Source: Candidatus Niyogibacteria bacterium (GTDB lineage Bacteria > Patescibacteriota > Minisyncoccia > HO2-45-28). From it: 64,000 nt of DNA. The stretch lies in the NCBI GenBank assembly GCA_016181935.1, contig JACOYI010000005.1, positions 595-64,594 on the forward strand, given 5' to 3'. Made by a program: the position numbers and the translations under genes. Below, in pieces: positions 1 through 64,000 of the stretch; position 1 is the first letter of the stretch, and the number at the start of each line of letters is the position of its first letter. A model generated the notes under the pieces. It was given only the letters and a program-made list of their open reading frames with translations. It was not told the DNA's origin and ran no database searches.

Positions 1-547
1 CATTGAAGCGCGCAAAGCCACGGCAGCGGCCGCCCAACTCGCAGGGCCGGTTTATTTGCGCTTCGCGCGGGAGAAAACGCCGGTTTTTACGACCGCGGAT
101 ACGCCGTTTGAAATCGGGAGAGCGGAAGTGTTTTGGAACGGTAGTCCCTCGCTACGCTCGGGACGACAATCGCTTGATGTAGCGATTGTCGCATGCGGCC
201 CGCTCGTCCATAATGCGCTCTTGGCGGCCTCCGTGCTCGAAGAAGAGGGGATCGCCGTTCGCGTTATCAACAATCACACGGTAAAACCGATGGATGAAAA
301 AACGATCCTATCTGCGGCAAAAGATGCCGGATGCATCGTGACCGCTGAGGAACATCAGGTGAACGGCGGTATGGGTTCGGCGGTTGCCGAAATTCTTGCA
401 CGTAATCATCCGGTGCCCATGGAATTCATCGGCGTTCAGAACCGGTTCGGCGAATCCGGCGAACCGCAGGAACTTATCCGGCATTTTGGCATGGCGCCCG
501 AGCACATTATAGAAGCGGTCCGGCGTGTCATAAAACGAAAGAAGTGA
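1..547 (+). CDS. Transketolase C-terminal subunit (5' end outside window)
   Basis: Frame open from position 2 (IEARKA...GPVYLRFAR); motifs TVKPMD, TAEEHQVNGGMGSAV and FGESG. Confidence 0.9.
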   Translation, partial: IEARKATAAAAQLAGPVYLRFAREKTPVFTTADTPFEIGRAEVFWNGSPSLRSGRQSLDVAIVACGPLVHNALLAASVLEEEGIAVRVINNHTVKPMDEKTILSAAKDAGCIVTAEEHQVNGGMGSAVAEILARNHPVPMEFIGVQNRFGESGEPQELIRHFGMAPEHIIEAVRRVIKRKK

Positions 548-551
548 ATTA

Positions 552-583
552 AACAATTTGTGGACGGCCGTCCACAAATTGTT
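552..583. repeat. Perfect 32-bp palindrome with core GACGGCCGTC
   Basis: AACAATTTGTGGACGG|CCGTCCACAAATTGTT, read directly. Confidence 0.9.
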
Positions 584-599
584 CAATCTTGAATAGTGC

Positions 600-628
600 T
601 TGACGTTTTTGCTTGGTTGTTGTATACT
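600..628 (+). promoter_or_regulatory. Sigma70-type promoter
   Basis: TTGACG-17 nt-TATACT upstream of the small ORF at 672. Confidence 0.6.
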
Positions 629-671
629 TTTGTCAGGTCAGGAAGCAAAAATCAGAACCCAAGGAGGCATT

Positions 672-893
672 ATGAAGCGGAGCGTGAAGAAGAGGTGCGT
701 CCACTGCGGTTTCCCCGTTTCCGGCGGCGGGGACCGGCACGCGAAGAACGCGTGCCCTCCGTCCAAAAACATTGCGCATACCCAGCGGCAGCGCCGCTTG
801 CGCAGGAACGCGAAGCGCCATGCGCTCGCACTCGAAAAGCGCGGCGCTCCGGTGGTCGGCACCGGCCGTCCCAAGGGCGGTCAGAAAGCGTAG
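672..893 (+). CDS. Small basic protein with CxxC...H...C (possible Zn-binding), unknown function
   Basis: AGGAGG SD at 662-667, ATG at 672, own promoter and terminator. Confidence 0.7.
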   Translation: MKRSVKKRCVHCGFPVSGGGDRHAKNACPPSKNIAHTQRQRRLRRNAKRHALALEKRGAPVVGTGRPKGGQKA

Positions 894-896
894 TGA

Positions 897-937
897 AAAT
901 CCCCTTGTCCCGTTTGCGGGACAAGGGTTTTTTCTTT
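897..937 (+). terminator. Intrinsic terminator
   Basis: CCCTTGTCCCG-TTTG-CGGGACAAGGG followed by a T-run. Confidence 0.8.
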
Positions 938-962
938 CAAACCGCGCGAGTATAATGAGTCC

Positions 963-1961
963 ATGCGGTTTGATGTGATCACGATCGGGTCGGCGACCCG
1001 CGATACGTTGGTGAAAAGTAAGGGATTCAAAATAATGGAATCCGGCGATTTTGCGACCGGCAAGGCATTGGCGGTCGAATTGGGGTCAAAAATCGGGGTT
1101 GACGAGGTTTTTTACGGGACGGGAGGCGCCGCCACGAATACGGCCACGACCTTCGCGCGGCAGGGATTCAAAACCGCGTTCATCGCGCGTGTAGGAGATG
1201 ACGTGCTCGGCCGCGCAGTCGCGGATGAAATGGAAAAAGAAGGCGTGGGCGTCGAGTGGCTCCTGCGCGACGCCGGAACGCCGACCGGCTATTCGGTAAT
1301 TTTAGAACATGAATCCGGCGAGCGGACCATTTTGGCATATCGCGGCGCAAATGAGAAATTGCGCCATGAGGACATTCCATGGGGCGACATTCCGTGCGCG
1401 TGGATATATTTGTCGTCGCTTTCGGGCGATCTCGGCATCGCGGAGGCGGCGCTTGAAGGCGCGGGGCGGTGTGGCGCTCGCGTGATCTGGAATCCGGGCG
1501 GGTCGGACCTCGCGCTTGGATTTAGCGCGCTCCAGCCATTTTTGAAGCGCGTGAATGTTTTTATCGTGAATCAGGAGGAGGCCTCAAAACTTTTGGATAT
1601 TCCGTATGATGATGTGAATGCGATCTTTAAAAAATTCGATGACGCGATCGACGGCATTGCGGTGATGACGCGGGGACCCGAAGGGGTGTACGCATCGGAT
1701 GGAACGACGCTTTGGAAAGCTGGTATTTTTCCTGAAAAAAAGGTTGCGGACCGCACGGGCGCAGGGGATGCATTTGGTTCCGGTTTTGTGGCGGGACTCG
1801 CGATTTCGAACGGCGATGTCGCGTATGCGTTGCGGCTTGGCTCCGCGAACGCCACATCCAAAGTCGAACATATGGGAGCAAAAGGCGGCCTGCTGACGCG
1901 ACAGGAATTCGAGGAGGATCCGCGCTGGAAGAATTTGGCGATCGAGGAAACCTCCTTATGA
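963..1961 (+). CDS. PfkB-family carbohydrate kinase
   Basis: GGAATNTA, NQEEA and DRTGAGDAFGSG motifs. Confidence 0.9.
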   Translation: MRFDVITIGSATRDTLVKSKGFKIMESGDFATGKALAVELGSKIGVDEVFYGTGGAATNTATTFARQGFKTAFIARVGDDVLGRAVADEMEKEGVGVEWLLRDAGTPTGYSVILEHESGERTILAYRGANEKLRHEDIPWGDIPCAWIYLSSLSGDLGIAEAALEGAGRCGARVIWNPGGSDLALGFSALQPFLKRVNVFIVNQEEASKLLDIPYDDVNAIFKKFDDAIDGIAVMTRGPEGVYASDGTTLWKAGIFPEKKVADRTGAGDAFGSGFVAGLAISNGDVAYALRLGSANATSKVEHMGAKGGLLTRQEFEEDPRWKNLAIEETSL

Positions 1962-3229
1962 GCGCCGATTCCGTCAAATATATTGCGCGTCTGTTGCGGA
2001 GCGATGCGGATACGGTGACGCGGCTTACGGAAAAAATGGCCGCGCGTTTCGGCAAGGACGGGGTTCTGGATGCGATCGCGGTCCAGAACCGGCTGCGCAT
2101 CGAAATGCTCTTGGAAAAACTCGGCGTCCACGACCGGAAAGCCCTCCCGATCTTCAATGCGCTCATTTCGAAAGTCGAGGAGGATGATGCCGCGCTCAAA
2201 AAAGCGTTCGGCATTTCGGGCAAGGACGGGATGGGGTACGGCGTGCTTGCCGAGCGGGCCCGCGAACTGGCGGGTCTCGGCAGCGGATTTTTTTTGAAAT
2301 GGTCCCGAGCCGAGGAATTGATCCATAAAAATCCTCCGCAGAAGATCCTGTCGTTCTTCGGCTATCGCGATACGAAAGAGCTTTTGGGGAAAGAGGATGT
2401 CCGGAAGGTTTTCGCCGCGCTCCGTTTTGTGGAAGATCGTGTATGGCTCAACACGGTCTTTTTTGCCGCCTATAAGGATCTCGAGGCGGCGGATTTCGAG
2501 AAGCGCCCGATCGAAATGCTGATACTCGAAAATAAATGGCTCCGAATGGCGGAGCATTTTGTCCAGAAAAAATATCATAACGTGAGCCATTTAAAGGAGC
2601 TCGGCGTCATTTTCGTCCTGCCTCAGGATCTGATGGTCGCCGGCGAAGCGCTGCGGCTCTTCACGCTGTTACTGCATTATCTGCACGAGATCCATTTTTA
2701 TTCCGAGCTTTTTGAGAAAAAGGCGCACGCATTTACGGATCCGTTGTGGACCGAGGGGCAGAGTTTTTCGGATTTTTTCACGGCGGCTCTTCGCGGTGAT
2801 ATCATCGACAAGCGCCCACCGGACGGCCGTGCGTTTCATTGGTTCATCATCCAGCGATATCTGGCGAAAGAGGACGAGAACGATTGGCGTCTGTTCGAGC
2901 CACATGTGAATCCGGAGGCGCTGCATTGGGATCGCGCAGAGGAGAACATCGCGCATATCGGCGAAAAGTTCCCGCGGCTTGATCTCAGTTTTTGGCATGA
3001 TCTGGGCTGGATCGGCGATTTTTACCCGACCGATACGGGTGTTGAAGTGCTCGTCAGCATGAATCTGGTGGATACGGTGATGGCGTTGGTGATGAAAAAA
3101 GAGCTGATAAAATATCTGTATCATCATCAGGAGGCGTTGTGGAACAAGATCTTCATGATGTATGCAGGCAAAGATGAGATCCGGCGGTTCGTTATCCAGA
3201 ATTTTTCCAAAGGATTCATTTCGTTATGA
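1958..3229 (+). CDS. Conserved hypothetical protein (423 aa)
   Basis: Long ORF translationally coupled (ATGA overlaps) between pfkB and fba. Confidence 0.8.
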   Translation: MSADSVKYIARLLRSDADTVTRLTEKMAARFGKDGVLDAIAVQNRLRIEMLLEKLGVHDRKALPIFNALISKVEEDDAALKKAFGISGKDGMGYGVLAERARELAGLGSGFFLKWSRAEELIHKNPPQKILSFFGYRDTKELLGKEDVRKVFAALRFVEDRVWLNTVFFAAYKDLEAADFEKRPIEMLILENKWLRMAEHFVQKKYHNVSHLKELGVIFVLPQDLMVAGEALRLFTLLLHYLHEIHFYSELFEKKAHAFTDPLWTEGQSFSDFFTAALRGDIIDKRPPDGRAFHWFIIQRYLAKEDENDWRLFEPHVNPEALHWDRAEENIAHIGEKFPRLDLSFWHDLGWIGDFYPTDTGVEVLVSMNLVDTVMALVMKKELIKYLYHHQEALWNKIFMMYAGKDEIRRFVIQNFSKGFISL

Positions 3230-4098
3230 ACGAAACACTCAATGACTGGCTGCGTCAGGCGGCAGAGGAGCGCTGGGCCGTCCCGCACTTCAACATTTCG
3301 AATTTCGTCCAATTAAAGGGAGTTCTCGCGGCGTGCATGGAGGCGCATACGCCCGTCATGATCGGCACATCCGAAGGCGAAGCGGATTTTATCGGGTTTC
3401 GCATGGCGCGCCACTGGATCGACGCCGCCGAAGAGGAGACCGGTCTCGCGGTTTTTTTGAACGCCGATCATTTTCATAGTTTTGAGAAGGTCGCGGCCGC
3501 GCTGGATGCGGGATACGATTCGGCGCTTATTGATCTGTCCAAAAAACGCGTCGAAGATAATAGCGCCGAGACGCGCCGCGTCGTGGATCATGCCCATGCG
3601 AAAGATCGTGCGATCAGCATCGAGGGGGAGTTGGGATATTTGGTGACAGAATCATCGAAGATCTACAAAGAAGCGGTCGAGATCCCGCCCGAGAGTTTGA
3701 CGGATCCCGATGCGGCGCGCGCATTCGTGGAGACGACAGGAGTGGACCGGTTCGCGCCGGCCGTCGGGAATCTTCACGGTATTGCCGCAAATATGCCGCA
3801 ATTGGATTTTGAGCGGATCGCCGCCATACGCGCGGCGGTGCCGGCGAATGTCGCATTGGTTTTGCATGGCGGGTCCGGCATTCCGGATGACCAGATGCGC
3901 CGCGCGATCGAACTGGGATTCAATAATATTCATGTTTCGACCGAAATTCGCGTGGCGTATACGGACGCATTGCGCGCGGCGCTTGCGGCTATGCCCGACG
4001 AAACGACACCGTATAAATTTTACAAACCGGTCGTTGAAGCGGTTCGCATAAAAGCCATGGAAAAACTCCAATTATTCGGGAGTATTAATCGGATATAA
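3226..4098 (+). CDS. fba: Class II fructose-bisphosphate aldolase
   Basis: NADH, EGELG, AVGNLHG and LVLHGGSG motifs. Confidence 0.9.
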   Translation: MNETLNDWLRQAAEERWAVPHFNISNFVQLKGVLAACMEAHTPVMIGTSEGEADFIGFRMARHWIDAAEEETGLAVFLNADHFHSFEKVAAALDAGYDSALIDLSKKRVEDNSAETRRVVDHAHAKDRAISIEGELGYLVTESSKIYKEAVEIPPESLTDPDAARAFVETTGVDRFAPAVGNLHGIAANMPQLDFERIAAIRAAVPANVALVLHGGSGIPDDQMRRAIELGFNNIHVSTEIRVAYTDALRAALAAMPDETTPYKFYKPVVEAVRIKAMEKLQLFGSINRI

Positions 4099-4102
4099 TT
4101 TC

Positions 4103-4259
4103 ATGAATTCAGGAAATCATTTTCTGGAATACGCTTGAATTTCCAGCGAAATTCAAGCTCCATCCTCGGCGCTTTGTTTTTTGATTCAGCAGAAAGTGTA
4201 ATCAAAAAACACCCTGCAAAGCGCCTGTGGGGCTTCCAAAAATAATTTCCTGAATTTAT
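4103..4259. repeat. Structured three-way-junction element, copy A
   Basis: Nested inverted repeats; homologous to 52940-53095 with compensatory changes. Confidence 0.85.
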
Positions 4260-4270
4260 TTTATAAAACT

Positions 4271-5248
4271 ATGCCAAAAATTTTCATCACGCGGCGGATT
4301 CCGGAAGCGGGAATTCAAAAATTACAGGCAAAAGGATATGAGGTCGTTATCAGTCCCGAAGACCGGGTGCTTCGGAAAGAGGAAGTGCTCGAAGCGCTCC
4401 AAGGCCAGAATTACGATGCGGTGCTCTGTTTGCTGACGGATAAGATCGACGGCGACATATTGGACGCGGCCGGAAAACAATGCAAGATTTTCGCGAATTT
4501 GGCGGTCGGGTTCGATAACGTCGATTTGAAGGCCGCCGAGGAGCGGAGGATCGCGATCACAAATACGCCCGGCGTACTCACGAATACCGTAGCGGAACAT
4601 ACATTTGCGCTGATGCTTGCCATTGCGCACCGCGTTTGCGAAGCGGACCGATTTACGCGCGGCGGGCATTATGAAGGATGGGCGCCGATGCTTCTTTTGG
4701 GGAACGATCTTTCGGGGAAGACCATCGGCATCGTCGGGTTGGGGCGCATCGGTTCGCGCGTCGCATATCACGCGGTCAAGGGATTCGATGCAAAAGTGAT
4801 CTATTATGATGTAGCGAGAAACGAAGAGTTCGAAAAAGAGTACGGCGCGATTTACAAAGCAAACGTAGAGGATGTGCTTCACGAAGCGGATTTTGTTTCG
4901 ATTCACGTGCCGTTGTTGGATTCCACGCGGCATTTGATGAATGCGGAGCGGTTCCGGATGATGAAGCCAACGGCGTATCTGGTCAATACCTCCCGAGGCC
5001 CGATCGTGGATGAAGCGGCGCTCGTGAAAGCGCTCAAATCAGGCGTCATCCGCGGCGCTGCGCTTGACGTGTTTGAAAATGAACCCGCGCTCGCGTCTGG
5101 GCTTGTAGAATGTGAGAATGTGATTTTAACCCCTCATATTGCGTCTGCCACCGAAGAGACGCGCTCTGCCATGGCCGAACTGGCGGCCGATAACATCATC
5201 GCGGCGCTCGAAGGCCAAGCCCCGCCAAATCTAGTGAAGAAGAAATGA
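4271..5248 (+). CDS. D-2-hydroxyacid dehydrogenase (glyoxylate reductase/GyaR-like)
   Basis: GLGRIG, NTSRG, LDVFENEP and TPHIASAT motifs. Confidence 0.9.
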   Translation: MPKIFITRRIPEAGIQKLQAKGYEVVISPEDRVLRKEEVLEALQGQNYDAVLCLLTDKIDGDILDAAGKQCKIFANLAVGFDNVDLKAAEERRIAITNTPGVLTNTVAEHTFALMLAIAHRVCEADRFTRGGHYEGWAPMLLLGNDLSGKTIGIVGLGRIGSRVAYHAVKGFDAKVIYYDVARNEEFEKEYGAIYKANVEDVLHEADFVSIHVPLLDSTRHLMNAERFRMMKPTAYLVNTSRGPIVDEAALVKALKSGVIRGAALDVFENEPALASGLVECENVILTPHIASATEETRSAMAELAADNIIAALEGQAPPNLVKKK

Positions 5249-5295
5249 GCGCCGCGAAGACAAAAAGCCGGCGGTTCGAAAACCGCCGGTGATCA

Positions 5296-5643
5296 TTACG
5301 TGCCGCCCTTTTTGGACCGCTTGAACAGCGTTCGTTCTTTCAAGAAGAGCCAGACAAGGGGTTTGTTTGCGAAAAGGATCACAAGACCGGCACCCATGGC
5401 GATCGCTGCGGTGATGAGGACCTTCTCGGGGCTTTGTTTCACGGAATAGGATACGATGCCGGGGGCGATCGCGAAAATTTTTTTGTAATCGGGAAAATGG
5501 GGCGCGACGAAGATCTCGAACATGCCGGCAAAAAGCCCGATGGCGATAAGGATCCAGCCGAAGAGCATAAGACGGATCGGCATGGATTCCCGTTCGATTT
5601 CCTCCTCGTGTTCCTCTCCGCGTTCTTCGTGATGGGACATCAC
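5296..5643 (-). CDS. Small two-TM membrane protein
   Basis: AGGAG SD upstream and two hydrophobic segments. Confidence 0.65.
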   Translation of the reverse strand: MMSHHEERGEEHEEEIERESMPIRLMLFGWILIAIGLFAGMFEIFVAPHFPDYKKIFAIAPGIVSYSVKQSPEKVLITAAIAMGAGLVILFANKPLVWLFLKERTLFKRSKKGGT

Positions 5644-5760
5644 GTCTCCTTTTTGGGATGTTGGTCTTTTTTTTACTTAATCACCGAACCTATGCCCTGT
5701 CAATTTTTTGCCCATGGCCGTCCTTGATTTTTCTTTTCCGTCATGCTTCAATAGGCGGTA

Positions 5761-6420
5761 ATGATAGCGCTTACAGCAAAACCCCGTGAATTGACCGGAA
5801 AGCGGGCGGGCGCTCTGCGGACACAGGGCTTGGTTCCGGCTGTTGTCTATGGAGCAAAAATGCCGTCCGAACCGCTCACGGTTGATATGCGCGAGTTCGA
5901 AAAAGTATGGCGGGAAGCGGGGGAGGCGGGCCTTGTGGAACTCGCGGTCGGCGATTCCAAGAAAAACGTACTCATTAAGGACGTTCAGCGCGATCCGCTC
6001 AAGGATACGCCGGTGCATGTGGATTTTTATGCGGTTCAAATGGATAAACCGATCCGCGCAATGGTAAGCGTGAGATTTTCGGGTGATGCGCCCGCCGTAA
6101 AACAAGGGGCGATCCTAATGAAGATCATTCATGAGCTCGAAGTGGAAGCGCTTCCGGCGAATTTGCCGCGCGAACTCGAGGTGGATATTTCGAAACTGGC
6201 CGCGAGCGGCGAGCGCTTTTTGATCTCCGATTTAACATTGCCGGCCGGTGTCACCGTGATCGCCGATCCCGCCGATATCATTGCGCTCACGGAAGAGCCG
6301 AAGGCCGAGGAAGAGATTGCGGCTGAAGCGGCCCCCGGCATCTCGGATATCGAGGTGGTGGGCGAGAAAGGCAAGAAAGAGGAAGCAGTCACGGAGGAGG
6401 GAGCAGTCGAAAAAGAGTAA
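5761..6420 (+). CDS. rplY: 50S ribosomal protein L25/Ctc
   Basis: VPAVVYG and HVDFY motifs, acidic tail. Confidence 0.92.
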   Translation: MIALTAKPRELTGKRAGALRTQGLVPAVVYGAKMPSEPLTVDMREFEKVWREAGEAGLVELAVGDSKKNVLIKDVQRDPLKDTPVHVDFYAVQMDKPIRAMVSVRFSGDAPAVKQGAILMKIIHELEVEALPANLPRELEVDISKLAASGERFLISDLTLPAGVTVIADPADIIALTEEPKAEEEIAAEAAPGISDIEVVGEKGKKEEAVTEEGAVEKE

Positions 6421-6439
6421 GCGTGATATACTGCCCCAT

Positions 6440-7756
6440 ATGCGTATTTTACCGATCATCGGTGTCGGTTTCGCAATGGGCTTTTTTATTTTTGCCGTTT
6501 TTGTCGCGCGGGCGCAAACCGTGGATCCGGCGCTGGTGGGCGAGCGCAAAGCCGCGCTCGAAAAAGAGCTTGCGGGATACGAAGTTCAGATCGACGCATT
6601 CCGGCAGCAGATCGACGCCAAACGATTGGAGGCCGCAAGTTTTGAGCGCGACATTGCGATCTTGAACGCCGAGATCAAGAAAGCGCAGCTTGCCATCAAG
6701 GCGCGGACCATCGCGATCGAGCAATTATCGGACACGATCGGGGAAAAATCCGATTTCGTGGACGAATTGCTCGTAAAGATCGATCGCGAAAAAAAATCGC
6801 TCGCGGAACTCCTGCGCCGCGTGGAAGAATTGGACCGCACATCATTTGCGGAAGCGTTTTTTTCGCGCGAATCCATCGCCGGATTTTTTAAGGAATTGGA
6901 TCATTATGACACGGTGCAGGCGGCGGTTCACACGTCATTTTTGGAGATCCGGAAAACCCGAGTAGCGACCGAGGAGGAGATCGATACGCTCGAAACCCGC
7001 AAATCGGAAGAGATCGAGCTTCGCGCGCTTCAAACACTCGAAAAAAAACGCGTTGAAGAAAAGGAATCCGAGAAAAAAAAGATCCTCGCGGTCACTAAAG
7101 GCGTTGAAGCCGAATATCAAAAATTGCTGAAGTCGCGCGAAAAAGATGCGGCGCTTATTCGAAGCCAGCTCTTTTTATTGCGCGGTTCGCCGGATATTCC
7201 GTTCGAAAAGGCGGTGGAGTATGCGAATGCCGCATTCAAAGCCACGGGGGTGCGCCCCGCGTTTTTACTCGGTGTGATCGCGGAAGAGTCGAATCTGGGT
7301 GCCAATGTCGGCACGGGGAACTGGAATATCGACATGGCGGATCGCCGGTGCGCATCGCAACGCACGGCATTTCAGGAGATCACCGCTGAACTGGGATTCG
7401 ATCCGAATCTGATGCCGGTTTCCAAAAAGGCGTGGTACGGCTATTGCGGGGGCGCCATGGGGCCCGCGCAATTCATGCCGACCACATGGAAGTTATACAA
7501 AAATTTGATCGCAAAGCATACCGGCCACAACCCGCCCAATCCTTGGGAGGCGCTCGATGCATTCGTGGCGTCGGCGCTTCTGTTGAAAGATAACGGCGCG
7601 GCGGAGGGGACCTATGCAGCTGAGCGCCGCGCGGCGCTCCGGTATTTGGCAGGCGCGAACTGGCAGAAGCGCTCATATGCTTTTTACGGCGACGATGTAA
7701 TGGCGCTTGCCGCCAAGTATCAGGACCAGATGAACATCATTCTGGCGGGGCAGTAG
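6440..7756 (+). CDS. Secreted coiled-coil protein with C-terminal lytic transglycosylase domain
   Basis: N-terminal signal/TM, long coiled coil, EES...[13 protein letters not shown] motif; start placed at the ATG 7 nt after TATACT. Confidence 0.85.
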
Positions 7757-8477
7757 TTTTTGAGAATGCTTTCACGATGGGGTCGAGATCGCCCGCCATG
7801 ATGCGTTCGATCGCGTGCCACGATTTTTTGATGCGGTGGTCGGTGACGCGATCCTGCGTAAAATTGTACGTGCGGATCTTTTCCGAACGGTCCTGCGTGC
7901 CGATCTGTTCCCGGCGCACGGCGGCGACGGAATCTACGGCTTTTTCCTGATGCGCCTCCATAAGTTTGGAGCGCAAGATATCAAGGGCGCGTTCGCGGTT
8001 CCGGGCTTGAGAGCGTTCGCTTTGGGAACGCACGACGAGGCCCGTGGGTTTATGTGTGATGCGCACGGCGGTTTCGACTTTATTGACGTTTTGTCCGCCC
8101 GCGCCGCCGGAGCGCGAAAAACTGACCTCAATATCCTGGGGCCGGATTTCGAGCGCTTGGGGCGGATAGATCGGGAGCACGGCCACCGATGCGGTCGACG
8201 TATGCACGCGGCCCGATTTTTCGGTATCCGGGATGCGCTGGACCCGGTGAACGCCCGCTTCTTGTTTTAATGTCGGGTACGCATCCGGATTCGCGACCTC
8301 GATCGTGATTTCCTTGTAACCGCCGAGGTCCGAGACCGACGAATCGATCGCGGTCGCTTTCCAGCCTTTGCGGCTCGCGTATTTCATATACATCGATGCG
8401 AGGTCGCGCGCAAAAAGCGACGCTTCGGCGCCGCCAGCGCCCGCGCGGATCTCAAGAAAAATGCTTTGCGGCTGCAT
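7737..8477 (-). CDS. prfA: Peptide chain release factor 1-like (PCRF + RF-1 domains), lacking N-terminal domain 1
   Basis: [11 protein letters not shown] (PxT), GGQ and EKIRTYNF motifs; directly downstream of rpmE. Confidence 0.85.
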
Positions 8478-8479
8478 TG

Positions 8480-8740
8480 TTATTTTTTGGATTTTTTGCC
8501 CTTGCCGCCTGTTCTGGCGCGCGGCTGTTTCAAAGACGCCGCCCGCGCCCGTTTCGCCTTGAATTTTTCAACGCGGCCCGCCGTATCAATGAGTTTTTCC
8601 TGCCCCGTGAAGAAAGGGTGGCAGGATGCGCAAATTTCAACCTCGATCTTTTCTTTTGTGGAGCCGACCGTATAGGTTTTGCCGCATGCGCACCGGATCG
8701 TCGCATGCGGATAGTAGACGGGATGGAGATCTTTTTTCAT
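8480..8740 (-). CDS. rpmE: 50S ribosomal protein L31
   Basis: MKKDLHP...CACG...[11 protein letters not shown]...DTAGRVEKF. Confidence 0.95.
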
Positions 8741-8792
8741 GGAGCATAGCGTAGCACGGAGAGGCGGTATTGACAAATGTTTTGGGTAAACA

Positions 8793-8975
8793 CATTTGGC
8801 GGTTTTGAGCGGCTCGCCGTTTGCTTTTTCAAATCGGTCGTTCGTCCTGCCAGCGCAGGACGCCGACCTGCGCTCTCGGCGCGCCAACTCCGCCTTCAGC
8901 GGAGACCGTGCTTGTCGCGCCTGCGAGAGCTTTTCAAAACCAAACGCCTCGCCGCCTTTTCAAAACCGCCAAATG
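8793..8975. repeat. Structured three-way-junction element, copy C
   Basis: 16-bp outer inverted repeat, CAGC-loop hairpin, CTCGGCGC...ACCGTGC...GCGCCTGCG core. Confidence 0.75.
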
Positions 8976-9034
8976 CGCCCGCATATTACCGATGCGCCTT
9001 GAATTTAGGGCCGGACTCCTGTAGAATGGTCGCT

Positions 9035-9787
9035 ATGTCTGATGTATCAACCATGGAACCCGCAATTCCTTCCGAACCGTCGGCGGCGAGCGCGAGCGAG
9101 ACGGCGGATCCGGAACTCGAAGCGATGTTTTACGCCAAGGTTCATATCGGCTACTCACGGACACGGAGGCACCCGAAAATGAAGCCGTATATTTTCGGGT
9201 TGCGTAATACCGTGGAGATATTCGATTTGGAGCGCGTTCGCGATAAGATCCGCGAAGCCGAAGCGCTCGCGAAGGCATGGGGCGAGAAGCGCGCGGTTGT
9301 GCTTTGGGTCGCCACCAAACCGGCCCTTCGCACGATCATTGAAAAGGCCGCAGGAGATCTTGGTATGCCCTATGTCACGGGCCGGTGGGCCGGCGGATTG
9401 CTTACGAATTTTTCCGAGATCCGCAAACGGCTCGACTATTTCGAGGACCTGAAAGCGAAGCGGGCATCCGGCGAGCTTGCGCGGTATACCAAAAAAGAAC
9501 AACTGGTATTCGCGGATGAACTCATGCGGCTTGAGCAAAAATTCGGCGGTATTGTATCATTAAAGAAACTCCCCGACGCGGTCATCATTGTCGATCCGGA
9601 AGAAGAGATCACGGCCTCCCGAGAAGCGCGGAGTACAGGCGTCCTTTCGGTCGGGATCGCCAATGTGGACTCCAATCCGGAATTAGTAAATCATGTGATC
9701 CCGGCGAACGACAGCGCGGCATCGAGCGTGAGATATATCATCGAGCGCTTGGCCGCGGCTTACCAAGCCGGGACAGGAACGGAATAA
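9035..9787 (+). CDS. rpsB: 30S ribosomal protein S2
   Basis: HIG...HPKMKPYIF, RWAGGLLTNF and IPANDS motifs; promoter TTGAAT-17-TAGAAT at 8999-9027. Confidence 0.93.
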   Translation: MSDVSTMEPAIPSEPSAASASETADPELEAMFYAKVHIGYSRTRRHPKMKPYIFGLRNTVEIFDLERVRDKIREAEALAKAWGEKRAVVLWVATKPALRTIIEKAAGDLGMPYVTGRWAGGLLTNFSEIRKRLDYFEDLKAKRASGELARYTKKEQLVFADELMRLEQKFGGIVSLKKLPDAVIIVDPEEEITASREARSTGVLSVGIANVDSNPELVNHVIPANDSAASSVRYIIERLAAAYQAGTGTE

Positions 9788-9794
9788 ATCATCT

Positions 9795-10244
9795 ATGGCG
9801 GATTTTGATATGATTCGTGAGCTCCGGGCTCGGTGCGGCGCATCGATATCGCATTGCAAGAAGGCGCTTGAAGAAACCGGGGGCGATCGGGAAAAGGCGC
9901 TTGAAGTTTTGCGTAAAGAAGGAGCGGATATTGCCGCAAAAAAAGCATCCCGCGCGACGCATGCGGGCGTTGTTGACGCGTATGTGCATGCGGACCGGCG
10001 ATTGGCCGCTCTCGTAAAAGTAAAATGCGAAACGGATTTTGTCGCGCGCAACGACGAATTCCGCGCGTTCGCGCATGACCTTGCGATGCAGGCGGCGGCG
10101 ATGGGGGCGCGAACGTCTGAAGAATTGTTGGAACAGCCGTTCATTAAAGACCCCAAAAAAACCGTACGCGACCTTGTAAAAGAGATCATCGCAAAATTCG
10201 GCGAGAACGTGGAGGTTATTTCCGTGTCGCGCCTTGAGATTTAA
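9795..10244 (+). CDS. tsf: Elongation factor Ts (short form)
   Basis: LRARCGASISHCKKAL and CETDFVAR motifs; follows rpsB. Confidence 0.92.
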   Translation: MADFDMIRELRARCGASISHCKKALEETGGDREKALEVLRKEGADIAAKKASRATHAGVVDAYVHADRRLAALVKVKCETDFVARNDEFRAFAHDLAMQAAAMGARTSEELLEQPFIKDPKKTVRDLVKEIIAKFGENVEVISVSRLEI

Positions 10245-10681
10245 TGTTTATGGAGACGCTCTCTATGTATCTGGCGATCATGGGCGGGGGCATTTTGCTG
10301 GCCGCCGTTCTTGTGGGGCGCTATGTCCCGAGCGTCAAATCGTTATCGGTGCCGGATCAGCGAAAATGGCTGGATCGCCTGCCGCCGTTCCTCGAATTCG
10401 CCGCCGATTTTTGGCAGAACCGGATGCAGCCGCCATTCACGCGGTTTTGGATCCGATACATTCACCCGATCTTTTTGGGGGAAGGAGAAAAGTGGTCGCG
10501 CCGGTCCCGCATCGTGGCGCTCCGGATCGAGCGGATGTTTCACCGGTTGTCGGATTATTTTCGCGGCAAGCGCATCGCGATGCAAGGGAATGGCAGTTCG
10601 GTGGAGGCGGCACAGGGGAAGAATTCCCAGTTTTGGAGCGAGATCCAGCGGCTGAAATCATCGGATGAGAAAAAGAAATAG
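10244..10681 (+). CDS. Hypothetical membrane-anchored protein
   Basis: N-terminal TM segment; coupled to the tsf stop. Confidence 0.65.
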   Translation: MFMETLSMYLAIMGGGILLAAVLVGRYVPSVKSLSVPDQRKWLDRLPPFLEFAADFWQNRMQPPFTRFWIRYIHPIFLGEGEKWSRRSRIVALRIERMFHRLSDYFRGKRIAMQGNGSSVEAAQGKNSQFWSEIQRLKSSDEKKK

Positions 10682-10686
10682 GAATT

Positions 10687-10882
10687 GCCGCCTTAGCTCA
10701 ATTGGCAGAGCAACACTTTTGCCCGCCCGCCTAAGACGCGCCGTCCTAGCTCAATTGGCAGAGCAACAGTTTTGTAAACTGTAGGTTCCGGGTTCGACCC
10801 CCGGGGACGGCTCAACAATCGGCGCTAAGGCGCGTCGGGCGCGGTAAAGTGAAGGTTCTCGGTTCGACTCCGAGAGGCGGCT
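10687..10882 (+). tRNA. Interrupted outer tRNA-Thr (5' half 10687-10719, 3' half 10843-10882; anticodon GGT, or TGT with a 1-nt junction shift)
   Basis: Acceptor GCCGCCT/AGGCGGC, D arm GCTC/GAGC, anticodon stem CACT/AGTG, T arm CTCGG-TTCGACT-CCGAG, U73. Confidence 0.75.
10740..10812 (+). tRNA. tRNA-Thr(TGT), nested inside the outer tRNA
   Basis: Complete cloverleaf: GCCGTCC/GGACGGC acceptor, ACAGT-TT TGT AA-ACTGT anticodon arm. Confidence 0.95.
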
Positions 10883-10892
10883 CTCAAAAAGA

Positions 10893-10924
10893 AAACCCGA
10901 GCAGTTATGCTCGGGCATTTTGTT
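10893..10924 (+). terminator. Probable terminator after the tRNA locus
   Basis: CCCGAGCA-GTTA-TGCTCGGG followed by T-rich sequence. Confidence 0.6.
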
Positions 10925-11052
10925 CGGCGGTTTTTTCGTATCGCCTATACGCTTTGGAAATCAAGGCGTTCAAGGACACGAGGATGATATCCAGTGACAA
11001 GAGAATGATATGGTCTGCAAAATTTTAAGCGATTCGTGATAAAATGAAGATA

Positions 11053-12279
11053 ATGAAAAAGAAGCGCGTGGTCATCATCGGCGGGGGGTTTGCGGGCGTG
11101 CAGTGCGCGCTGGACCTCGCACGTCACCCCGTTGATCTCGATGTCATTCTCATCGACCGCGACGGATATCATACGTATCACGCCGATTTTTATAAACTCA
11201 TTACATCGGGCCATGGGCCGCTGCATATCCCGCGCGAGAAGTTCCGGCTCGCGTTCTCGACGGTCGCGCTCGAACTCGCCGAAATTTTTGAAGGAAAACC
11301 GAACGTGGAATTGGTGCGGGGGGATGTCGTCGCCGTTCATCCGAGCGCGAATGCGGTGGAATTGGCGGACGGAGAGCGCATCGCATACGATATTTTGGTC
11401 GTGGCCACGGGTTCGGTCACGAATTTTTCGGTTCCCGGACTCCGGACGCGTGCGTTCGAATTGAAATCGCCGGAAGATGCGCTCACTATCCGCAATGCCA
11501 TTGATGAGGTTTTTGCGCGCAAAGCGAAGCACGAAAAAATTTCCATCGTCATCGGCGGCGGCGGATTCTCGGGATGCGAGGCGGCAGGGGAGATCGCGGT
11601 GTGGTTGCCGAAACTCGCGCGTGAACACGGGCAGCCAGCCGGGAACGCCGAGGTGACCATTGTTGAGGGTGCGCCCCAGCTTTTAATGTCGGCGCCCGCG
11701 TGGTTTCGCAAAAAAACCGAGGCGCGGCTTCTGGCGCTCGGCGTGCGGATCATTTTTTCAAATTTTGTTGTCGGCGTCCGCGACGATGCTATTGATTTAA
11801 AAAGCGGGAACGCGGTCTTGTTCGATATTTTGATCTGGACCGCCGGGGTCAGGGCGCATCTCTTGGCCGAGAAAATCACCGGCGCCGCGCTTGCAAAAGG
11901 GAGTTGCATCGTGGTGGACCCGTATTTACGCGTCGGCAATTTCAAGAATATCTTCGCGGTCGGCGATATTGCGTTTTGCAAAGGATTCGGCGATAAACCC
12001 CTGCCGATGCTTGCACAAACGGCGATCTCGCAAGGGCGCTACGCGGCGTACGCGATCCATCGGTTATTTCACGACCGCAAGACATTTCCGTATCATCCGT
12101 ATCGTCCCCAGTTCATTATTCCGCTTGGCGGGCGGTACGCGCTCGCTTATGCAAGGGGGTTTTCATTGGAAGGATGGCTGCCGTGGGTTTTGAAGCGCGC
12201 GGTCGCGCTCAGGTATTTCATGAGTATTTTGCCGTTCGGGAAAGCGCTCCGCGTGTGGTTGCGCGGGGTGCGGATATAA
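11053..12279 (+). CDS. ndh: Type II NADH dehydrogenase-like FAD oxidoreductase
   Basis: GGGFAG, VATGS, second GGGGFSGCE and FAVGDIA motifs. Confidence 0.85.
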   Translation: MKKKRVVIIGGGFAGVQCALDLARHPVDLDVILIDRDGYHTYHADFYKLITSGHGPLHIPREKFRLAFSTVALELAEIFEGKPNVELVRGDVVAVHPSANAVELADGERIAYDILVVATGSVTNFSVPGLRTRAFELKSPEDALTIRNAIDEVFARKAKHEKISIVIGGGGFSGCEAAGEIAVWLPKLAREHGQPAGNAEVTIVEGAPQLLMSAPAWFRKKTEARLLALGVRIIFSNFVVGVRDDAIDLKSGNAVLFDILIWTAGVRAHLLAEKITGAALAKGSCIVVDPYLRVGNFKNIFAVGDIAFCKGFGDKPLPMLAQTAISQGRYAAYAIHRLFHDRKTFPYHPYRPQFIIPLGGRYALAYARGFSLEGWLPWVLKRAVALRYFMSILPFGKALRVWLRGVRI

Positions 12280-12303
12280 AGAAAAAAGCCGCTCAAATGC
12301 GGC

Positions 12304-12840
12304 TTATGTGATGATTTCATGGGCAAGGCCGACTCTGACGGCCTCGTCGGCTGTGAAAATATAACATTCACGAGACCATCGGCGGACATCCTCCAGGGAA
12401 TGACGGCCTTCGGTTGCTTTCGAAACAATTACTTCATATCGCGCATCCTCCAGTTTGATCAGCATAAGATCTGCCTCCGCTTCGCGTCTCGAAAGATCGG
12501 ATCTCGTTTCACCGATGAAGTTGCCTTCGTGGAAATAAAAGAGGGTGTTCGGTGTGATCAGACGACGATTTCCGGCAAGAAAAATAACGATACCCATGGA
12601 TTTGATCTCTCCAAGCCCGATCGTGATGAGTTCAATGCGCGAAACAAAACGGATGTAATCGTAAAACGCAAAGCCGCTTCCCATATCGCCGCCGGAACTT
12701 GAAAGAATAAGCTGCGCCGGAACCTTTTTTTTTCCGCGCGGCGTCTCGAACGATTTGAATTGCTCGATCGCGCGTGCCGTATTTTCTTCATTAACATCAC
12801 CGATCCAACAAAATGCTCGGTCATCGCGAAACGGGATCAT
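12304..12840 (-). CDS. Divergent ClpP-like serine protease subunit
   Basis: SSGGD, IKSMG (catalytic Ser), FYFHE and FTADEAVRVGL motifs. Confidence 0.75.
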   Translation of the reverse strand: MIPFRDDRAFCWIGDVNEENTARAIEQFKSFETPRGKKKVPAQLILSSSGGDMGSGFAFYDYIRFVSRIELITIGLGEIKSMGIVIFLAGNRRLITPNTLFYFHEGNFIGETRSDLSRREAEADLMLIKLEDARYEVIVSKATEGRHSLEDVRRWSRECYIFTADEAVRVGLAHEIIT

Positions 12841-12898
12841 AGTGCCTCTCAAGGAACGTTTTCTTTCATTATAGAACATTTATTGCTAGCGTGGGCGC

Positions 12899-13567
12899 AT
12901 GTTGGAAATTCGTGATTTGACCGTAAAAGCGAATGAGCGTCAAATTTTGCATACGGTCTCTTTGACGATCGCCAAAAGCGAGATTCACGCAATGAAAGGA
13001 TCCAACGGCTCCGGCAAGACGAGCTTGGCGCTTTCGATCGCCGGGCATCCGGATTATGCGGTCATGTCGGGTGATATCCGATGGAATGGCGGGAGCATTC
13101 TGGATAAAAAGCCACATGAACGAGCGCGTCTTGGGATTCATTGGATCGGGCAAAGCGTGCCGGCATTCGACGGGGTGGGGCTTTTGAGTGTGGCGCGCGG
13201 CGCGTGTAGCGCGAGAGGAAAGGCGCCCGATGTTTTTCATTTACGTTCCGAATTGGTCGCGGCGCTCAAACGGATGGGGCTTGGCGAGGATTTTTTGCTT
13301 CGGGCCCTGCACGGCGATTCATCGGGCGGGGAGAAGAAAAAAGTCGAGCTGGCATTGGCCGCGGTTTTGAAGCCGGAATGTCTGATACTGGATGAAGTAG
13401 ATGCGGGGCTTGATGCGACGGGAATCGAAGCCGCCGCTGGCGTTATCGCCGAACTCGCAGGAAACGCGGCGGTTCTGGTCATTTCCCATTCAGACGCATT
13501 CATTGAGCGGCTGGGCGCGAGTCGCTGTTATCGGATGGAATCGGGGAAACTTATTCATGAACACTGA
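12899..13567 (+). CDS. sufC: Fe-S assembly ATPase SufC
   Basis: GSNGSGKT, SGGEKK and LDE motifs; upstream of sufB. Confidence 0.88.
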   Translation: MLEIRDLTVKANERQILHTVSLTIAKSEIHAMKGSNGSGKTSLALSIAGHPDYAVMSGDIRWNGGSILDKKPHERARLGIHWIGQSVPAFDGVGLLSVARGACSARGKAPDVFHLRSELVAALKRMGLGEDFLLRALHGDSSGGEKKKVELALAAVLKPECLILDEVDAGLDATGIEAAAGVIAELAGNAAVLVISHSDAFIERLGASRCYRMESGKLIHEH

Positions 13568-14900
13568 CGAAATACGTATTCCAAGGGGGCTTACACGTTC
13601 GACCGTGGAGGCGATCTCACGGGAAAAAAGCGAATCCGCATGGATGCGTGATTTCCGTCTCCGCGCATTCGATATTTTTGAATCCAAGGCGATGCCGGCG
13701 TGGGGCGCGGATCTGTCGGATATCCGGTTCGATGATTTTTGGTATTTTATCCGTGCATCCGGACAGAGTCGCGATTGGAACGATGTGCCGGCGGAGATCC
13801 ATTCCACCTTCGAGCGGCTCGGCATTCCGCAGGCCGAGCGCGCATTTCTGGCCGGCGTGTCGGCGCAGTATGAATCCGAGGTTGTGTATCACAACTTAAA
13901 AGACGAATGGGTCAGGAAAGGAATTATTTTTTGCGACACCGATACCGCGCTTCGCGAACATCCGGAATTGGTGCGCGAGTATTTCGGAACGGTCGTTCCG
14001 GCGGCAGACAATAAATTTTCTGCGCTCAATTCCGCCGTATGGTCGGGCGGCAGTTTCGTATACGTACCCAAAGGCGTTAAAGCCGAAATTCCGTTGCAGG
14101 CGTATTTCCGGATACAGGCGCGCAGTATGGGGCAATTCGAGCGTACGCTCATCATCGCGGATGAGGGCGCGGAAGTGAGTTATATCGAAGGATGCACCGC
14201 GCCGCGCTATTCGGAAGCAGCGCTGCATTCGGCGGTCGTGGAGATCATCGCCAAGCCCCATTCGCGCGTCCGGTATACGACGGTCCAGAATTGGTCGAAA
14301 AATGTGTACAATTTGGTGACAAAGCGCGCATTTGCGGAGGAAGGGGCGGTGGTTGAATGGATCGACGGCAATTTGGGATCGAAAGCAACGATGAAATATC
14401 CCTCCGTATTTTTGCGTGGTAGAGGTGCGCGGGCGGACATTCTGTCGATCGCATACGCGGGCGCGGGCCAGCATCAGGATGCGGGCGGCAAGGTATTTCA
14501 TTTGGCGGCGGACACCCGTAGCCGTATCATTTCAAAATCGGTTTCTTCCGCCGGGGGTCGCGCGAGCTACCGCGGAATGGTGAAGATCATCGCCGGCGCC
14601 GAAAATGCGCGCTCGAAAGTTTTGTGCGATGCGCTGATGCTGGATGCCGATTCCCGTTCGGATACGTATCCCGTGATCCGCGTTAAAGAGCCGACAGCGA
14701 CCGTGGAGCACGAGGCGTCCGTATCGCGCGTGTCGGAGGAACAGATGCAGTATCTGGAAAGCCGCGGGCTTCGCGAGGCGGATGCGATAGGACTTCTGGT
14801 TTCCGGATTTTTTGATCCGCTTACGCGCGAATTGCCGCTTGAATATGCGGCGGAATTCAACGAGTTGATGCGGCTCGAAATGGAAAAAAGCGTCGGATGA
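13557..14900 (+). CDS. sufB: Fe-S assembly protein SufB
   Basis: AQYESEVVY, GQFERTLII, YIEGCTAP and TMKYPS motifs. Confidence 0.95.
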   Translation: MNTDEIRIPRGLTRSTVEAISREKSESAWMRDFRLRAFDIFESKAMPAWGADLSDIRFDDFWYFIRASGQSRDWNDVPAEIHSTFERLGIPQAERAFLAGVSAQYESEVVYHNLKDEWVRKGIIFCDTDTALREHPELVREYFGTVVPAADNKFSALNSAVWSGGSFVYVPKGVKAEIPLQAYFRIQARSMGQFERTLIIADEGAEVSYIEGCTAPRYSEAALHSAVVEIIAKPHSRVRYTTVQNWSKNVYNLVTKRAFAEEGAVVEWIDGNLGSKATMKYPSVFLRGRGARADILSIAYAGAGQHQDAGGKVFHLAADTRSRIISKSVSSAGGRASYRGMVKIIAGAENARSKVLCDALMLDADSRSDTYPVIRVKEPTATVEHEASVSRVSEEQMQYLESRGLREADAIGLLVSGFFDPLTRELPLEYAAEFNELMRLEMEKSVG

Positions 14901-14901
14901 T

Positions 14902-15486
14902 ATGGAAACGCTCATTGTAAAAGGAGCGGAAAATCATGTCTTCACGCTCGCGGCTGGTGAGGAGCGTTCTATCGTATGCGTGGCGGCGGAATCCGCTGAT
15001 ATTGATATCCGCGCGACACTTGCGTCGGGCGCGCGATTAAAGCTCATTTTCTTATTCGCGGGAAATAAGGATGATGCGGTCAGGGCGCGGCTCGCGGTGC
15101 GCCATGAGGGCGCGGATTCCGTGTCAGAGGTCATTGCGCGCGGCGTGCTCTATAATAGAAGCAGCGCGGCTGTGGATGGCAGTATTTATGTCTCGCCGGG
15201 AGCGCGGGGAGCATCCGCGCGATTCGAAGGGAAGGCGCTGCTCGAGGGGTCGGGTTCGGCGGAAATTCTGCCGACACTTGAAATCAAAGCATCCGATGCG
15301 CGCCAAGTCCGTCATGCGGCGGCAGTATCGCGGCTCACGCCGGAGGAGCGGATGTATCTCGAAAGCCGCGGGCTGGATGCGGAGGGATCCGTACGCTTGG
15401 CCGCGGAGGGATTTTTGAAGGCGCCGTTTTCCTGCGCGATCGAGATTCCGAAGGAGTTTGATTATTTACTTAAAAAAAATCGCTAA
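14902..15486 (+). CDS. sufD: SufD-like protein (short)
   Basis: PTLEI...HAA...YLESRG C-terminal motif; operon position. Confidence 0.8.
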   Translation: METLIVKGAENHVFTLAAGEERSIVCVAAESADIDIRATLASGARLKLIFLFAGNKDDAVRARLAVRHEGADSVSEVIARGVLYNRSSAAVDGSIYVSPGARGASARFEGKALLEGSGSAEILPTLEIKASDARQVRHAAAVSRLTPEERMYLESRGLDAEGSVRLAAEGFLKAPFSCAIEIPKEFDYLLKKNR

Positions 15487-15492
15487 GCAGGC

Positions 15493-15735
15493 TTAGCGAT
15501 GATACAGGTACTTGAACAATGGCTGCAAAAAGAGAAGCCAAATACCGACACTAATGGTGCTGATTCCGATTAGCGCTATGAGGAATAACAAAGCAAGAAT
15601 GCCTGTTTCTCCAGAACGAACTCCGAATCCAAAGATCGGCTGCGTTACTATGCTCAACCATTTGACGGGAAGGAAGATTATCGAAAGATCAAGAAGAAGT
15701 GCTATGAAAATGAATCGAGCTATATTAATGTTCAT
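15493..15735 (-). CDS. Small AT-rich membrane protein
   Basis: GAGGAG SD, minus-strand TTGACG promoter, hydrophobic sequence. Confidence 0.65.
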   Translation of the reverse strand: MNINIARFIFIALLLDLSIIFLPVKWLSIVTQPIFGFGVRSGETGILALLFLIALIGISTISVGIWLLFLQPLFKYLYHR

Positions 15736-15801
15736 AGAAGTCGCTCCTCAAAAAGACCTTCTATGGTTTAGATAGCATATTGAGGTTATTGCGTCAAGTT
15801 T

Positions 15802-17043
15802 ATGCGACATAACACTAAAAATACTCGTAGCGATTTCCCGATCTTAAAAATGCGCCAGTCCGCCGGTGGGCGGAGCACGCCGTTCATTTATTTCGACAAT
15901 GCGGCGACCACGCAAAAACCGCGCCAGATCGTCGAGAAATTGACCGAGCACTATGCGACCTCGCATGCCAACGTGCATCGCGGCGTGTATCGCGTGGCCG
16001 AGGAGGCGACGCGGCGGTTCGAAGAAGCGCGTGAAAAAGTTGCGCGGTTCATCGGCGCGCGAGCAAGCCGCGAAATTATTTTCACGCGCAATGCCACCGA
16101 AGCCATCAATTTAGTGGCAAGTGTAATGGCGCCGCGCATCAAAAAAAGCGATAGGATTTTAACGCTCCTATCAGAACATCATTCGAATTTCGTGCCGTGG
16201 ATGCGGCTCGCAGAAAAACAAGGCGCGCATTTTGATGTCATTGGTTTGACGCCCGAGCGGCGACTCGATTTTGCGGATTTTGAAAAGAAGCTGACACCGC
16301 GGACGAAAATCGTGGCGGTCGCGCATATTTCGAATGTATCGGGATATGTGTATCCGGTGGAGAAGATCATTCGGGCGGCGCATAAAGCCGGCGCATGGGT
16401 ATTGGTGGACGGCGCACAATCGGCGGGACATATGAGCGTGAATGTTGCCAAAATGAGATGCGACTTCTTTGCGCTCTCGGGACATAAAATGCTCGCGCCC
16501 TCGGGCATCGGCGCGCTTTACGGTCGGGAAGAATTATTGAATGAACTCGAACCGTTTTTATCGGGCGGCGAGATGATACGGGAAGTGACCACCGAATCGG
16601 CGAGCTGGAATGAGCTTCCGTGGAAATTCGAGGCGGGGACGCCGAATATCGAGGGCGCGATTTTGCTCGGCGAAGCCATCGACTATTTGCAAAAAGTCGG
16701 GATGAAAAACATCGCGGCGCACGAGGATGAATTATTGCGGCATGCGCTTGCCGCAATGAAAAAATTGAATTGCGTGGACCTGCTCGGGATGGAAAGTGCG
16801 AAAGACCGTGTCGGCGTGATTTCCTTCGCGCTTCGCGGCGTCCACCCGCATGACGTTGCAAGCATTCTCGACGAACACTACGGCATTGCGGTCCGTGCCG
16901 GCACGCATTGCGCCCAGCCCTTCATGCGGCATTTGGGCGTTCCCGCCACCACGCGCGCGAGCTTTTATTTTTACAATACGAAACCGGAGGTCGATGCATT
17001 CATCCGCGCGCTCGGAGAAATTTATGAGAAATTTTCTGTATGA
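15802..17043 (+). CDS. sufS: Cysteine desulfurase SufS
   Basis: DNAATTQKP, EHHSN, SGHKM and RAGTHCAQP motifs. Confidence 0.93.
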   Translation: MRHNTKNTRSDFPILKMRQSAGGRSTPFIYFDNAATTQKPRQIVEKLTEHYATSHANVHRGVYRVAEEATRRFEEAREKVARFIGARASREIIFTRNATEAINLVASVMAPRIKKSDRILTLLSEHHSNFVPWMRLAEKQGAHFDVIGLTPERRLDFADFEKKLTPRTKIVAVAHISNVSGYVYPVEKIIRAAHKAGAWVLVDGAQSAGHMSVNVAKMRCDFFALSGHKMLAPSGIGALYGREELLNELEPFLSGGEMIREVTTESASWNELPWKFEAGTPNIEGAILLGEAIDYLQKVGMKNIAAHEDELLRHALAAMKKLNCVDLLGMESAKDRVGVISFALRGVHPHDVASILDEHYGIAVRAGTHCAQPFMRHLGVPATTRASFYFYNTKPEVDAFIRALGEIYEKFSV

Positions 17044-17076
17044 GAAAAAGCCGCTTGGTAGAACCAAACGGCGAGG

Positions 17077-17250
17077 TTAGCGCTTTTTGAATTTAGTCAT
17101 GATGTAGTAAAAAAGCAGGAACGAGAGCCATCCATCAATGTAACCCTCGAGAATAAAGATGAGGTTGCCACCCGAAAGGAGGCCTCCTATGATCGCGCCG
17201 GAAATAGCGGAAAAAAGAACAAGCAGCGATTTTTTCAGCTCGGTATCCAC
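17077..17250 (-). CDS. 57-aa membrane protein (not in ORF track): MDTELKKSLLVLFSAISGAIIGGLLSGG...KFKKR
   Basis: Manual translation; GTG start after AAGGAG SD; minus-strand TTGACA promoter near 17283-17309. Confidence 0.6.
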   Translation of the reverse strand: MDTELKKSLLVLFSAISGAIIGGLLSGGNLIFILEGYIDGWLSFLLFYYIMTKFKKR

Positions 17251-17310
17251 GCATCTCCTTTTTAGTGAACGTTTGATGGCAGATTAGCACGCATTTAACA
17301 TTTGTCAAGC

Positions 17311-17682
17311 ATGGATATTTATCAGGAGCATATTCTGGATCACGCAAAATACCCGCGAAATGCGGGGGTGTTGGAAAGACCGACGCATCGCGGAAAGGCG
17401 CAGAATCCTTTGTGCGGCGATGAGGCCGAGATTTTTTTGGATGTAAAAAACGGGGCGCTCGCCGATATCAAATACGAAGTTCAGGGATGCATTTTGTCGA
17501 AAGCAGCGCTCTCTATTGTTTCCGAGCATGTAAAAGGGAAGAAAATTGCCGCTATTACAAAGCTCGGCGCGGGCGATGTTTTTAAGTTGTTAGGATTCAC
17601 GCCGACGCCATCGCGGACCAAGTGCGCGCTATTCGGATTCGAGGCGGTTCGTTCATTACTTGAAAAGAAAAAAGTCCGTTGA
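17311..17682 (+). CDS. sufU: SufU/IscU-type scaffold
   Basis: YQEHILDH, NPLCGD, GC and RTKCA motifs. Confidence 0.9.
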   Translation: MDIYQEHILDHAKYPRNAGVLERPTHRGKAQNPLCGDEAEIFLDVKNGALADIKYEVQGCILSKAALSIVSEHVKGKKIAAITKLGAGDVFKLLGFTPTPSRTKCALFGFEAVRSLLEKKKVR

Positions 17683-17696
17683 GATTATCGCTGGAC

Positions 17697-17960
17697 TCAT
17701 GTTTTTCGATAGTAGAAAAATTGGGTGAGAAGGAGGAGAGAAAGAGCAGAGCCCGGCGTTTGGGAGATCATGAGAAAAATGTCCGGCTTTGTCCACCCGT
17801 AAAGTCCCCAAGATGTATAAGCGGAAAAAACGGTCAAGCTGAGCACAAACGAAACGCCCTCGCAGCTTTTTTTCTTGTAGATTTTATAGATTTGATGCGG
17901 CAGGCCGATCGTTGTCAATATGAGCGACATTATCATCGCAAGGATGCCGAATGTTGTCAT
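17697..17960 (-). CDS. SemiSWEET/PQ-loop family 3-TM protein
   Basis: GLPHQIYK...EGVS motif, 87 aa. Confidence 0.75.
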   Translation of the reverse strand: MTTFGILAMIMSLILTTIGLPHQIYKIYKKKSCEGVSFVLSLTVFSAYTSWGLYGWTKPDIFLMISQTPGSALSLLLLTQFFYYRKT

Positions 17961-18024
17961 GGCGATTTCTCCATATTATTCTTGAAGAGTACGGTTTAAG
18001 CTTAAATAGCATTTCCTAGTAAAA

Positions 18025-18258
18025 ATGTCAAGTCCCGAGCAAAAAATCGCAAAAATCGAGATCGACCGCGAGCTCTGCATCGGTGCGGCGACCTGTGTGG
18101 CGCTTGCGCCCGGCGTGTTTGCGCTCGACAAGGAAAACAAAGCGTATGTTGTGGACGAGAACGGCGCCGATCAGGAGATGATACGATTGGCCGCCGAATC
18201 GTGCCCGACCAAGGCCATTTCATTATTCGATAAAGAGGGAAAACAAATTTACCCATGA
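18025..18258 (+). CDS. Single-cluster ferredoxin
   Basis: CIGAATC...AAESCP. Confidence 0.88.
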   Translation: MSSPEQKIAKIEIDRELCIGAATCVALAPGVFALDKENKAYVVDENGADQEMIRLAAESCPTKAISLFDKEGKQIYP

Positions 18259-18866
18259 AATTCGAATTGCCGAAATTACCGTATGCTTACGATGCGCTCG
18301 AGCCGCATATCGACGTGCGGACGATGGAGATCCATCACGGCAAGCATCATGCGGGGTACGTGGACAAGCTGAATGCGGTGCTCGATGGCCGTCCGGAATC
18401 ACAAAAATCCATTGATGAATTGATTCGTGATCTGAATACATTACCGGAGGATGTTCGGATCGCCGTGCGGAATTTCGGCGGCGGGCATCTGAACCATTCA
18501 ATTTTCTGGACCTCGATGAAGCCGCCATCAGAGGGCGGGGGCGGGGAGCCGGCAGGGCCGCTCCGTGAAATGCTCGAGCACGATTTCGGGGGATTCGTGA
18601 AATTCAAGGAAACATTCGATAAAGCGGCCGTGAGTTTATTTGGCAGCGGATATGCGTGGCTGGTGGCGGATGGCGAAGGAAAACTTTCTGTGATGATGAC
18701 GCAAAATCAGGATTGCCCGCTTACGCAGGGATTCATCCCGCTTTTCGTCATCGACGTGTGGGAGCATGCGTATTATTTGAAATACCAGAACCGGCGCAAT
18801 GAGTACGTCGCCGCGTGGTGGAATCTGGTGAATTGGGACGAGGTTGAGCGCCGGTTCAGGCCCTAA
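18255..18866 (+). CDS. sodA: Fe/Mn superoxide dismutase
   Basis: HHGKHH, GGHLNH and DVWEHAYY motifs. Confidence 0.93.
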   Translation: MKFELPKLPYAYDALEPHIDVRTMEIHHGKHHAGYVDKLNAVLDGRPESQKSIDELIRDLNTLPEDVRIAVRNFGGGHLNHSIFWTSMKPPSEGGGGEPAGPLREMLEHDFGGFVKFKETFDKAAVSLFGSGYAWLVADGEGKLSVMMTQNQDCPLTQGFIPLFVIDVWEHAYYLKYQNRRNEYVAAWWNLVNWDEVERRFRP

Positions 18867-18877
18867 TGGCGCGCTTT

Positions 18878-19026
18878 TGCATGCTTCTTTCTCGACACGC
18901 TCGTTCCGCCCTGCGAGCGGAACTCCCTCTATCCTCGGCTCGCTCGTTTCGCGTATGGCGCTGCGCGCAATTATACGCGAAACACCGTGCTCACTCGCCT
19001 GCGGACGGTCTCGAAAAAAGCATGCA
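18878..19026. repeat. Structured three-way-junction element, copy D
   Basis: Outer stem TGCATGCTT..AAGCATGCA; TCCTCGGC...ACCGTGC...GCCTGCGGA core. Confidence 0.75.
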
Positions 19027-19062
19027 TCAGCGCTTCAATCTAATCTTTTAACACCTTTAATC

Positions 19063-19287
19063 ATGTTCAACCAAGTCAAAGAAATCCTCGAGCGCGATAT
19101 CCGGCCGCTGTTGGCGATGCATGCGGGCGATGCGGAATTGATCGCGGTCGAGGACGGCGTTGTGAAATTGCGCTTGAAGGGGACATGCCACGGGTGTATG
19201 CTCTCCGAAGTCACGCTGAAAGCCGGTGTCGAGCAATTGCTGAAATCCAAGCTTGACGGTATCAAAAGCGTGGAAGCGGTGGAATGA
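19063..19287 (+). CDS. NifU/NfuA C-terminal domain protein
   Basis: IRPLLAMHAGD and GTCHGC motifs. Confidence 0.88.
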   Translation: MFNQVKEILERDIRPLLAMHAGDAELIAVEDGVVKLRLKGTCHGCMLSEVTLKAGVEQLLKSKLDGIKSVEAVE

Positions 19288-19288
19288 A

Positions 19289-19441
19289 TAGAACTCATTC
19301 CAAAACCATTGGCAGGAATGAGCGCATGTCGCGAGTAGGATTCTCGGAGCGCGACGGCGCGAGAGTAAGCCGATTCTTCAGCAGAAGAATACGGCGTGCC
19401 TACTCGCGGCATGCGCGAGAGGGGTTTTGAAATGAGTTCTA
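19289..19441. mobile_element. MITE-like structured element
   Basis: TAGAACTCATTCCAAAACC...GGTTTTGAAATGAGTTCTA terminal IR plus internal 18-bp stem. Confidence 0.6.
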
Positions 19442-20667
19442 AAAAATTGATTTATCTGGATCACGCGGCGACCACCCCGGCGGACCCCGAGGTGGTTTTG
19501 GCGATGGAGCCGTATTGGCGCGATGTCGCTGCGAATCCGTCGTCCCTGCACCGGTGCGGACAGGCGGCCATCAAAGCCGTGGACGAAGCGCGGGAGGCCA
19601 TCGCAACATTCATGGGCGCCGCACACCCGCGCGAAATCATTTTTACGGGTTCGGCGACCGAAGCGAATAATCTTGCGATTCGCGGCATTGTCAAAAACTC
19701 GGTTTTTGACAAACCACATGTCGTTACGACCGCGATCGAACACGCGTCGGTTTTGGAAACGGTTCGTGCGCTTGCCCGCCAAAATTTTGCTTCGCAAAAC
19801 TTAGGCGGGCGAGAACAAACGGGCACGATCGAAGCGACGATCCTGCCGGTCGGTAGCGATGGCCGCGTATCGCCGGATGCGGTTCGAGCGGCCGTAAAAG
19901 AAAATACGGCGCTTGTCAGCATCGGCTATGCGAACAACGAGATCGGCACGCTCCAGCCGGTCGCCGAAATCGCGAAGGTGATTCGGGAGTTCCGAAAAAC
20001 CCAGTCTCCGCGCCTCCAGCCTCCAGCTTCTAGTCTCCAGCATCCAGTGTTTCATACCGACGCGGTTCAGGCGGCGCCGTGGCTGGATGTGGACGTAAAA
20101 AAACTCGGCGTCGATATGATGACCATTTCCGCGCACAAAATGTACGGCCCGAAGGGCGCGGGCGCGCTGTATGTAAAAGACGGAATACAGCTCGAGCCCG
20201 TTATCTACGGCGGAGGACAGGAATACGGATTGCGTTCCGGAACGGAAAATGTTCCGGCGATCGTTGGATTCGCAAAAGCCGCAGAAATGACGGGGGAATG
20301 GAAAAAAAGCGCGGCGAATATCGGCGTCATCGAAAAATTTCGCGACGATGCATGGAAAGAAGTACAGGCGATCGCACCGAATGCGGAATTGAACGGACCT
20401 GTCAAAAACCGTCTGCCGAACAATCTCAATATTTTTATTCCCGATGTCGATCCGGAAATTTTTCTGGTTGCACTTTCGGAAGACGGCATCTGTGTGTCGT
20501 CGGGCTCGGCGTGCGCCGCGCGCGCGCTCGGCGAATCGCATGTCATCACCGCGATCGGCAAGGGGGGTAACGATGGATGCCATTTGCGCATCACGTTTGG
20601 CCGGCAGACGACAGAGGACGATATCCGCGCGCTCGTCGCGGCAATGAAAAAGCGCCTCTCGGTTTGA
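19432..20667 (+). CDS. iscS: Cysteine desulfurase IscS/NifS-type
   Basis: YLDHAATTP, TEANN, SAHKMYGPKG and SGSAC motifs. Confidence 0.9.
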   Translation: MSSKKLIYLDHAATTPADPEVVLAMEPYWRDVAANPSSLHRCGQAAIKAVDEAREAIATFMGAAHPREIIFTGSATEANNLAIRGIVKNSVFDKPHVVTTAIEHASVLETVRALARQNFASQNLGGREQTGTIEATILPVGSDGRVSPDAVRAAVKENTALVSIGYANNEIGTLQPVAEIAKVIREFRKTQSPRLQPPASSLQHPVFHTDAVQAAPWLDVDVKKLGVDMMTISAHKMYGPKGAGALYVKDGIQLEPVIYGGGQEYGLRSGTENVPAIVGFAKAAEMTGEWKKSAANIGVIEKFRDDAWKEVQAIAPNAELNGPVKNRLPNNLNIFIPDVDPEIFLVALSEDGICVSSGSACAARALGESHVITAIGKGGNDGCHLRITFGRQTTEDDIRALVAAMKKRLSV

Positions 20668-20673
20668 GAGGCG

Positions 20674-21819
20674 CTACGATGCTTTGGGGTTTTTCCACAG
20701 AAAACGGAGTGTTTCGATATCTTCGCCGGGTTCGGCGCCGATATCGGGTTCCGATTTTATTTGTTCGATCAATTCACGAGTGGCGGAGTCCCGGATCATG
20801 TGTATATGCGTGAAATATGCGTGCTCCGGCGGCGGTTCCTTGCGTTCGATTCGTTCGAGTTTTTCCGGCTCGGATTCGATCGCCGGCGGGGCATCGATGG
20901 GGAACCATCGGGCCTCCCGCGTTTGAAGCGGTCCTTCGGGGGATCGCGCTTGTGTTTTCGGGTTGCCATGATTCATTGCAACGCAGAAAAAAATCGTCCG
21001 AAAATAGGGCCGGCTTTCCTCCTCGTTTTTTCTCATGAGTTCGGCTTTGATCTCATCCGGCGCCGGATCGTGACCGAGATATTCTTTCAATGGTTCGATG
21101 ATCGAGTGCCAACGCGCTAAAACATGAACTGCGGTTTCGCTCTGCTTTGCGAGCAAATCCCGATTGGTCTCGATCTCGTTGGCAGTCGGTTCGCGGCCGA
21201 GCTTTTGTTTCAGTAAATCGGTCGGATCTCGCCTTGCGCGCCAGTCCAGATTGGTCTCGATCTCGTTGGCAGTCGGTTCGCGGCCGAGCTTTTGTTTCAG
21301 CCGACCCGCCGATTTTATGATCCGGCTGATCTCCCGGTCCGGATTCAGGACAATGCCCTCTTTGCATTGCGTAAGGATCCGGATTTTTCTTTTGCTTCCG
21401 GGGATCGGAACGTCTTCGCACCACGCCAGAAATCTGATCCTAACCCTGAATTCTTCGAATGCCTCTCGGATCGCGGTGCATTCGGGCGGTTCGGTCCATT
21501 GATTGCCGGATCGTTCGAACAGTTTTTTATACTGACCGCGGATGGCCGGATCGAGATCCGCAATAAAGGCGGAAACATCAACGGCGCTGAACGATTCGGA
21601 GCGTCCGCCGATGAGCCCCCAACCCTCCGGTTTTCCGGCCGGATACGGCAGATTGTATACGCACGCCACGTTTTCAAAGGAAGAATTCACGATAAAGTCG
21701 ACAACGTGATGGTCTCCTCGTCTCACGGTCTTTTCGAAAAGATCCAGCCGTGCGTCTTCGATCGGGATCATTTCGTCCAATAGAGTGAGGGGGGAGGCCC
21801 CTCTGCTCACATACGGCAT
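20674..21819 (-). CDS. Nudix-like protein with internal sigma70 region-3-like repeats
   Basis: WGLIGG...E...TAIREAFEEF; duplicated LKQKLGREPTANEIE; GAGGAG SD. Confidence 0.6.
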   Translation of the reverse strand: MPYVSRGASPLTLLDEMIPIEDARLDLFEKTVRRGDHHVVDFIVNSSFENVACVYNLPYPAGKPEGWGLIGGRSESFSAVDVSAFIADLDPAIRGQYKKLFERSGNQWTEPPECTAIREAFEEFRVRIRFLAWCEDVPIPGSKRKIRILTQCKEGIVLNPDREISRIIKSAGRLKQKLGREPTANEIETNLDWRARRDPTDLLKQKLGREPTANEIETNRDLLAKQSETAVHVLARWHSIIEPLKEYLGHDPAPDEIKAELMRKNEEESRPYFRTIFFCVAMNHGNPKTQARSPEGPLQTREARWFPIDAPPAIESEPEKLERIERKEPPPEHAYFTHIHMIRDSATRELIEQIKSEPDIGAEPGEDIETLRFLWKNPKAS

Positions 21820-21901
21820 GGGTCGGCCCTCCTCAGCTAGTTGACGAACAATACTCGTTTCGGCTATTATTATATGGATATAGAGATTTAATGTCAAGCC
21901 T

Positions 21902-23143
21902 ATGCGAATGGAAGAACTGACAAAGACCCAGCTGGTGCTTTTGGTGCTTCTCGTGAGCTTTGTGACATCGCTTGTCACGGGGATCGTTTCTGTTACGCTC
22001 GTGAATCAGGCGCCCGCGCAAGTGACGCAGACCATCAACCGCGTTTTCGAAAAAGTGGTTCAGGAAAAAGAAGTGGACCTGTCCAAACTTCAGGCGCTGG
22101 TATCGAACCCGGAGGATCTCGTGACAAAACTCGTGGACGCGACGCTTCCTGCGGTGGTTTCGGTCATTGCGACCAAAGATGTTCCGGTGTTCGAGCGGTA
22201 TTTTGTGAATCCATTCGGAAACGACGATATTTTCGGAGATTTTTTGATCCCGCAGTATCGTCAGAAAGGAACGGAGTCGCGTCAAATTTCATCCGGCACC
22301 GGCTTCTTTGTGTCGGAGGATGGGTTGCTGGTAACAAATAAGCACGTGGTTTCGGATGTGGCCGCCGAGTATTCGGTTGTCATGAATGACGGACGCAAGC
22401 TCGCGGCAAAAGTATTGGCGCGCGATCCGCTCCAGGATATCGCGATCTTGAAAGTTGACGGAACATTTACGTATATCGGGCTTGCGGATTCCGATACGAT
22501 CAAAGTCGGACAGACCGTTGTTGCGATCGGCAATGTGCTCGGAGAATTCCAAAATACGGTTTCTTTGGGCGTTGTTTCCGGTTTGCACCGCTCCATTATG
22601 GCCGGCGGTCCGGAAGGGGTAGAAACATTGTCCGAGGTCATCCAGACGGATGCCGCGATCAATAGGGGTAATTCCGGCGGGCCGCTCCTGAATCTTGCGG
22701 GGCGCGCCATCGGCATCAATACGGCGGTTGCGCAGGGCGCAGAGAATGTCGGCTTTGCGCTGCCTGCGAATTTCATCCGCAAGACGCTCGAAGATGTTCG
22801 TGAATTTGGAACAGTTCGGTACGGCTATGTGGGCGTGCGGTATGTCATTGTCACCCCCGATATTCAAACGGCGCGAAAATTATCGGTGGATCACGGGGCG
22901 CTCATCGAAAAAGGCGCGAATGGCGAGGTTGCGGTGCTCGCGGATTCCCCAGCGGCAAAAGCAGGGCTTCGCGAGGGCGATATCATTTTGTCGTTCGACG
23001 GGCGCGATATCACGAAAGACGATACGCTTGCCGCGATGATCAATAAAAAGCGGATCGGCGATGCCATCGAATTGACAATTCATCGCGATGGCGGCGTCGA
23101 GACGGTGACATTAACGCTCGAGGAACGACCCGCCAATTTGTAA
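21902..23143 (+). CDS. HtrA/DegP-family protease with PDZ domain
   Basis: TNKHV, DIA and QTDAAINRGNSGGP motifs; N-terminal TM; C-terminal PDZ. Confidence 0.93.
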   Translation: MRMEELTKTQLVLLVLLVSFVTSLVTGIVSVTLVNQAPAQVTQTINRVFEKVVQEKEVDLSKLQALVSNPEDLVTKLVDATLPAVVSVIATKDVPVFERYFVNPFGNDDIFGDFLIPQYRQKGTESRQISSGTGFFVSEDGLLVTNKHVVSDVAAEYSVVMNDGRKLAAKVLARDPLQDIAILKVDGTFTYIGLADSDTIKVGQTVVAIGNVLGEFQNTVSLGVVSGLHRSIMAGGPEGVETLSEVIQTDAAINRGNSGGPLLNLAGRAIGINTAVAQGAENVGFALPANFIRKTLEDVREFGTVRYGYVGVRYVIVTPDIQTARKLSVDHGALIEKGANGEVAVLADSPAAKAGLREGDIILSFDGRDITKDDTLAAMINKKRIGDAIELTIHRDGGVETVTLTLEERPANL

Positions 23144-23187
23144 TTTTTAGTTTTTAATTTTTATATTTTAAATTTTATATTGAAACC

Positions 23188-25863
23188 ATGCCCCCATTCG
23201 GAAATTTTACCGTAAAAGCCCAAGAAGCCGTGCGCCGCGCGCATGAGCTGGCGATCGAGCGCGGGCAAAACCAAGTGGATGCTCTGCATTTGCTCGCGGC
23301 GTTGGTTTTGCAGGATGACGGGATCGTGAGTGCGATCCTTGAAAAAATGGACACGGATCCGGATGAAGTGCTCGATTCCGTGATGGCATCCGTGGATTCC
23401 AAGAATCGGACGAATGTTTTGGAAGCGCGGGGCGCCTCGCAGATGTTTCTCTCGGTGGAATTCGGGAGGGTGCTGGAGGCGTCGTTCAAGATCGCGCAGG
23501 CAATGAAAGACGATTATATATCGACCGAACATTTGTTTTTGGCGCTGTTCGACGTTTCGTCGCGCGCAAAAAATATTTTGGCATCCGCGCGCATTGAACG
23601 GGCGCAGGTGGAGCGGGCGCTCGAAGAGGTGCGCGGATCGGGCCATGTGACCGATCTTGAACCCGAAACGAAAATGAAGGTGCTTGAGCGGTACGGCCGG
23701 AATCTGACGAAAATGGCGCGTGAGGATAAATTGGATCCGGTGATCGGCCGCGACGAGGAGATCCGCCGTATCATGCAGATCTTGTCGCGTCGGACGAAAA
23801 ATAATCCCATTGTGATCGGGGAAGCGGGCGTCGGAAAAACGGCGGTCGTCGAGGGGTTGGCGCGCAGGATCGCCGCGGCTGATGTTCCGGATACGCTGAA
23901 AGACCGCGAACTCATCGCGTTGGATCTCGCGTCCCTTGTCGCCGGCACCAAATACCGCGGCGAATTTGAGGAACGCCTCAAAGCCGTGATGCGGGAAGTC
24001 GAACGCTTGGAGGGCAAGGTCATTCTTTTCATTGATGAGCTGCATACGATCGTGGGGGCGGGCGCCGCCGAAGGGGCGATCGATGCCGCGAATATCCTGA
24101 AACCGGCGCTTGCGCGGGGGGAGCTCCATGCGATCGGCGCCACGACCCTTAAAGAATTTCAGCGTCATATCGAAAAGGACCCTGCGCTCACGCGCCGGTT
24201 CCAGCCCGTGTACGTTGAGGAGCCGTCCGCCGATGACGCGGTGGCGATCCTAAGAGGCATCAAAGAGCGCTATGAGATCCATCATGGCGTGCATATCACG
24301 GATGCGGCGATCGTTGCGGCGGTTGGACTGTCCGCGCGCTACATTACGGACCGTTTTTTGCCGGACAAGGCCGTTGATTTAATTGACGAAGCGGCCTCCG
24401 CCTTGCGGTTGGAACTCGATAGCATGCCGGGAGAACTTGAAAAATCGCGCCACCAGATCACGCGTCTTGAGATCGAAAAAGAGGCCCTGAAAAAAGAAAA
24501 GGGCAGCTCGTCTAAAACGAAGATCCGCAAAGCACAGCTCGAGATCGATGAACTTCGGGAAGAATCGTCCGGACTCGAATTGAAATGGAAAAACGAAAAA
24601 GAGGCGATCACGAACATCCGTCAGTTCAAAAAAGACCTCGATGGCTTGAAACTGGAGGCCGATCAGGCGGAGCGCGCCGGAGACCTGACGCGCGTTGCCG
24701 AGATCCGGTATGCGCGGATTCCCGGGATCCAGAAACAACTGGCCGTGGAAGAGGCGCGTCTTAAAAAATTGCAGACGGCGCGGAGCATTTTAAAAGAAAA
24801 AGTGGAGGCCGAGGACATCGCCGGGGTTGTTGCGCGCTGGACCGGCATTCCGGTGATGAATTTGCTCGAAGGCGAGGCCAAAAAACTTCTTCGCATGGAA
24901 GCGGACCTCGCGCGCCGCGTGGTGGGTCAGGACGATTCGATCTCAAAGATCGCGCATGCGGTCCGCCGCTCGCGCGCGGGCATCGGCGATCCCCTGCGTC
25001 CGATCGGTTCGTTCATGTTTTTGGGCCCGACGGGCGTGGGAAAGACGGAACTCGCGCGGCGTCTTGCCGAGTTTTTATTCAACGACGAGCGTGCGCTCGT
25101 GCGCGTGGATATGTCCGAGTTCATGGAAAAACATTCGGTGTCCAAATTCATCGGTTCGCCTCCCGGCTATGTCGGTTACGAAGAAGGGGGGCAGATCGCG
25201 GAATTGATCCGTCACCGGCCGTATGCCGTGGTGCTGTTCGATGAGATCGAAAAGGCGCATCCGGATGTGTTCAATATGATGCTTCAAATTTTGGATGACG
25301 GGCGTCTGACCGACGCGAAAGGCCGCAAGGTGAATTTTAAAAACGCGGTCATCATCATGACATCGAATGTCGGTTCGGAGTTCGCGCGGGAACTCGGCAA
25401 GCTCGGTTTTGAAACCGGGGAGACCGCAGAAGGGGCAGGCAGCAAACATCTGAAAGACCGGATAAAAGCGGCGCTTGTCGAGCGGTTCCGTCCGGAATTT
25501 TTGAATCGGCTGGACGAGGTCATCATTTTCAACGCGCTCGCGAGAACGGACATCGAGAAGATCGTGGATATTCAACTGGCCGACGTCCGGCGCCGGCTTG
25601 CGGAAAAAGGCATCGGCTTCTCGATCGCGGTCGGCGCAAAAGCGCGTCTGACGCAAGAAGGATATGACCCGAATTTCGGCGCACGTCCCCTGAAGCGTCT
25701 GATCCAGACGAAAATTTTGAATGCGGTGGCCGAACGAATGATCGCGGGCGCCGCCAAGGCCGGCGATCAGCTGATGGTGGACGAGAAGAGCGGCGAATTA
25801 GAGGTCAGCGTAAAGACGGAATCCCGCGCGGCAACTCGCAAAAAGAGGAAAATCGTGGTATAA
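23188..25863 (+). CDS. clpB: ClpB chaperone
   Basis: Two AAA+ modules ([16 protein letters not shown]) and a long coiled-coil M domain. Confidence 0.92.
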
Positions 25864-25864
25864 C

Positions 25865-25945
25865 TCTGGAGAGCTGGAAACCGGATCGCTGGGAGCCAGA
25901 AAATTTAGTGTCCAGCAATCCAGTTTCCGGCGCCGAGTATTCTAG
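25865..25945. repeat. Degenerate CTGGA/TCCAG short-period repeat hairpin
   Basis: CTGGAGA GCTGGAA ACCGGA... followed by TCCAG CAATCCAG TTTCCGG. Confidence 0.6.
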
Positions 25946-25949
25946 GGTT

Positions 25950-26034
25950 GCGTGGGTGACAGAGCGGTCAATTGTAACGGGCTGTAAACCCGTCGCCCTT
26001 ACGGGCTACGCAGGTTCGAATCCTGCCCCACGCA
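25950..26034 (+). tRNA. tRNA-Tyr(GTA)
   Basis: Cloverleaf with long variable arm; ACGGG-CT GTA AA-CCCGT. Confidence 0.95.
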
Positions 26035-26044
26035 CCGAACATAT

Positions 26045-26115
26045 GCCCGAGTAGTTCAGTGGCAGAACAAATCCATGGTAAGGATTAAACGGGAATTCGA
26101 TTTTCCCCTCGGGCT
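26045..26115 (+). tRNA. tRNA-Thr(GGT)
   Basis: GCCCGAG/CTCGGGC acceptor; AATCC-AT GGT AA-GGATT; atypical A53-U61 pair. Confidence 0.9.
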
Positions 26116-26252
26116 CACAGATTGGTCGTCCCGCCGTTGGCGGGACCAATGGCTCATCAAAAATTTCGCACCAGAACGCGCCCTTGACGCGGCGCGGCTT
26201 TTCGTTTAATCTCCAAGTGGGTTTTGAACGTTAAAAAAAAGGAGGTTTTGCG

Positions 26253-26843
26253 ATGGAACCCAAGCGAGGTCTGTTGTGGGCCGGTATCGGCGCGCTCTCG
26301 CTCTCTGCGCTCGGCGCCATTTTCATTTTCCTTTTTGGGAAATTCGGAGAATTGGAAGTGCGGCTTCTTCTGACCGCGCTCACGATCGGATGGTACAGTA
26401 TGTGCGCGTCCGCGACATTCGGTTTTCACGAAAAAGATCTTGGATTCATCACTGTCATCGGCGTTGTGATCTCGGTTGTCGGCGCCTTTACGGCGCTTCA
26501 CGAGATTTGGTTCCCATCCTGGGACTTCTGGGGCGACGATCTAAGAGCCGTTTTTTTCTTCCTCGTAGTGTCGTTCTCGATCGCTCATTCGGCCTTGTTG
26601 CTGAAAATGCAGTTCGGGTCGGGCAGTCGATGGGTGAGCGGCATCAATATCACGACCATGGTCGTTGTTTGGTGTATTGCGGGAATGCTCACTTGGCTTA
26701 TCTTTTCGGATAATTGGCTTGATTTCTCGGAATTCTTTTTCCGGCTTCTTGCGTCGCTCGTGGTGCTTGATCTTTTGGGAACCATCCTTGCGCCGACAGT
26801 GAAAAAACTGACCGCGCAAACTTCGGGAGGGAACCATGCGTAA
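26253..26843 (+). CDS. Multi-pass membrane protein
   Basis: About six hydrophobic segments; AGGAGG SD. Confidence 0.75.
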   Translation: MEPKRGLLWAGIGALSLSALGAIFIFLFGKFGELEVRLLLTALTIGWYSMCASATFGFHEKDLGFITVIGVVISVVGAFTALHEIWFPSWDFWGDDLRAVFFFLVVSFSIAHSALLLKMQFGSGSRWVSGINITTMVVVWCIAGMLTWLIFSDNWLDFSEFFFRLLASLVVLDLLGTILAPTVKKLTAQTSGGNHA

Positions 26844-27336
26844 AATTCTCGTCGCCGTTCTTTTGCTCGCCGGTTTCACGGCGCCTGCATTGGTAATTCA
26901 TAATTCGCCTGCGTTGGCGAATCATGAAAGCGCATCTGTTGTTACGAATATTCGTCTGATAGCAAATGATACGAGTCATCCGGATTCCAGCATTCCGTTT
27001 CAGGGCGGAGTATTCGTCGGTGCTGGTTGGGGGCTATTAGGAGTCGAGGCGGCCCGCTTTGAATCTTCAAGCAACGAGCCGTTTTCATTTATCGGATTGT
27101 CATCCCAGCCCGTTGTATTTCCGCTGGCCGGACCCAGCAGGACAATCATTCTGTTTCCAGTTCGATGGGTACTTTCCTTGGGCAGTTTGGACGGGACATT
27201 CGGCGGCCGGATCGGCCTCGATATCGTTCTACAATTCAGCGATTACGAGGTCTATAATGTTTTCGCGGGCGCGAGCCAATGGATGAATGTTGACGGTTTG
27301 CGCATCGCGACCTTCGAAATCGGATTCGGCTTCTAA
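26836..27336 (+). CDS. Hypothetical exported beta-rich protein
   Basis: Signal peptide; C-terminal alternating pattern ending in F. Confidence 0.65.
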   Translation: MRKILVAVLLLAGFTAPALVIHNSPALANHESASVVTNIRLIANDTSHPDSSIPFQGGVFVGAGWGLLGVEAARFESSSNEPFSFIGLSSQPVVFPLAGPSRTIILFPVRWVLSLGSLDGTFGGRIGLDIVLQFSDYEVYNVFAGASQWMNVDGLRIATFEIGFGF

Positions 27337-27398
27337 GGCGCCAAAAGGCGCCTTTTTGTTTTCTTGCAATTTTCGCCCTTTTTTCGTATACTTTCCCT

Positions 27399-27557
27399 AT
27401 GCCTCAACCGAATTTGATCAAATTATCGTGCTCGGTCTGCAAGCGCGTCGGCTATTGGTCGCGCAAGAACAAGAAGAAAGTCGAGCGGAAGATCGAGATG
27501 AAAAAATATTGCCGGTGGTGCCGTAAGCACGCGATGCATAAAGAATCCAAGAAATAA
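27399..27557 (+). CDS. rpmG: 50S ribosomal protein L33 (not in ORF track)
   Basis: Manual translation: MPQPNLIKLSCSVCKR...KKYCRWCRKHAMHKESKK. Confidence 0.93.
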   Translation: MPQPNLIKLSCSVCKRVGYWSRKNKKKVERKIEMKKYCRWCRKHAMHKESKK

Positions 27558-27584
27558 TTACGAGGTTCGGCCTCGTAAGATTCG

Positions 27585-27655
27585 GGGAGTTTAGGTAAGT
27601 GGTATACCTGCTGTCTCCAAAACAGCGATCGGAGGTTCGATTCCTCCAACTCCCG
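27585..27655 (+). tRNA. tRNA-Trp(CCA)
   Basis: GGGAGTT/AACTCCC acceptor; GCTGT-CT CCA AA-ACAGC. Confidence 0.93.
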
Positions 27656-27680
27656 CCGAAAAAGGTGACGGACGATTCCC

Positions 27681-28667
27681 TCACGAACGGATGTAGTTGG
27701 CGGCCTCGCTCACTTGAAGCGCGGTCGTGGAATTGCCGGTGCGGATATAGAAAATTTCGCCGCGGTCAAAACGGACATAGGCGGGCTTTGCGGCGGGAAG
27801 AATTTGTACGATGCAGATAGGTTTATTGTCCGTTTTGGGGAATGACAATTTCACGAATCGGCGGAATTCGGCGCCGATCATTTCTTTGAATATGTTCGTA
27901 AAATGATTCTCGAATCCGTCCGGATTCGGTTTTTTGAGCGTCGCGTAATCGGGTGCCAACCCGCGGACCGCGCCCGCATCATCCACTCCGATCACCAGAT
28001 GCCCACCGCCCGAATTCAGGAGCGCGGCTGTTGTTTTCATGGCGGCGTGCTCCAGCTCGCGGTTCACCTTGTTCGCACCGAGGTCCCAGCGGAGCGTGGA
28101 TTTGAATTCCAGATTTTCGCGCTCCGGCGTTTTTAAGAGGTCGTCGAGCGAAACCGGCGCCCCCTCGGCGGGCTCCATAGATTCCTCTGCATGGCTTTGC
28201 ATCATTTCGGAAATGACGCGACTATAAAGATCGGGATTCGCGATATGCGTGAGCCGGATGGGTTTTTCCCGGCCCATGGTGCGGATGCCGAGCGTCCCGT
28301 AGGCGAAGATTTGCGATAAGGGCGCATATTCATAAAAAACGGAGACCGGATGCGCGACGGGAATGATCTCCCGCTTTTTGATGATGATGCCGCGTTCCTT
28401 GACGACGGCAGAGGGCCGGATGGTATAGACCGTGTAAAGCCAGCGCAAAAAAATGAATGCAAGAAGAAAAAATTCGGCGACCGCAATGAAGAAGAATTTT
28501 GCGACTTCGTAGGAGATGATATCGGAGACCGAAAGCGTATGGTATAACTCGCCGTAATTAGCGAGGACGGCCGCCAAAAAATAGGCGACCGTCAAAACCA
28601 ACTGCAAAAGAATGAGATCTTTGATGATGACGATGGGGCTTCTTCGGATGAGAATCGGCTCGGTCAT
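27681..28667 (-). CDS. Membrane protein with bPH_2-like domain fused to a Schlafen/AlbA_2 domain
   Basis: 2 TM; YTI...ERGII...IFAYGTL (bPH); ERENLEFKS, NSGGGHLVIGVDD and YIRTG (AlbA_2). Confidence 0.8.
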   Translation of the reverse strand: MTEPILIRRSPIVIIKDLILLQLVLTVAYFLAAVLANYGELYHTLSVSDIISYEVAKFFFIAVAEFFLLAFIFLRWLYTVYTIRPSAVVKERGIIIKKREIIPVAHPVSVFYEYAPLSQIFAYGTLGIRTMGREKPIRLTHIANPDLYSRVISEMMQSHAEESMEPAEGAPVSLDDLLKTPERENLEFKSTLRWDLGANKVNRELEHAAMKTTAALLNSGGGHLVIGVDDAGAVRGLAPDYATLKKPNPDGFENHFTNIFKEMIGAEFRRFVKLSFPKTDNKPICIVQILPAAKPAYVRFDRGEIFYIRTGNSTTALQVSEAANYIRS

Positions 28668-28840
28668 CGTTGATTCACTGTAGGTTGTTTTATGCTGCTC
28701 GACAAGTTTTTATCGGCTTGCCAGAGCTGACATGCTCTGGTGTGCTTTCGAATTTCATATGTTTCCACTTTACCATCTTCGGAGTGTATTCCTACAATGG
28801 GTTAGAAATCGGCAGTGCGAACTTTGACAAGGATCGAATC

Positions 28841-31426
28841 ATGGACACTCCGAGACAGGCGAGAAAAAAGATCGCGCTTCGTAGGAGAATCCGGCAATTC
28901 AGAAAAGAGCCACGGTTCCTGCGAGAGCCGAAAGCGAAGCCGTTGGCGCAAAAGATCGCAACATCAGACCTTTCGCCATCCGAGATCACAGAGCTCGTCG
29001 GACGCCCCTATGGGTATTTTCATGAGGCGCTCCGGCATCACAGCATCAAAAAGCCGCGGCATTCTCCGCGCCATATCACGTGGTCGGATGATGCGCTTCG
29101 TTATATCGTGGAAGGTTTTCAGCTGAGCCAGAGTTATTTCCGCTACAAGGCCGAAGATCGCGCGAATATCCAAAATCTCAAAGAAACAGTGATCAATATG
29201 GTCGCCCGTATTCAGAAAAAAACAGGTGAGCGCGGGAAGGTCACATGGGATGCCATTCGGCTTGCCGCAGGCCGCCTGAATGCGGACGATCTGAAGCGTA
29301 TCGGACGCGAAAAAGCGCCGCTTCCGCTCGTGTGGACGAATCTGAAAAAGCCGGAAAAAGAAAAAGCGCCGTTCTCGCCGCCTCCGGTGCCGGTGCGGCG
29401 GTGGTCGGAACCGGAAGAACTTGTGATGGATGCGGCGCAATTTGCGAAAGCAGGATTTCGCATCGGCTTCGCTTCGCGCATCGACTGGCGTTCCGCCGGA
29501 TTTCGCGCGGCCGAGCTGTTGCGCGGCGCAGAAATTTTCTGCAGCGAGGGATGCCAATTTTTCGTCATCAATGCGGGGCTGGTCCACAAGCAGTGGGCCA
29601 AAGGATTCATCAGCGAACACTTCGCCGGCCTCTCGAGGGACCGGCGCGAAGGCGCGCTGGATGTGGCGTTGGACGAGATCGCGCGCGGGCTTGCATTCGC
29701 GATCCCGCGAGTTCCGCATCCGACCGAAAAAGGGAAATTCATCAAGTGGTACATCATTCCGAGCACCCAGCACGACGGCCCGTTCGGGGAACGCATCGCG
29801 CAAAAACTGCAGGCGCTGCGGTCGGAAGATATCCGTGTTCATGATCCGCGGAGAGGGCCCTTGATCGTGAAAGCGATCAACAAGCGCATCGGCATCGTGA
29901 ATGCGCATCGGAATCGCTTGCCGTCGGAGTATCATTCGAACGCCGCTGAGCGCGACATCAAGGATTTTGAAACGCTGACGGCGCGGGACGACTACGATAT
30001 TTATGCGGTGGGCGGCCATGCGTCGAGCATCCATAATCCCCGCGGCGGCGAGCGCAAGACCCCGTATTTTACGATCCCCGCTCTGCATCGCCTCCAGGGC
30101 GACAAGGTCGCGGAAAATCAGGAGGGCGTTACCATTCTCGAATGGTCGCCGGATGGCTCCATCTATTCGTTGCGGGTGTTTCCGCTTCGGGATTGGAGCC
30201 GTGACGAGCGGATGTGCATCACCGGCACCAAGGAAGGCGCAAAGCGTATTCACCACCGGATCGTGGACGTCATCAAACGTACGGGTGCGGTCACGATCGG
30301 CATGCTGGAGGACGCGCTCGATATTTCACGCGATGTCTTGGAACGGGAGATCCAGTTTTTGGTCGAGCCGAAACCGCTGCCGCGTAAGACGTGGCCGGGT
30401 TTGCGGTACGATCCCGCGTCGCAGACCTACGATTTTTGGCTGGAATGGATCCAGGAAACCCTGCGGTACCCGAAATTGCAGAAAACCTGGGATGAGCACC
30501 GGATGCTCATGTTCGGTTGTCTCCATGCGGGGTACTGTACGACGGATTACGAATATTTCGTGAAAAAGTATCCCGAGATCATTCTGGCCCGCGGCGTCCA
30601 AACGCTCTTCGGCATCGGCGATTTCATCGCGGGTCTCCATCACGATTTTCTCTGCACCGGCGAAGTGTTCGGCGGGCTGAACAACGACGAACAGGAAACA
30701 TTCGCCGCAGAACTCACGGCGACCGTGATGCTCGCGGTATTCCGTGTCCGGTTCAGGGATATCATAGATGCGGTGCGTCCGTCGGACGCCGCGGGTATCG
30801 CATCCTGCGTCAGCCGGGCGCTTTTGGATTTTATTTACACCATCGGAAATCACGACGAGTGGCAGAGGCGCGACGGTTCGACCCCGCTCGAAACATTCCG
30901 GAGCAAATTGTGTACGGTCCTTACCGATCACATCGGGAAGATCGCCGATGGCGCCGAGGCGGTTGATATCGCCGGTATCGTGCGTTCGAAGATCACGCTC
31001 GTGCCGCAACACCGGCCGCACTATCGGTTTTCGTCGGGATCGGTGATGGGTTTGCACCATCCGTTCATGGCGAGGGCGAAGACGTCATCGCTCCGCGCGC
31101 AGGAACTGCTGAAATTTTTGCGCGAATGCCATCTGGTGGGCGCTGCGAATTTCCATACGTCGATCTTCGCGAATAGCTGGGAACCGTCGCTCGGCCAGCG
31201 ACTTGTGGCGCAGGTCGGGACGATGGTCATCGGCACGACCTTTGAAATGGGCAAAATGAAGCGCGTGGATTTCGGCCCGTTGTATGTGCGCGTCCGCGAG
31301 CAAAACGGGCGCATCATCATGACCGAAACCATGGCGTTTCCGGACCCGATCTTGCGTGACCCGATCCCGAAGGGGACGGATCCCGAAGAGTTGAAAGCGC
31401 GCCTCGGTCTGTTGCGGGCGCGATAG
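28841..31426 (+). CDS. Large protein: degenerate metallophosphoesterase + wHTH + calcineurin-like metallophosphoesterase
   Basis: C-terminal FGCLH, GIGD, GNHD, LHHP and NFH motifs; central HTH-like segment. Confidence 0.65.
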   Translation: MDTPRQARKKIALRRRIRQFRKEPRFLREPKAKPLAQKIATSDLSPSEITELVGRPYGYFHEALRHHSIKKPRHSPRHITWSDDALRYIVEGFQLSQSYFRYKAEDRANIQNLKETVINMVARIQKKTGERGKVTWDAIRLAAGRLNADDLKRIGREKAPLPLVWTNLKKPEKEKAPFSPPPVPVRRWSEPEELVMDAAQFAKAGFRIGFASRIDWRSAGFRAAELLRGAEIFCSEGCQFFVINAGLVHKQWAKGFISEHFAGLSRDRREGALDVALDEIARGLAFAIPRVPHPTEKGKFIKWYIIPSTQHDGPFGERIAQKLQALRSEDIRVHDPRRGPLIVKAINKRIGIVNAHRNRLPSEYHSNAAERDIKDFETLTARDDYDIYAVGGHASSIHNPRGGERKTPYFTIPALHRLQGDKVAENQEGVTILEWSPDGSIYSLRVFPLRDWSRDERMCITGTKEGAKRIHHRIVDVIKRTGAVTIGMLEDALDISRDVLEREIQFLVEPKPLPRKTWPGLRYDPASQTYDFWLEWIQETLRYPKLQKTWDEHRMLMFGCLHAGYCTTDYEYFVKKYPEIILARGVQTLFGIGDFIAGLHHDFLCTGEVFGGLNNDEQETFAAELTATVMLAVFRVRFRDIIDAVRPSDAAGIASCVSRALLDFIYTIGNHDEWQRRDGSTPLETFRSKLCTVLTDHIGKIADGAEAVDIAGIVRSKITLVPQHRPHYRFSSGSVMGLHHPFMARAKTSSLRAQELLKFLRECHLVGAANFHTSIFANSWEPSLGQRLVAQVGTMVIGTTFEMGKMKRVDFGPLYVRVREQNGRIIMTETMAFPDPILRDPIPKGTDPEELKARLGLLRAR

Positions 31427-31513
31427 AAAGCGATGAGCCCTGTTCCTTGCGAGGAATGGGGCTTTTTCTTTGGTATACTGGAAGCAAATCGCTTTTTGAC
31501 AACAGGAGAACCC

Positions 31514-33967
31514 ATGGCACACGATGCTGAAACGAAATTTCCTTCCGTGGTTCCGCTCTTTTGGTCGGATGTAACGATATTTCCGGGTCCGTGCGTGCGG
31601 CGGCTCAGTTTTCCGGTTGATCAAGATACGGTCCGCAATTTACAGGAGGCGACCAAGGGCGGATATTGCTTTGTGACATCCGCACCGAATGTCGAGGAAT
31701 TGCCCGGCGGGTCGCTGTGCAAAATTACGAAATTCCGTCCATTCGTTGGGCGTGAGATCGTTTTCATTCAGTATGTGGCGCTCGCGCGGGGGCACGTTAC
31801 ACAGATGCAGGAACCGCGGTCGGATTACGCGTTTGTCGAATGGAAACAGATCGACGATGTGCTGCCGCTTGAGGCACAGTTGGATGCGATGCTCCCGGCG
31901 GTCATAGAATTGCGTTCGTTGTTTGCGGAATTCGTCCGAATACTGGAGCTTCAAAGCACTCCGCGCATTGTTGTGGATCATACGCTGGGCGAAGGAATTG
32001 CCGCGCGCGCTCTCCGGCATCTGCAGGGACCGACGATCCAGAATATTTCGGAGATGATCGACGACGTGATGAACTTGGTAAGCGCAATGCCTCTTACGAA
32101 CGACGAACTTATCTCCGTGGTTCATGCGTATTTGCGTTCGATTCTTTGCGATGAGAGCGTTGAGGGGCGCATTGTGAAAGCGAACGAACTATTTCGTCTT
32201 ATTTTGCCCAAGAAAGAACTCGAACCCGCTTTTCATGGAGCGGCGGGCATCGGTAAAGGCGGGAAGAACAAAGTAGAGGATTATCGCAAACGGTTCGAGG
32301 AGATCAAACAGTACATTCCGAAGGAAAAATGGCCGCAGATCGAACGGGAAATTGTTTATGCGCAGGGCGATGATTCGAACGCCCGAGTATCGCGCAATTA
32401 CGTCGATTGTATGCTATCGATGCCGTGGGGCGTTTACACGGAGGATACGAAAGATCTGGTGCGTGTCCAGCAGGTTTTGGATGAGGATCATGACGGGCTG
32501 AAGAAAGTAAAAGAGCAGATCCTGAAATTCGTGGCGATCCGCCAATTGAATCCGTCCGCAAAAGGGCCGATTTTGTGTTTGGTCGGTCCGCCCGGCGTCG
32601 GCAAAACATCCATCGGCAAATCCATTGCGCGCTCTCTCGGACGAAAATTCGCGCGCATGGCGCTCGGCGGTGTGCGGGATGAGGCGGAACTCCGCGGTCA
32701 TCGCCGGACATACGTCGGCGCCATTCTGGGGAAGATCGCCACTATGATCCGCGATAGCGGAAGCTTCAATCCGCTGATCGTGCTCGATGAAGTGGACAAG
32801 GTGGGTCTGCATTTCGGGCATGATGACGTGGCGTCGGCGTTGCTTGAAGTTTTGGATCCCGAGCAGAATTCTTCTTTTGATGAGTATTATTTGGATATCC
32901 CACTCGATCTTTCACATAGTTTTTTTCTGACAACGGCGAATCTTGCGGAACCTATCATGCCGGCGCTCCGCGACCGGATGAAGATCATCCATCTCCCCGG
33001 TTATACGCCGCAGGAAAAAGTCGCGATCGCGGCCAATCATTTGATCCCGAAGCAGAAAAAAGAATGTGGGATCCCCATCGATCGCGATGGAAAAAAGGTG
33101 GATGCCGTGATCGCCCGCGAAACTCTTTCCGATATCATTCAGCGCTATACCTATGAGGCCGGCGTTCGCAATCTTGAGCAAATGATCTACGGGATTTTTG
33201 GGGAAGTGGATGTGGATTTTTTGAAGAAACCGGCGGAATACGGGCCAGATACCGTGATAACCGTCACTTCGGAGAATCTTTCTCGGTGGTGCGGTAAGCC
33301 GTTGCGGCACGACCATCCGATACCCAAGCATTTTCCAGCCGGTGTCGTGCCGGCACTGGGAGTGACGGACGCGGGCGGGCACGTATTTCTATTCGAAATT
33401 TCGCTCGGCGATCAATATCAGGAACGGAAGATCAAGTTGACCGGCGTTCGCGCTCCGCACGATCCGAAGGAGTCGGTGAATAAGATCGAAGAGTCGCTGC
33501 AGATCGCATTCGGTTATTTTTCATCGCGGACCGGACTTTTGTGCGAACGCATTCGGAAACTCGAAGCAGAGCACCCGTTGTATGTGCAGGGGAATCTGAC
33601 GGATGACGCGCCGAAGGATGGGCCGTCGGCGGGTGTTGCTGCCGCTGTCGCTTTGTATGGCGCGTTGACGGAAACGCCGGTTTCTGTGTTGCTTGCGGCA
33701 ACCGGCGCGATCTCGCTTTCGGGCGCAGTGGCGGCGGTCGGCGGCATTCGGGATAAGGTTCTGGCGGCGCATCGCGCCGGCATTCACAATGTTATTCTTC
33801 CGAAGGTGAACGAGTCGGATATCGAAGAAATTCCGGATGATGTCCGCTCGGAAATGCAGATCTTTCCGGTCTCGACGATTTTGGAAGCGCTCGAGGTCGC
33901 GTTTCCGAACGATCCGAGAATTCCGGCATTCATTGCGTCCTGCAATGCAGAGCGGAGCTCATCATGA
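31514..33967 (+). CDS. lon: Lon ATP-dependent protease (divergent N-domain)
   Basis: GPPGVGKTS, GHRRTYVGA, PKDGPSAG and GGIRDK motifs. Confidence 0.92.
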   Translation: MAHDAETKFPSVVPLFWSDVTIFPGPCVRRLSFPVDQDTVRNLQEATKGGYCFVTSAPNVEELPGGSLCKITKFRPFVGREIVFIQYVALARGHVTQMQEPRSDYAFVEWKQIDDVLPLEAQLDAMLPAVIELRSLFAEFVRILELQSTPRIVVDHTLGEGIAARALRHLQGPTIQNISEMIDDVMNLVSAMPLTNDELISVVHAYLRSILCDESVEGRIVKANELFRLILPKKELEPAFHGAAGIGKGGKNKVEDYRKRFEEIKQYIPKEKWPQIEREIVYAQGDDSNARVSRNYVDCMLSMPWGVYTEDTKDLVRVQQVLDEDHDGLKKVKEQILKFVAIRQLNPSAKGPILCLVGPPGVGKTSIGKSIARSLGRKFARMALGGVRDEAELRGHRRTYVGAILGKIATMIRDSGSFNPLIVLDEVDKVGLHFGHDDVASALLEVLDPEQNSSFDEYYLDIPLDLSHSFFLTTANLAEPIMPALRDRMKIIHLPGYTPQEKVAIAANHLIPKQKKECGIPIDRDGKKVDAVIARETLSDIIQRYTYEAGVRNLEQMIYGIFGEVDVDFLKKPAEYGPDTVITVTSENLSRWCGKPLRHDHPIPKHFPAGVVPALGVTDAGGHVFLFEISLGDQYQERKIKLTGVRAPHDPKESVNKIEESLQIAFGYFSSRTGLLCERIRKLEAEHPLYVQGNLTDDAPKDGPSAGVAAAVALYGALTETPVSVLLAATGAISLSGAVAAVGGIRDKVLAAHRAGIHNVILPKVNESDIEEIPDDVRSEMQIFPVSTILEALEVAFPNDPRIPAFIASCNAERSSS

Positions 33968-33986
33968 GCTCCGTTTTTTTTGCTCG

Positions 33987-34054
33987 CCCCGTTAGAAATT
34001 CGAGGAAGTCTATAAGGATAATTTTTTGCGAATTGAGTACAATTTCTAATGGGG
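33987..34054. mobile_element. 68-bp MITE-like element, copy 1
   Basis: CCCCGTTAGAAATT...AATTTCTAATGGGG; reverse-complement homolog of 45603-45670. Confidence 0.75.
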
Positions 34055-34066
34055 TTATGATGGGGA

Positions 34067-34711
34067 ATGATTTCGAACGCTCCCGATCTCGCGGATCATC
34101 TCGAACGCATCGGTGTCCTGAAGATGCCCGCGTTGAAAAAAGCGTTCGAAGCGGTCGATCGCGCGGATTTTGTGCCCGAATCACAAAAGGAAAACGCCTA
34201 TGCGGATGAACCGCTGCCGATCGGCGAAGGACAGACGATCTCCCAGCCGTATACGGTCGCATTTATGCTCGAGCAGTTGCAGCCGCTTGAGGGCGAGCGG
34301 ATCTTGGATATCGGCGCAGGATCCGGCTGGCAAGCGGCGCTTCTTGCGCATATCGTAGGCGGGAAAGGACGGGTGGTCGCGATCGAGCGGATCAGGACGC
34401 TTTGCGATTTTGGCAGGAGGAACGTTTCAAAATATAATTTCATCCAGAAGGGGATCGTGGATTGGCGATGCGGCGACGCATCGCTCGGGGCCCCCGATGA
34501 GGAGCCGTTCGACGGCATCATCGCGGCCGCCGCATTAGAGAACGACAGAATTCCTGCCGTATGGCTCGATGGATTGCGTATCGGCGGAAGGCTTCTTTTT
34601 CCGATCTCGGGATCGCTCTGGAAATGGACCAAGCGTGCAGGTGAATTATTCGATAAAGAGGAGTTTCCCGGATTTGCATTCGTGCCGTTCGTAAAAAACC
34701 ATGACCGATAA
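34067..34711 (+). CDS. pcm: Protein-L-isoaspartate O-methyltransferase
   Basis: GQTISQPY, LDIGAGSGW and FVPF motifs. Confidence 0.92.
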   Translation: MISNAPDLADHLERIGVLKMPALKKAFEAVDRADFVPESQKENAYADEPLPIGEGQTISQPYTVAFMLEQLQPLEGERILDIGAGSGWQAALLAHIVGGKGRVVAIERIRTLCDFGRRNVSKYNFIQKGIVDWRCGDASLGAPDEEPFDGIIAAAALENDRIPAVWLDGLRIGGRLLFPISGSLWKWTKRAGELFDKEEFPGFAFVPFVKNHDR

Positions 34712-35660
34712 ATCCGCCCGAAAATGGGCAATGGTGCTGGGCGCGGGGCTTTTTGTTCTCGCGGTCATTTCCTATTTTCTCCTTTCGTACCCCCGGGAAT
34801 TTCCTGTTGGAACCGTCGTTCGGATCGAACGGGGGGCGCATTTGGATGCGGTCGCGCGACAATTTACCGAACAGCAGATCATCCGATATCCTTCGCTTTT
34901 TAAATTCATCGCATGGCTGACGACCGGCGATGCAAGCGTCAAGGCGGGGGGTTATTATTTTGAAAAGCCGCTCGGGGTCGCAGGGGTGTGGTATCGGGTG
35001 ACGCGCGGCAAATATGGCACCGAAGCCTTCAAAATCACGATCCCGGAAGGATGGACGGTGCGCCAGATGGGGGTGGAATTCGAGAAGCGCGGCCTTTTTC
35101 CGCGCATGGAATGGGAGGCGCACGCCGCGCCGTTCGAGGGGTATCTTTTTCCGGATACGTATTTTTTCCCGCTCGATGCGGCGCCGGAAACGGCGGCATC
35201 CATGATGCGGAATACCTTCAATCAAATGATGACGCTCGAACTTCAGGCGGAGATCATGCGTCAGAAAAAAACATTGCGCGAGATCGTGATCATGGCATCG
35301 CTCATTGAAAAGGAAGCGAACGGCGGTTCAACGGATGCGCCGGTCATTGCCGGTATTTTATGGAAACGCCTAGGCGAAAATATCGGCTTGCAGGTGGATG
35401 CGGCGCTCACCTATGTGACCGGCCGGCCGTCGCTCGAGCTCCGTCAGTCCGATCTCGCGCTCGACTCGCGCTACAATACCTACAAATACCGCGGATTGCC
35501 GCCGACGCCCATTTCGAATCCCGGACTCGATGCCCTTACGGCCGCGATCTATCCGCAATCCTCCCCGTATCTTTTTTATCTGCACGGGGCGGACGGCCGC
35601 GCGCATTATGCGCGCACGTTCGAGGAGCATATCCTGAACAAAGAGAGGTATTTGCGGTAG
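34701..35660 (+). CDS. mltG: Endolytic transglycosylase MltG
   Basis: TIPEG, EGYLFPDTY, MASLIEKE and YNTYKYRGLPPTPISNPG motifs. Confidence 0.93.
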   Translation: MTDKSARKWAMVLGAGLFVLAVISYFLLSYPREFPVGTVVRIERGAHLDAVARQFTEQQIIRYPSLFKFIAWLTTGDASVKAGGYYFEKPLGVAGVWYRVTRGKYGTEAFKITIPEGWTVRQMGVEFEKRGLFPRMEWEAHAAPFEGYLFPDTYFFPLDAAPETAASMMRNTFNQMMTLELQAEIMRQKKTLREIVIMASLIEKEANGGSTDAPVIAGILWKRLGENIGLQVDAALTYVTGRPSLELRQSDLALDSRYNTYKYRGLPPTPISNPGLDALTAAIYPQSSPYLFYLHGADGRAHYARTFEEHILNKERYLR

Positions 35661-35736
35661 CTATTGACAATAGGCCAATAATATAGTATAATACTTGTCT
35701 AACCTGAAAAGGGGTTATACTCCCTAAGGTTAGACT

Positions 35737-36150
35737 ATGGTCATTAACTTATTGGTGCTTGCGAGCTTGATTTCGGGTCTCTTCCCGTACTCAGCCGCAG
35801 CTTTGGGGAAGGTCGTTTCAACCGCAGAACCCATTGAGGTTCAGCCGGTCGAGACGGTTCGCGAAGTCCGTGAGGTCTGGGTGACTGCCTATTCGAGCAC
35901 TCCGGAAGAAACGGATGATACGCCGCTCATTGCCGCGTCGGGTAAAACCGTCTCCGCAGGATTTATGGCCGCGAACTTTCTTGATTTCGGTACGCGGGTA
36001 AAAATCCCCGAGCATTTCGGCGAGCAGGTATTCGTGGTTGAGGACCGTATGGCTCGTCGCAAGACCGAATTCGTCGATATCTGGATGCCGACGAAACAGG
36101 ATGCATTGAATTTCGGTATTCATCGCGCAAAAATCATTATATTAAATTAG
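35737..36150 (+). CDS. Secreted 3D-domain protein
   Basis: TAYSS...ETDDTP, VEDRM and DIWM motifs; signal peptide. Confidence 0.85.
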   Translation: MVINLLVLASLISGLFPYSAAALGKVVSTAEPIEVQPVETVREVREVWVTAYSSTPEETDDTPLIAASGKTVSAGFMAANFLDFGTRVKIPEHFGEQVFVVEDRMARRKTEFVDIWMPTKQDALNFGIHRAKIIILN

Positions 36151-36189
36151 CGCGTATGGATGCCGGAGGCATTGCTCCTGGGCATCAGA

Positions 36190-36229
36190 ACCCAGCCCCT
36201 TCTTAGGAAGGGGCTGGGTGTTTTTTCTT
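36190..36229 (+). terminator. Intrinsic terminator
   Basis: ACCCAGCCCCTTC-TTAG-GAAGGGGCTGGGT followed by a T-run. Confidence 0.8.
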
Positions 36230-36283
36230 GATTTTTTCATCATTTCTAGTACAATTTTTTTAAATGTTCTTTGAGAGGAAGCG

Positions 36284-36772
36284 ATGCAGAAGCAAAAATT
36301 CCGGCAATTCGAAGTACGGCAAGGTGCATACCAAAAATACACGAACATCACGGAAGACGTGCAAAAGGTCATTGACGAGTGGGATATCGCCAACGGTCAT
36401 GTGCATGTGATGGTCATGCATACGACCTGCACATTGCTCATTCAGGAGGCCGAGTCATGGATGATCAACGCTGATCTGTTCCGAGTGCTTGAAGAACTTG
36501 CTTCGGCAGAAGGGCATTATCGCCATGACGATCTCAGTGTTCGCACGGAAAATCTGGATCCGAACCGGCAGGAGCGCAAAAACGGTTTTGCGCATGTGCG
36601 GGCGATGCTCGTTGGGAAGCCGGAATATACGATTCCGGTGCAGGACGGGAAACTATTTCTGGGCCGATGGCAGCGGATCTTGCTTTTGGATTTTGACACG
36701 CGCGAGCGCATCCAGTCGCGGACCGTCACAGTTTCGATGATTGAAAATCCAAAATTCACAGGAGAGGGGTGA
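36284..36772 (+). CDS. YjbQ/UPF0047 family protein
   Basis: HTT, NGFAHVRA and LGRWQ motifs. Confidence 0.88.
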   Translation: MQKQKFRQFEVRQGAYQKYTNITEDVQKVIDEWDIANGHVHVMVMHTTCTLLIQEAESWMINADLFRVLEELASAEGHYRHDDLSVRTENLDPNRQERKNGFAHVRAMLVGKPEYTIPVQDGKLFLGRWQRILLLDFDTRERIQSRTVTVSMIENPKFTGEG

Positions 36773-36825
36773 AGTCCGTTTCGGCGGACTTTTTTATTTC
36801 GTCCGATTGTGGCACTATAATTTTG

Positions 36826-37935
36826 ATGAAAAGTCAAGATGTGCCGAAAGTATTCGTCGCCCTGTCGGGTGGCGTGGATAGCTCCGTGGCGGCCGCTCTG
36901 TTGCGAGAGCGGGGATTTGATGTGGTCGGCGCGCATATGAAGTGCTGGATTCCGGGAGCCGAAAACTGGGGGCTGGAAGCTGGAAATTGTGGAGCGGAAC
37001 GTGATGCGGAGGATGCGCGCCGTGTCGCCGAGGCGCTCGATATCCCGTTTTATGTATTCGATTTGGAGAAGGAATACCGCGAGCGCGTGTTTGATTATAT
37101 GCTCCGCGAATATGGAGCGGGCCGTACGCCGAATCCCGATGTGCTTTGCAATAGCGAGATCAAATTCGGCGTTTTTTTGGAGAAAGCGCTCTCGCTTGGC
37201 GCGGACTATATTGCGACGGGGCATTACGCTAGAAAAAAGCTGGAAGCTGGAAGCTGGAAGCTGGAAATTGCAAAAGATTTAAACAAAGATCAATCCTATT
37301 TTCTGTGGCGTCTTACGCAGGATCAGTTAAGCCGTACGATATTTCCCATCGGTGAATATACCAAACCCGAGGTGCGGGAACTTGCGCGAAAATACCATTT
37401 GCCGACCGCGGAAAAAAGGGATTCGCAGGGGCTTTGCTTTGTGGGGCATCTCGATTTTCACGATTATTTGCGAAGCGTATTGCCCAAGAAAACGGGCGAC
37501 GTGGTGACGACCTCCGGCAAAAAAGTGGGGGAGCATGACGGCGCGCATTTTTATACCATTGGCCAGCGGCATGGGCTCGGCATCGGCGGCGGGACGCCGT
37601 ATTATGTGGCGGCAAAAAACCTCGAAGCGAACACGCTGACGGTTGCGGAAGGCATCCATGATCCCGAATTATATGTAAAAGAAATTCATGTTGTGGATGT
37701 GAATTGGCTCTCCGGCACTGCACCTTCCAGCCTCCAGTCCCCAGCCTCCGACCTCCAGTATGACGCTCGCATCCGCTACCGCCAGCCGCTTCAAAGGTGC
37801 CACATCCAATCACTTGGAAACTCGGTTTCCAAGTTGCGGGTTGTGTTTGATGCGCCTCAGCGCGCGGCGACATCCGGCCAGTCCGCGGTGTTTTACAAAG
37901 GCGGCGAACTTTTGGGCGGGGGAATCATCGCTTGA
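36826..37935 (+). CDS. mnmA: tRNA 2-thiouridylase MnmA
   Basis: SGGVDSS, TPNPDVLCN, KDQSYFL and DSQGLCF motifs. Confidence 0.95.
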   Translation: MKSQDVPKVFVALSGGVDSSVAAALLRERGFDVVGAHMKCWIPGAENWGLEAGNCGAERDAEDARRVAEALDIPFYVFDLEKEYRERVFDYMLREYGAGRTPNPDVLCNSEIKFGVFLEKALSLGADYIATGHYARKKLEAGSWKLEIAKDLNKDQSYFLWRLTQDQLSRTIFPIGEYTKPEVRELARKYHLPTAEKRDSQGLCFVGHLDFHDYLRSVLPKKTGDVVTTSGKKVGEHDGAHFYTIGQRHGLGIGGGTPYYVAAKNLEANTLTVAEGIHDPELYVKEIHVVDVNWLSGTAPSSLQSPASDLQYDARIRYRQPLQRCHIQSLGNSVSKLRVVFDAPQRAATSGQSAVFYKGGELLGGGIIA

Positions 37936-38004
37936 CATCGTTGAGATTTCGTCATACGATTTCTTCAGTTTTCCGAACCTTCACAACCCTCACAGGAGAA
38001 AGCC

Positions 38005-38606
38005 ATGCGCATGGCACGATGGTTTGCTCTCGCCGCAGTTGCCGCGTTTTCGGGCTTCATCGTCAACGGGTGTTCGGTTTCAAAGCCGGAAAAGCCGCGG
38101 GCACCACAAGCGATGGAATACGGCTATCTCCCGCCGATTACCATGCGAAGCCGATTTATGAGCAGGTACAAACTCTGTATCGTTTTTTCCCGGAACTTGA
38201 TACGAATCAAGGGTTCATGCCCTATGCGTACAAGATTCCCGAGGGCGCCGAAGGGCTTTTCGCCATCCCGCAATGGCAAGCAATTGCCCCAACCTACAAT
38301 GAAGCGGTGGAGAAGGTATTCGCCGCTCTTGCGAGCCAGAGGACGTTCCACAATTGGCTCGAAGGCCGCCTCAGTTCCGAATATCTGCGAAGAACACAGC
38401 GCACGATCGACATGTGGGAGAAGCTCGAAAAGGAACAGCGGGTGCACGACATTGTGCTCGTTCCCGCCCAATTCGGGTTCCGCCATCGCGGAAAATCCGT
38501 CCTGCAAGCCCGCGCCTCGTTCGCCGAGAACGAGTTCGGCCTTGGCGCTTACGAAATCGGCATCATGCTCCTGACACATCCGGAGCGACTTCAGGGCTCT
38601 AGTTAT
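38005..38606 (+). pseudogene. 5' part of a lipoprotein/DGR-target-like gene (frameshift near 38130, cut by IS)
   Basis: SD + lipobox signal (VNGC) in one frame; body continues in another frame to ...PERLQGSSY at the TSD. Confidence 0.7.
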
Positions 38607-38631
38607 GGCGACTATACCTTGAGAGCAGAAT

Positions 38632-39324
38632 CTAGTAAATATAGGTTGTAATGCTTGCTTCTGCAATTTCTTTCATGTGCTCAAAAAGTTCATTTTCCTG
38701 CCATGCGTTTTCTCTGAAAAACATTGATACGGGAGCGTATCCTTCTTTCTTGTGTATAAAAATACGATTCAATGGATAAAATTCATTCATCGTGATAACT
38801 CGATCTCGAATGGATGAACCCTCTGCAAAATCATCGCCCCATCCGAAGCAAACGAATGGCGTGATTTTTTCATATTGAAGTGTGGCTCGGATACCGATAA
38901 GATTTTTTCCCAATCGTTCAATCGCATTTCCTTGCGATTGCTTTTTTAAGCCCTCGGCGATTCGCTTCTTGTTCGTGCCCTGATGTTTCATCTCAACCGC
39001 AAGTGCGATTCTTCGATAGTTTTCATCGTCTTTTTTTCGTAATACCAAAATGCCGCCGTCCGGTTTTATGTAAGAGTCCTCTTTTGAGAGCGGAGAAAAC
39101 TCCGCCCGCTTGTCATATCCTTTGATAATTCCGATCAGTTCCGACAATTTGATGGATTTTACATATTCGAGATAGTAGCCAAGATTCGCAAGGTTAAAAC
39201 GGGTATTGAGATGCTCAATGACCCTTTTCATCACCGCCGAAACCTTTTTGTCATCGCCCTTGGAAAGGACGTTTTTAGGCAAATGCTGGCTTTTGTTTCG
39301 GCGCAAGAAGTCGCTGTTGCTCAT
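38632..39324 (-). CDS. EcoRI-family type II restriction endonuclease
   Basis: IKPDGGI...EMKHQG...GNAIERL motifs parallel those of EcoRI. Confidence 0.82.
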   Translation of the reverse strand: MSNSDFLRRNKSQHLPKNVLSKGDDKKVSAVMKRVIEHLNTRFNLANLGYYLEYVKSIKLSELIGIIKGYDKRAEFSPLSKEDSYIKPDGGILVLRKKDDENYRRIALAVEMKHQGTNKKRIAEGLKKQSQGNAIERLGKNLIGIRATLQYEKITPFVCFGWGDDFAEGSSIRDRVITMNEFYPLNRIFIHKKEGYAPVSMFFRENAWQENELFEHMKEIAEASITTYIY

Positions 39325-39952
39325 TATGGATATTTTTTACGAAATAATGGCCGCCCAGTTTTGGGATGTTGAAAATCAATACCTCGCTATGAAAGAGGAT
39401 GTTTTCAAAAACATCTTTTGGAAGCGATACGATGCTCGTAATGGGCGGATATTCTTCGTTGATAAATTTCACCCAGCGTTTGCTGTTTTCCGTCTGATTG
39501 AGGCGGAAGCCGTAAGGCGTGAACATCACGATGGGGACTTCACTGCCAAACAATTTCACTGCCTTTGCGAACCACACTTCGGGGAGCAAAGGACGACCGC
39601 CATAATGCTCTTTGATATACTGCTTTGTTTTCGAGTCAATGTTAAAAGGCGGATTCATAATGACGAGCGATATTTTTTCTTTTATCTCGTCCTTTTGAAT
39701 TTCCAAATAATTTTTAACTTTCGTGTTTGGAAAACCCTGATGTTCAATATCAATGCCCATTACTGCATAGCCGTCTTTTTTCCACGGCTTCAAAAGAGAA
39801 CCTTCTCCCACGCACGGATCAATGACGATTCCATCCGATTTTTTGATGTGCGGATGAATCAGATCGTAAAGAAATTCGCTTACATAATCGGGAGTGAAAA
39901 TCGTTGCTTTTTTCTCGTTTTTATAGAAATTGTTCCGATCTACCCGATACAT
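39275..39952 (-). CDS. Amino (N6-adenine-type) DNA methyltransferase
   Basis: FTP, DPCVGEGSL (motif I) and NPPF (motif IV). Confidence 0.85.
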   Translation of the reverse strand: MYRVDRNNFYKNEKKATIFTPDYVSEFLYDLIHPHIKKSDGIVIDPCVGEGSLLKPWKKDGYAVMGIDIEHQGFPNTKVKNYLEIQKDEIKEKISLVIMNPPFNIDSKTKQYIKEHYGGRPLLPEVWFAKAVKLFGSEVPIVMFTPYGFRLNQTENSKRWVKFINEEYPPITSIVSLPKDVFENILFHSEVLIFNIPKLGGHYFVKNIHNEQQRLLAPKQKPAFA

Positions 39953-40068
39953 AACTAAATAATGACATAGAAAGGGCAACCTGAATACTCGCCCTCAAAG
40001 GAGATGGGGATAAGTCAAAAAAGATGCTATTGTTGAGATAATGCAACGCAAGGACTTCCAATCCATCA

Positions 40069-40929
40069 TCAAACGGGCATCACAGCCCGTCCGAGAATGG
40101 AAGAAAACATCGGGCGCGAAACCAGACGCTGATTCCAGCGATACACGAATTCGTCCACATAACGCTGGAGATACTTCGGGGATACGGCATGGTGCGTCCC
40201 GTCCAGCGACCGCTTGAGTTGCGACCAAAAGCCCTCGATGGTGTTTGTATGTATTTTGCCACGCACATACTCCTTGATGCCGTGTTGGATGGTCTCGTGG
40301 CTGTATCCGTTTGAGCCGACCCGATTGTAGGATTTGAACTCGTCTGTAAAGATTATGCTTTGTTTGCGGACGGATTGCTGGATGATGGGCATGATGGTTT
40401 TACTTTTTACATTCTCAACAACTCGCGCTTTCACATTTCCTTTGCGGGATGCGATACCGAATACGGGCGTTTTGTGTTCTGCCCCGCGTCCGCGCTTGTT
40501 GTGCTTGCCCTTACCGCCGACATAGGTTTCATCCGCTTCCACCTCGCCGTAAAATTTGATGTTATTCTGCTCAAAGAGAAGCCGGATTTGCTGACCCATC
40601 CGCCACGCGCATTTATAGGTCATGCCGAGTTGCCGTTCCAATTCTTTCGCCGCGACACCATTCCGGCTTGAAGCGAACAAGAAGATAGCCCAGAACCAAT
40701 CTTTTAAGGATGTGTCCGATTTGTGGAAGATTGTGCCCGCGAGCGGATGGACGCTAAATCCGCATTGGCAATCGTATCGCTTGCGTCCGGCAATCCGGTG
40801 GAACTTTCCGCGCTTCTTGCACGATGGACAGGCATACCGCTTGCCATAGCGATTCAAAAAGATAGAATGAAGGCAGGCCTCATTGGTCGGGTAATCCCTT
40901 TCGAAATCCTTGCGCGTGTATTTTTTCAT
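40069..40929 (-). CDS. IS1595-family transposase
   Basis: Zn ribbon (CPSC..CQC), EADETYVGG, IFTD, HTNTIEGFWSQLKR and YVDEF motifs. Confidence 0.93.
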   Translation of the reverse strand: MKKYTRKDFERDYPTNEACLHSIFLNRYGKRYACPSCKKRGKFHRIAGRKRYDCQCGFSVHPLAGTIFHKSDTSLKDWFWAIFLFASSRNGVAAKELERQLGMTYKCAWRMGQQIRLLFEQNNIKFYGEVEADETYVGGKGKHNKRGRGAEHKTPVFGIASRKGNVKARVVENVKSKTIMPIIQQSVRKQSIIFTDEFKSYNRVGSNGYSHETIQHGIKEYVRGKIHTNTIEGFWSQLKRSLDGTHHAVSPKYLQRYVDEFVYRWNQRLVSRPMFSSILGRAVMPV

Positions 40930-41007
40930 ACCCCATCCTATCAAAAGGAATACCTGCTGTCAAGGGATAAAATTATCAAGCAATAGATAGTAGTTTCTGT
41001 CAAAAGT

Positions 41008-41241
41008 ATGGTAGACGAGACAAATCCACAAGAAGATCAATTCGAACTAATTTTCAAAAATGGTGCTCTTGCTAACCTAAAAAAATTGGCGGGGAAATTA
41101 AACATTTCTGAAGAAAATTTAGGAGAAGCAGTAAATAAGAGTATTAAGATACTCTCGATCATAAAAAATGTTCGCACAAAAACCATTACTTTAGAAACCG
41201 AAGACAAGCAACGCTTTGTGCTGGATGCCGATGAGATATGA
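41008..41241 (+). CDS. Small AT-rich passenger protein
   Basis: ORF inside the TIRs, coupled to the next ORF. Confidence 0.6.
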   Translation: MVDETNPQEDQFELIFKNGALANLKKLAGKLNISEENLGEAVNKSIKILSIIKNVRTKTITLETEDKQRFVLDADEI

Positions 41242-41519
41242 ACAAGAAATCTACGCAGACGCTCGAACTCGCTCCGGATACAAATTTACCGCCAGCAGAG
41301 GGCAGAGCAAATAAAAGAGAGGGAACGAGAAGTCAAATTGCGCTGTATTATGTTTTAGGATTTTTGATTCTTATATTACTCGCCCTAATCCTTTCTTTCG
41401 CATATAGATTAACGATCAATGATTTAAGAGATACGCTTCTCGCATTATCTGGTATCCTTTCCGGTCCGCTCGGTTTTATCATCGGTTATTATTTCAAATC
41501 ATATTCCGATCGAGAGTAA
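41238..41519 (+). CDS. Small two-TM passenger protein
   Basis: Two hydrophobic helices ending GFIIGYYF; ends at the right TIR. Confidence 0.65.
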   Translation: MNKKSTQTLELAPDTNLPPAEGRANKREGTRSQIALYYVLGFLILILLALILSFAYRLTINDLRDTLLALSGILSGPLGFIIGYYFKSYSDRE

Positions 41520-41551
41520 TTCTGCCTTCAAGGTATAGTCGCCCTAGTTAT

Positions 41552-41737
41552 TTCACAATCAATGCCGCGGGCGATGAATACTCGTCTAACGCCGATGGCG
41601 ACTTCTCGCACGCGCCGCTCTTCCGCTTCGTCGACGGCAAGGTCGAGTTCAACGCCCACTGGTACGACATTGCCAACGGGCACTATGGCTCCGCGTCCGC
41701 CTTCTTCCCCGAACTTCACGGTTTTTCGAATCCCTGA
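41552..41737 (+). pseudogene. 3' part of the IS-interrupted gene (VR-like C-terminus)
   Basis: In frame after removing IS and one TSD: FTINAAGDEYSSNADGDFSHAPLFRFVDGKVEFNAHWYDIANGHYGSASAFFPELHGFSNP*. Confidence 0.8.
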
Positions 41738-41948
41738 TTTCTGAGTCCGTTTTTCCGCCAATTTCTATTGGCGGATTCTTTCTTTTCGCCATTCTCACGC
41801 ATACGTTAAACTTATGCTATAGCAGATGTTTAACGTATGGTGTGATTCTAAACGATAAAGAGCATTGTTCCGCTATTTTCAAATATTTTTCAAACAGAGA
41901 AAGGAATGAATGATAAGATAGGAAGCCCCACCAACAAAAGTGGTGGGG

Positions 41949-42572
41949 CTAGAAGATACCGCGTATAAGCCGGTAGGGCGTTTTTTCGCAATAGCAGTGC
42001 CAGCGTTCGGAAAATGCTTGGGCAAGAAGTTTTTCTTCCCGCCGGATTTGAATCAGAGCAAGAATAATGCCCGCGAGAAGAAAAACGAGCAAAGGGCTCC
42101 ACAGCGCGAGTTCAAATCCGGCGGCCGCGAACAGCATGCCGCTGTAAATAGGATGCCGGAGCGTCCGGTAAGGGCCGCTTGTGACGAGATGCGCCGGGGA
42201 TTCTGTTCCCAGAAGCGGGCGGTAATTCTTTCCGAGTTCCAAGCGCGCCCGAAAAGAGAGCAGGATGCCGCATCCGAAAAAAAGCAGTCCGACGGCTTGG
42301 GCGCCGATCGGCGGATCCGGAAATCGGGCGAATCCGTGTTCGAGCTGAAGATAGGCGATGGAAAAAATCAGCGCGAATTCCACAACAAGCTGGAACGCCA
42401 TGAGCCCCGCATTTTTGCGGCTTGCGCATCGTATGATGTTCGAGACAAGAAGACCTTTGGCGTACAGGTAAATGACGAGGCCGCCGACGAGGATCACCGG
42501 AATCGTGTCCACGGGTTTCCTCCGATGAGAAGAGCGCTGTCCGCATTTTAGGAAGTTTTTCGCATAAGTCAA
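41949..42572 (-). CDS. ICMT/PEMT-like membrane methyltransferase family (true start probably GTG near 42512)
   Basis: LVTSGPYRTLRHPIYSG and REE..L motifs. Confidence 0.85.
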   Translation of the reverse strand: MTYAKNFLKCGQRSSHRRKPVDTIPVILVGGLVIYLYAKGLLVSNIIRCASRKNAGLMAFQLVVEFALIFSIAYLQLEHGFARFPDPPIGAQAVGLLFFGCGILLSFRARLELGKNYRPLLGTESPAHLVTSGPYRTLRHPIYSGMLFAAAGFELALWSPLLVFLLAGIILALIQIRREEKLLAQAFSERWHCYCEKTPYRLIRGIF

Positions 42573-42672
42573 GAGTCGCCCTTATCAAGGCGCCCGTTTT
42601 TGATTACGATGGAAACATGACATCGGATTTATCTCGCTCGCCTCGATTCGGCGAAGCGGGCCGTAATAGAAC

Positions 42673-44436
42673 ATGAAGGCGGACGAGCTTCGGCTGAAAT
42701 TTCTCGAATTTTTCAAGAATCGGGGGCACGCCGTCGTGCCGTCGAGTCCGCTCGTACCCGATGATCCGTCGGTGCTTCTGACCACGGCGGGGATGCAGCA
42801 ATTCAAGCCGTACTACACGGGCGATGCCGACCCGATGAAGGACTTCGGTGCGAAAAACACAGCATCGGTCCAGAAGTGTTTCCGCGCCTCGGATATCGAT
42901 GAAGTGGGCGATGCAAGCCATCTGACATTTTTTGAAATGCTCGGCAATTTCAGTTTTGGCGGGTATTTCAAGGAAGACGCCATCCGCTGGGCGCACCAGT
43001 TCGTGACCAAGGAACTCGGCCTGAAGATCGACTATGTGACGGTTTTTGGCGGCACCGACACCGCGGGGCAGGCGATTCCGTCTGACACCGAGTCCGAACG
43101 GCTTTGGAAAGAAATGGACCCGGCGCTCGACGTGCATGTGCGGGGAATGGATGAGAATTTCTGGGGACCGACGGGCAAAGAAGGTCCCTGCGGGCCAACC
43201 ACGGAAATTTACGTGGGCGGTGTCGAGATTTGGAATATCGTATTCAACGAGTTTTTTTATCACGGGACGCGCGAGGAATTGCTCGCAGGCGCCGCAGGGA
43301 AGACATTGAAGCCGCTTAAAACCCCCGGGGTGGATACAGGCGCGGGGTTCGAGCGCATTGCGGTTGCGGTCCAAAAAAAAGAGCATGTTTTCCAAACGGA
43401 CCTGTTCGCGTCCGTAACGGCGCTTTTACCGCGCGATTTAGAAGAGCGCGCGCGCCGCATTATCGCGGACCATTTGCGCGCGAGCGCGTTTTTACTGGCC
43501 GACGGGGTACGGCCGTCCAACAAAGAAGCAGGATACGTCTTGCGGCGCATTCTTCGCCGCGCGCTGGCGTTCGAGCATATGCACGAAATGCCGGCCGGTA
43601 TTTTTGAAGATATTTTGACGGCCGTCATCCGGCAGTACGGCGGCTTTTATCCGGAACTGGAGCGCGAACGCGACGCGATGCTCGACGCGTATCGGGTGGA
43701 ACGCGAACGATTCGCGCATACGCTTTCCGCGGGTATCAAGGAATTGAATCGGCAGGGCGGCACGATCGACGCGAAAGGAGGTTTTCATTTGTATGAAAGT
43801 TACGGACTCCCGTACGAGGTCATCCGCGAGGTCGGCGGCGAGCGGGCGCGCGGTCTCACGCGCGACGCGTTCGATGCCGAATTCAAAAAACATCAAGACA
43901 AGTCGCGCGAGGGCGCCGAAAAAAAATTCGGCGGGCACGGATTGATCCTCGATACGGGCGAGCTGAAAGCCGCGACCGAGGAAGAGGTCAAAAAAGTGAC
44001 CCGTCTTCATACGGCAACGCATTTATTGCAATCGGCGCTCCGGAAGATCTTGGATCCGGATGTCCGGCAAATGGGTTCGGATATCACGTACATGCGAACA
44101 CGATTTGATTTTTCGTTTGCACGAAAACTCACGCCGGAGGAATTGAAGCGCGTCGAGGATGAGGTCAACGATATTATCCGCGCGGACCACCCTGTTACAA
44201 TGAAAGAAATGGACTATGAAGATGCCGTCGCATCGGGTGCGCTTTATTTTTTCCGCGAAAAATATCCCAAGCGCGTGAAAGTGTATACGGTGGGAACGGA
44301 CGACGTATTCTTCTCGCGCGAATTTTGCGGAGGGCCGCATGTGTCGCGCACGGGGGAGATCGGCGAGTTCCGGATTAAAAAAGAGGAGGCGGTCGCGTCG
44401 GGGGTCCGGCGGATTCGCGCCGTTGTCGAGCCCTAA
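42673..44436 (+). CDS. alaS: Alanine--tRNA ligase (short form without C-Ala domain)
   Basis: TTAGMQQFK, HLTFFEMLGN, HTATHLL, EFCGGPHV and SGVRRI motifs. Confidence 0.93.
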   Translation: MKADELRLKFLEFFKNRGHAVVPSSPLVPDDPSVLLTTAGMQQFKPYYTGDADPMKDFGAKNTASVQKCFRASDIDEVGDASHLTFFEMLGNFSFGGYFKEDAIRWAHQFVTKELGLKIDYVTVFGGTDTAGQAIPSDTESERLWKEMDPALDVHVRGMDENFWGPTGKEGPCGPTTEIYVGGVEIWNIVFNEFFYHGTREELLAGAAGKTLKPLKTPGVDTGAGFERIAVAVQKKEHVFQTDLFASVTALLPRDLEERARRIIADHLRASAFLLADGVRPSNKEAGYVLRRILRRALAFEHMHEMPAGIFEDILTAVIRQYGGFYPELERERDAMLDAYRVERERFAHTLSAGIKELNRQGGTIDAKGGFHLYESYGLPYEVIREVGGERARGLTRDAFDAEFKKHQDKSREGAEKKFGGHGLILDTGELKAATEEEVKKVTRLHTATHLLQSALRKILDPDVRQMGSDITYMRTRFDFSFARKLTPEELKRVEDEVNDIIRADHPVTMKEMDYEDAVASGALYFFREKYPKRVKVYTVGTDDVFFSREFCGGPHVSRTGEIGEFRIKKEEAVASGVRRIRAVVEP

Positions 44437-45602
44437 TGGCGAAATTTTCGTCATCGCGGCCGCTTTTGGTTCTGGATGTCGGGAGTTCGGGCGTACACGC
44501 GGCCGTTGCCACACGAAACGCAAAGGGAGTTATTGATATCGAGCGGGTCGCACGCTCTCATCCGTTGGTTTTGCCGGAGGTGAATCTTAAAAAATTGTGG
44601 AAGAAGCTCCATGCGATGGCGGCGGACGTCGTCGGCGACCTGCGCAAAAGCGGGTCCCGGCCGCATTCGGCGGTCGTGATCTTCTCATCGCCGTGGTATT
44701 TTTCCGAAGTGCGGAGATTTACGCATGTGTCGGAAACGGCCGTGGAGATCACCGGAAAACTTCTGGATACGTTCATGGCGGAGGAGGAGGAGCGGTTTCG
44801 CGTCGGCGCGCTTGAACGGTTCCATGTGGCGGCGGACGAAGTGCTGATTTTGGAGCCCGTGCGCATGCGCGCGCTTTTGAACGGCTATCCGGCGGACTCT
44901 ATTGTCGGAAAGCGCGCCCAAGCGATCGAGGCCTTTATCTATTTATCCGCCGTATTCGGCCGTGCAAAGAGCGATATAAAAACCCTCCTGGCCGATAACG
45001 GCATCCGGCTCGCCGGCGTCCAGACGTCGCCGATGGCGCTGTATCGGACCGCCCAAGCGCTTGGCATTGCGGACGAAGGCAGGGTCGTTATCGATATCGG
45101 CGGGGAGATCACCGAGGTTTCTCTCATTAAAAACGGGATTCTTCATGACAGCGTTTCCTATGCCCGAGGCCTGAATTTTGCGGCGCGGCGCGTGGCTGAA
45201 GCGTTATCATTCGACGCAGAGGCGGCGATCGTGTATTTGCAGAATTATGGCGCGAGGGCGCTCGAAAACGGCAAAGCGGCCCGCGCAAAAAAAATCGTGC
45301 GCGATGCGGTTGACGAATGGAAGGCGCTTCTGGAAGATGCGTTCGAGCATCTGTCAGGGAAGGGGTTGTTGCCGGAAATAGCGCTTCTTGCGGGACCGGG
45401 CGGAATCCTTGCGGAATTCGCGACGGCGCTCGGTGTCGATGAATTCCGGCGTTTTACGATCTTCGGACGCCCGTTCACCGTTGAACAACTGACGCTCGAT
45501 CGCTTTGCGGATCGGTTCACGCATATCCCGTCCGTTTTTTCGAATGCGGAGCTCACGAATCTTTTGGTCGATATTTTGTACAGCTTTACGCGGAATCCAT
45601 GA
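44436..45602 (+). CDS. FtsA-like actin-fold protein
   Basis: LDVGSS and IDIGGEITEV phosphate motifs. Confidence 0.7.
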   Translation: MAKFSSSRPLLVLDVGSSGVHAAVATRNAKGVIDIERVARSHPLVLPEVNLKKLWKKLHAMAADVVGDLRKSGSRPHSAVVIFSSPWYFSEVRRFTHVSETAVEITGKLLDTFMAEEEERFRVGALERFHVAADEVLILEPVRMRALLNGYPADSIVGKRAQAIEAFIYLSAVFGRAKSDIKTLLADNGIRLAGVQTSPMALYRTAQALGIADEGRVVIDIGGEITEVSLIKNGILHDSVSYARGLNFAARRVAEALSFDAEAAIVYLQNYGARALENGKAARAKKIVRDAVDEWKALLEDAFEHLSGKGLLPEIALLAGPGGILAEFATALGVDEFRRFTIFGRPFTVEQLTLDRFADRFTHIPSVFSNAELTNLLVDILYSFTRNP

Positions 45603-45670
45603 CCCCGTTAGAAATTGTACTCAATGCGTAAACGGTTGATTGTATGGACTTCATCGAATTTCTAACGGGG
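45603..45670. mobile_element. 68-bp MITE-like element, copy 2
   Basis: CCCCGTTAGAAATT...AATTTCTAACGGGG. Confidence 0.75.
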
Positions 45671-45698
45671 CGTGGTAGAATAAAAAGAACATAACGCC

Positions 45699-47045
45699 AT
45701 GGAATCGCCGAATGAAAAAAAAGTTCCGGTCCGCGATATCATGCCCAATGTCTCCGCAAATGTGCGGAGCGATCACTCTGTGGAATCTTCCGGATCCGCC
45801 TCTGAATTGCCTCGGCGGGCGCGTGCGTCAAGGGCGGAGTTTTTCGCGCGAAAACCCGAACGTCTGCCTGCTTCAGATATGCTAGAAACCCCTCGCCGAT
45901 GGGGCTGGATGGGGGGATTCCGCTTTCCGTGGAAGATCACGGCCGCAAGCATCGGATTTCTTGCGGCGGCGGGGCTTGCGGTCAGCGCTTTTTCAAAGAC
46001 CGTGGTCATCATTACGCCGCGTGCCGAACAGGTCGCTGTCGTCATGACAGTATCGGTCGGCGGATCCGCGGGCCTTGCCGCTCAAGTAGCGAGCGCGGAG
46101 GAAACTCTCAGCATGCGCGCCAAATCGAGCGGAATGGAGGATATTTCGGAACGCGCCACCGGCCGCATTCTTATCTATAACGCGTATAGCGCCCTACCTC
46201 AGGCGCTTGTCCGCCGGACGCGGTTTGAAACTGCGGATGGCAAGGTGTATCGCCTCACCGAGGCCGTTACCGTTCCGGGCGCAACGGTCCTCGATGGGAA
46301 GATCGAACCGAGTTTTGTGGAAGCCGCCGTCGCCGCCGATCTGGCGGGCGAGGCCTCGAACATCGGGATCACGGATTTTACGATCCCCGGATTCAAAGGG
46401 GGCGCAAAATACGAAAAATTTTATGCGCATTCCAAAACGCCGATGACCGGCGGTTTTGCGGGAAGAACCGCCGTTATTCGGGAAGAAGATGTCCAGAACG
46501 CAAAACAATCGCTTGAGCGCGATCTGAAAAATACACTGACAACGCGTTTGAATGAGCGTTTGGGGCAGGGGTTGATCATTCCGGCGGATGCGGCCACCTA
46601 TACGATCGCCGTTTCTTCCGTGGAACCTGCGATCGGAGAACGCGGCGATGCCTTTGATATCCGCGTCACCGGCCAGGCGGCGGCGCTGGCGGTCCGGCGG
46701 CAAGATTTGGAAAAACAATTGCTGGAGCGGTACGGAAAAACCGCACTCCTGTCTCATCCGGAGATCCGCAACTTCGGCGACCTTGCGGTCCGCGCAACAG
46801 CGTCCGACCCCGTAAAAAAGGCGATGACGCTTTCCGTGACGGGCGATATGCAGTTGGTGTGGGGCGTGTCCATGGATGAATTAAAGAAAGGACTCCTGTC
46901 TGCGGCGGGCGTTGCGGGGCGCAACGCGGTTTTCGCTTCCTATCCCCAGATCGAGCGGGTCCGCGTTTCCTACCGGCCGAGCTGGTGGCGGATTTTTCCC
47001 CGATCCGAAGATAAGATCGTCGTGGAGGAGGATCTGGAACTCTAG
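45699..47045 (+). CDS. Membrane-anchored protein with baseplate-J-like domain
   Basis: TM; ATGRILIYN...TRF...VTVPG...G..SNI...FTIPG...GG pattern. Confidence 0.7.
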   Translation: MESPNEKKVPVRDIMPNVSANVRSDHSVESSGSASELPRRARASRAEFFARKPERLPASDMLETPRRWGWMGGFRFPWKITAASIGFLAAAGLAVSAFSKTVVIITPRAEQVAVVMTVSVGGSAGLAAQVASAEETLSMRAKSSGMEDISERATGRILIYNAYSALPQALVRRTRFETADGKVYRLTEAVTVPGATVLDGKIEPSFVEAAVAADLAGEASNIGITDFTIPGFKGGAKYEKFYAHSKTPMTGGFAGRTAVIREEDVQNAKQSLERDLKNTLTTRLNERLGQGLIIPADAATYTIAVSSVEPAIGERGDAFDIRVTGQAAALAVRRQDLEKQLLERYGKTALLSHPEIRNFGDLAVRATASDPVKKAMTLSVTGDMQLVWGVSMDELKKGLLSAAGVAGRNAVFASYPQIERVRVSYRPSWWRIFPRSEDKIVVEEDLEL

Positions 47046-47128
47046 AAGCTGGGAAACTAGAAAGCTAGAACCTGGAAAATCCAGTCCCCAATATCCAGAA
47101 ATCTAGTTTCCAGAGTTCCAGATTCCAG
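47032..47128. repeat. CTGGA/TCCAG short-period repeat hairpin
   Basis: CTGGAA CTCTAGAA GCTGGGAA...TCCAGAA ATCTAG TTTCCAG AGTTCCAG ATTCCAG. Confidence 0.65.
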
Positions 47129-47176
47129 GGGGTTGACGTTCGAACCCGTTTGGGATAAGATTGATTTTGTTATTTA

Positions 47177-47398
47177 ATGGCTGCGAAGCACGATGCGAAG
47201 GAAACGAAAGTCGGAACGGTGATCGAAGCATTGCCGGATACGATGTTTCGCGTACAGCTTGACGAAGGTCAAGCCATTTTAACGTATCTTGGCGGCAAGA
47301 TGCGCCACTTCCGGATCACGGTTTTGGTGGGGGATCGGGTCAAAGTCGAAATGAACCCGTATGACCCCGCGCGAGGGCGGATCATTCAGCGTTTATAA
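47177..47398 (+). CDS. infA: Translation initiation factor IF-1
   Basis: GTVIEALP...GKMR...GDRV...PYD...RGRI. Confidence 0.93.
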
Positions 47399-47402
47399 AC
47401 CA

Positions 47403-47516
47403 ATGAAAGTCCGAGCATCCGTCAAAAAAATCTGCCAAAAGTGCAAGATCATCCGTCGGCGAGGCCGCGTATGCGTTATTTGCGCAAATCCGAAGCATAA
47501 ACAGCGTCAAGGGTAA
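47403..47516 (+). CDS. rpmJ: 50S ribosomal protein L36 (not in ORF track)
   Basis: [37 protein letters not shown]. Confidence 0.96.
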
Positions 47517-47528
47517 CAATTTTGATTT

Positions 47529-47915
47529 ATGGCCCGTATTGCCGGCATCGTTATTCCGGATAAAAAGCGCATCGAGTTTGCGCTTCCTTATATTTACGGG
47601 ATCGGACACCGGGCGGCTCAGAGGATCTTGGGAGAAGCGAAGATCGATTTTGGAAAACGCGCAAGTGAGCTCACAGCGGATGAAGTGAATCGCATCCGCG
47701 CCGTTATCGAGTCGCGCTACGCGATCGAGGGCGAATTGCGCAGGCGCGTGGCCGCAAATATCAAGCGGTTGCGCGAGATCAAATCCTATCGCGGCCTGCG
47801 GCATATGAAGGGATTGCCGGCGCGGGGACAACGGACAAAATCCAATTCAAGAACGCGGAGAGGTAATGTGCGCCGGACGATGATGTCGGGTAAACGTAAG
47901 CTGGAAAAGACATAA
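47529..47915 (+). CDS. rpsM: 30S ribosomal protein S13
   Basis: MARIAG, YIYGIG and GLPARGQRTK motifs. Confidence 0.96.
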   Translation: MARIAGIVIPDKKRIEFALPYIYGIGHRAAQRILGEAKIDFGKRASELTADEVNRIRAVIESRYAIEGELRRRVAANIKRLREIKSYRGLRHMKGLPARGQRTKSNSRTRRGNVRRTMMSGKRKLEKT

Positions 47916-47919
47916 CCCT

Positions 47920-48354
47920 ATGGGTAAAAAACGCATCATCAAAAAAGCACCGTCCGGCGTCAACCAAGATATGCGCGCGCGTACATTGGCGCGCCTTCCC
48001 AAGATCAAATTGGAGAAAGGCATTTTGCATATTCAGTCGACCTACAATAATACGATCCTGACGCTTTGCGATCCGAAAGGAAACGCCGTGATATCGGCAT
48101 CCGCCGGCGCTTTGGGTTTTAAGGGCGCGCGCAAAGGCACGCCATACGCCGCGTCCAAAGTCGCGGAGGTTTTGGCGGAGAAGGCGAAACTCGTCGGCCT
48201 TAAGAGCGTGGATATCCATGTGAAAGGCGTAGGGGCGGGCCGGGAGTCGGCGGTCCGTTCTTTTTTGGCGAGTGACTTGATATTGGATACGATCCGCGAT
48301 GTGACGCCGATCCCGCATAACGGTCCGAAAGCGCGTAAACCGCGCCGCGTGTAA
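47920..48354 (+). CDS. rpsK: 30S ribosomal protein S11
   Basis: STYNNT, TPYAA and DVTPIPHNG motifs. Confidence 0.96.
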   Translation: MGKKRIIKKAPSGVNQDMRARTLARLPKIKLEKGILHIQSTYNNTILTLCDPKGNAVISASAGALGFKGARKGTPYAASKVAEVLAEKAKLVGLKSVDIHVKGVGAGRESAVRSFLASDLILDTIRDVTPIPHNGPKARKPRRV

Positions 48355-48367
48355 TCAAAAAATTTTT

Positions 48368-48982
48368 ATGGTTCGCGTATCCTGCAAAGTATGCCGTCGG
48401 TTGGGATTCTCGGTCTGTGGCCGGGAAAAATGCGCATTTCGGAAAAAACCGTATGCGCCCGGCGTCCATGGCAAAGGATTGAAGCGGTCCCGGCCGTCGA
48501 GTTCCGAATACGGGGCGCAGCTCAAAGAAAAGCAAAAGATCAAATTTTTATACGGTCTCCGCGAGCGGCAATTCAGGAATATCGTGAAAACCGCAACGGC
48601 TACGAAAGGCGTTGAAAATACGCGCCGCATCATGGAGCTTTTGGAGGGACGGCTCGACAATGTGGTGTATCGGTTGGGTTTTGCCCCGACCCGCGCGGCG
48701 GGCCGCCAGCTCGTCGGGCACGGCCACATTATGGTGAACGGCCGCAAGGTAACGATCCCGTCGTTTGAGGTCCGGGTGGGGGACCGCATTGCGATCCGTC
48801 CGCAAAGCGCGGTGAAGGCGGTATTCGGCAATTTGGACATCCTGCTTAAAAAATACGAAGCGCCATCCTGGATCGAATTGGATAAGGGAAAGAAAGAAGG
48901 GGTCATTGCGTCAAAACCGAATGTTACGGATGCCGACCTCGGCGTCAATTCGGGCGTTGTTGTCGAATTTTATTCTCGCTAA
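48368..48982 (+). CDS. rpsD: 30S ribosomal protein S4
   Basis: EKQK...YG, RLDNVVYRLG and VEFYSR motifs. Confidence 0.96.
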   Translation: MVRVSCKVCRRLGFSVCGREKCAFRKKPYAPGVHGKGLKRSRPSSSEYGAQLKEKQKIKFLYGLRERQFRNIVKTATATKGVENTRRIMELLEGRLDNVVYRLGFAPTRAAGRQLVGHGHIMVNGRKVTIPSFEVRVGDRIAIRPQSAVKAVFGNLDILLKKYEAPSWIELDKGKKEGVIASKPNVTDADLGVNSGVVVEFYSR

Positions 48983-48992
48983 TTATTTTTTT

Positions 48993-49961
48993 ATGGACAC
49001 GAAAATTATTTTGCCAAGTCAGCCGCGCGTGGTTTCGGAAGAAGGCGACAAGGGCGTCTACGAGATCGACGGGCTGTATCCGGGATACGGACCGACGCTC
49101 GGCAACAGTTTGCGCCGGATCCTGTTGTCGTCGCTTCCGGGCGCGGCGGTGACGCGCGTGCGGATCGAAGGCGTTGCCCACGAGTTCTCGACCCTTCCGG
49201 GCGTCAAAGAAGACGTCATTGCCATTCTTTTGAATATCAAAAAATTGCGTTTTCGCATGGTGAGCGATGCCCCGCAAACCGTATCGCTCAAAGCGAAGGG
49301 TTCAAAGATTTTCAAAGCAAAGGATTTGAACGTGCCGGGGCAGATCGAAGTCGCAAATCCCGATCAGGTGATCGTGACGCTCACCGAAAAAGACGCGGCG
49401 CTCGCGATCGATTTTACCGTGGAACGGGGATTGGGCTATGTGTCCCGTTCCGCGCTTTCCCGCGAAAAAGCGGCGATCGGTGAGATCATCCTCGACGCAT
49501 TTTTTACGCCGGTCCGTCGCGTGAATTACGAAGTGGAGGATATGCGTATCGGCGACCGCACCGATTTCAACCGGTTGCGTCTGACGATACAAACGGACGA
49601 CACGATCACGCCGCATGAGGCGCTGGAGGGGGCGATCCGCATCATGATCGAGCAATTGAAAGCGATCGTCGGATTCCAAGAACCCGAAGCGGAGGTCGTC
49701 GTGACAGCGCCCGAAAGCGTGGAAAGCCAAGTTGGGGAAGCGGCCAGCGCGGACGCGGAAGATAAAAACAAGATCCGCGTGGAAGAGTTGGATATTCCGG
49801 CGCGTGTCGCCAATGCGCTTTCGGAGGCCTCCATTCGCACGGTCGGGGGACTCATCCGCCGGTCGAGTGACGATTTGAAAGCGATCGAAGGGATCGGCGA
49901 AAAAGCGGTGGATGAGATTAATAAAGCACTCGAAAAATTGGGCCTGTCTTTAAAGAGTTAA
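48993..49961 (+). CDS. rpoA: RNA polymerase alpha subunit
   Basis: GYGPTLGNSLRRILLSSLPG and HEFSTLPGVKED motifs; alpha-CTD present. Confidence 0.96.
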   Translation: MDTKIILPSQPRVVSEEGDKGVYEIDGLYPGYGPTLGNSLRRILLSSLPGAAVTRVRIEGVAHEFSTLPGVKEDVIAILLNIKKLRFRMVSDAPQTVSLKAKGSKIFKAKDLNVPGQIEVANPDQVIVTLTEKDAALAIDFTVERGLGYVSRSALSREKAAIGEIILDAFFTPVRRVNYEVEDMRIGDRTDFNRLRLTIQTDDTITPHEALEGAIRIMIEQLKAIVGFQEPEAEVVVTAPESVESQVGEAASADAEDKNKIRVEELDIPARVANALSEASIRTVGGLIRRSSDDLKAIEGIGEKAVDEINKALEKLGLSLKS

Positions 49962-50007
49962 AAATGAAAACTTTTTCTATTTTAGATTTTAAATTTTAAT
50001 TTGAAAC

Positions 50008-50355
50008 ATGCGGCATAAAAAAATCGGTCGGAAATTCGGGCGGGAGCGCAACATCCGCAAGGCCTTTTTGAAGGGGCTGGTGCGTTCATTTGTTTTACAC
50101 GGCCGGATCGAGACGACCCTGCCGCGCGCCAAAGAAACCCAGCGTCTGGCCGAGCGACTGATGACGGCCGCGCGAAAAGGGACGCTCGATGCGCGGCGCC
50201 GCACTGCGCGCGTATTGGGGCCCGAGGAGACGAAGAAACTTTTTGACATGGCGCCCAAATACGCCGTGCGTCCCGGCGGTTATACGCGCATCACCAAGGT
50301 CCGGACGCGTAACCACGACAGCGCGACCATGGCCGTGCTCGAATTCGTCGACTAA
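50008..50355 (+). CDS. rplQ: 50S ribosomal protein L17
   Basis: MRH...IETTLPRAKE...RPGGYTRI. Confidence 0.95.
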   Translation: MRHKKIGRKFGRERNIRKAFLKGLVRSFVLHGRIETTLPRAKETQRLAERLMTAARKGTLDARRRTARVLGPEETKKLFDMAPKYAVRPGGYTRITKVRTRNHDSATMAVLEFVD

Positions 50356-50356
50356 C

Positions 50357-50725
50357 ATGCCCGAACATATTTTAAAATCACAGGAAAAAGTTTCGGTGGA
50401 TGTCGCGGGTCTTGCCGTGGGACGGGCGGCGACCGCCATTGCGACGAAGCTCCGCGGCAAAAACCGCGCGTCGTTCGAGCGGCATCTGGCGCCTTCGATC
50501 ACGGTGGAGGTGAAGAACGCGGACAAAATGAAGATCGCTGAGGGCAAAAAGGCCGGCAAAGTATACACGCGCTACACGGGATATCCGGGTGGCTTGAAAA
50601 AGGAACGCTTGGGCGAGGTGTTCGCGAAAGATCCGCGGGAGGTATTGCGGCGGGCCGTGTGGGGCATGCTTCCCAAAAATAAATTGCGCCGTATTTTTAT
50701 CAAGCATTTGGTTTTTGTTAAATAG
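50357..50725 (+). CDS. rplM: 50S ribosomal protein L13
   Basis: GRAAT..A..LRGK, YTGYPGGLK and GMLPKN motifs. Confidence 0.93.
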   Translation: MPEHILKSQEKVSVDVAGLAVGRAATAIATKLRGKNRASFERHLAPSITVEVKNADKMKIAEGKKAGKVYTRYTGYPGGLKKERLGEVFAKDPREVLRRAVWGMLPKNKLRRIFIKHLVFVK

Positions 50726-50727
50726 AT

Positions 50728-51282
50728 ATGGCCGCCACGAAAAAAATAAAGGAAAAAAAAGTGAAGCCGCTGGAAACCATCGCTGCAGAGATACCTGTTG
50801 CGGTTGCGGCCGTGGAGGCGCCGGTGGGGGTAGTCCCGACCGATCCCTCGGAGATACTCGGGATAAAAAAGGATCCGGCGGTTTCGGTGCGTTCGTTCGA
50901 GGGGTATGTGGGCGCGATCGGGCGGCGCAAAACATCGCGCGCGTCCGCGCGCATCGCGACCGGCAAGGGAATAACAGTAAACCGCAAGGACTATAAAGAA
51001 TATTTCCCGACCGAGGAGTTGCAACTGCATGTGGAGGCGCCGTTCAAGGCGTTAAAACTCACCGATAAGTTTTCGGTTTCCATTCTTGTCGAAGGCGGCG
51101 GCATCCATTCACAAGCGGAAGCGGTGCGGCATGCTATTTCGCGAGCGCTCGTGCGCCACGAACCGGAATTGCGCAAGACGTTGAAACGGCTCGGCTTTTT
51201 GAAGCGCGACCCGCGCGCCAAAGAGCGCCGCAAGTTCGGCCTGAAAAAGGCCCGCAAGGCCCCACAGTGGGCAAAGAGGTAA
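50728..51282 (+). CDS. rpsI: 30S ribosomal protein S9 (N-terminal extension)
   Basis: GRRKTS, GGG..SQ, RDPR.KERRKFGLKKARKAPQWAKR. Confidence 0.95.
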   Translation: MAATKKIKEKKVKPLETIAAEIPVAVAAVEAPVGVVPTDPSEILGIKKDPAVSVRSFEGYVGAIGRRKTSRASARIATGKGITVNRKDYKEYFPTEELQLHVEAPFKALKLTDKFSVSILVEGGGIHSQAEAVRHAISRALVRHEPELRKTLKRLGFLKRDPRAKERRKFGLKKARKAPQWAKR

Positions 51283-51346
51283 TACAGAAAAGAAAACCCG
51301 CCACACCCCTGTGTGGCGGTTCGCGTTTGGTTAGTGCGGTGAGAGC

Positions 51347-51601
51347 TTAGTGCGCCGATTTGAGCCATTTCCAGAATTTCCGGACTGGAAATGCGATGCC
51401 TGCGATAGCGATGAGAAGGCCGCAAAAGTACAAGAACGCGTCCATACCCTGGCCTATGTAGTGCGACTCACCATAGGCACTCAATAAAATGAAAAAGAAG
51501 CCAAAATATACAGAAAAATAAAGCGAAACGCCAAACATTAGAACCAGGAAACAAACTGAAGAGAACCTTTTGGTGGCTTCTTCTTTAGTCATCCTTTTCA
51601 T
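51347..51601 (-). CDS. Small AT-rich membrane protein
   Basis: Two hydrophobic segments; antisense islet. Confidence 0.55.
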   Translation of the reverse strand: MKRMTKEEATKRFSSVCFLVLMFGVSLYFSVYFGFFFILLSAYGESHYIGQGMDAFLYFCGLLIAIAGIAFPVRKFWKWLKSAH

Positions 51602-51673
51602 CGTTTTTCTCTCGGTTGAAGTAACAAATCCGGTTCATTAAACCAAGGATATTTTGAAAAGACAAGCCCTAAT

Positions 51674-51700
51674 TTAGCACTCTTGACACGAGAGTGCTAA
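51674..51700 (+). promoter_or_regulatory. CIRCE operator overlapping a sigma70 promoter
   Basis: Perfect TTAGCACTC-N9-GAGTGCTAA; TTGACA inside the spacer, TATAAT at 51705-51710. Confidence 0.95.
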
Positions 51701-51718
51701 TTTTTATAATGGAAGTAT

Positions 51719-52354
51719 ATGATGCTCGAGGCACTCGAACCGCGGGAGGAAAAGATCCTCGATTATATCGTCCGGTTGTATGTCCGGCGGGCGGAGCCGG
51801 TGGCATCGTCCGATGTCCGCAAGGGCCTGCGGCTCAAGGAAAGTCCGGCGACGGTCCGCAATATCTTGGCGGAGTTGGATGAGGACGGGTATCTCGACCA
51901 GCCGTACACATCGGCAGGGCGCATTCCGACGGATCAGGCGTACCGGTATTTTGTGGATTATCTGATGGCGAGCGACATCCGCCGCCGAGCTAGCGCGGAT
52001 ATCCGGTCCATGGCAGATGCGCTGGGAATGCTTGCGATCGCTATGGACGACGACGATACGGATGCCTACGGTCTTTCGTATTTGCTGTCCCAGCCGGAGT
52101 TTCGTGAGCAGTCCGCAGTACAGCGCATCGCGCATTTGGTGGATCATGCGGAGGAGATTTTCGGCGCGTATCGCGATACCGGAGGGCGTGTATTCATCGG
52201 ACAGGAAAATCCGGTGCGCGAGGCGGAGGATTGCAGTGTATTTTACATATCCGATGGGCGGGGCGGCGCTCGGCACGAAGTGTTGTTGGTGGGCCCGACC
52301 CGCGTGAATTATGAGGAAGTGTCCGCGTTTATCCGTAATTTTTTCAAACCATGA
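51719..52354 (+). CDS. hrcA: Heat-inducible repressor HrcA (short)
   Basis: PVAS, SPATVRN, YTSAGRIPT...YRYFVD and GPTRVNY motifs; downstream of CIRCE. Confidence 0.9.
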   Translation: MMLEALEPREEKILDYIVRLYVRRAEPVASSDVRKGLRLKESPATVRNILAELDEDGYLDQPYTSAGRIPTDQAYRYFVDYLMASDIRRRASADIRSMADALGMLAIAMDDDDTDAYGLSYLLSQPEFREQSAVQRIAHLVDHAEEIFGAYRDTGGRVFIGQENPVREAEDCSVFYISDGRGGARHEVLLVGPTRVNYEEVSAFIRNFFKP

Positions 52355-52935
52355 GGACCGATTCTGATTTGGACGCTGATTTGGACGTCTCACGTCCAAG
52401 TAAAAAAATGGGGGAGGAGGAGTTGGAAGTGGTGGAAACGGGGGATGGCGAGGATTTTGGAACGCGGGACGTGGCGGCCGCATTGAAAAAAGCAAAGCAC
52501 GAATTGAGCGAATGCCGGAAAAAAGCGGAGGAATATCTCGACGGCTGGCAGAGAGCGAAAGCGGATTTCATCAATCGCAGAAAAGACGAGGAGAAGGAGC
52601 GCGAAGCGATGGCGAAGTTTGCGAACGAAAAACTTGTGAAGGATGTCCTGAATATTCTTGACAGCTTGGAAATGGCGGCAAGGGCAGGGGATTCCGGAGT
52701 CGCGAATATCCATCGCCAGTTGGCACAGATCCTGAAGGGATACGGAGTGGAAGAACTATCGGCTGTCGGCGCCGCGTTCAACCCCGCAGAGCACGAAGCG
52801 ATGCTGGAGGAAGCGGTGGAGGATGAATCGAAAGACGGAATGGTGCTCGAGGAATTGCAGAAGGGCTACCGGATGCGGGACAAAGTGATTCGCGCGGCAA
52901 AAGTGAAAGTCGGGGTTTATCAAAAATCAAAATAA
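52351..52935 (+). CDS. grpE: Nucleotide exchange factor GrpE
   Basis: RAKADFIN, FNPAEHEA and KGY...VIRAAKVKV motifs. Confidence 0.93.
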   Translation: MRTDSDLDADLDVSRPSKKMGEEELEVVETGDGEDFGTRDVAAALKKAKHELSECRKKAEEYLDGWQRAKADFINRRKDEEKEREAMAKFANEKLVKDVLNILDSLEMAARAGDSGVANIHRQLAQILKGYGVEELSAVGAAFNPAEHEAMLEEAVEDESKDGMVLEELQKGYRMRDKVIRAAKVKVGVYQKSK

Positions 52936-52939
52936 ATTC

Positions 52940-53095
52940 ATGAATTACGAAATCCATTTTAGAGTACGCTTGAACGCCCAGCGGCATTCAAGCTCCGTCC
53001 TCGGCGCTTTGCTTTTTGGCTCGCTTCGCGAAATTTTAGCCAAAAAGCACCATGCAAAGCGCCTGCGGGGCCTCTAAATGGACTTCGTAATTCAT
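52940..53095. repeat. Structured three-way-junction element, copy B
   Basis: Close homolog of 4103-4259 with covarying stems. Confidence 0.85.
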
Positions 53096-53115
53096 TCATT
53101 AACTAACGAAATATT

Positions 53116-55026
53116 ATGGCAAAAATATTAGGCATTGATTTGGGAACGACGAACTCGGCGATGGCGGTCGTGGAGGGCGGCGAGTCGCGCATCATCGAGA
53201 ACCGCGAGGGCGTGCGCACCACGCCGTCCATTATCGCGGTCTCCAAAGCGGGCGACCGGCTGGTGGGACTCTTGGCCAAGCGCCAAGCGGTGACGAATCC
53301 GAAGAATACGATTTACTCGGTCAAGCGGCTCATCGGTCGGCGATTTGACGACGAGATGGTCCAGCGCGACAAAAAATTGTTGCCGTATGAGATCCGCAAG
53401 GCGGACAACGGCGGCGTGGAGGTCAAAGTGGGTGACACATGGCTCCGCCCCGAGGAAATTTCGGCGATGGTGCTCCAGAAATTGAAGGAAGACGCCGAGG
53501 CGAAATTGGGTGAGAAAATCACGGAAGCCATCATCACGGTGCCCGCATATTTTGATGACGCCCAGCGGCAAGCGACCAAGGCGGCGGGCGAGATCGCGGG
53601 GCTCACGGTGAAGCGCATCATCAACGAGCCGACGGCGGCCGCACTCGCGTACGGACTCAATAAAAAGAAAAACGAGAAAATTGTCGTCTACGATTTCGGT
53701 GGCGGCACGTTCGACGTGTCGGTGCTTGAAATTGGCGATGATGTCATCGAGGTGAAAGCCACCGACGGTGATACGCATTTGGGCGGTGATGATTTTGACC
53801 AGAAAATTATCCAGTGGGCTATTGGCGAATTCAAAAAAGAATCGGGAATCGATGTGTCAAAAGACACATTGGCACTTCAGCGATTGAAAGAAGCGGCGGA
53901 GCGCGCCAAGCACGAATTGTCGGGCGCATCCGAGACCGAAGTGAACATCCCGTATTTGTCGTCCGACGAATCGGGTCCGCGGCATTTCCTGAAAAAAATG
54001 ACGCGCACCGACCTCGAAAAACTGGTGGGCGAATATATCGAGCGCTCCATCGAAATCACCCAGCGCGCGGTGAAGGCGGCGGGATTTGCGCTCACGGATA
54101 TGAACGAAGTGATTTTGGTCGGCGGCCAGACGCGCATGCCCGCGATGCAGGACGCGGTCAAGAAATTGTTCGGCAAGGAACCGAACAAGTCCATCAATCC
54201 GGACGAGGTGGTGGCAGACGGCGCGGCGGTGCAGGGCGGCATCATGATGGGCGATGTGAAGGATGTGCTTTTGCTTGATGTGACGCCGCTCTCACTCGGT
54301 ATCGAGACGCTCGGTGGCGTGTCCACCAAAATCATCGAGAAAAATACGACGGTTCCGGTATCGCGGACACAGGTGTTTTCGACCGCGGCTGACAATCAGC
54401 CGCAAGTGGAAATCCATATTTTGCAGGGCGAGCGCGAAATGGCGAAGGATAATAAAACCCTCGGGAAATTCGTTTTGGATGGCATTCCGCCCTCCCCGCG
54501 CGGCTTGCCGCAGATCGAGGTGTCATTCGACATTGATGCGAACGGCATTCTGTCGGTAAAAGCGAAGGACAAGGGAACACAAAAGGAGCAATCGGTGCGC
54601 ATCGAGGCGTCGAGCGGACTTTCGAAGGATGATATCGAGAAAATGAAGCGCGATGCGGATGCGCATGCGGAGGAGGATAAAAAGGCGCGCGCATTGATAG
54701 ACGCGAAAAACACGGCGGATAGCATGATTTACGCCGCGGAAAAGGCGTTGCGGGACGCGGGCGACAAAGCGCCGGCCGATGTGAAAAAAGCGGTGGAGGA
54801 GGAATTGGCGAAGCTGAAGGAAGTAAAGGAAAAAAGTACGGACGCGGCGGAGATCGAAAAAGCGGCCGCGGCATTGTCGCAGAACCTCTCAAAAATCGGC
54901 GAGGCGATTTACAACGCTGGAAAGCAGGAGGCTGGAGGGCCGGATGCTAGAAAGACGGAAGACAGCCAGTCCAGTCAAGATGAGCCAAAGGACGTTAAAA
55001 GCGAGGATGTGGATGGAAAGAAATAG
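53116..55026 (+). CDS. dnaK: Chaperone DnaK
   Basis: [15 protein letters not shown] and DFGGGTFD motifs. Confidence 0.97.
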
Positions 55027-55033
55027 CGCTTTC

Positions 55034-55203
55034 GCATAACCACTTTTTCAACACTGCTCCGATGCTTGAAAATGATAGTCGTTTTGCGCGCGAAATCTTA
55101 ACGCGGTTCCCGTTCCTCCCTTCGGGATTTTCCGACCGCTAATTTCGCTTCAAAACTCCTTCATTTTCAAAGCATCTCCGCAAAGTTTCAAAAGTGGCTA
55201 TGC
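55034..55203. repeat. Long interrupted hairpin element
   Basis: GCATAACCACTTTT/AAAAGTGGCTATGC and GATGCTTGAAAATGA/TCATTTTCAAAGCATC nested stems. Confidence 0.7.
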
Positions 55204-55226
55204 TTCAGCTCTTGGGAGATAAAAAT

Positions 55227-55547
55227 ATGGCAATAACACTGAATAAGCACGATAAAAAAATTGTTGATAGAGTAAGGGCGACCATTGAAGCTGCTTATAA
55301 ATCAGCAAATTTTCCATCCGCAGTGGCAAAAAGCATTGCGAGTAGGGCGACCTATTTTAGAAACAAAGGTCGTTCGCAAGCGATACGACGGCATCCATTT
55401 GAAGGCATTTGCGAAGCACACAAGAAACCATTGAAGAGGATAGATGCGCATTTGGATGAGATGGGTCCATTGGGATACGATGGACCAGTTAGATGGATTT
55501 GTCCGCTTGCGAATAATAGCGGTAAGAGATCTTGTGGAGAATTTTAA
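55227..55547 (+). CDS. AT-rich hypothetical protein, possibly degenerate HNH-like
   Basis: GGAG SD; CEAH...HLDE...RWICPLAN pattern. Confidence 0.55.
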   Translation: MAITLNKHDKKIVDRVRATIEAAYKSANFPSAVAKSIASRATYFRNKGRSQAIRRHPFEGICEAHKKPLKRIDAHLDEMGPLGYDGPVRWICPLANNSGKRSCGEF

Positions 55548-55604
55548 ATGAAAGATTACTACAAAATTTTGGGGGTAGGGGGATTGATTCAAAGTTTATC
55601 TTAA
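55548..55604 (+). pseudogene. Duplicated dnaJ 5' fragment (MKDYYKILGV...)
   Basis: About 30 nt nearly identical to 56087-56116. Confidence 0.75.
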
Positions 55605-55613
55605 GGTAAACTT
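55592..55613. promoter_or_regulatory. Palindromic putative TA operator
   Basis: AAGTTTATCTTAAGGTAAACTT just upstream of the antitoxin ATG. Confidence 0.55.
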
Positions 55614-55620
55614 AGAACAT

Positions 55621-55845
55621 ATGAAAAACATCGTAGGATTGAAGGAATTGCGGGGGAATATCGAGAACTATATTTCCGAGGTGAAGAAGGGAAAGTCGTT
55701 CATCGTAGTGCGCCGGTCAAAGCCGGTGCTTAGGATTTCCTCGCCGGACGAGGATGAATCCATGTGGGAGACCGTGATTGATTTTACGAAGATCCGGAAG
55801 GGCGGTATTCCGGTGGATGAATTGCTGAAACGTTTGAGGGCATGA
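55621..55845 (+). CDS. Phd/YefM-family antitoxin
   Basis: VGLKELR...VKKGKSFIVVRRSKPV pattern; overlaps the toxin gene. Confidence 0.8.
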   Translation: MKNIVGLKELRGNIENYISEVKKGKSFIVVRRSKPVLRISSPDEDESMWETVIDFTKIRKGGIPVDELLKRLRA

Positions 55846-56084
55846 TGGATTCGATTGATAAGGAGTTTGCCCGATTGACTGAAAAGGAGAAAAAGCACGT
55901 CAGGGCAATTTTTGTCCAGCTGAAGGAGGGCGATCAGAGGGGATTGAATGTTAAAAAAATAAAAGGCCGTGAGGATGTGTTTCGTGTGCGGAAGGGCAAG
56001 CTAAGGGTTATTTATCAATTACAGGACAAAACGGTTCATATTTTAGCGATTCGATATCGGCGAGAAGATACCTATAAATTTTAA
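55842..56084 (+). CDS. RelE/ParE-family toxin
   Basis: KKIKG...FRVRKGKLRVIY...RREDTY. Confidence 0.82.
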   Translation: MMDSIDKEFARLTEKEKKHVRAIFVQLKEGDQRGLNVKKIKGREDVFRVRKGKLRVIYQLQDKTVHILAIRYRREDTYKF

Positions 56085-56086
56085 CT

Positions 56087-57157
56087 GTGAAAGACTACTA
56101 CAAAATTTTAGGGGTGGAGAAAGGGGCGGGGAAGGAGGAGGTCAAAAGGGCCTACCGGAAATTGGCGCACCAACATCATCCCGATAAAAAAGGAGGGGAT
56201 GAGGCCAAGTTCAAGGAAATCAACGAGGCCTACTATGTGTTGGGTGATGATTCGCGCAGAGCGCAATACGACCAGACCGGCCGCACATCGTTTGGCGGCG
56301 GAGGCGGGCCGCAGAGCGGGTTTGATTTCGAGGACATCTGGCGCCAATTCGGCGGCGCCCAAGGAGGCGCACGGGGCGGTGATTTTGCCGACATCTTCGG
56401 CGATATTTTTGGGTTTGGGGGCGGAGGCCAGCGCCAGAAACGCGGCGCGGATATCGCGGTGGATATCGAGCTTCCGTTCGCGGAAGCGGCATTCGGGACG
56501 AATCGCAAAATTTCACTTCGCAAAACCAATGCCTGCAAAGAGTGCGATGGGAGCGGGGCAAAATCCGGCACCGGAACGGTGCGCTGTGAGATTTGCAATG
56601 GGTCGGGTACGGTGCGCGAGAATCGCCGCTCGATGTTTGGTTCGTTCACGGCGCTCTCCGAGTGTTCCCGCTGTCACGGAAAAGGGGAGATGCCGAAGGA
56701 GCCCTGTCCGCAGTGCCGCGGCGAGGGGATCATGCGAAGCGAGGAAACTATCGAAATCGCGGTTCCCGCGGGCATCGATAACGGCGAGATGATTCGCGTG
56801 ACGGGCGCGGGCGAAGCGGTGGCGGGCGGACGCGCGGGCGACCTGTATGTGCGCATCCATGTGCGGCCCGACCCGCGATTCCATCGCGAGGGAATGAATT
56901 TGATATCGGACGTGGAAATCCCGTTCACGGATGCCGCGCTCGGAACCGAAAAAGTATTGGAGACGCTCGACGGAAAGGTTAAGATGGAAATACCCGCAGG
57001 AACGAATTCGGGCGATATGCTCCGGATCCGTGCTCGCGGCATCCCGAAGGCGCATGGACGCGGGGATCTCTTGATCCGCGTCACGGTCAGGACGCCCAAA
57101 AAATTATCGCGCAAGGCGCGCGAACTGATGGACGAACTGCGCCGAGAGGGGATTTAA
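56087..57157 (+). CDS. dnaJ: Chaperone DnaJ
   Basis: HPD motif, G/F region, four CxxCxGxG repeats. Confidence 0.96.
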   Translation: MKDYYKILGVEKGAGKEEVKRAYRKLAHQHHPDKKGGDEAKFKEINEAYYVLGDDSRRAQYDQTGRTSFGGGGGPQSGFDFEDIWRQFGGAQGGARGGDFADIFGDIFGFGGGGQRQKRGADIAVDIELPFAEAAFGTNRKISLRKTNACKECDGSGAKSGTGTVRCEICNGSGTVRENRRSMFGSFTALSECSRCHGKGEMPKEPCPQCRGEGIMRSEETIEIAVPAGIDNGEMIRVTGAGEAVAGGRAGDLYVRIHVRPDPRFHREGMNLISDVEIPFTDAALGTEKVLETLDGKVKMEIPAGTNSGDMLRIRARGIPKAHGRGDLLIRVTVRTPKKLSRKARELMDELRREGI

Positions 57158-57705
57158 TGAACTTTTCTTCAATAGCTCAATCACTGCCGATACCGACGCA
57201 ACTGGGGTCGGTCACATCGCTCATGTCGAATCCGTCATGGGATGTGATGGCGCTTGCGATTTTCGTGGCGCTCGGATTTATGTATGGCGTGTGGGGCGGG
57301 CGGGGGCGGCTGGTGGCCGTCCTGTTTGCTTTGTACGCTTCCAAATTAGTGTTCGATAGCGCGTGGTTTCTGGAGCGCTTCATCGGCGGTTTTGCGGCCT
57401 CCCAGCTTTTCTTCGCGCGCGCCGGCGTTTTCGCGGTGCTCGTTGCCGCGCTTTCCATCGTATTTGCCAAAAGTTTTTCCGGCCGCGTGATGGTGGGCGA
57501 GCGGTGGTGGCAGATGTTTTTGCTGTCGTTTCTCGAGGTTGGCATCGCGGCGAGCATTTTGTTCAGCATTTTGCCCTCGCGCGAACTTTATACTTTTTCG
57601 CCGCTCGTTGAACTCCTGTTCGCCTCGCCCAATGCGCTTTTCTGGTGGCTTCTCGCTCCCGTGCCCGCGCTCTACTTCGCCATCAACCCCGCCGCGCGCA
57701 AATAA
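57157..57705 (+). CDS. Multi-pass membrane protein
   Basis: About five TM segments; coupled to the dnaJ stop. Confidence 0.7.
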   Translation: MNFSSIAQSLPIPTQLGSVTSLMSNPSWDVMALAIFVALGFMYGVWGGRGRLVAVLFALYASKLVFDSAWFLERFIGGFAASQLFFARAGVFAVLVAALSIVFAKSFSGRVMVGERWWQMFLLSFLEVGIAASILFSILPSRELYTFSPLVELLFASPNALFWWLLAPVPALYFAINPAARK

Positions 57706-57778
57706 AAAATCCCGCCGAGAGCGGGATCAGGGAATGATTTACAGTGCGAAGACCATATATGCGTAATACAGCGATTCA

Positions 57779-58375
57779 TTAGAAACGCGCAAGAACGATA
57801 CCAATCGATTCTGTTTGAATGACGACATTGCCGAGGCCGCCAATGTTCATATCGATTTGCCGGTATGAGAAAATAATAGGTTTAACTTGGATTCCTATGC
57901 GGAAACCGTGAGCATTTCCGCTTGTCACACAGCCTTCTTCTTGATGCGCGACACCGCAAGCAGATGCCCAAATACCGCCGAGAAGCAATCCGACCGCGCT
58001 ATTAGGGCCGCCCACGATCCAGCGGATTCCTCCTTCAATGCCATTGATACTTGCAGATTTCCATTTTCGACCATCAGGCGTTGTCAGATCATTTTCAAAC
58101 CGGACGCCCATACCGATATAACCGATCGTGATTGCTAGACGATCATCGACAAAAGGCGGGGATGAAAATCCAAGCGCAACTCCTTCCGGCTCCGTGCCGC
58201 TTTTTCCATGGCCTTCCTGTCGGGTTTGGCTCGATGCGAAAAACTCGAGAGCCATGAAACCGTTGTCTGTTTTTTCAGTTGCCATTACGGGAAACGTAAA
58301 AAAGAAAAAATAGACGCCCACCACAAGAAGCATGAGCGATTTTTTCATGGAATTCCCCAGGATCGCATTTTTCAT
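57779..58375 (-). CDS. Hypothetical exported beta-rich protein
   Basis: Signal peptide, terminal F, AGGAG SD and minus-strand promoter. Confidence 0.65.
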   Translation of the reverse strand: MKNAILGNSMKKSLMLLVVGVYFFFFTFPVMATEKTDNGFMALEFFASSQTRQEGHGKSGTEPEGVALGFSSPPFVDDRLAITIGYIGMGVRFENDLTTPDGRKWKSASINGIEGGIRWIVGGPNSAVGLLLGGIWASACGVAHQEEGCVTSGNAHGFRIGIQVKPIIFSYRQIDMNIGGLGNVVIQTESIGIVLARF

Positions 58376-58478
58376 CCGAAGCTCCTTTTGAGAAGTTTTT
58401 TCAAGGTCGGTCTAAAGGTTCTATAGCACCTGCATTCCGCCTTGTCAAGCGCGCAGTAAAAACGTATACTGATTCCGA

Positions 58479-58551
58479 CCGCCCATAGCTCAAGTGGTAG
58501 AGCAGCTGCCTTTTAAGCAGTTGGTTGTAGGTTCGAGTCCTACTGGGCGGA
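58479..58551 (+). tRNA. tRNA-Lys(TTT)
   Basis: CCGCCCA/TGGGCGG acceptor; GCTGC-CT TTT AA-GCAGT. Confidence 0.95.
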
Positions 58552-58579
58552 CTGGTTGATTTATCAATTAAGTTTTTCA

Positions 58580-58752
58580 CCAGGACTCGAACCTTTGGGG
58601 TGGGGTCGGGAGGGAACGGTAGCGCCCTCCCGTGGAGGAAAACAGCGACGCCGAGCTTATCGAGACGGAGCGCAAGAAACCGAGGGTTTCTTGGGAGCGC
58701 GAAGCGCGACAGGTTCTAGGAGCGAAGCGACGGAGTCCTACTGGGCGGACCA
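58580..58752 (+). repeat. Structured element ending in a duplicate of the tRNA-Lys 3' end
   Basis: AGGACTCGAACCT (antisense to the T arm) at the start; AGGTTC-[16 nt]-GAGTCCTACTGGGCGGACCA at the end. Confidence 0.75.
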
Positions 58753-60515
58753 TGCAACAGTGCCAAAATTGCAAAACTGATTTCGGGATAGAGCCGGAGG
58801 ATTTTGAATTTTACGAAAAAATGAACGTTCCGCCGCCGACGTGGTGTCCGGAGTGCCGGATGGTGCGGCGGTTTTTGTTTCGCAACGAACGCGCGTTTTA
58901 TAAACGTACGTGCGGTTCATGCAAGAAAGACGTCGTTTCCGTTTTTGCTCCGGATGCAAAGCGCAACGTGTATTGCCACACCTGTTACCGGTCCGACACG
59001 CGAGACCCGTTTCGCTACGGCAAAGAGTTCGACTTTTCAAAGCCGTTTTTTGAGCAATTGCGGCAATTATGGGAGGACATTCCGGTTCCCGCGGTTTTTA
59101 CGGAAAATTGCGTTGACTCACCGTACACAAATCATACGCACGATAGCAAAAACAGCTATCTCATTTTTGGCGCTTCGGCCGTGGAGGATTCCGCGTATGG
59201 CGCCCGCCTTGCCAATATTCGGGATTCATTCGACGTGACCGCCGGAGGCAAACTTGAGCAATGTTATGAGGACATTTCATGCAACGAGTCGCAGAAACTT
59301 TTTTTGAGCGTCCGGAGCGAGAACTGTCTCAATTCCTATTTTCTGGAGGATTGCCGGAATGTGAGCGACAGTTTCGGGTGCGTGAATTTGCGGAATAAGC
59401 AATATCACATTTTCAACAAGCCGTATACGAAGGAGGATTACGAAAAAACGCTAGCGCAAATGAATATCGGGAGCCGCGCCGCGCTCGCCGAATTGCGGAG
59501 GAAGGTCAAAGAGTTTTCCCTGCGATTCCCGCGGTGGTTCGCGCATGTGGTGGGTAGCCAATCGGTGACGGGGGATAACATCGTCAATTCCAAGAATTGC
59601 CGGTTTTGCTTCAATGTGTACGGGAATCTGGAGGATTGCGCGTTTGCGATCAATGCCCTTGATTTGAAGGACGGGTACGATGGGTATGGATTTGGCGCCG
59701 GAGCCGAACTTTTGTATGAGGGGGCGGATTCCGGCGTGAACGCGGGGAACATGGCATTCACTCTTTTCGTACACAGTTCGCACCATGTCCGGTATTGTTT
59801 CAATTGTCACGGATCGTCGGATCTCTTCGGGTGTGTCGGGTTGCGTAGCCAGAAATACTGCATTTTGAACCGGCAATACACACAGGAACAGTATGACGAG
59901 CTTGTCGGAAAGATCGTCCAGCAGATGAATGAGCATCCATACACGGATGCGCAAGGGCGGATATTCCGGTACGGCGAATTTTTCCCGCCGGATTTCTCGA
60001 CCTTTGCCTACAACGAATCAGCCGCGCAGGAATATTTTCCGCTGACGCCAGAAGAGGCGCGCCGGAAAGGGTTTCGCTGGCGCGACCCAGCGGAAAAGAC
60101 GCATGCCATTACCATTCAGCCGGAAACGATACCGGACGCAATACGCGGGGTCCCGGATTCGATTCTGAAGGAAACACTTGGTTGTGCGCATCGGGGAACC
60201 TGCAACGACCAATGCACAAACGCGTTCCGCATCATCCCGATGGAGCTCGCATTTTACAAAAAAATGGATCTTCCTCTGCCGGATCTCTGCCCGAATTGCC
60301 GTCATTATCGGCGGCTCGCGCATCAAAATCCGTATCGATTATGGCATCGAAAATGCCACTGCGCGGGCGCGCATTCCTCGAACAGCGTCTATCAAAATCA
60401 AAGCGCTCATTTTCACGCCAGTGCGCCCTGTCCGAATGAGTTCGAAACCACCCATGTGCCCGAGCGTCCCGAGATCGTTTATTGCGAGCAGTGTTATCAG
60501 GCAGAGGTGGCGTAG
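58752..60515 (+). CDS. Cys-rich hypothetical protein (multiple CxxC, beta-helix-like repeats)
   Basis: CQNC, PTWCPECR, SDLFGCVGLR...YCILN and YCEQCY motifs. Confidence 0.85.
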   Translation: MQQCQNCKTDFGIEPEDFEFYEKMNVPPPTWCPECRMVRRFLFRNERAFYKRTCGSCKKDVVSVFAPDAKRNVYCHTCYRSDTRDPFRYGKEFDFSKPFFEQLRQLWEDIPVPAVFTENCVDSPYTNHTHDSKNSYLIFGASAVEDSAYGARLANIRDSFDVTAGGKLEQCYEDISCNESQKLFLSVRSENCLNSYFLEDCRNVSDSFGCVNLRNKQYHIFNKPYTKEDYEKTLAQMNIGSRAALAELRRKVKEFSLRFPRWFAHVVGSQSVTGDNIVNSKNCRFCFNVYGNLEDCAFAINALDLKDGYDGYGFGAGAELLYEGADSGVNAGNMAFTLFVHSSHHVRYCFNCHGSSDLFGCVGLRSQKYCILNRQYTQEQYDELVGKIVQQMNEHPYTDAQGRIFRYGEFFPPDFSTFAYNESAAQEYFPLTPEEARRKGFRWRDPAEKTHAITIQPETIPDAIRGVPDSILKETLGCAHRGTCNDQCTNAFRIIPMELAFYKKMDLPLPDLCPNCRHYRRLAHQNPYRLWHRKCHCAGAHSSNSVYQNQSAHFHASAPCPNEFETTHVPERPEIVYCEQCYQAEVA

Positions 60516-60566
60516 TTGGTGAGAATAAAAAAGAGCCCTAACGTATGTCGGGGCTCGTTCGCTTTT

Positions 60567-60806
60567 TTACCGCCAGTAGCAATGGTCTTCCAGCCATTCG
60601 CGACTTTCTTCATTCCACATATCATTGCCGTCCGCGGTTTCGTTGAATGCATCCTCGCCGCTTTCAGAGTCGTCAGTGTATTGCTCGCTGTACCCTTCCT
60701 GCGGATTCATAACGGGCGCGTAGCAGGGCGGAAGCCGGCTGGACGGCGACCGGGCTGCGCATGCCGACAGAAAAAAAAGAACGAAAAACGCGGCGAATAT
60801 TTTCAT
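60567..60806 (-). CDS. Small putative lipoprotein
   Basis: MKIFAAFFVLFFLSAC lipobox; GGAG SD. Confidence 0.6.
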   Translation of the reverse strand: MKIFAAFFVLFFLSACAARSPSSRLPPCYAPVMNPQEGYSEQYTDDSESGEDAFNETADGNDMWNEESREWLEDHCYWR

Positions 60807-60930
60807 GGCATCTCCCGCGAATACGAGTTCCATTTCCAGCATACGCGATGCAGTGTTATAAGCAGAGGTGACCTAGCAATAATTGTGGTTTGTGCTATTG
60901 TATGGCAAGATTTTTGACAGGAGAAACCGA

Positions 60931-61329
60931 ATGTACGCCAAGCCCGTTTCGGACGCAGTTTCCCGAATTGAGAATGCCCTGAAAAGATTTTTGGAGTCAA
61001 AAACTGTGGGCGCAATCGCGGAATCATGGAGGCATGATATGCCGGAAGTTTCCGCGCGCTGGAAAGGAGAGGACGGCATTGAGCGGAACATCGTATTTTT
61101 AGTGCACGCGGAAACTGTTGAACTCGAAGTTAACGCTTGGAAAGACGATCAAATCAACCGGAAACGGCATTGGGGAAATTTCCGCGTTGCGATTCTCACG
61201 CATCAATGTGATAACGCGAATTTTGATACCGCGCTCGCCGCCTTACTGGAATTCGCGTACAAAACGATTTCTACGGTTTCGATCGATCAATTAACGAAGG
61301 TCAGCGATCTTCCCTTGGCTACGAATTGA
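60931..61329 (+). CDS. Hypothetical protein
   Basis: AGGAG SD; ORF followed by a hairpin and T-run. Confidence 0.6.
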   Translation: MYAKPVSDAVSRIENALKRFLESKTVGAIAESWRHDMPEVSARWKGEDGIERNIVFLVHAETVELEVNAWKDDQINRKRHWGNFRVAILTHQCDNANFDTALAALLEFAYKTISTVSIDQLTKVSDLPLATN

Positions 61330-61359
61330 ACGACCATCCAATGCGGTGGTTGTTTTTTT

Positions 61360-61399
61360 GTACTATAAAACTTTGACGGCCGTCAAAGTTTTATAGTAC
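61360..61399. repeat. Perfect 40-bp palindrome with core GACGGCCGTC
   Basis: GTACTATAAAACTTTGACGG|CCGTCAAAGTTTTATAGTAC. Confidence 0.9.
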
Positions 61400-61522
61400 T
61401 TAGTTTCGAAAAGTGGAATTCCTATTCCAGCACAGGATAATTTGACAGAATAATAAAATTGTGCTATTTTGGATGATAACAAACCATCGTTTTTTGACAG
61501 CTTACTTCCGAAAGGAGACCCG

Positions 61523-62611
61523 ATGAATCCGCTTTCGATTTTGGGAACCGGAGCGTACGATGCGTTGCCGGTCATTGATAACGGGCCCCTCCTTGATGTG
61601 TTGGGGGTTCCGCTGGAAAAGCACGGCTGGCTTCCCGATGCAACGGGCATTACGGGACACCGGCTGAATTTTTGCTGTGCGACGGCTTCCAAATTGACGC
61701 GCGAAACGTCGTGGGATTACGCATTTGAGGCGGCGCGCCAGGCCCTGCAAAGCTCCGGCGTTTCTCCAAAAGAGATCGATCAAATCTGTTTGGCGACCTG
61801 CACTCCGCGCGTTCCGCATTTTACTGCGGATACGATCGCGCTTTGCGGGGCGCTCAAGCTCCGGCCGGATGTCGTGTGGAGCCAGTGGGACGGCGGTTGC
61901 GCGGCGCTCGCGAACGTTTTCCGCGAGGTCAAGGCGTACGCGAACGGGAATCCGAACTGGACGGCGCTGATCGTGGCGACCAACGATGTCAGCTCCTTTT
62001 TGGAGCGTAATCTGGAATTGTACCGGTATCGGCCCGCGCGCAAAGGAGAAAAAGATTGGGCGCGCGACGCGTGGAAATCGCCCGCGATCTTCGCGGATGG
62101 CGCTGCGGCGGCTGTTTTGGGGCCGGCAGACGATCGGCACTTTTTGACGACGACGCATTGCGCGCAGGATGGCGGCGAAACTCCGCTTGTCGCGCACGAC
62201 GGCGGCGGCGCCCTCTATCCGTCATGCGCAGAAACGCAGAGCCGCCACATCTATCTCATGTACACACGCGATATCGCGTTGCAGTTTCCGATCGCGATGG
62301 GCCGCGTTTTGTCCAACCTTTTTCACGCGCACAATCTTCCGCCGACGGAAGTCGGCCAACTTTTTCTGCATCAGGCCAACTTCCGGTTCGTTGAATCGTT
62401 CGCGGACGCACAGCAGATCCCGATGGCGCGGGTTCCCCATAGTGTCGACAAGATCGGCAATCTGGTGAGCGCGTCGACCTTGGATCTTTTAAATCGCGAA
62501 TTTCGGAGCGAAGAAGGGTTGCCGACGGACAAGCCGATCGCATTTGCGGTTGTCGGCGCCGGAATGGTGTGGGGCGGCGCGTTTTTCATGCCCGCCTCGG
62601 CTTCGCCTTAG
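61523..62611 (+). CDS. FabH/KAS III-family condensing enzyme
   Basis: GGCAA (Cys), FADGAAA, HQAN (His), GNLVSAS (Asn) and GAGMVWG motifs. Confidence 0.85.
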   Translation: MNPLSILGTGAYDALPVIDNGPLLDVLGVPLEKHGWLPDATGITGHRLNFCCATASKLTRETSWDYAFEAARQALQSSGVSPKEIDQICLATCTPRVPHFTADTIALCGALKLRPDVVWSQWDGGCAALANVFREVKAYANGNPNWTALIVATNDVSSFLERNLELYRYRPARKGEKDWARDAWKSPAIFADGAAAAVLGPADDRHFLTTTHCAQDGGETPLVAHDGGGALYPSCAETQSRHIYLMYTRDIALQFPIAMGRVLSNLFHAHNLPPTEVGQLFLHQANFRFVESFADAQQIPMARVPHSVDKIGNLVSASTLDLLNREFRSEEGLPTDKPIAFAVVGAGMVWGGAFFMPASASP

Positions 62612-62726
62612 CGAGACGGGCCCCTCGCCTAAATTCGGCGAGGCGTGGCCTCAATAATTCTTTGTCCGTTCAATGCGCCCGATGGTACGATACAAGTATC
62701 TCGGGCGTTTTTCTTTTTCATTCATT

Positions 62727-64000
62727 ATGGCCATTCAAGATCTTATTTTGCTCACGGTCGCGATGATGAATATCGTGCTGGGGTGGCTCGTGTTTTGGAA
62801 TAACCACCGCACCCCCGTGACGCGGTGGTTCGCGGTTTTTGCGTGGTCCTTGGCGCTGTGGGCGATGACGCTTGTTGGATTCCGGACAATTCCCGATGTC
62901 CGGCTCGCCGAAATTTTTCTGAAACTCGCGTACGCATCCGCTGTCGGAATTGCGGCATCTATAACGGCATTCGCGCATTATTTTCCGGACCGCAGCGCGC
63001 TCGGCCGGTTCAAGCGATGGCTTTTTATCGGGACCACCGCCGCGATCGCTGTGATCGCTCTTTTGCCGAATGTATTGATCACGCGCATCATCGAGGTCGG
63101 GCAGGTCCGCATCGGCGTTCAGGAATACATCGGCTACTCCGTATTCAGCATTTATTTTCTGGTTTACTTTTTCGGCGCGCTTTATTTTTTGTATCGTCGG
63201 TTCACGGGTGCGACGGGGGAAACGCGAACGAACATCGGTTACATTATCTGGAGTATTCTTACCGCCGGCGTTTTCGGCGTTATTTTTAATTTGATCCTGC
63301 CGTCGCCGTGGATCCAGGAATGGCGGTATACATGGATGGGGCCGCCGTTCACGGCGATCATTGTTGTTGCGGTCGCCTACGCGATTGCGAAGTATCGCCT
63401 GATGGATGTGCGGATTTTGGCCGCCGAACTTCTCACTATTACGATCGTTTTCCTGCTTTTCATCCAGAGTATTTTTTCGAGCGATGCGCGCGAGTTTTTC
63501 ACACGCATTATTTTCTTTTTGCTCGCCACGCTTTTCGGGGCGTTTCTCGTCCGGAGCGTTCGTCGCGAAGCCGAGCAAAAAGAGCGGCTCGAGCAATTGA
63601 CCAAAGAATTAGAAAGCGCGAATACGGAATTGAAAAAACTCGACCAATTAAAATCCGATTTTCTATCGTTCGCATCCCACCAGTTGCGCGGGCCGCTATC
63701 CGCCGTCAAGGGGTACGTTTCTATGATAACGGAGGGGACGTACGGCGCGATCACGCCGAAGATCGCGGACGTGCTGGGCCGCATCTACAAATCCAACGAG
63801 CAACTGATTCGGCTCGTGGATGATTTTTTGAATCTGGCGCGCATTGAGGAGGGGCGCATTGAGTATGCGTTCGCGCCCGTTTCTTTGGATGAATTGGTGG
63901 ACGACGTGGTGAGATCGCTCGCGGATAATGCCTTCAAAAAAGGCCTTGAATTGCGATGGGAACACCCGTCGCCGCCGTTGCCCGTTATCGTGGCGGACGC
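62727..64000 (+). CDS. Membrane sensor histidine kinase (runs off window end; not in ORF track)
   Basis: Multi-TM N-terminus followed by HisKA KSDFLSFASHQLRGPL...LVDDFLNLARIEEG. Confidence 0.85.
   Translation, partial: MAIQDLILLTVAMMNIVLGWLVFWNNHRTPVTRWFAVFAWSLALWAMTLVGFRTIPDVRLAEIFLKLAYASAVGIAASITAFAHYFPDRSALGRFKRWLFIGTTAAIAVIALLPNVLITRIIEVGQVRIGVQEYIGYSVFSIYFLVYFFGALYFLYRRFTGATGETRTNIGYIIWSILTAGVFGVIFNLILPSPWIQEWRYTWMGPPFTAIIVVAVAYAIAKYRLMDVRILAAELLTITIVFLLFIQSIFSSDAREFFTRIIFFLLATLFGAFLVRSVRREAEQKERLEQLTKELESANTELKKLDQLKSDFLSFASHQLRGPLSAVKGYVSMITEGTYGAITPKIADVLGRIYKSNEQLIRLVDDFLNLARIEEGRIEYAFAPVSLDELVDDVVRSLADNAFKKGLELRWEHPSPPLPVIVAD

Follow-up and report, generated by a model that had tools for sequence, protein, structure and literature searches.

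A likely mobile family of non-coding three-way-junction repeats between genes of Patescibacteria

The window analyzed here, a stretch of 64,000 nt from the genome of a groundwater Candidatus Niyogibacteria bacterium (G000), contains four copies, all on the + strand, of a non-coding element of ~150–185 bp with a three-way-junction fold. Copy A (subtype 1; 4103–4259) occupies the junction between fba, the stop codon of which ends at 4098, and a 2-hydroxyacid dehydrogenase gene starting with ATG at 4271, and copy B (subtype 1; 52940–53095) that between grpE (stop ending at 52935) and dnaK (ATG at 53116); both are oriented in the sense of the genes. Copy D (subtype 3; 8793–8975) lies between the divergent genes rpmE (L31) and rpsB (S2) in the sense of rpsB, and copy C (subtype 2; 18878–19026) separates sodA (stop ending at 18866) from a NifU-like gene, with an outer stem extendable to 18867–19037 (C9:19461–19631 in contig coordinates). 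Re-reading of the sequences confirmed the four positions given in a preliminary description of this DNA, and Pfam bore out all the gene neighbors named there.

The architecture described for the copies was also found: a long closing stem, a hairpin with the loop CAGC in the copies at 4103, 8793 and 52940 and CCTGCGA in that at 18878, an internal loop TCCTCGGC...GCCTGYGG and a bulge ACCNTGC. Copies A and B can be aligned end to end, and the stem swaps quoted for this pair, in which both sides of a stem change together, are present. Comparison with 100 mononucleotide shuffles per copy revealed minimum free energies far below those of the shuffled sequences on both strands (z from −4.7 to −10.1), with values of −63.1 kcal/mol (z −10.1) for copy A, −73.8 kcal/mol (z −10.0) for copy B, −93.5 kcal/mol (z −8.8) for copy D and −60.7 kcal/mol (z −4.7) for copy C. 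The covariance model R1 gave 152.8 bits for copy A and 160.5 bits for copy B, and 30.2 and 32.7 bits for copies D (over 8809–8956) and C (over 18871–19034), respectively.

Analysis of the paired positions revealed strong covariation of the three-way-junction fold, both among the copies of subtype 1 and in a set of 51 copies taken from 17 genomes. Among the nine copies of subtype 1, 94.1% of the cells were paired, compared with 82.1 ± 0.8% in shuffles, and 40 of the 62 pairs exhibited changes on both sides, compared with 13.9 ± 2.6; none of 500 shuffles reached 40 such pairs, and slid controls gave 6–12. In the cross-genome alignment, which had been fitted to the model, 90.1% of the cells paired (58.2 ± 0.6% shuffled) and both-sided changes occupied 949 cells (260 ± 15 shuffled). 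Covariation of this Watson–Crick type supports pairing of either strand, and would suit DNA as well as RNA. The core is universal across families, in contrast to what is expected of a transposon delimited by terminal repeats. The outer stem forms an inverted repeat in every copy, that is, terminal inverted repeats, and the sequence of the termini is kept in only some families: the outer 12–13 nt (TGAATTACGAAA) are conserved across f1, f10, f28 and f54, whereas subtypes 2 and 3 and other families do not keep them, and the outer 13 nt of copy B (TGAATTACGAAAT) were found again at copy ends in f10, f28 and f54. The element had been described as matching no named family, and this holds for Rfam 15: a search of the whole window at the gathering score returned five tRNAs only, and an E-value search with copies A and C gave nothing meaningful, the best score being 19 bits against an archaeal snoRNA model with a gathering score of 50.

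Copies beyond the four of the window, the existence of which the preliminary description had left to a genome scan, were obtained with nhmmer and the covariance model. The 742-kb source genome contains 17 full copies, one copy split between contigs C9 and C12, at the start of each, and three fragments. The family comprises three subtypes; a second full copy of subtype 3 is located at C4:114901–115083. Sixteen of the 17 full copies lie between co-directional genes, and in 11 of these 16 operon copies the upstream stop codon is 0–4 nt from the start or end of the element in genome coordinates. The host junctions are mostly those of housekeeping operons (fba, tpiA/pgk, gap/rpiB, grpE/dnaK, nusG/rplK, rplC/rplD and pilB/pilC). 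Relative to Pfam-supported neighbors, 11 of the 17 copies are oriented in the same sense and six are antisense; in other genomes about 19–20 are in the same sense, seven are antisense and five are ambiguous. The antisense copies, including copies common to two species, retain the same asymmetric motifs.

The spread of the family is patchy within one class of Patescibacteria. The element was found in 12 of 61 relatives and in 15 of 151 sampled genomes of the class, and a phylum sample, also of 151 genomes, contained one genome of another class with four matches. The strict subtype-1 pattern had no match in viral contigs. Bursts of copies occurred in individual genomes, with 11 matches in G001, 10 in G075 and 5–6 in G017; the G017 copies are near-identical and differ from one another by compensated double changes. 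Certain types of junction recurred in other families, namely rplO/secY in G017 and the position after secY in G081, the 3′ side of an M23 peptidase gene in G017 and G075, and the surroundings of ligA in G000, G001 and G004.

Comparison of identical gene junctions among congeneric genomes revealed both filled and empty sites, which the preliminary description had proposed to look for. The fba junction measures 179 nt with the element in G000, whereas the empty junction is 8 nt long in G001 and 13 nt in G007. Conversely, four G001 copies (infC/rpmI-rplT, upstream of groES, G001:C20 and G001:C71) have no counterpart in G000, where the site matching G001:C71 consists of a stop codon, 3 nt and ATG. 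G000 and G001 carry the ligA/gatC copy in opposite orientations. Neither four comparisons of filled with empty sites nor six copies of G017 revealed a consistent target duplication; TA or TAA is readable at certain element ends, the flanks being AT-rich, and TG precedes five of the six G017 copies, with no fixed 4–5-mer. No insertion or excision event was directly observed.

At four of the six sites shared between G000 and G001 the element clearly exceeded the flanking coding DNA in conservation, with identities of 94.3, 97.2, 90.8 and about 99% versus 73–90% for the flanks; at the other two it was 82.1% and 78.0% identical versus 71–78%. Such conservation of copies shared with a sister species does not fit a purely selfish, decaying repeat. 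The evidence on the strand that folds is mixed. The complement strand was the better folder in 39 of 49 copies, with nine opposite and one tie. Outside helix P3a, the ratio of A·C mismatches to G·U pairs was 58:27 among the sense copies and 19:10 among the antisense ones, the latter count being small and the copies not independent of one another. The wobble bias tracks the orientation of the element itself, not host transcription. Helix P3a contains two nearly fixed U·G pairs on the + strand, contrary to the bias toward the complement strand.

The explanation that we favor, at somewhat better than even chances, is a non-coding interspersed repeat family that is likely non-autonomous and mobile, that probably moves as a folded single strand, and the insertions of which are expected to persist only if placed immediately after a stop codon. 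The fact that related genomes carry or lack the element at a given gene junction makes a non-autonomous mobile element likely, and together with the patchy spread, both orientations and the near-identical copies it indicates that the element behaves as a small mobile repeat of this kind; mobility is therefore judged likely from distribution and sites, and the mobile-element interpretation in the preliminary description is supported by the filled and empty congeneric junctions, the copy bursts and the two orientations. Because the mismatch bias follows the orientation of the element and near-identical copies differ by compensated changes, we infer a single-stranded intermediate, which would be handled by an enzyme acting in trans. 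The putative protein may recognize the conserved unpaired motifs, that is, the CAGC/CUGCGA loop, UCCUCGGC, the ACCNUGC bulge and GCCUGCGG. After insertion, transcription of the operon would run through the element, and a hairpin of 25–30 bp would follow the upstream cistron whichever way the element is oriented. Judging from REP, ERIC, Correia and bcr1, this hairpin could shield the 3′ end or provide an RNase III site. Selection may then retain copies, since the shared ones are mostly better conserved than the neighboring genes.

In its behavior the element may be compared with bcr1, ERIC or Correia elements, for which RNA-level compensation is described (PMC3184786, PMC2649163). According to PMC3184786, bcr1 of the Bacillus cereus group is about 155 bp long, ends in 5-bp direct repeats and has been shown to be transcribed; it resembles the present element in size, lack of coding capacity, dispersal between genes, uneven occurrence across related strains and a cruciform-like fold kept by compensated changes, and it differs in the 5-bp end repeats, no duplication having been found for the present element, which also has a conserved asymmetric three-way-junction core common to families class-wide. 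ERIC/IRU of Enterobacteriaceae and Correia (CREE/NEMIS) of Neisseria (PMC3184786, PMC2649163) likewise are imperfect palindromes of 100–160 bp in transcribed intergenic DNA, occur in either orientation, form long hairpins in messengers that are possible RNase targets, and are present or absent among close relatives. However, they are described there as having terminal inverted repeats with TA duplication, and Correia elements in addition contain a site for IHF and ends that form promoters. The element yielded no consistent TA duplication, and neither an IHF site nor promoter-forming ends were found in it. The universal part of the element is the internal junction, in contrast to the termini of ERIC and Correia.

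In a further explanation, possible though rather unlikely, the element is primarily a cis-acting RNA signal of operon messengers, either an intercistronic processing site cleaved by RNase III at the 25–30-bp outer stem or a 3′ protection signal, and its gain and loss represent regulatory turnover. The location between co-directional genes, mostly of housekeeping operons and mostly right behind the upstream stop codon, is what such a signal would give, as are the recurrence of similar junctions in other families (secY, M23 peptidase, ligA surroundings), the conservation of shared copies with compensated changes, the gene-sense orientation of about 70% of the oriented copies, and the action on mRNA via RNase III or RNase E reported for Correia and ERIC (PMC2649163, PMC3184786). 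Against this, antisense copies (six of 17 in G000 and seven elsewhere), some of them shared between species, carry the same asymmetric motifs, the mismatch bias is the same in sense and antisense copies and favors the non-messenger strand in most copies, and the near-identical G017 copies and whole-unit insertions into spacers of 3–8 nt resemble transposition rather than regulatory evolution.

A more far-reaching version of the mobile-repeat reading, which we regard as doubtful, would make the family a new structure-defined class of mobile element, in which an enzyme reads three unpaired WGC triplets and the copies double as operon punctuation behind stop codons. If so, the element would be the substrate of an undiscovered structure-specific Patescibacteria enzyme that reads one strand of the folded single-stranded intermediate, and the host would have kept insertions as intercistronic signals in genomes largely without Shine–Dalgarno-led translation.

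The enzyme proposed in the preliminary description was a HUH or REP-associated transposase acting in trans. In this scheme the element would be REP- or REPIN-like and a Y1 transposase (RAYT or IS200/IS605-type TnpA) would read its folded single-stranded DNA. The failure to find a target duplication, the conserved fold with unpaired motifs and the element-following strand bias all fit single-stranded DNA transposition, and Y1_Tnp genes were present in all five element-rich genomes tested. REP, BIME and REPIN sequences also resemble the element in being structure-dependent, lacking an evident target duplication, lying behind genes and persisting for long, and G000 has a RAYT gene. However, REPs are hairpins of 20–40 nt with a conserved GTAG that flank the RAYT gene, and the single Y1_Tnp gene of G000, a RAYT at C8:53951–54676, is bracketed by and contains such a hairpin of its own, about 21 nt long with a GTAG loop and recurring 11–23 times, which has no similarity to the far larger element of 150–185 nt, itself without GTAG in a defining position. 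The RAYT link is not supported for this reason. Comparison of listed positions showed no Y1 gene adjoining an element in G000, G001, G007 or G017, and among the 61 relatives Y1_Tnp occurred in nine of the 12 element-bearing and 25 of the 49 element-free genomes, leaving three bearers without it. We consider a Y1 enzyme improbable. PATE elements derived from IS200/IS605 lack terminal repeats and are marked by a pair of subterminal hairpins and, 5′ of the left end, by a fixed tetra- or pentanucleotide; the element studied here has two internal hairpins that are unlike each other, and long terminal repeats.

Slightly less probable still is a classical DDE-type MITE, in which a transposase from another cell, a phage or a plasmid would act on the terminal inverted repeats by cut-and-paste, with the junction incidental. 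The terminal inverted repeat with its outer 12–13 nt conserved in four families, the size, the lack of coding capacity, the patchiness and the copy bursts agree with a MITE, but no consistent target duplication was found, subtypes 2 and 3 and several families have wholly different termini around the universal internal core, DDE_Tnp_1 occurred in none of the five element-rich genomes, and viral contigs gave no match to the strict subtype-1 pattern. The search for a mobilizing enzyme covered Y1_Tnp, DDE_Tnp_1, the TnpB zinc ribbon, DUF559 and Mrr-type genes, and revealed no autonomous partner or transposase among the families searched. The TnpB zinc-ribbon domain was found in none and DUF559 in one of the five element-rich genomes; an Mrr-type gene is flanked by two inverted copies in G075, and this type was found in three of the 61 relatives, none of them element-bearing.

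In the least probable reading, the copies would be independent small RNA genes or self-cleaving ribozymes that form a new class, as the nearly invariant unpaired junction nucleotides, strong covariation, conservation in situ and strand bias independent of host transcription might suggest. Against this, the outer stem and flanks vary from copy to copy with no promoter or terminator kept across subtypes, there are about 20 paralogues in 742 kb versus none in most relatives, and no Rfam ribozyme family matched even at E-values up to 10.

Two other folded DNAs invite comparison. Integron attC sites have R″/R′ cores (RYYYAAC...GTTRRRY) and stand in cassette arrays of one orientation; the ends of copies A–D, compared by eye, do not read GTTRRRY, and the neighbors of the element are housekeeping genes in both orientations. 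The AAV ITR, a T-shaped sequence of 145 nt at the ends of a linear single-stranded DNA genome, is processed by the HUH nuclease Rep. The ITR forms genome ends, whereas the element is an internal chromosomal repeat for which the search for HUH enzymes covered Y1_Tnp. The T-shaped hairpins of parvoviruses and the element share a long stem with two small arms at its tip, and both have tip-inverted variants, represented in the element by the ligA/gatC copy.

The four copies that the preliminary description had placed in the window, at 4103 (copy A), 8793 (copy D), 18878 (copy C) and 52940 (copy B), were borne out by the sequence in both coordinates and anatomy. A long closing stem (P1) is common to all four, as is a hairpin (P2), whose loop is CAGC except at 18878, where it reads CCTGCGA. 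The third arm consists of a short irregular helix (P3a) and a GC-rich one (P3b), which together bear a terminal hairpin (P4), with a 7-nt bulge, ACCNTGC, on the 3' side. Minimum free energy folds of the four copies, on both strands, lay 4.7 to 10.1 SD under those of mononucleotide shuffles. Copies A and B aligned end to end, as described; the copies at 8793 and 18878 had only the core in common with them. The gene neighbours assigned earlier were confirmed by Pfam (fba and a dehydrogenase gene, sodA and a NifU-like gene, grpE and dnaK, and the divergent rpmE and rpsB). The element's absence from named families also held: the window matched five tRNAs and nothing else in Rfam 15 at gathering scores, and copies A and C gave nothing above 19 bits in E-value mode, against cut-offs of 40–90.

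A search for further copies over the contigs of the source genome (G000; 742 kb, 14 contigs, rated 100% complete, with the window at C9:595-64594), using a profile of the four copies and one iteration, revealed 17 full-length copies in all, the four reported ones and others on contigs C3, C4, C9, C11 and C12. A scan with R1, a covariance model from subtype-1 copies, found in the window the four reported copies and no others. Three subtypes can be told apart among the genomic copies, besides a single hybrid. Nine copies, A and B among them, are of subtype 1; subtype 2 has five full copies, including that at 18878, and one additional copy divided between two contigs, C9 and C12, at their starts; and subtype 3 has two full copies, including that at 8793. 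Three fragments all belong to subtype 3, and one of them is an internal deletion. The two contig starts (C9:1-139 and C12:1-190) share about 110 nt, and both fall within that divided subtype-2 copy. Its intact counterpart in the sister species G001 (G001:C65:31304-31508) has one flank matching C12 and the other matching C9; thus the two contigs are adjacent, and the assembly was broken at the repeat. The family is in practice a source of assembly breaks, with two contigs of the source genome ending within a copy.

The subtype-1 consensus fold (nine copies) comprises 62 pairs in five helices. Pairing cells made up 94.1% of this alignment versus 82.1 ± 0.8% in 500 shuffles, and both sides had changed at 40 of the 62 pairs versus 13.9 ± 2.6 in the shuffles, none of which reached 40. 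When the 3' partners were slid by 1–3 columns as a control, 6–12 pairs were changed on both sides and pairing fell to 34–52%. R1, built from the nine-copy alignment, aligned 51 distinct copies from 17 genomes; in this larger alignment, which leans towards structure because it was fitted to the model, 90.1% of cells paired (58.2 ± 0.6% when shuffled), 59 of 60 pairs had changed on both sides (51.1 ± 1.9), and 949 cells had done so (260 ± 15). Watson-Crick covariation alone is silent on the folding strand and on DNA versus RNA. Model-based alignments were used because plain MAFFT of all 17 copies with RNAalifold misaligned the stems and retrieved no more than P2 and a portion of P3; duplexfold predictions of the element ends ran too far into the flanks and were not used. 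Unpaired stretches that are near-invariant in all subtypes and genomes are the P2 loop, (C)CAGCG or CCUGCGA, UCCUCGGC, ACCNUGC and GCCUGCGG, and a (U/A)GC triplet was seen by eye three times in unpaired context. Two further motifs were rejected by eye: a K-turn on the complement strand, where the second sheared pair is A.C instead of A.G and the register varies among subtypes, and a conserved promoter, since TAGAAT in the subtype-1 outer stem is absent from subtypes 2 and 3.

Pfam analysis of the genes around the copies of the source genome showed neighbours that included fba, tpiA–pgk, gap–rpiB, grpE–dnaK, sodA–NifU-like, nusG–rplK, rplC–rplD, rpmE and rpsB, ligA–gatC, pilB–pilC, penicillin-binding protein–Mur ligase, M50 peptidase–class II tRNA synthetase, and secDF. 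Co-directional genes flank 16 of the 17 copies; convergent pairs flank none. Orientation relative to the genes was same-sense in 11 copies (the rpsB copy counted) and antisense in six; the other genomes gave about 19–20 same-sense, seven antisense and five ambiguous copies, so that same-sense orientation, at about 70%, is a bias and not a rule. For 11 of the 16 operon copies, the element has an edge 0–4 nt from the upstream stop codon, in either orientation, and the distance to the following start codon is usually larger. This placement would reflect either targeting of stop codons or survival only of insertions that spare the start region of the next gene.

Comparison of gene junctions between species revealed gain and loss of copies. 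The junction between fba and the dehydrogenase gene measures 179 nt in the source genome, with copy A; in G001 its length is 8 nt and in G007, another genome compared, 13 nt, the coding flanks aligning at 69–78%. Conversely, the source genome lacks the element at four sites where G001 has a copy. At infC–rpmI, the source genome carries a different 98-nt palindrome (G000:C4:11555-11653), which shows that different hairpin elements occupy the same intercistronic slot in sister species; upstream of groES it has no element; at the site on contig C20 of G001 it has 132 nt of other sequence; and at the site on contig C71 of G001 it has only a stop codon, 3 nt and ATG. Insertion into existing target hairpins, considered as the origin of the copy-specific outer stems, was rejected on the C71 copy, whose unique stem is absent whole from the unoccupied site; the outer stem thus comes along with the element. 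No target duplication could be established in the comparisons of filled and empty junctions or in the copies of G017, another genome compared. A search for sequencing runs that contain the organism gave four DNA runs, all of one study, and no RNA run. Compared with positions 1–20000 of the window, contigs assembled from these runs broke inside repeats, 4154 being one such break; the 15 joints listed, of 35, included none that skipped a three-way-junction copy, which has no bearing on excision. Just upstream of the groES element of G001 (locus L040, G001:C7) lies an inverted repeat, TTAGCACTC-N9-GAGTGCCAA, which reads by eye as CIRCE-like; the corresponding stretch of the source genome looks degenerate by eye.

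Six sites are filled in both sister species. Identity of the element versus that of its flanks was 94.3% versus 73–80% at C3:83518 (L037 in G001), 97.2% over 109 nt versus 79–83% at C4:109336 (nusG–rplK; L090), 90.8% versus 81–82% at C11:46634 (L091), about 99% versus 81–90% for the contig-end copy (L094), 82.1% versus 71–78% at C3:25431 (tpiA–pgk; L043), and 78.0% versus 71–77% at C4:99281 (ligA–gatC; L032). Some of the substitutions that separate the shared copies compensate each other within base pairs of P1, P2, P3b and P4. From these alignments we infer selection in situ on the shared copies, since a decaying selfish repeat should not outlast the neighbouring genes in conservation. Concerted evolution fails to account for this pattern, because the best BLAST match of L090, L091 and L094 in the source genome was the copy at the same site and not another copy. 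At ligA–gatC, the asymmetric core has opposite orientations relative to ligA in the two species; either it has flipped between the arms of the stem, or the site received a second insertion.

Analysis of folding strength and of mismatched cells indicated a strand bias. The complement of the strand on which the element was first described was more stable in 39 of 49 copies, with nine opposite cases and one tie, and the mean difference was 5.7 kcal/mol. The R1 alignment contained 2538 Watson-Crick, 125 G.U, 114 A.C and 177 other cells. Two almost invariant U.G pairs belong to P3a, which holds 83 of the G.U cells; outside it, A.C, equivalent to G.U on the opposite strand, outnumbered G.U by 98 to 42 (summed from the per-helix table). 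This ratio was 58:27 in copies sense to host genes and 19:10 in antisense copies; the same direction in both ties the bias to the element, not to host transcription or its mutational skew. Given the low counts, the relatedness of the copies and the contrary signal of P3a, the bias is suggestive evidence in favour of an intermediate of the element itself and against the operon mRNA as principal selective agent. Neither the conservation above neighbouring genes nor this element-bound bias fits a simple model. The near-identical copies of G017 differ mostly by compensated double changes (for example, L034 and L041 by eight substitutions, four of them forming two compensated pairs), consistent with strong selection or with correction inside a single folded strand.

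The R1 search detected the element in 12 of 61 relatives, the source genome counted. Of 151 genomes sampled from the class, 15 were positive, and a phylum-wide sample of 151 yielded one genome assigned to a different class, G261, with four matches that carry the same motifs. The class and phylum searches used stricter filters, which weak copies may escape. G001, which belongs to the genus of the source genome, had 11 matches, G075 had 10 and G017 five or six, and most positive genomes had one or two. A strict subtype-1 DNA pattern, too narrow to gauge the spread of the family, matched nine loci in three MAGs, one titled Candidatus Niyogibacteria, in genome_contigs and none in viral_contigs.

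Among candidate sources of mobility, a composite cassette could be present in G075 (L075, G075:C5:44000-49000), where elements at 1411-1572 (+) and 3473-3634 (-) are inverted around a 1.9-kb pair of genes for an Mrr_cat restriction-endonuclease-like protein and a 234-aa protein without assigned function, the pair sitting between an ABC-F ATPase gene and obg. This Mrr-type nuclease as the element's own enzyme was rejected: its homologues occurred in three of the 61 relatives, none of which has the element. Mobilisation by a HUH or REP-associated transposase, proposed in the preliminary description, was not upheld. Y1_Tnp, the HUH transposase domain, is encoded in 34 of the 61 relatives (nine of the 12 with the element and 25 of the 49 without). 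The sole such gene of the source genome is a REP-associated transposase (RAYT; G000:C8:53912-55589 region) with its own hairpin, a GTAG-loop structure of about 21 nt found on both sides of the gene and once inside it, which occurs 11–23 times in the genome and is unrelated to the three-way-junction element. In the five element-rich genomes, a DUF559 nuclease occurred only in G040, and DDE_Tnp_1 and the TnpB zinc-ribbon domain in none.

We file the element as a small structured repeat, probably mobile, akin to the structured miniature repeats already described. The closest of these are bcr1, of about 155 bp and with compensated changes at the RNA level (PMC3184786), and ERIC and Correia (PMC3184786, PMC2649163). 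Unlike them, the element has no demonstrable duplication, its termini are conserved in some lineages only, its core is a universal asymmetric three-way junction, it ranges over a class of Patescibacteria, and it is conserved in situ above neighbouring genes. A limited full-text literature search returned, in the portions of text it covered, no published description of the family and nothing relevant on MITEs or structured intergenic RNAs in CPR/Patescibacteria. Patescibacteria genomes, at 0.5–1 Mb, have hardly any spare DNA, yet the source genome holds about 20 copies of the element together with a second repeat and the REP family. The gain and loss of a repeat that, once present, is better kept than adjoining genes bears on how minimal genomes tolerate or use selfish DNA. 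The element may indicate an undescribed enzyme or mRNA-processing signal, and a covariance model of the family would help to annotate the intergenic DNA of such genomes.

The second repeat, unrelated to the element, lies at 19288-19450 of the window, between the NifU-like gene and a class-V aminotransferase gene; it is a long hairpin of about 155 nt with a branched tip, and has at least 14 copies of 76–93% identity on contigs C3, C4, C7, C8, C11, C12 and C13. The GTAG-loop REP hairpin is the third repeat family of this genome. Contigs of run X4 joined 19288 to 19450 via 13 other letters at a depth above that of the source genome, indicating a co-occurring relative without the copy at 19288-19450.
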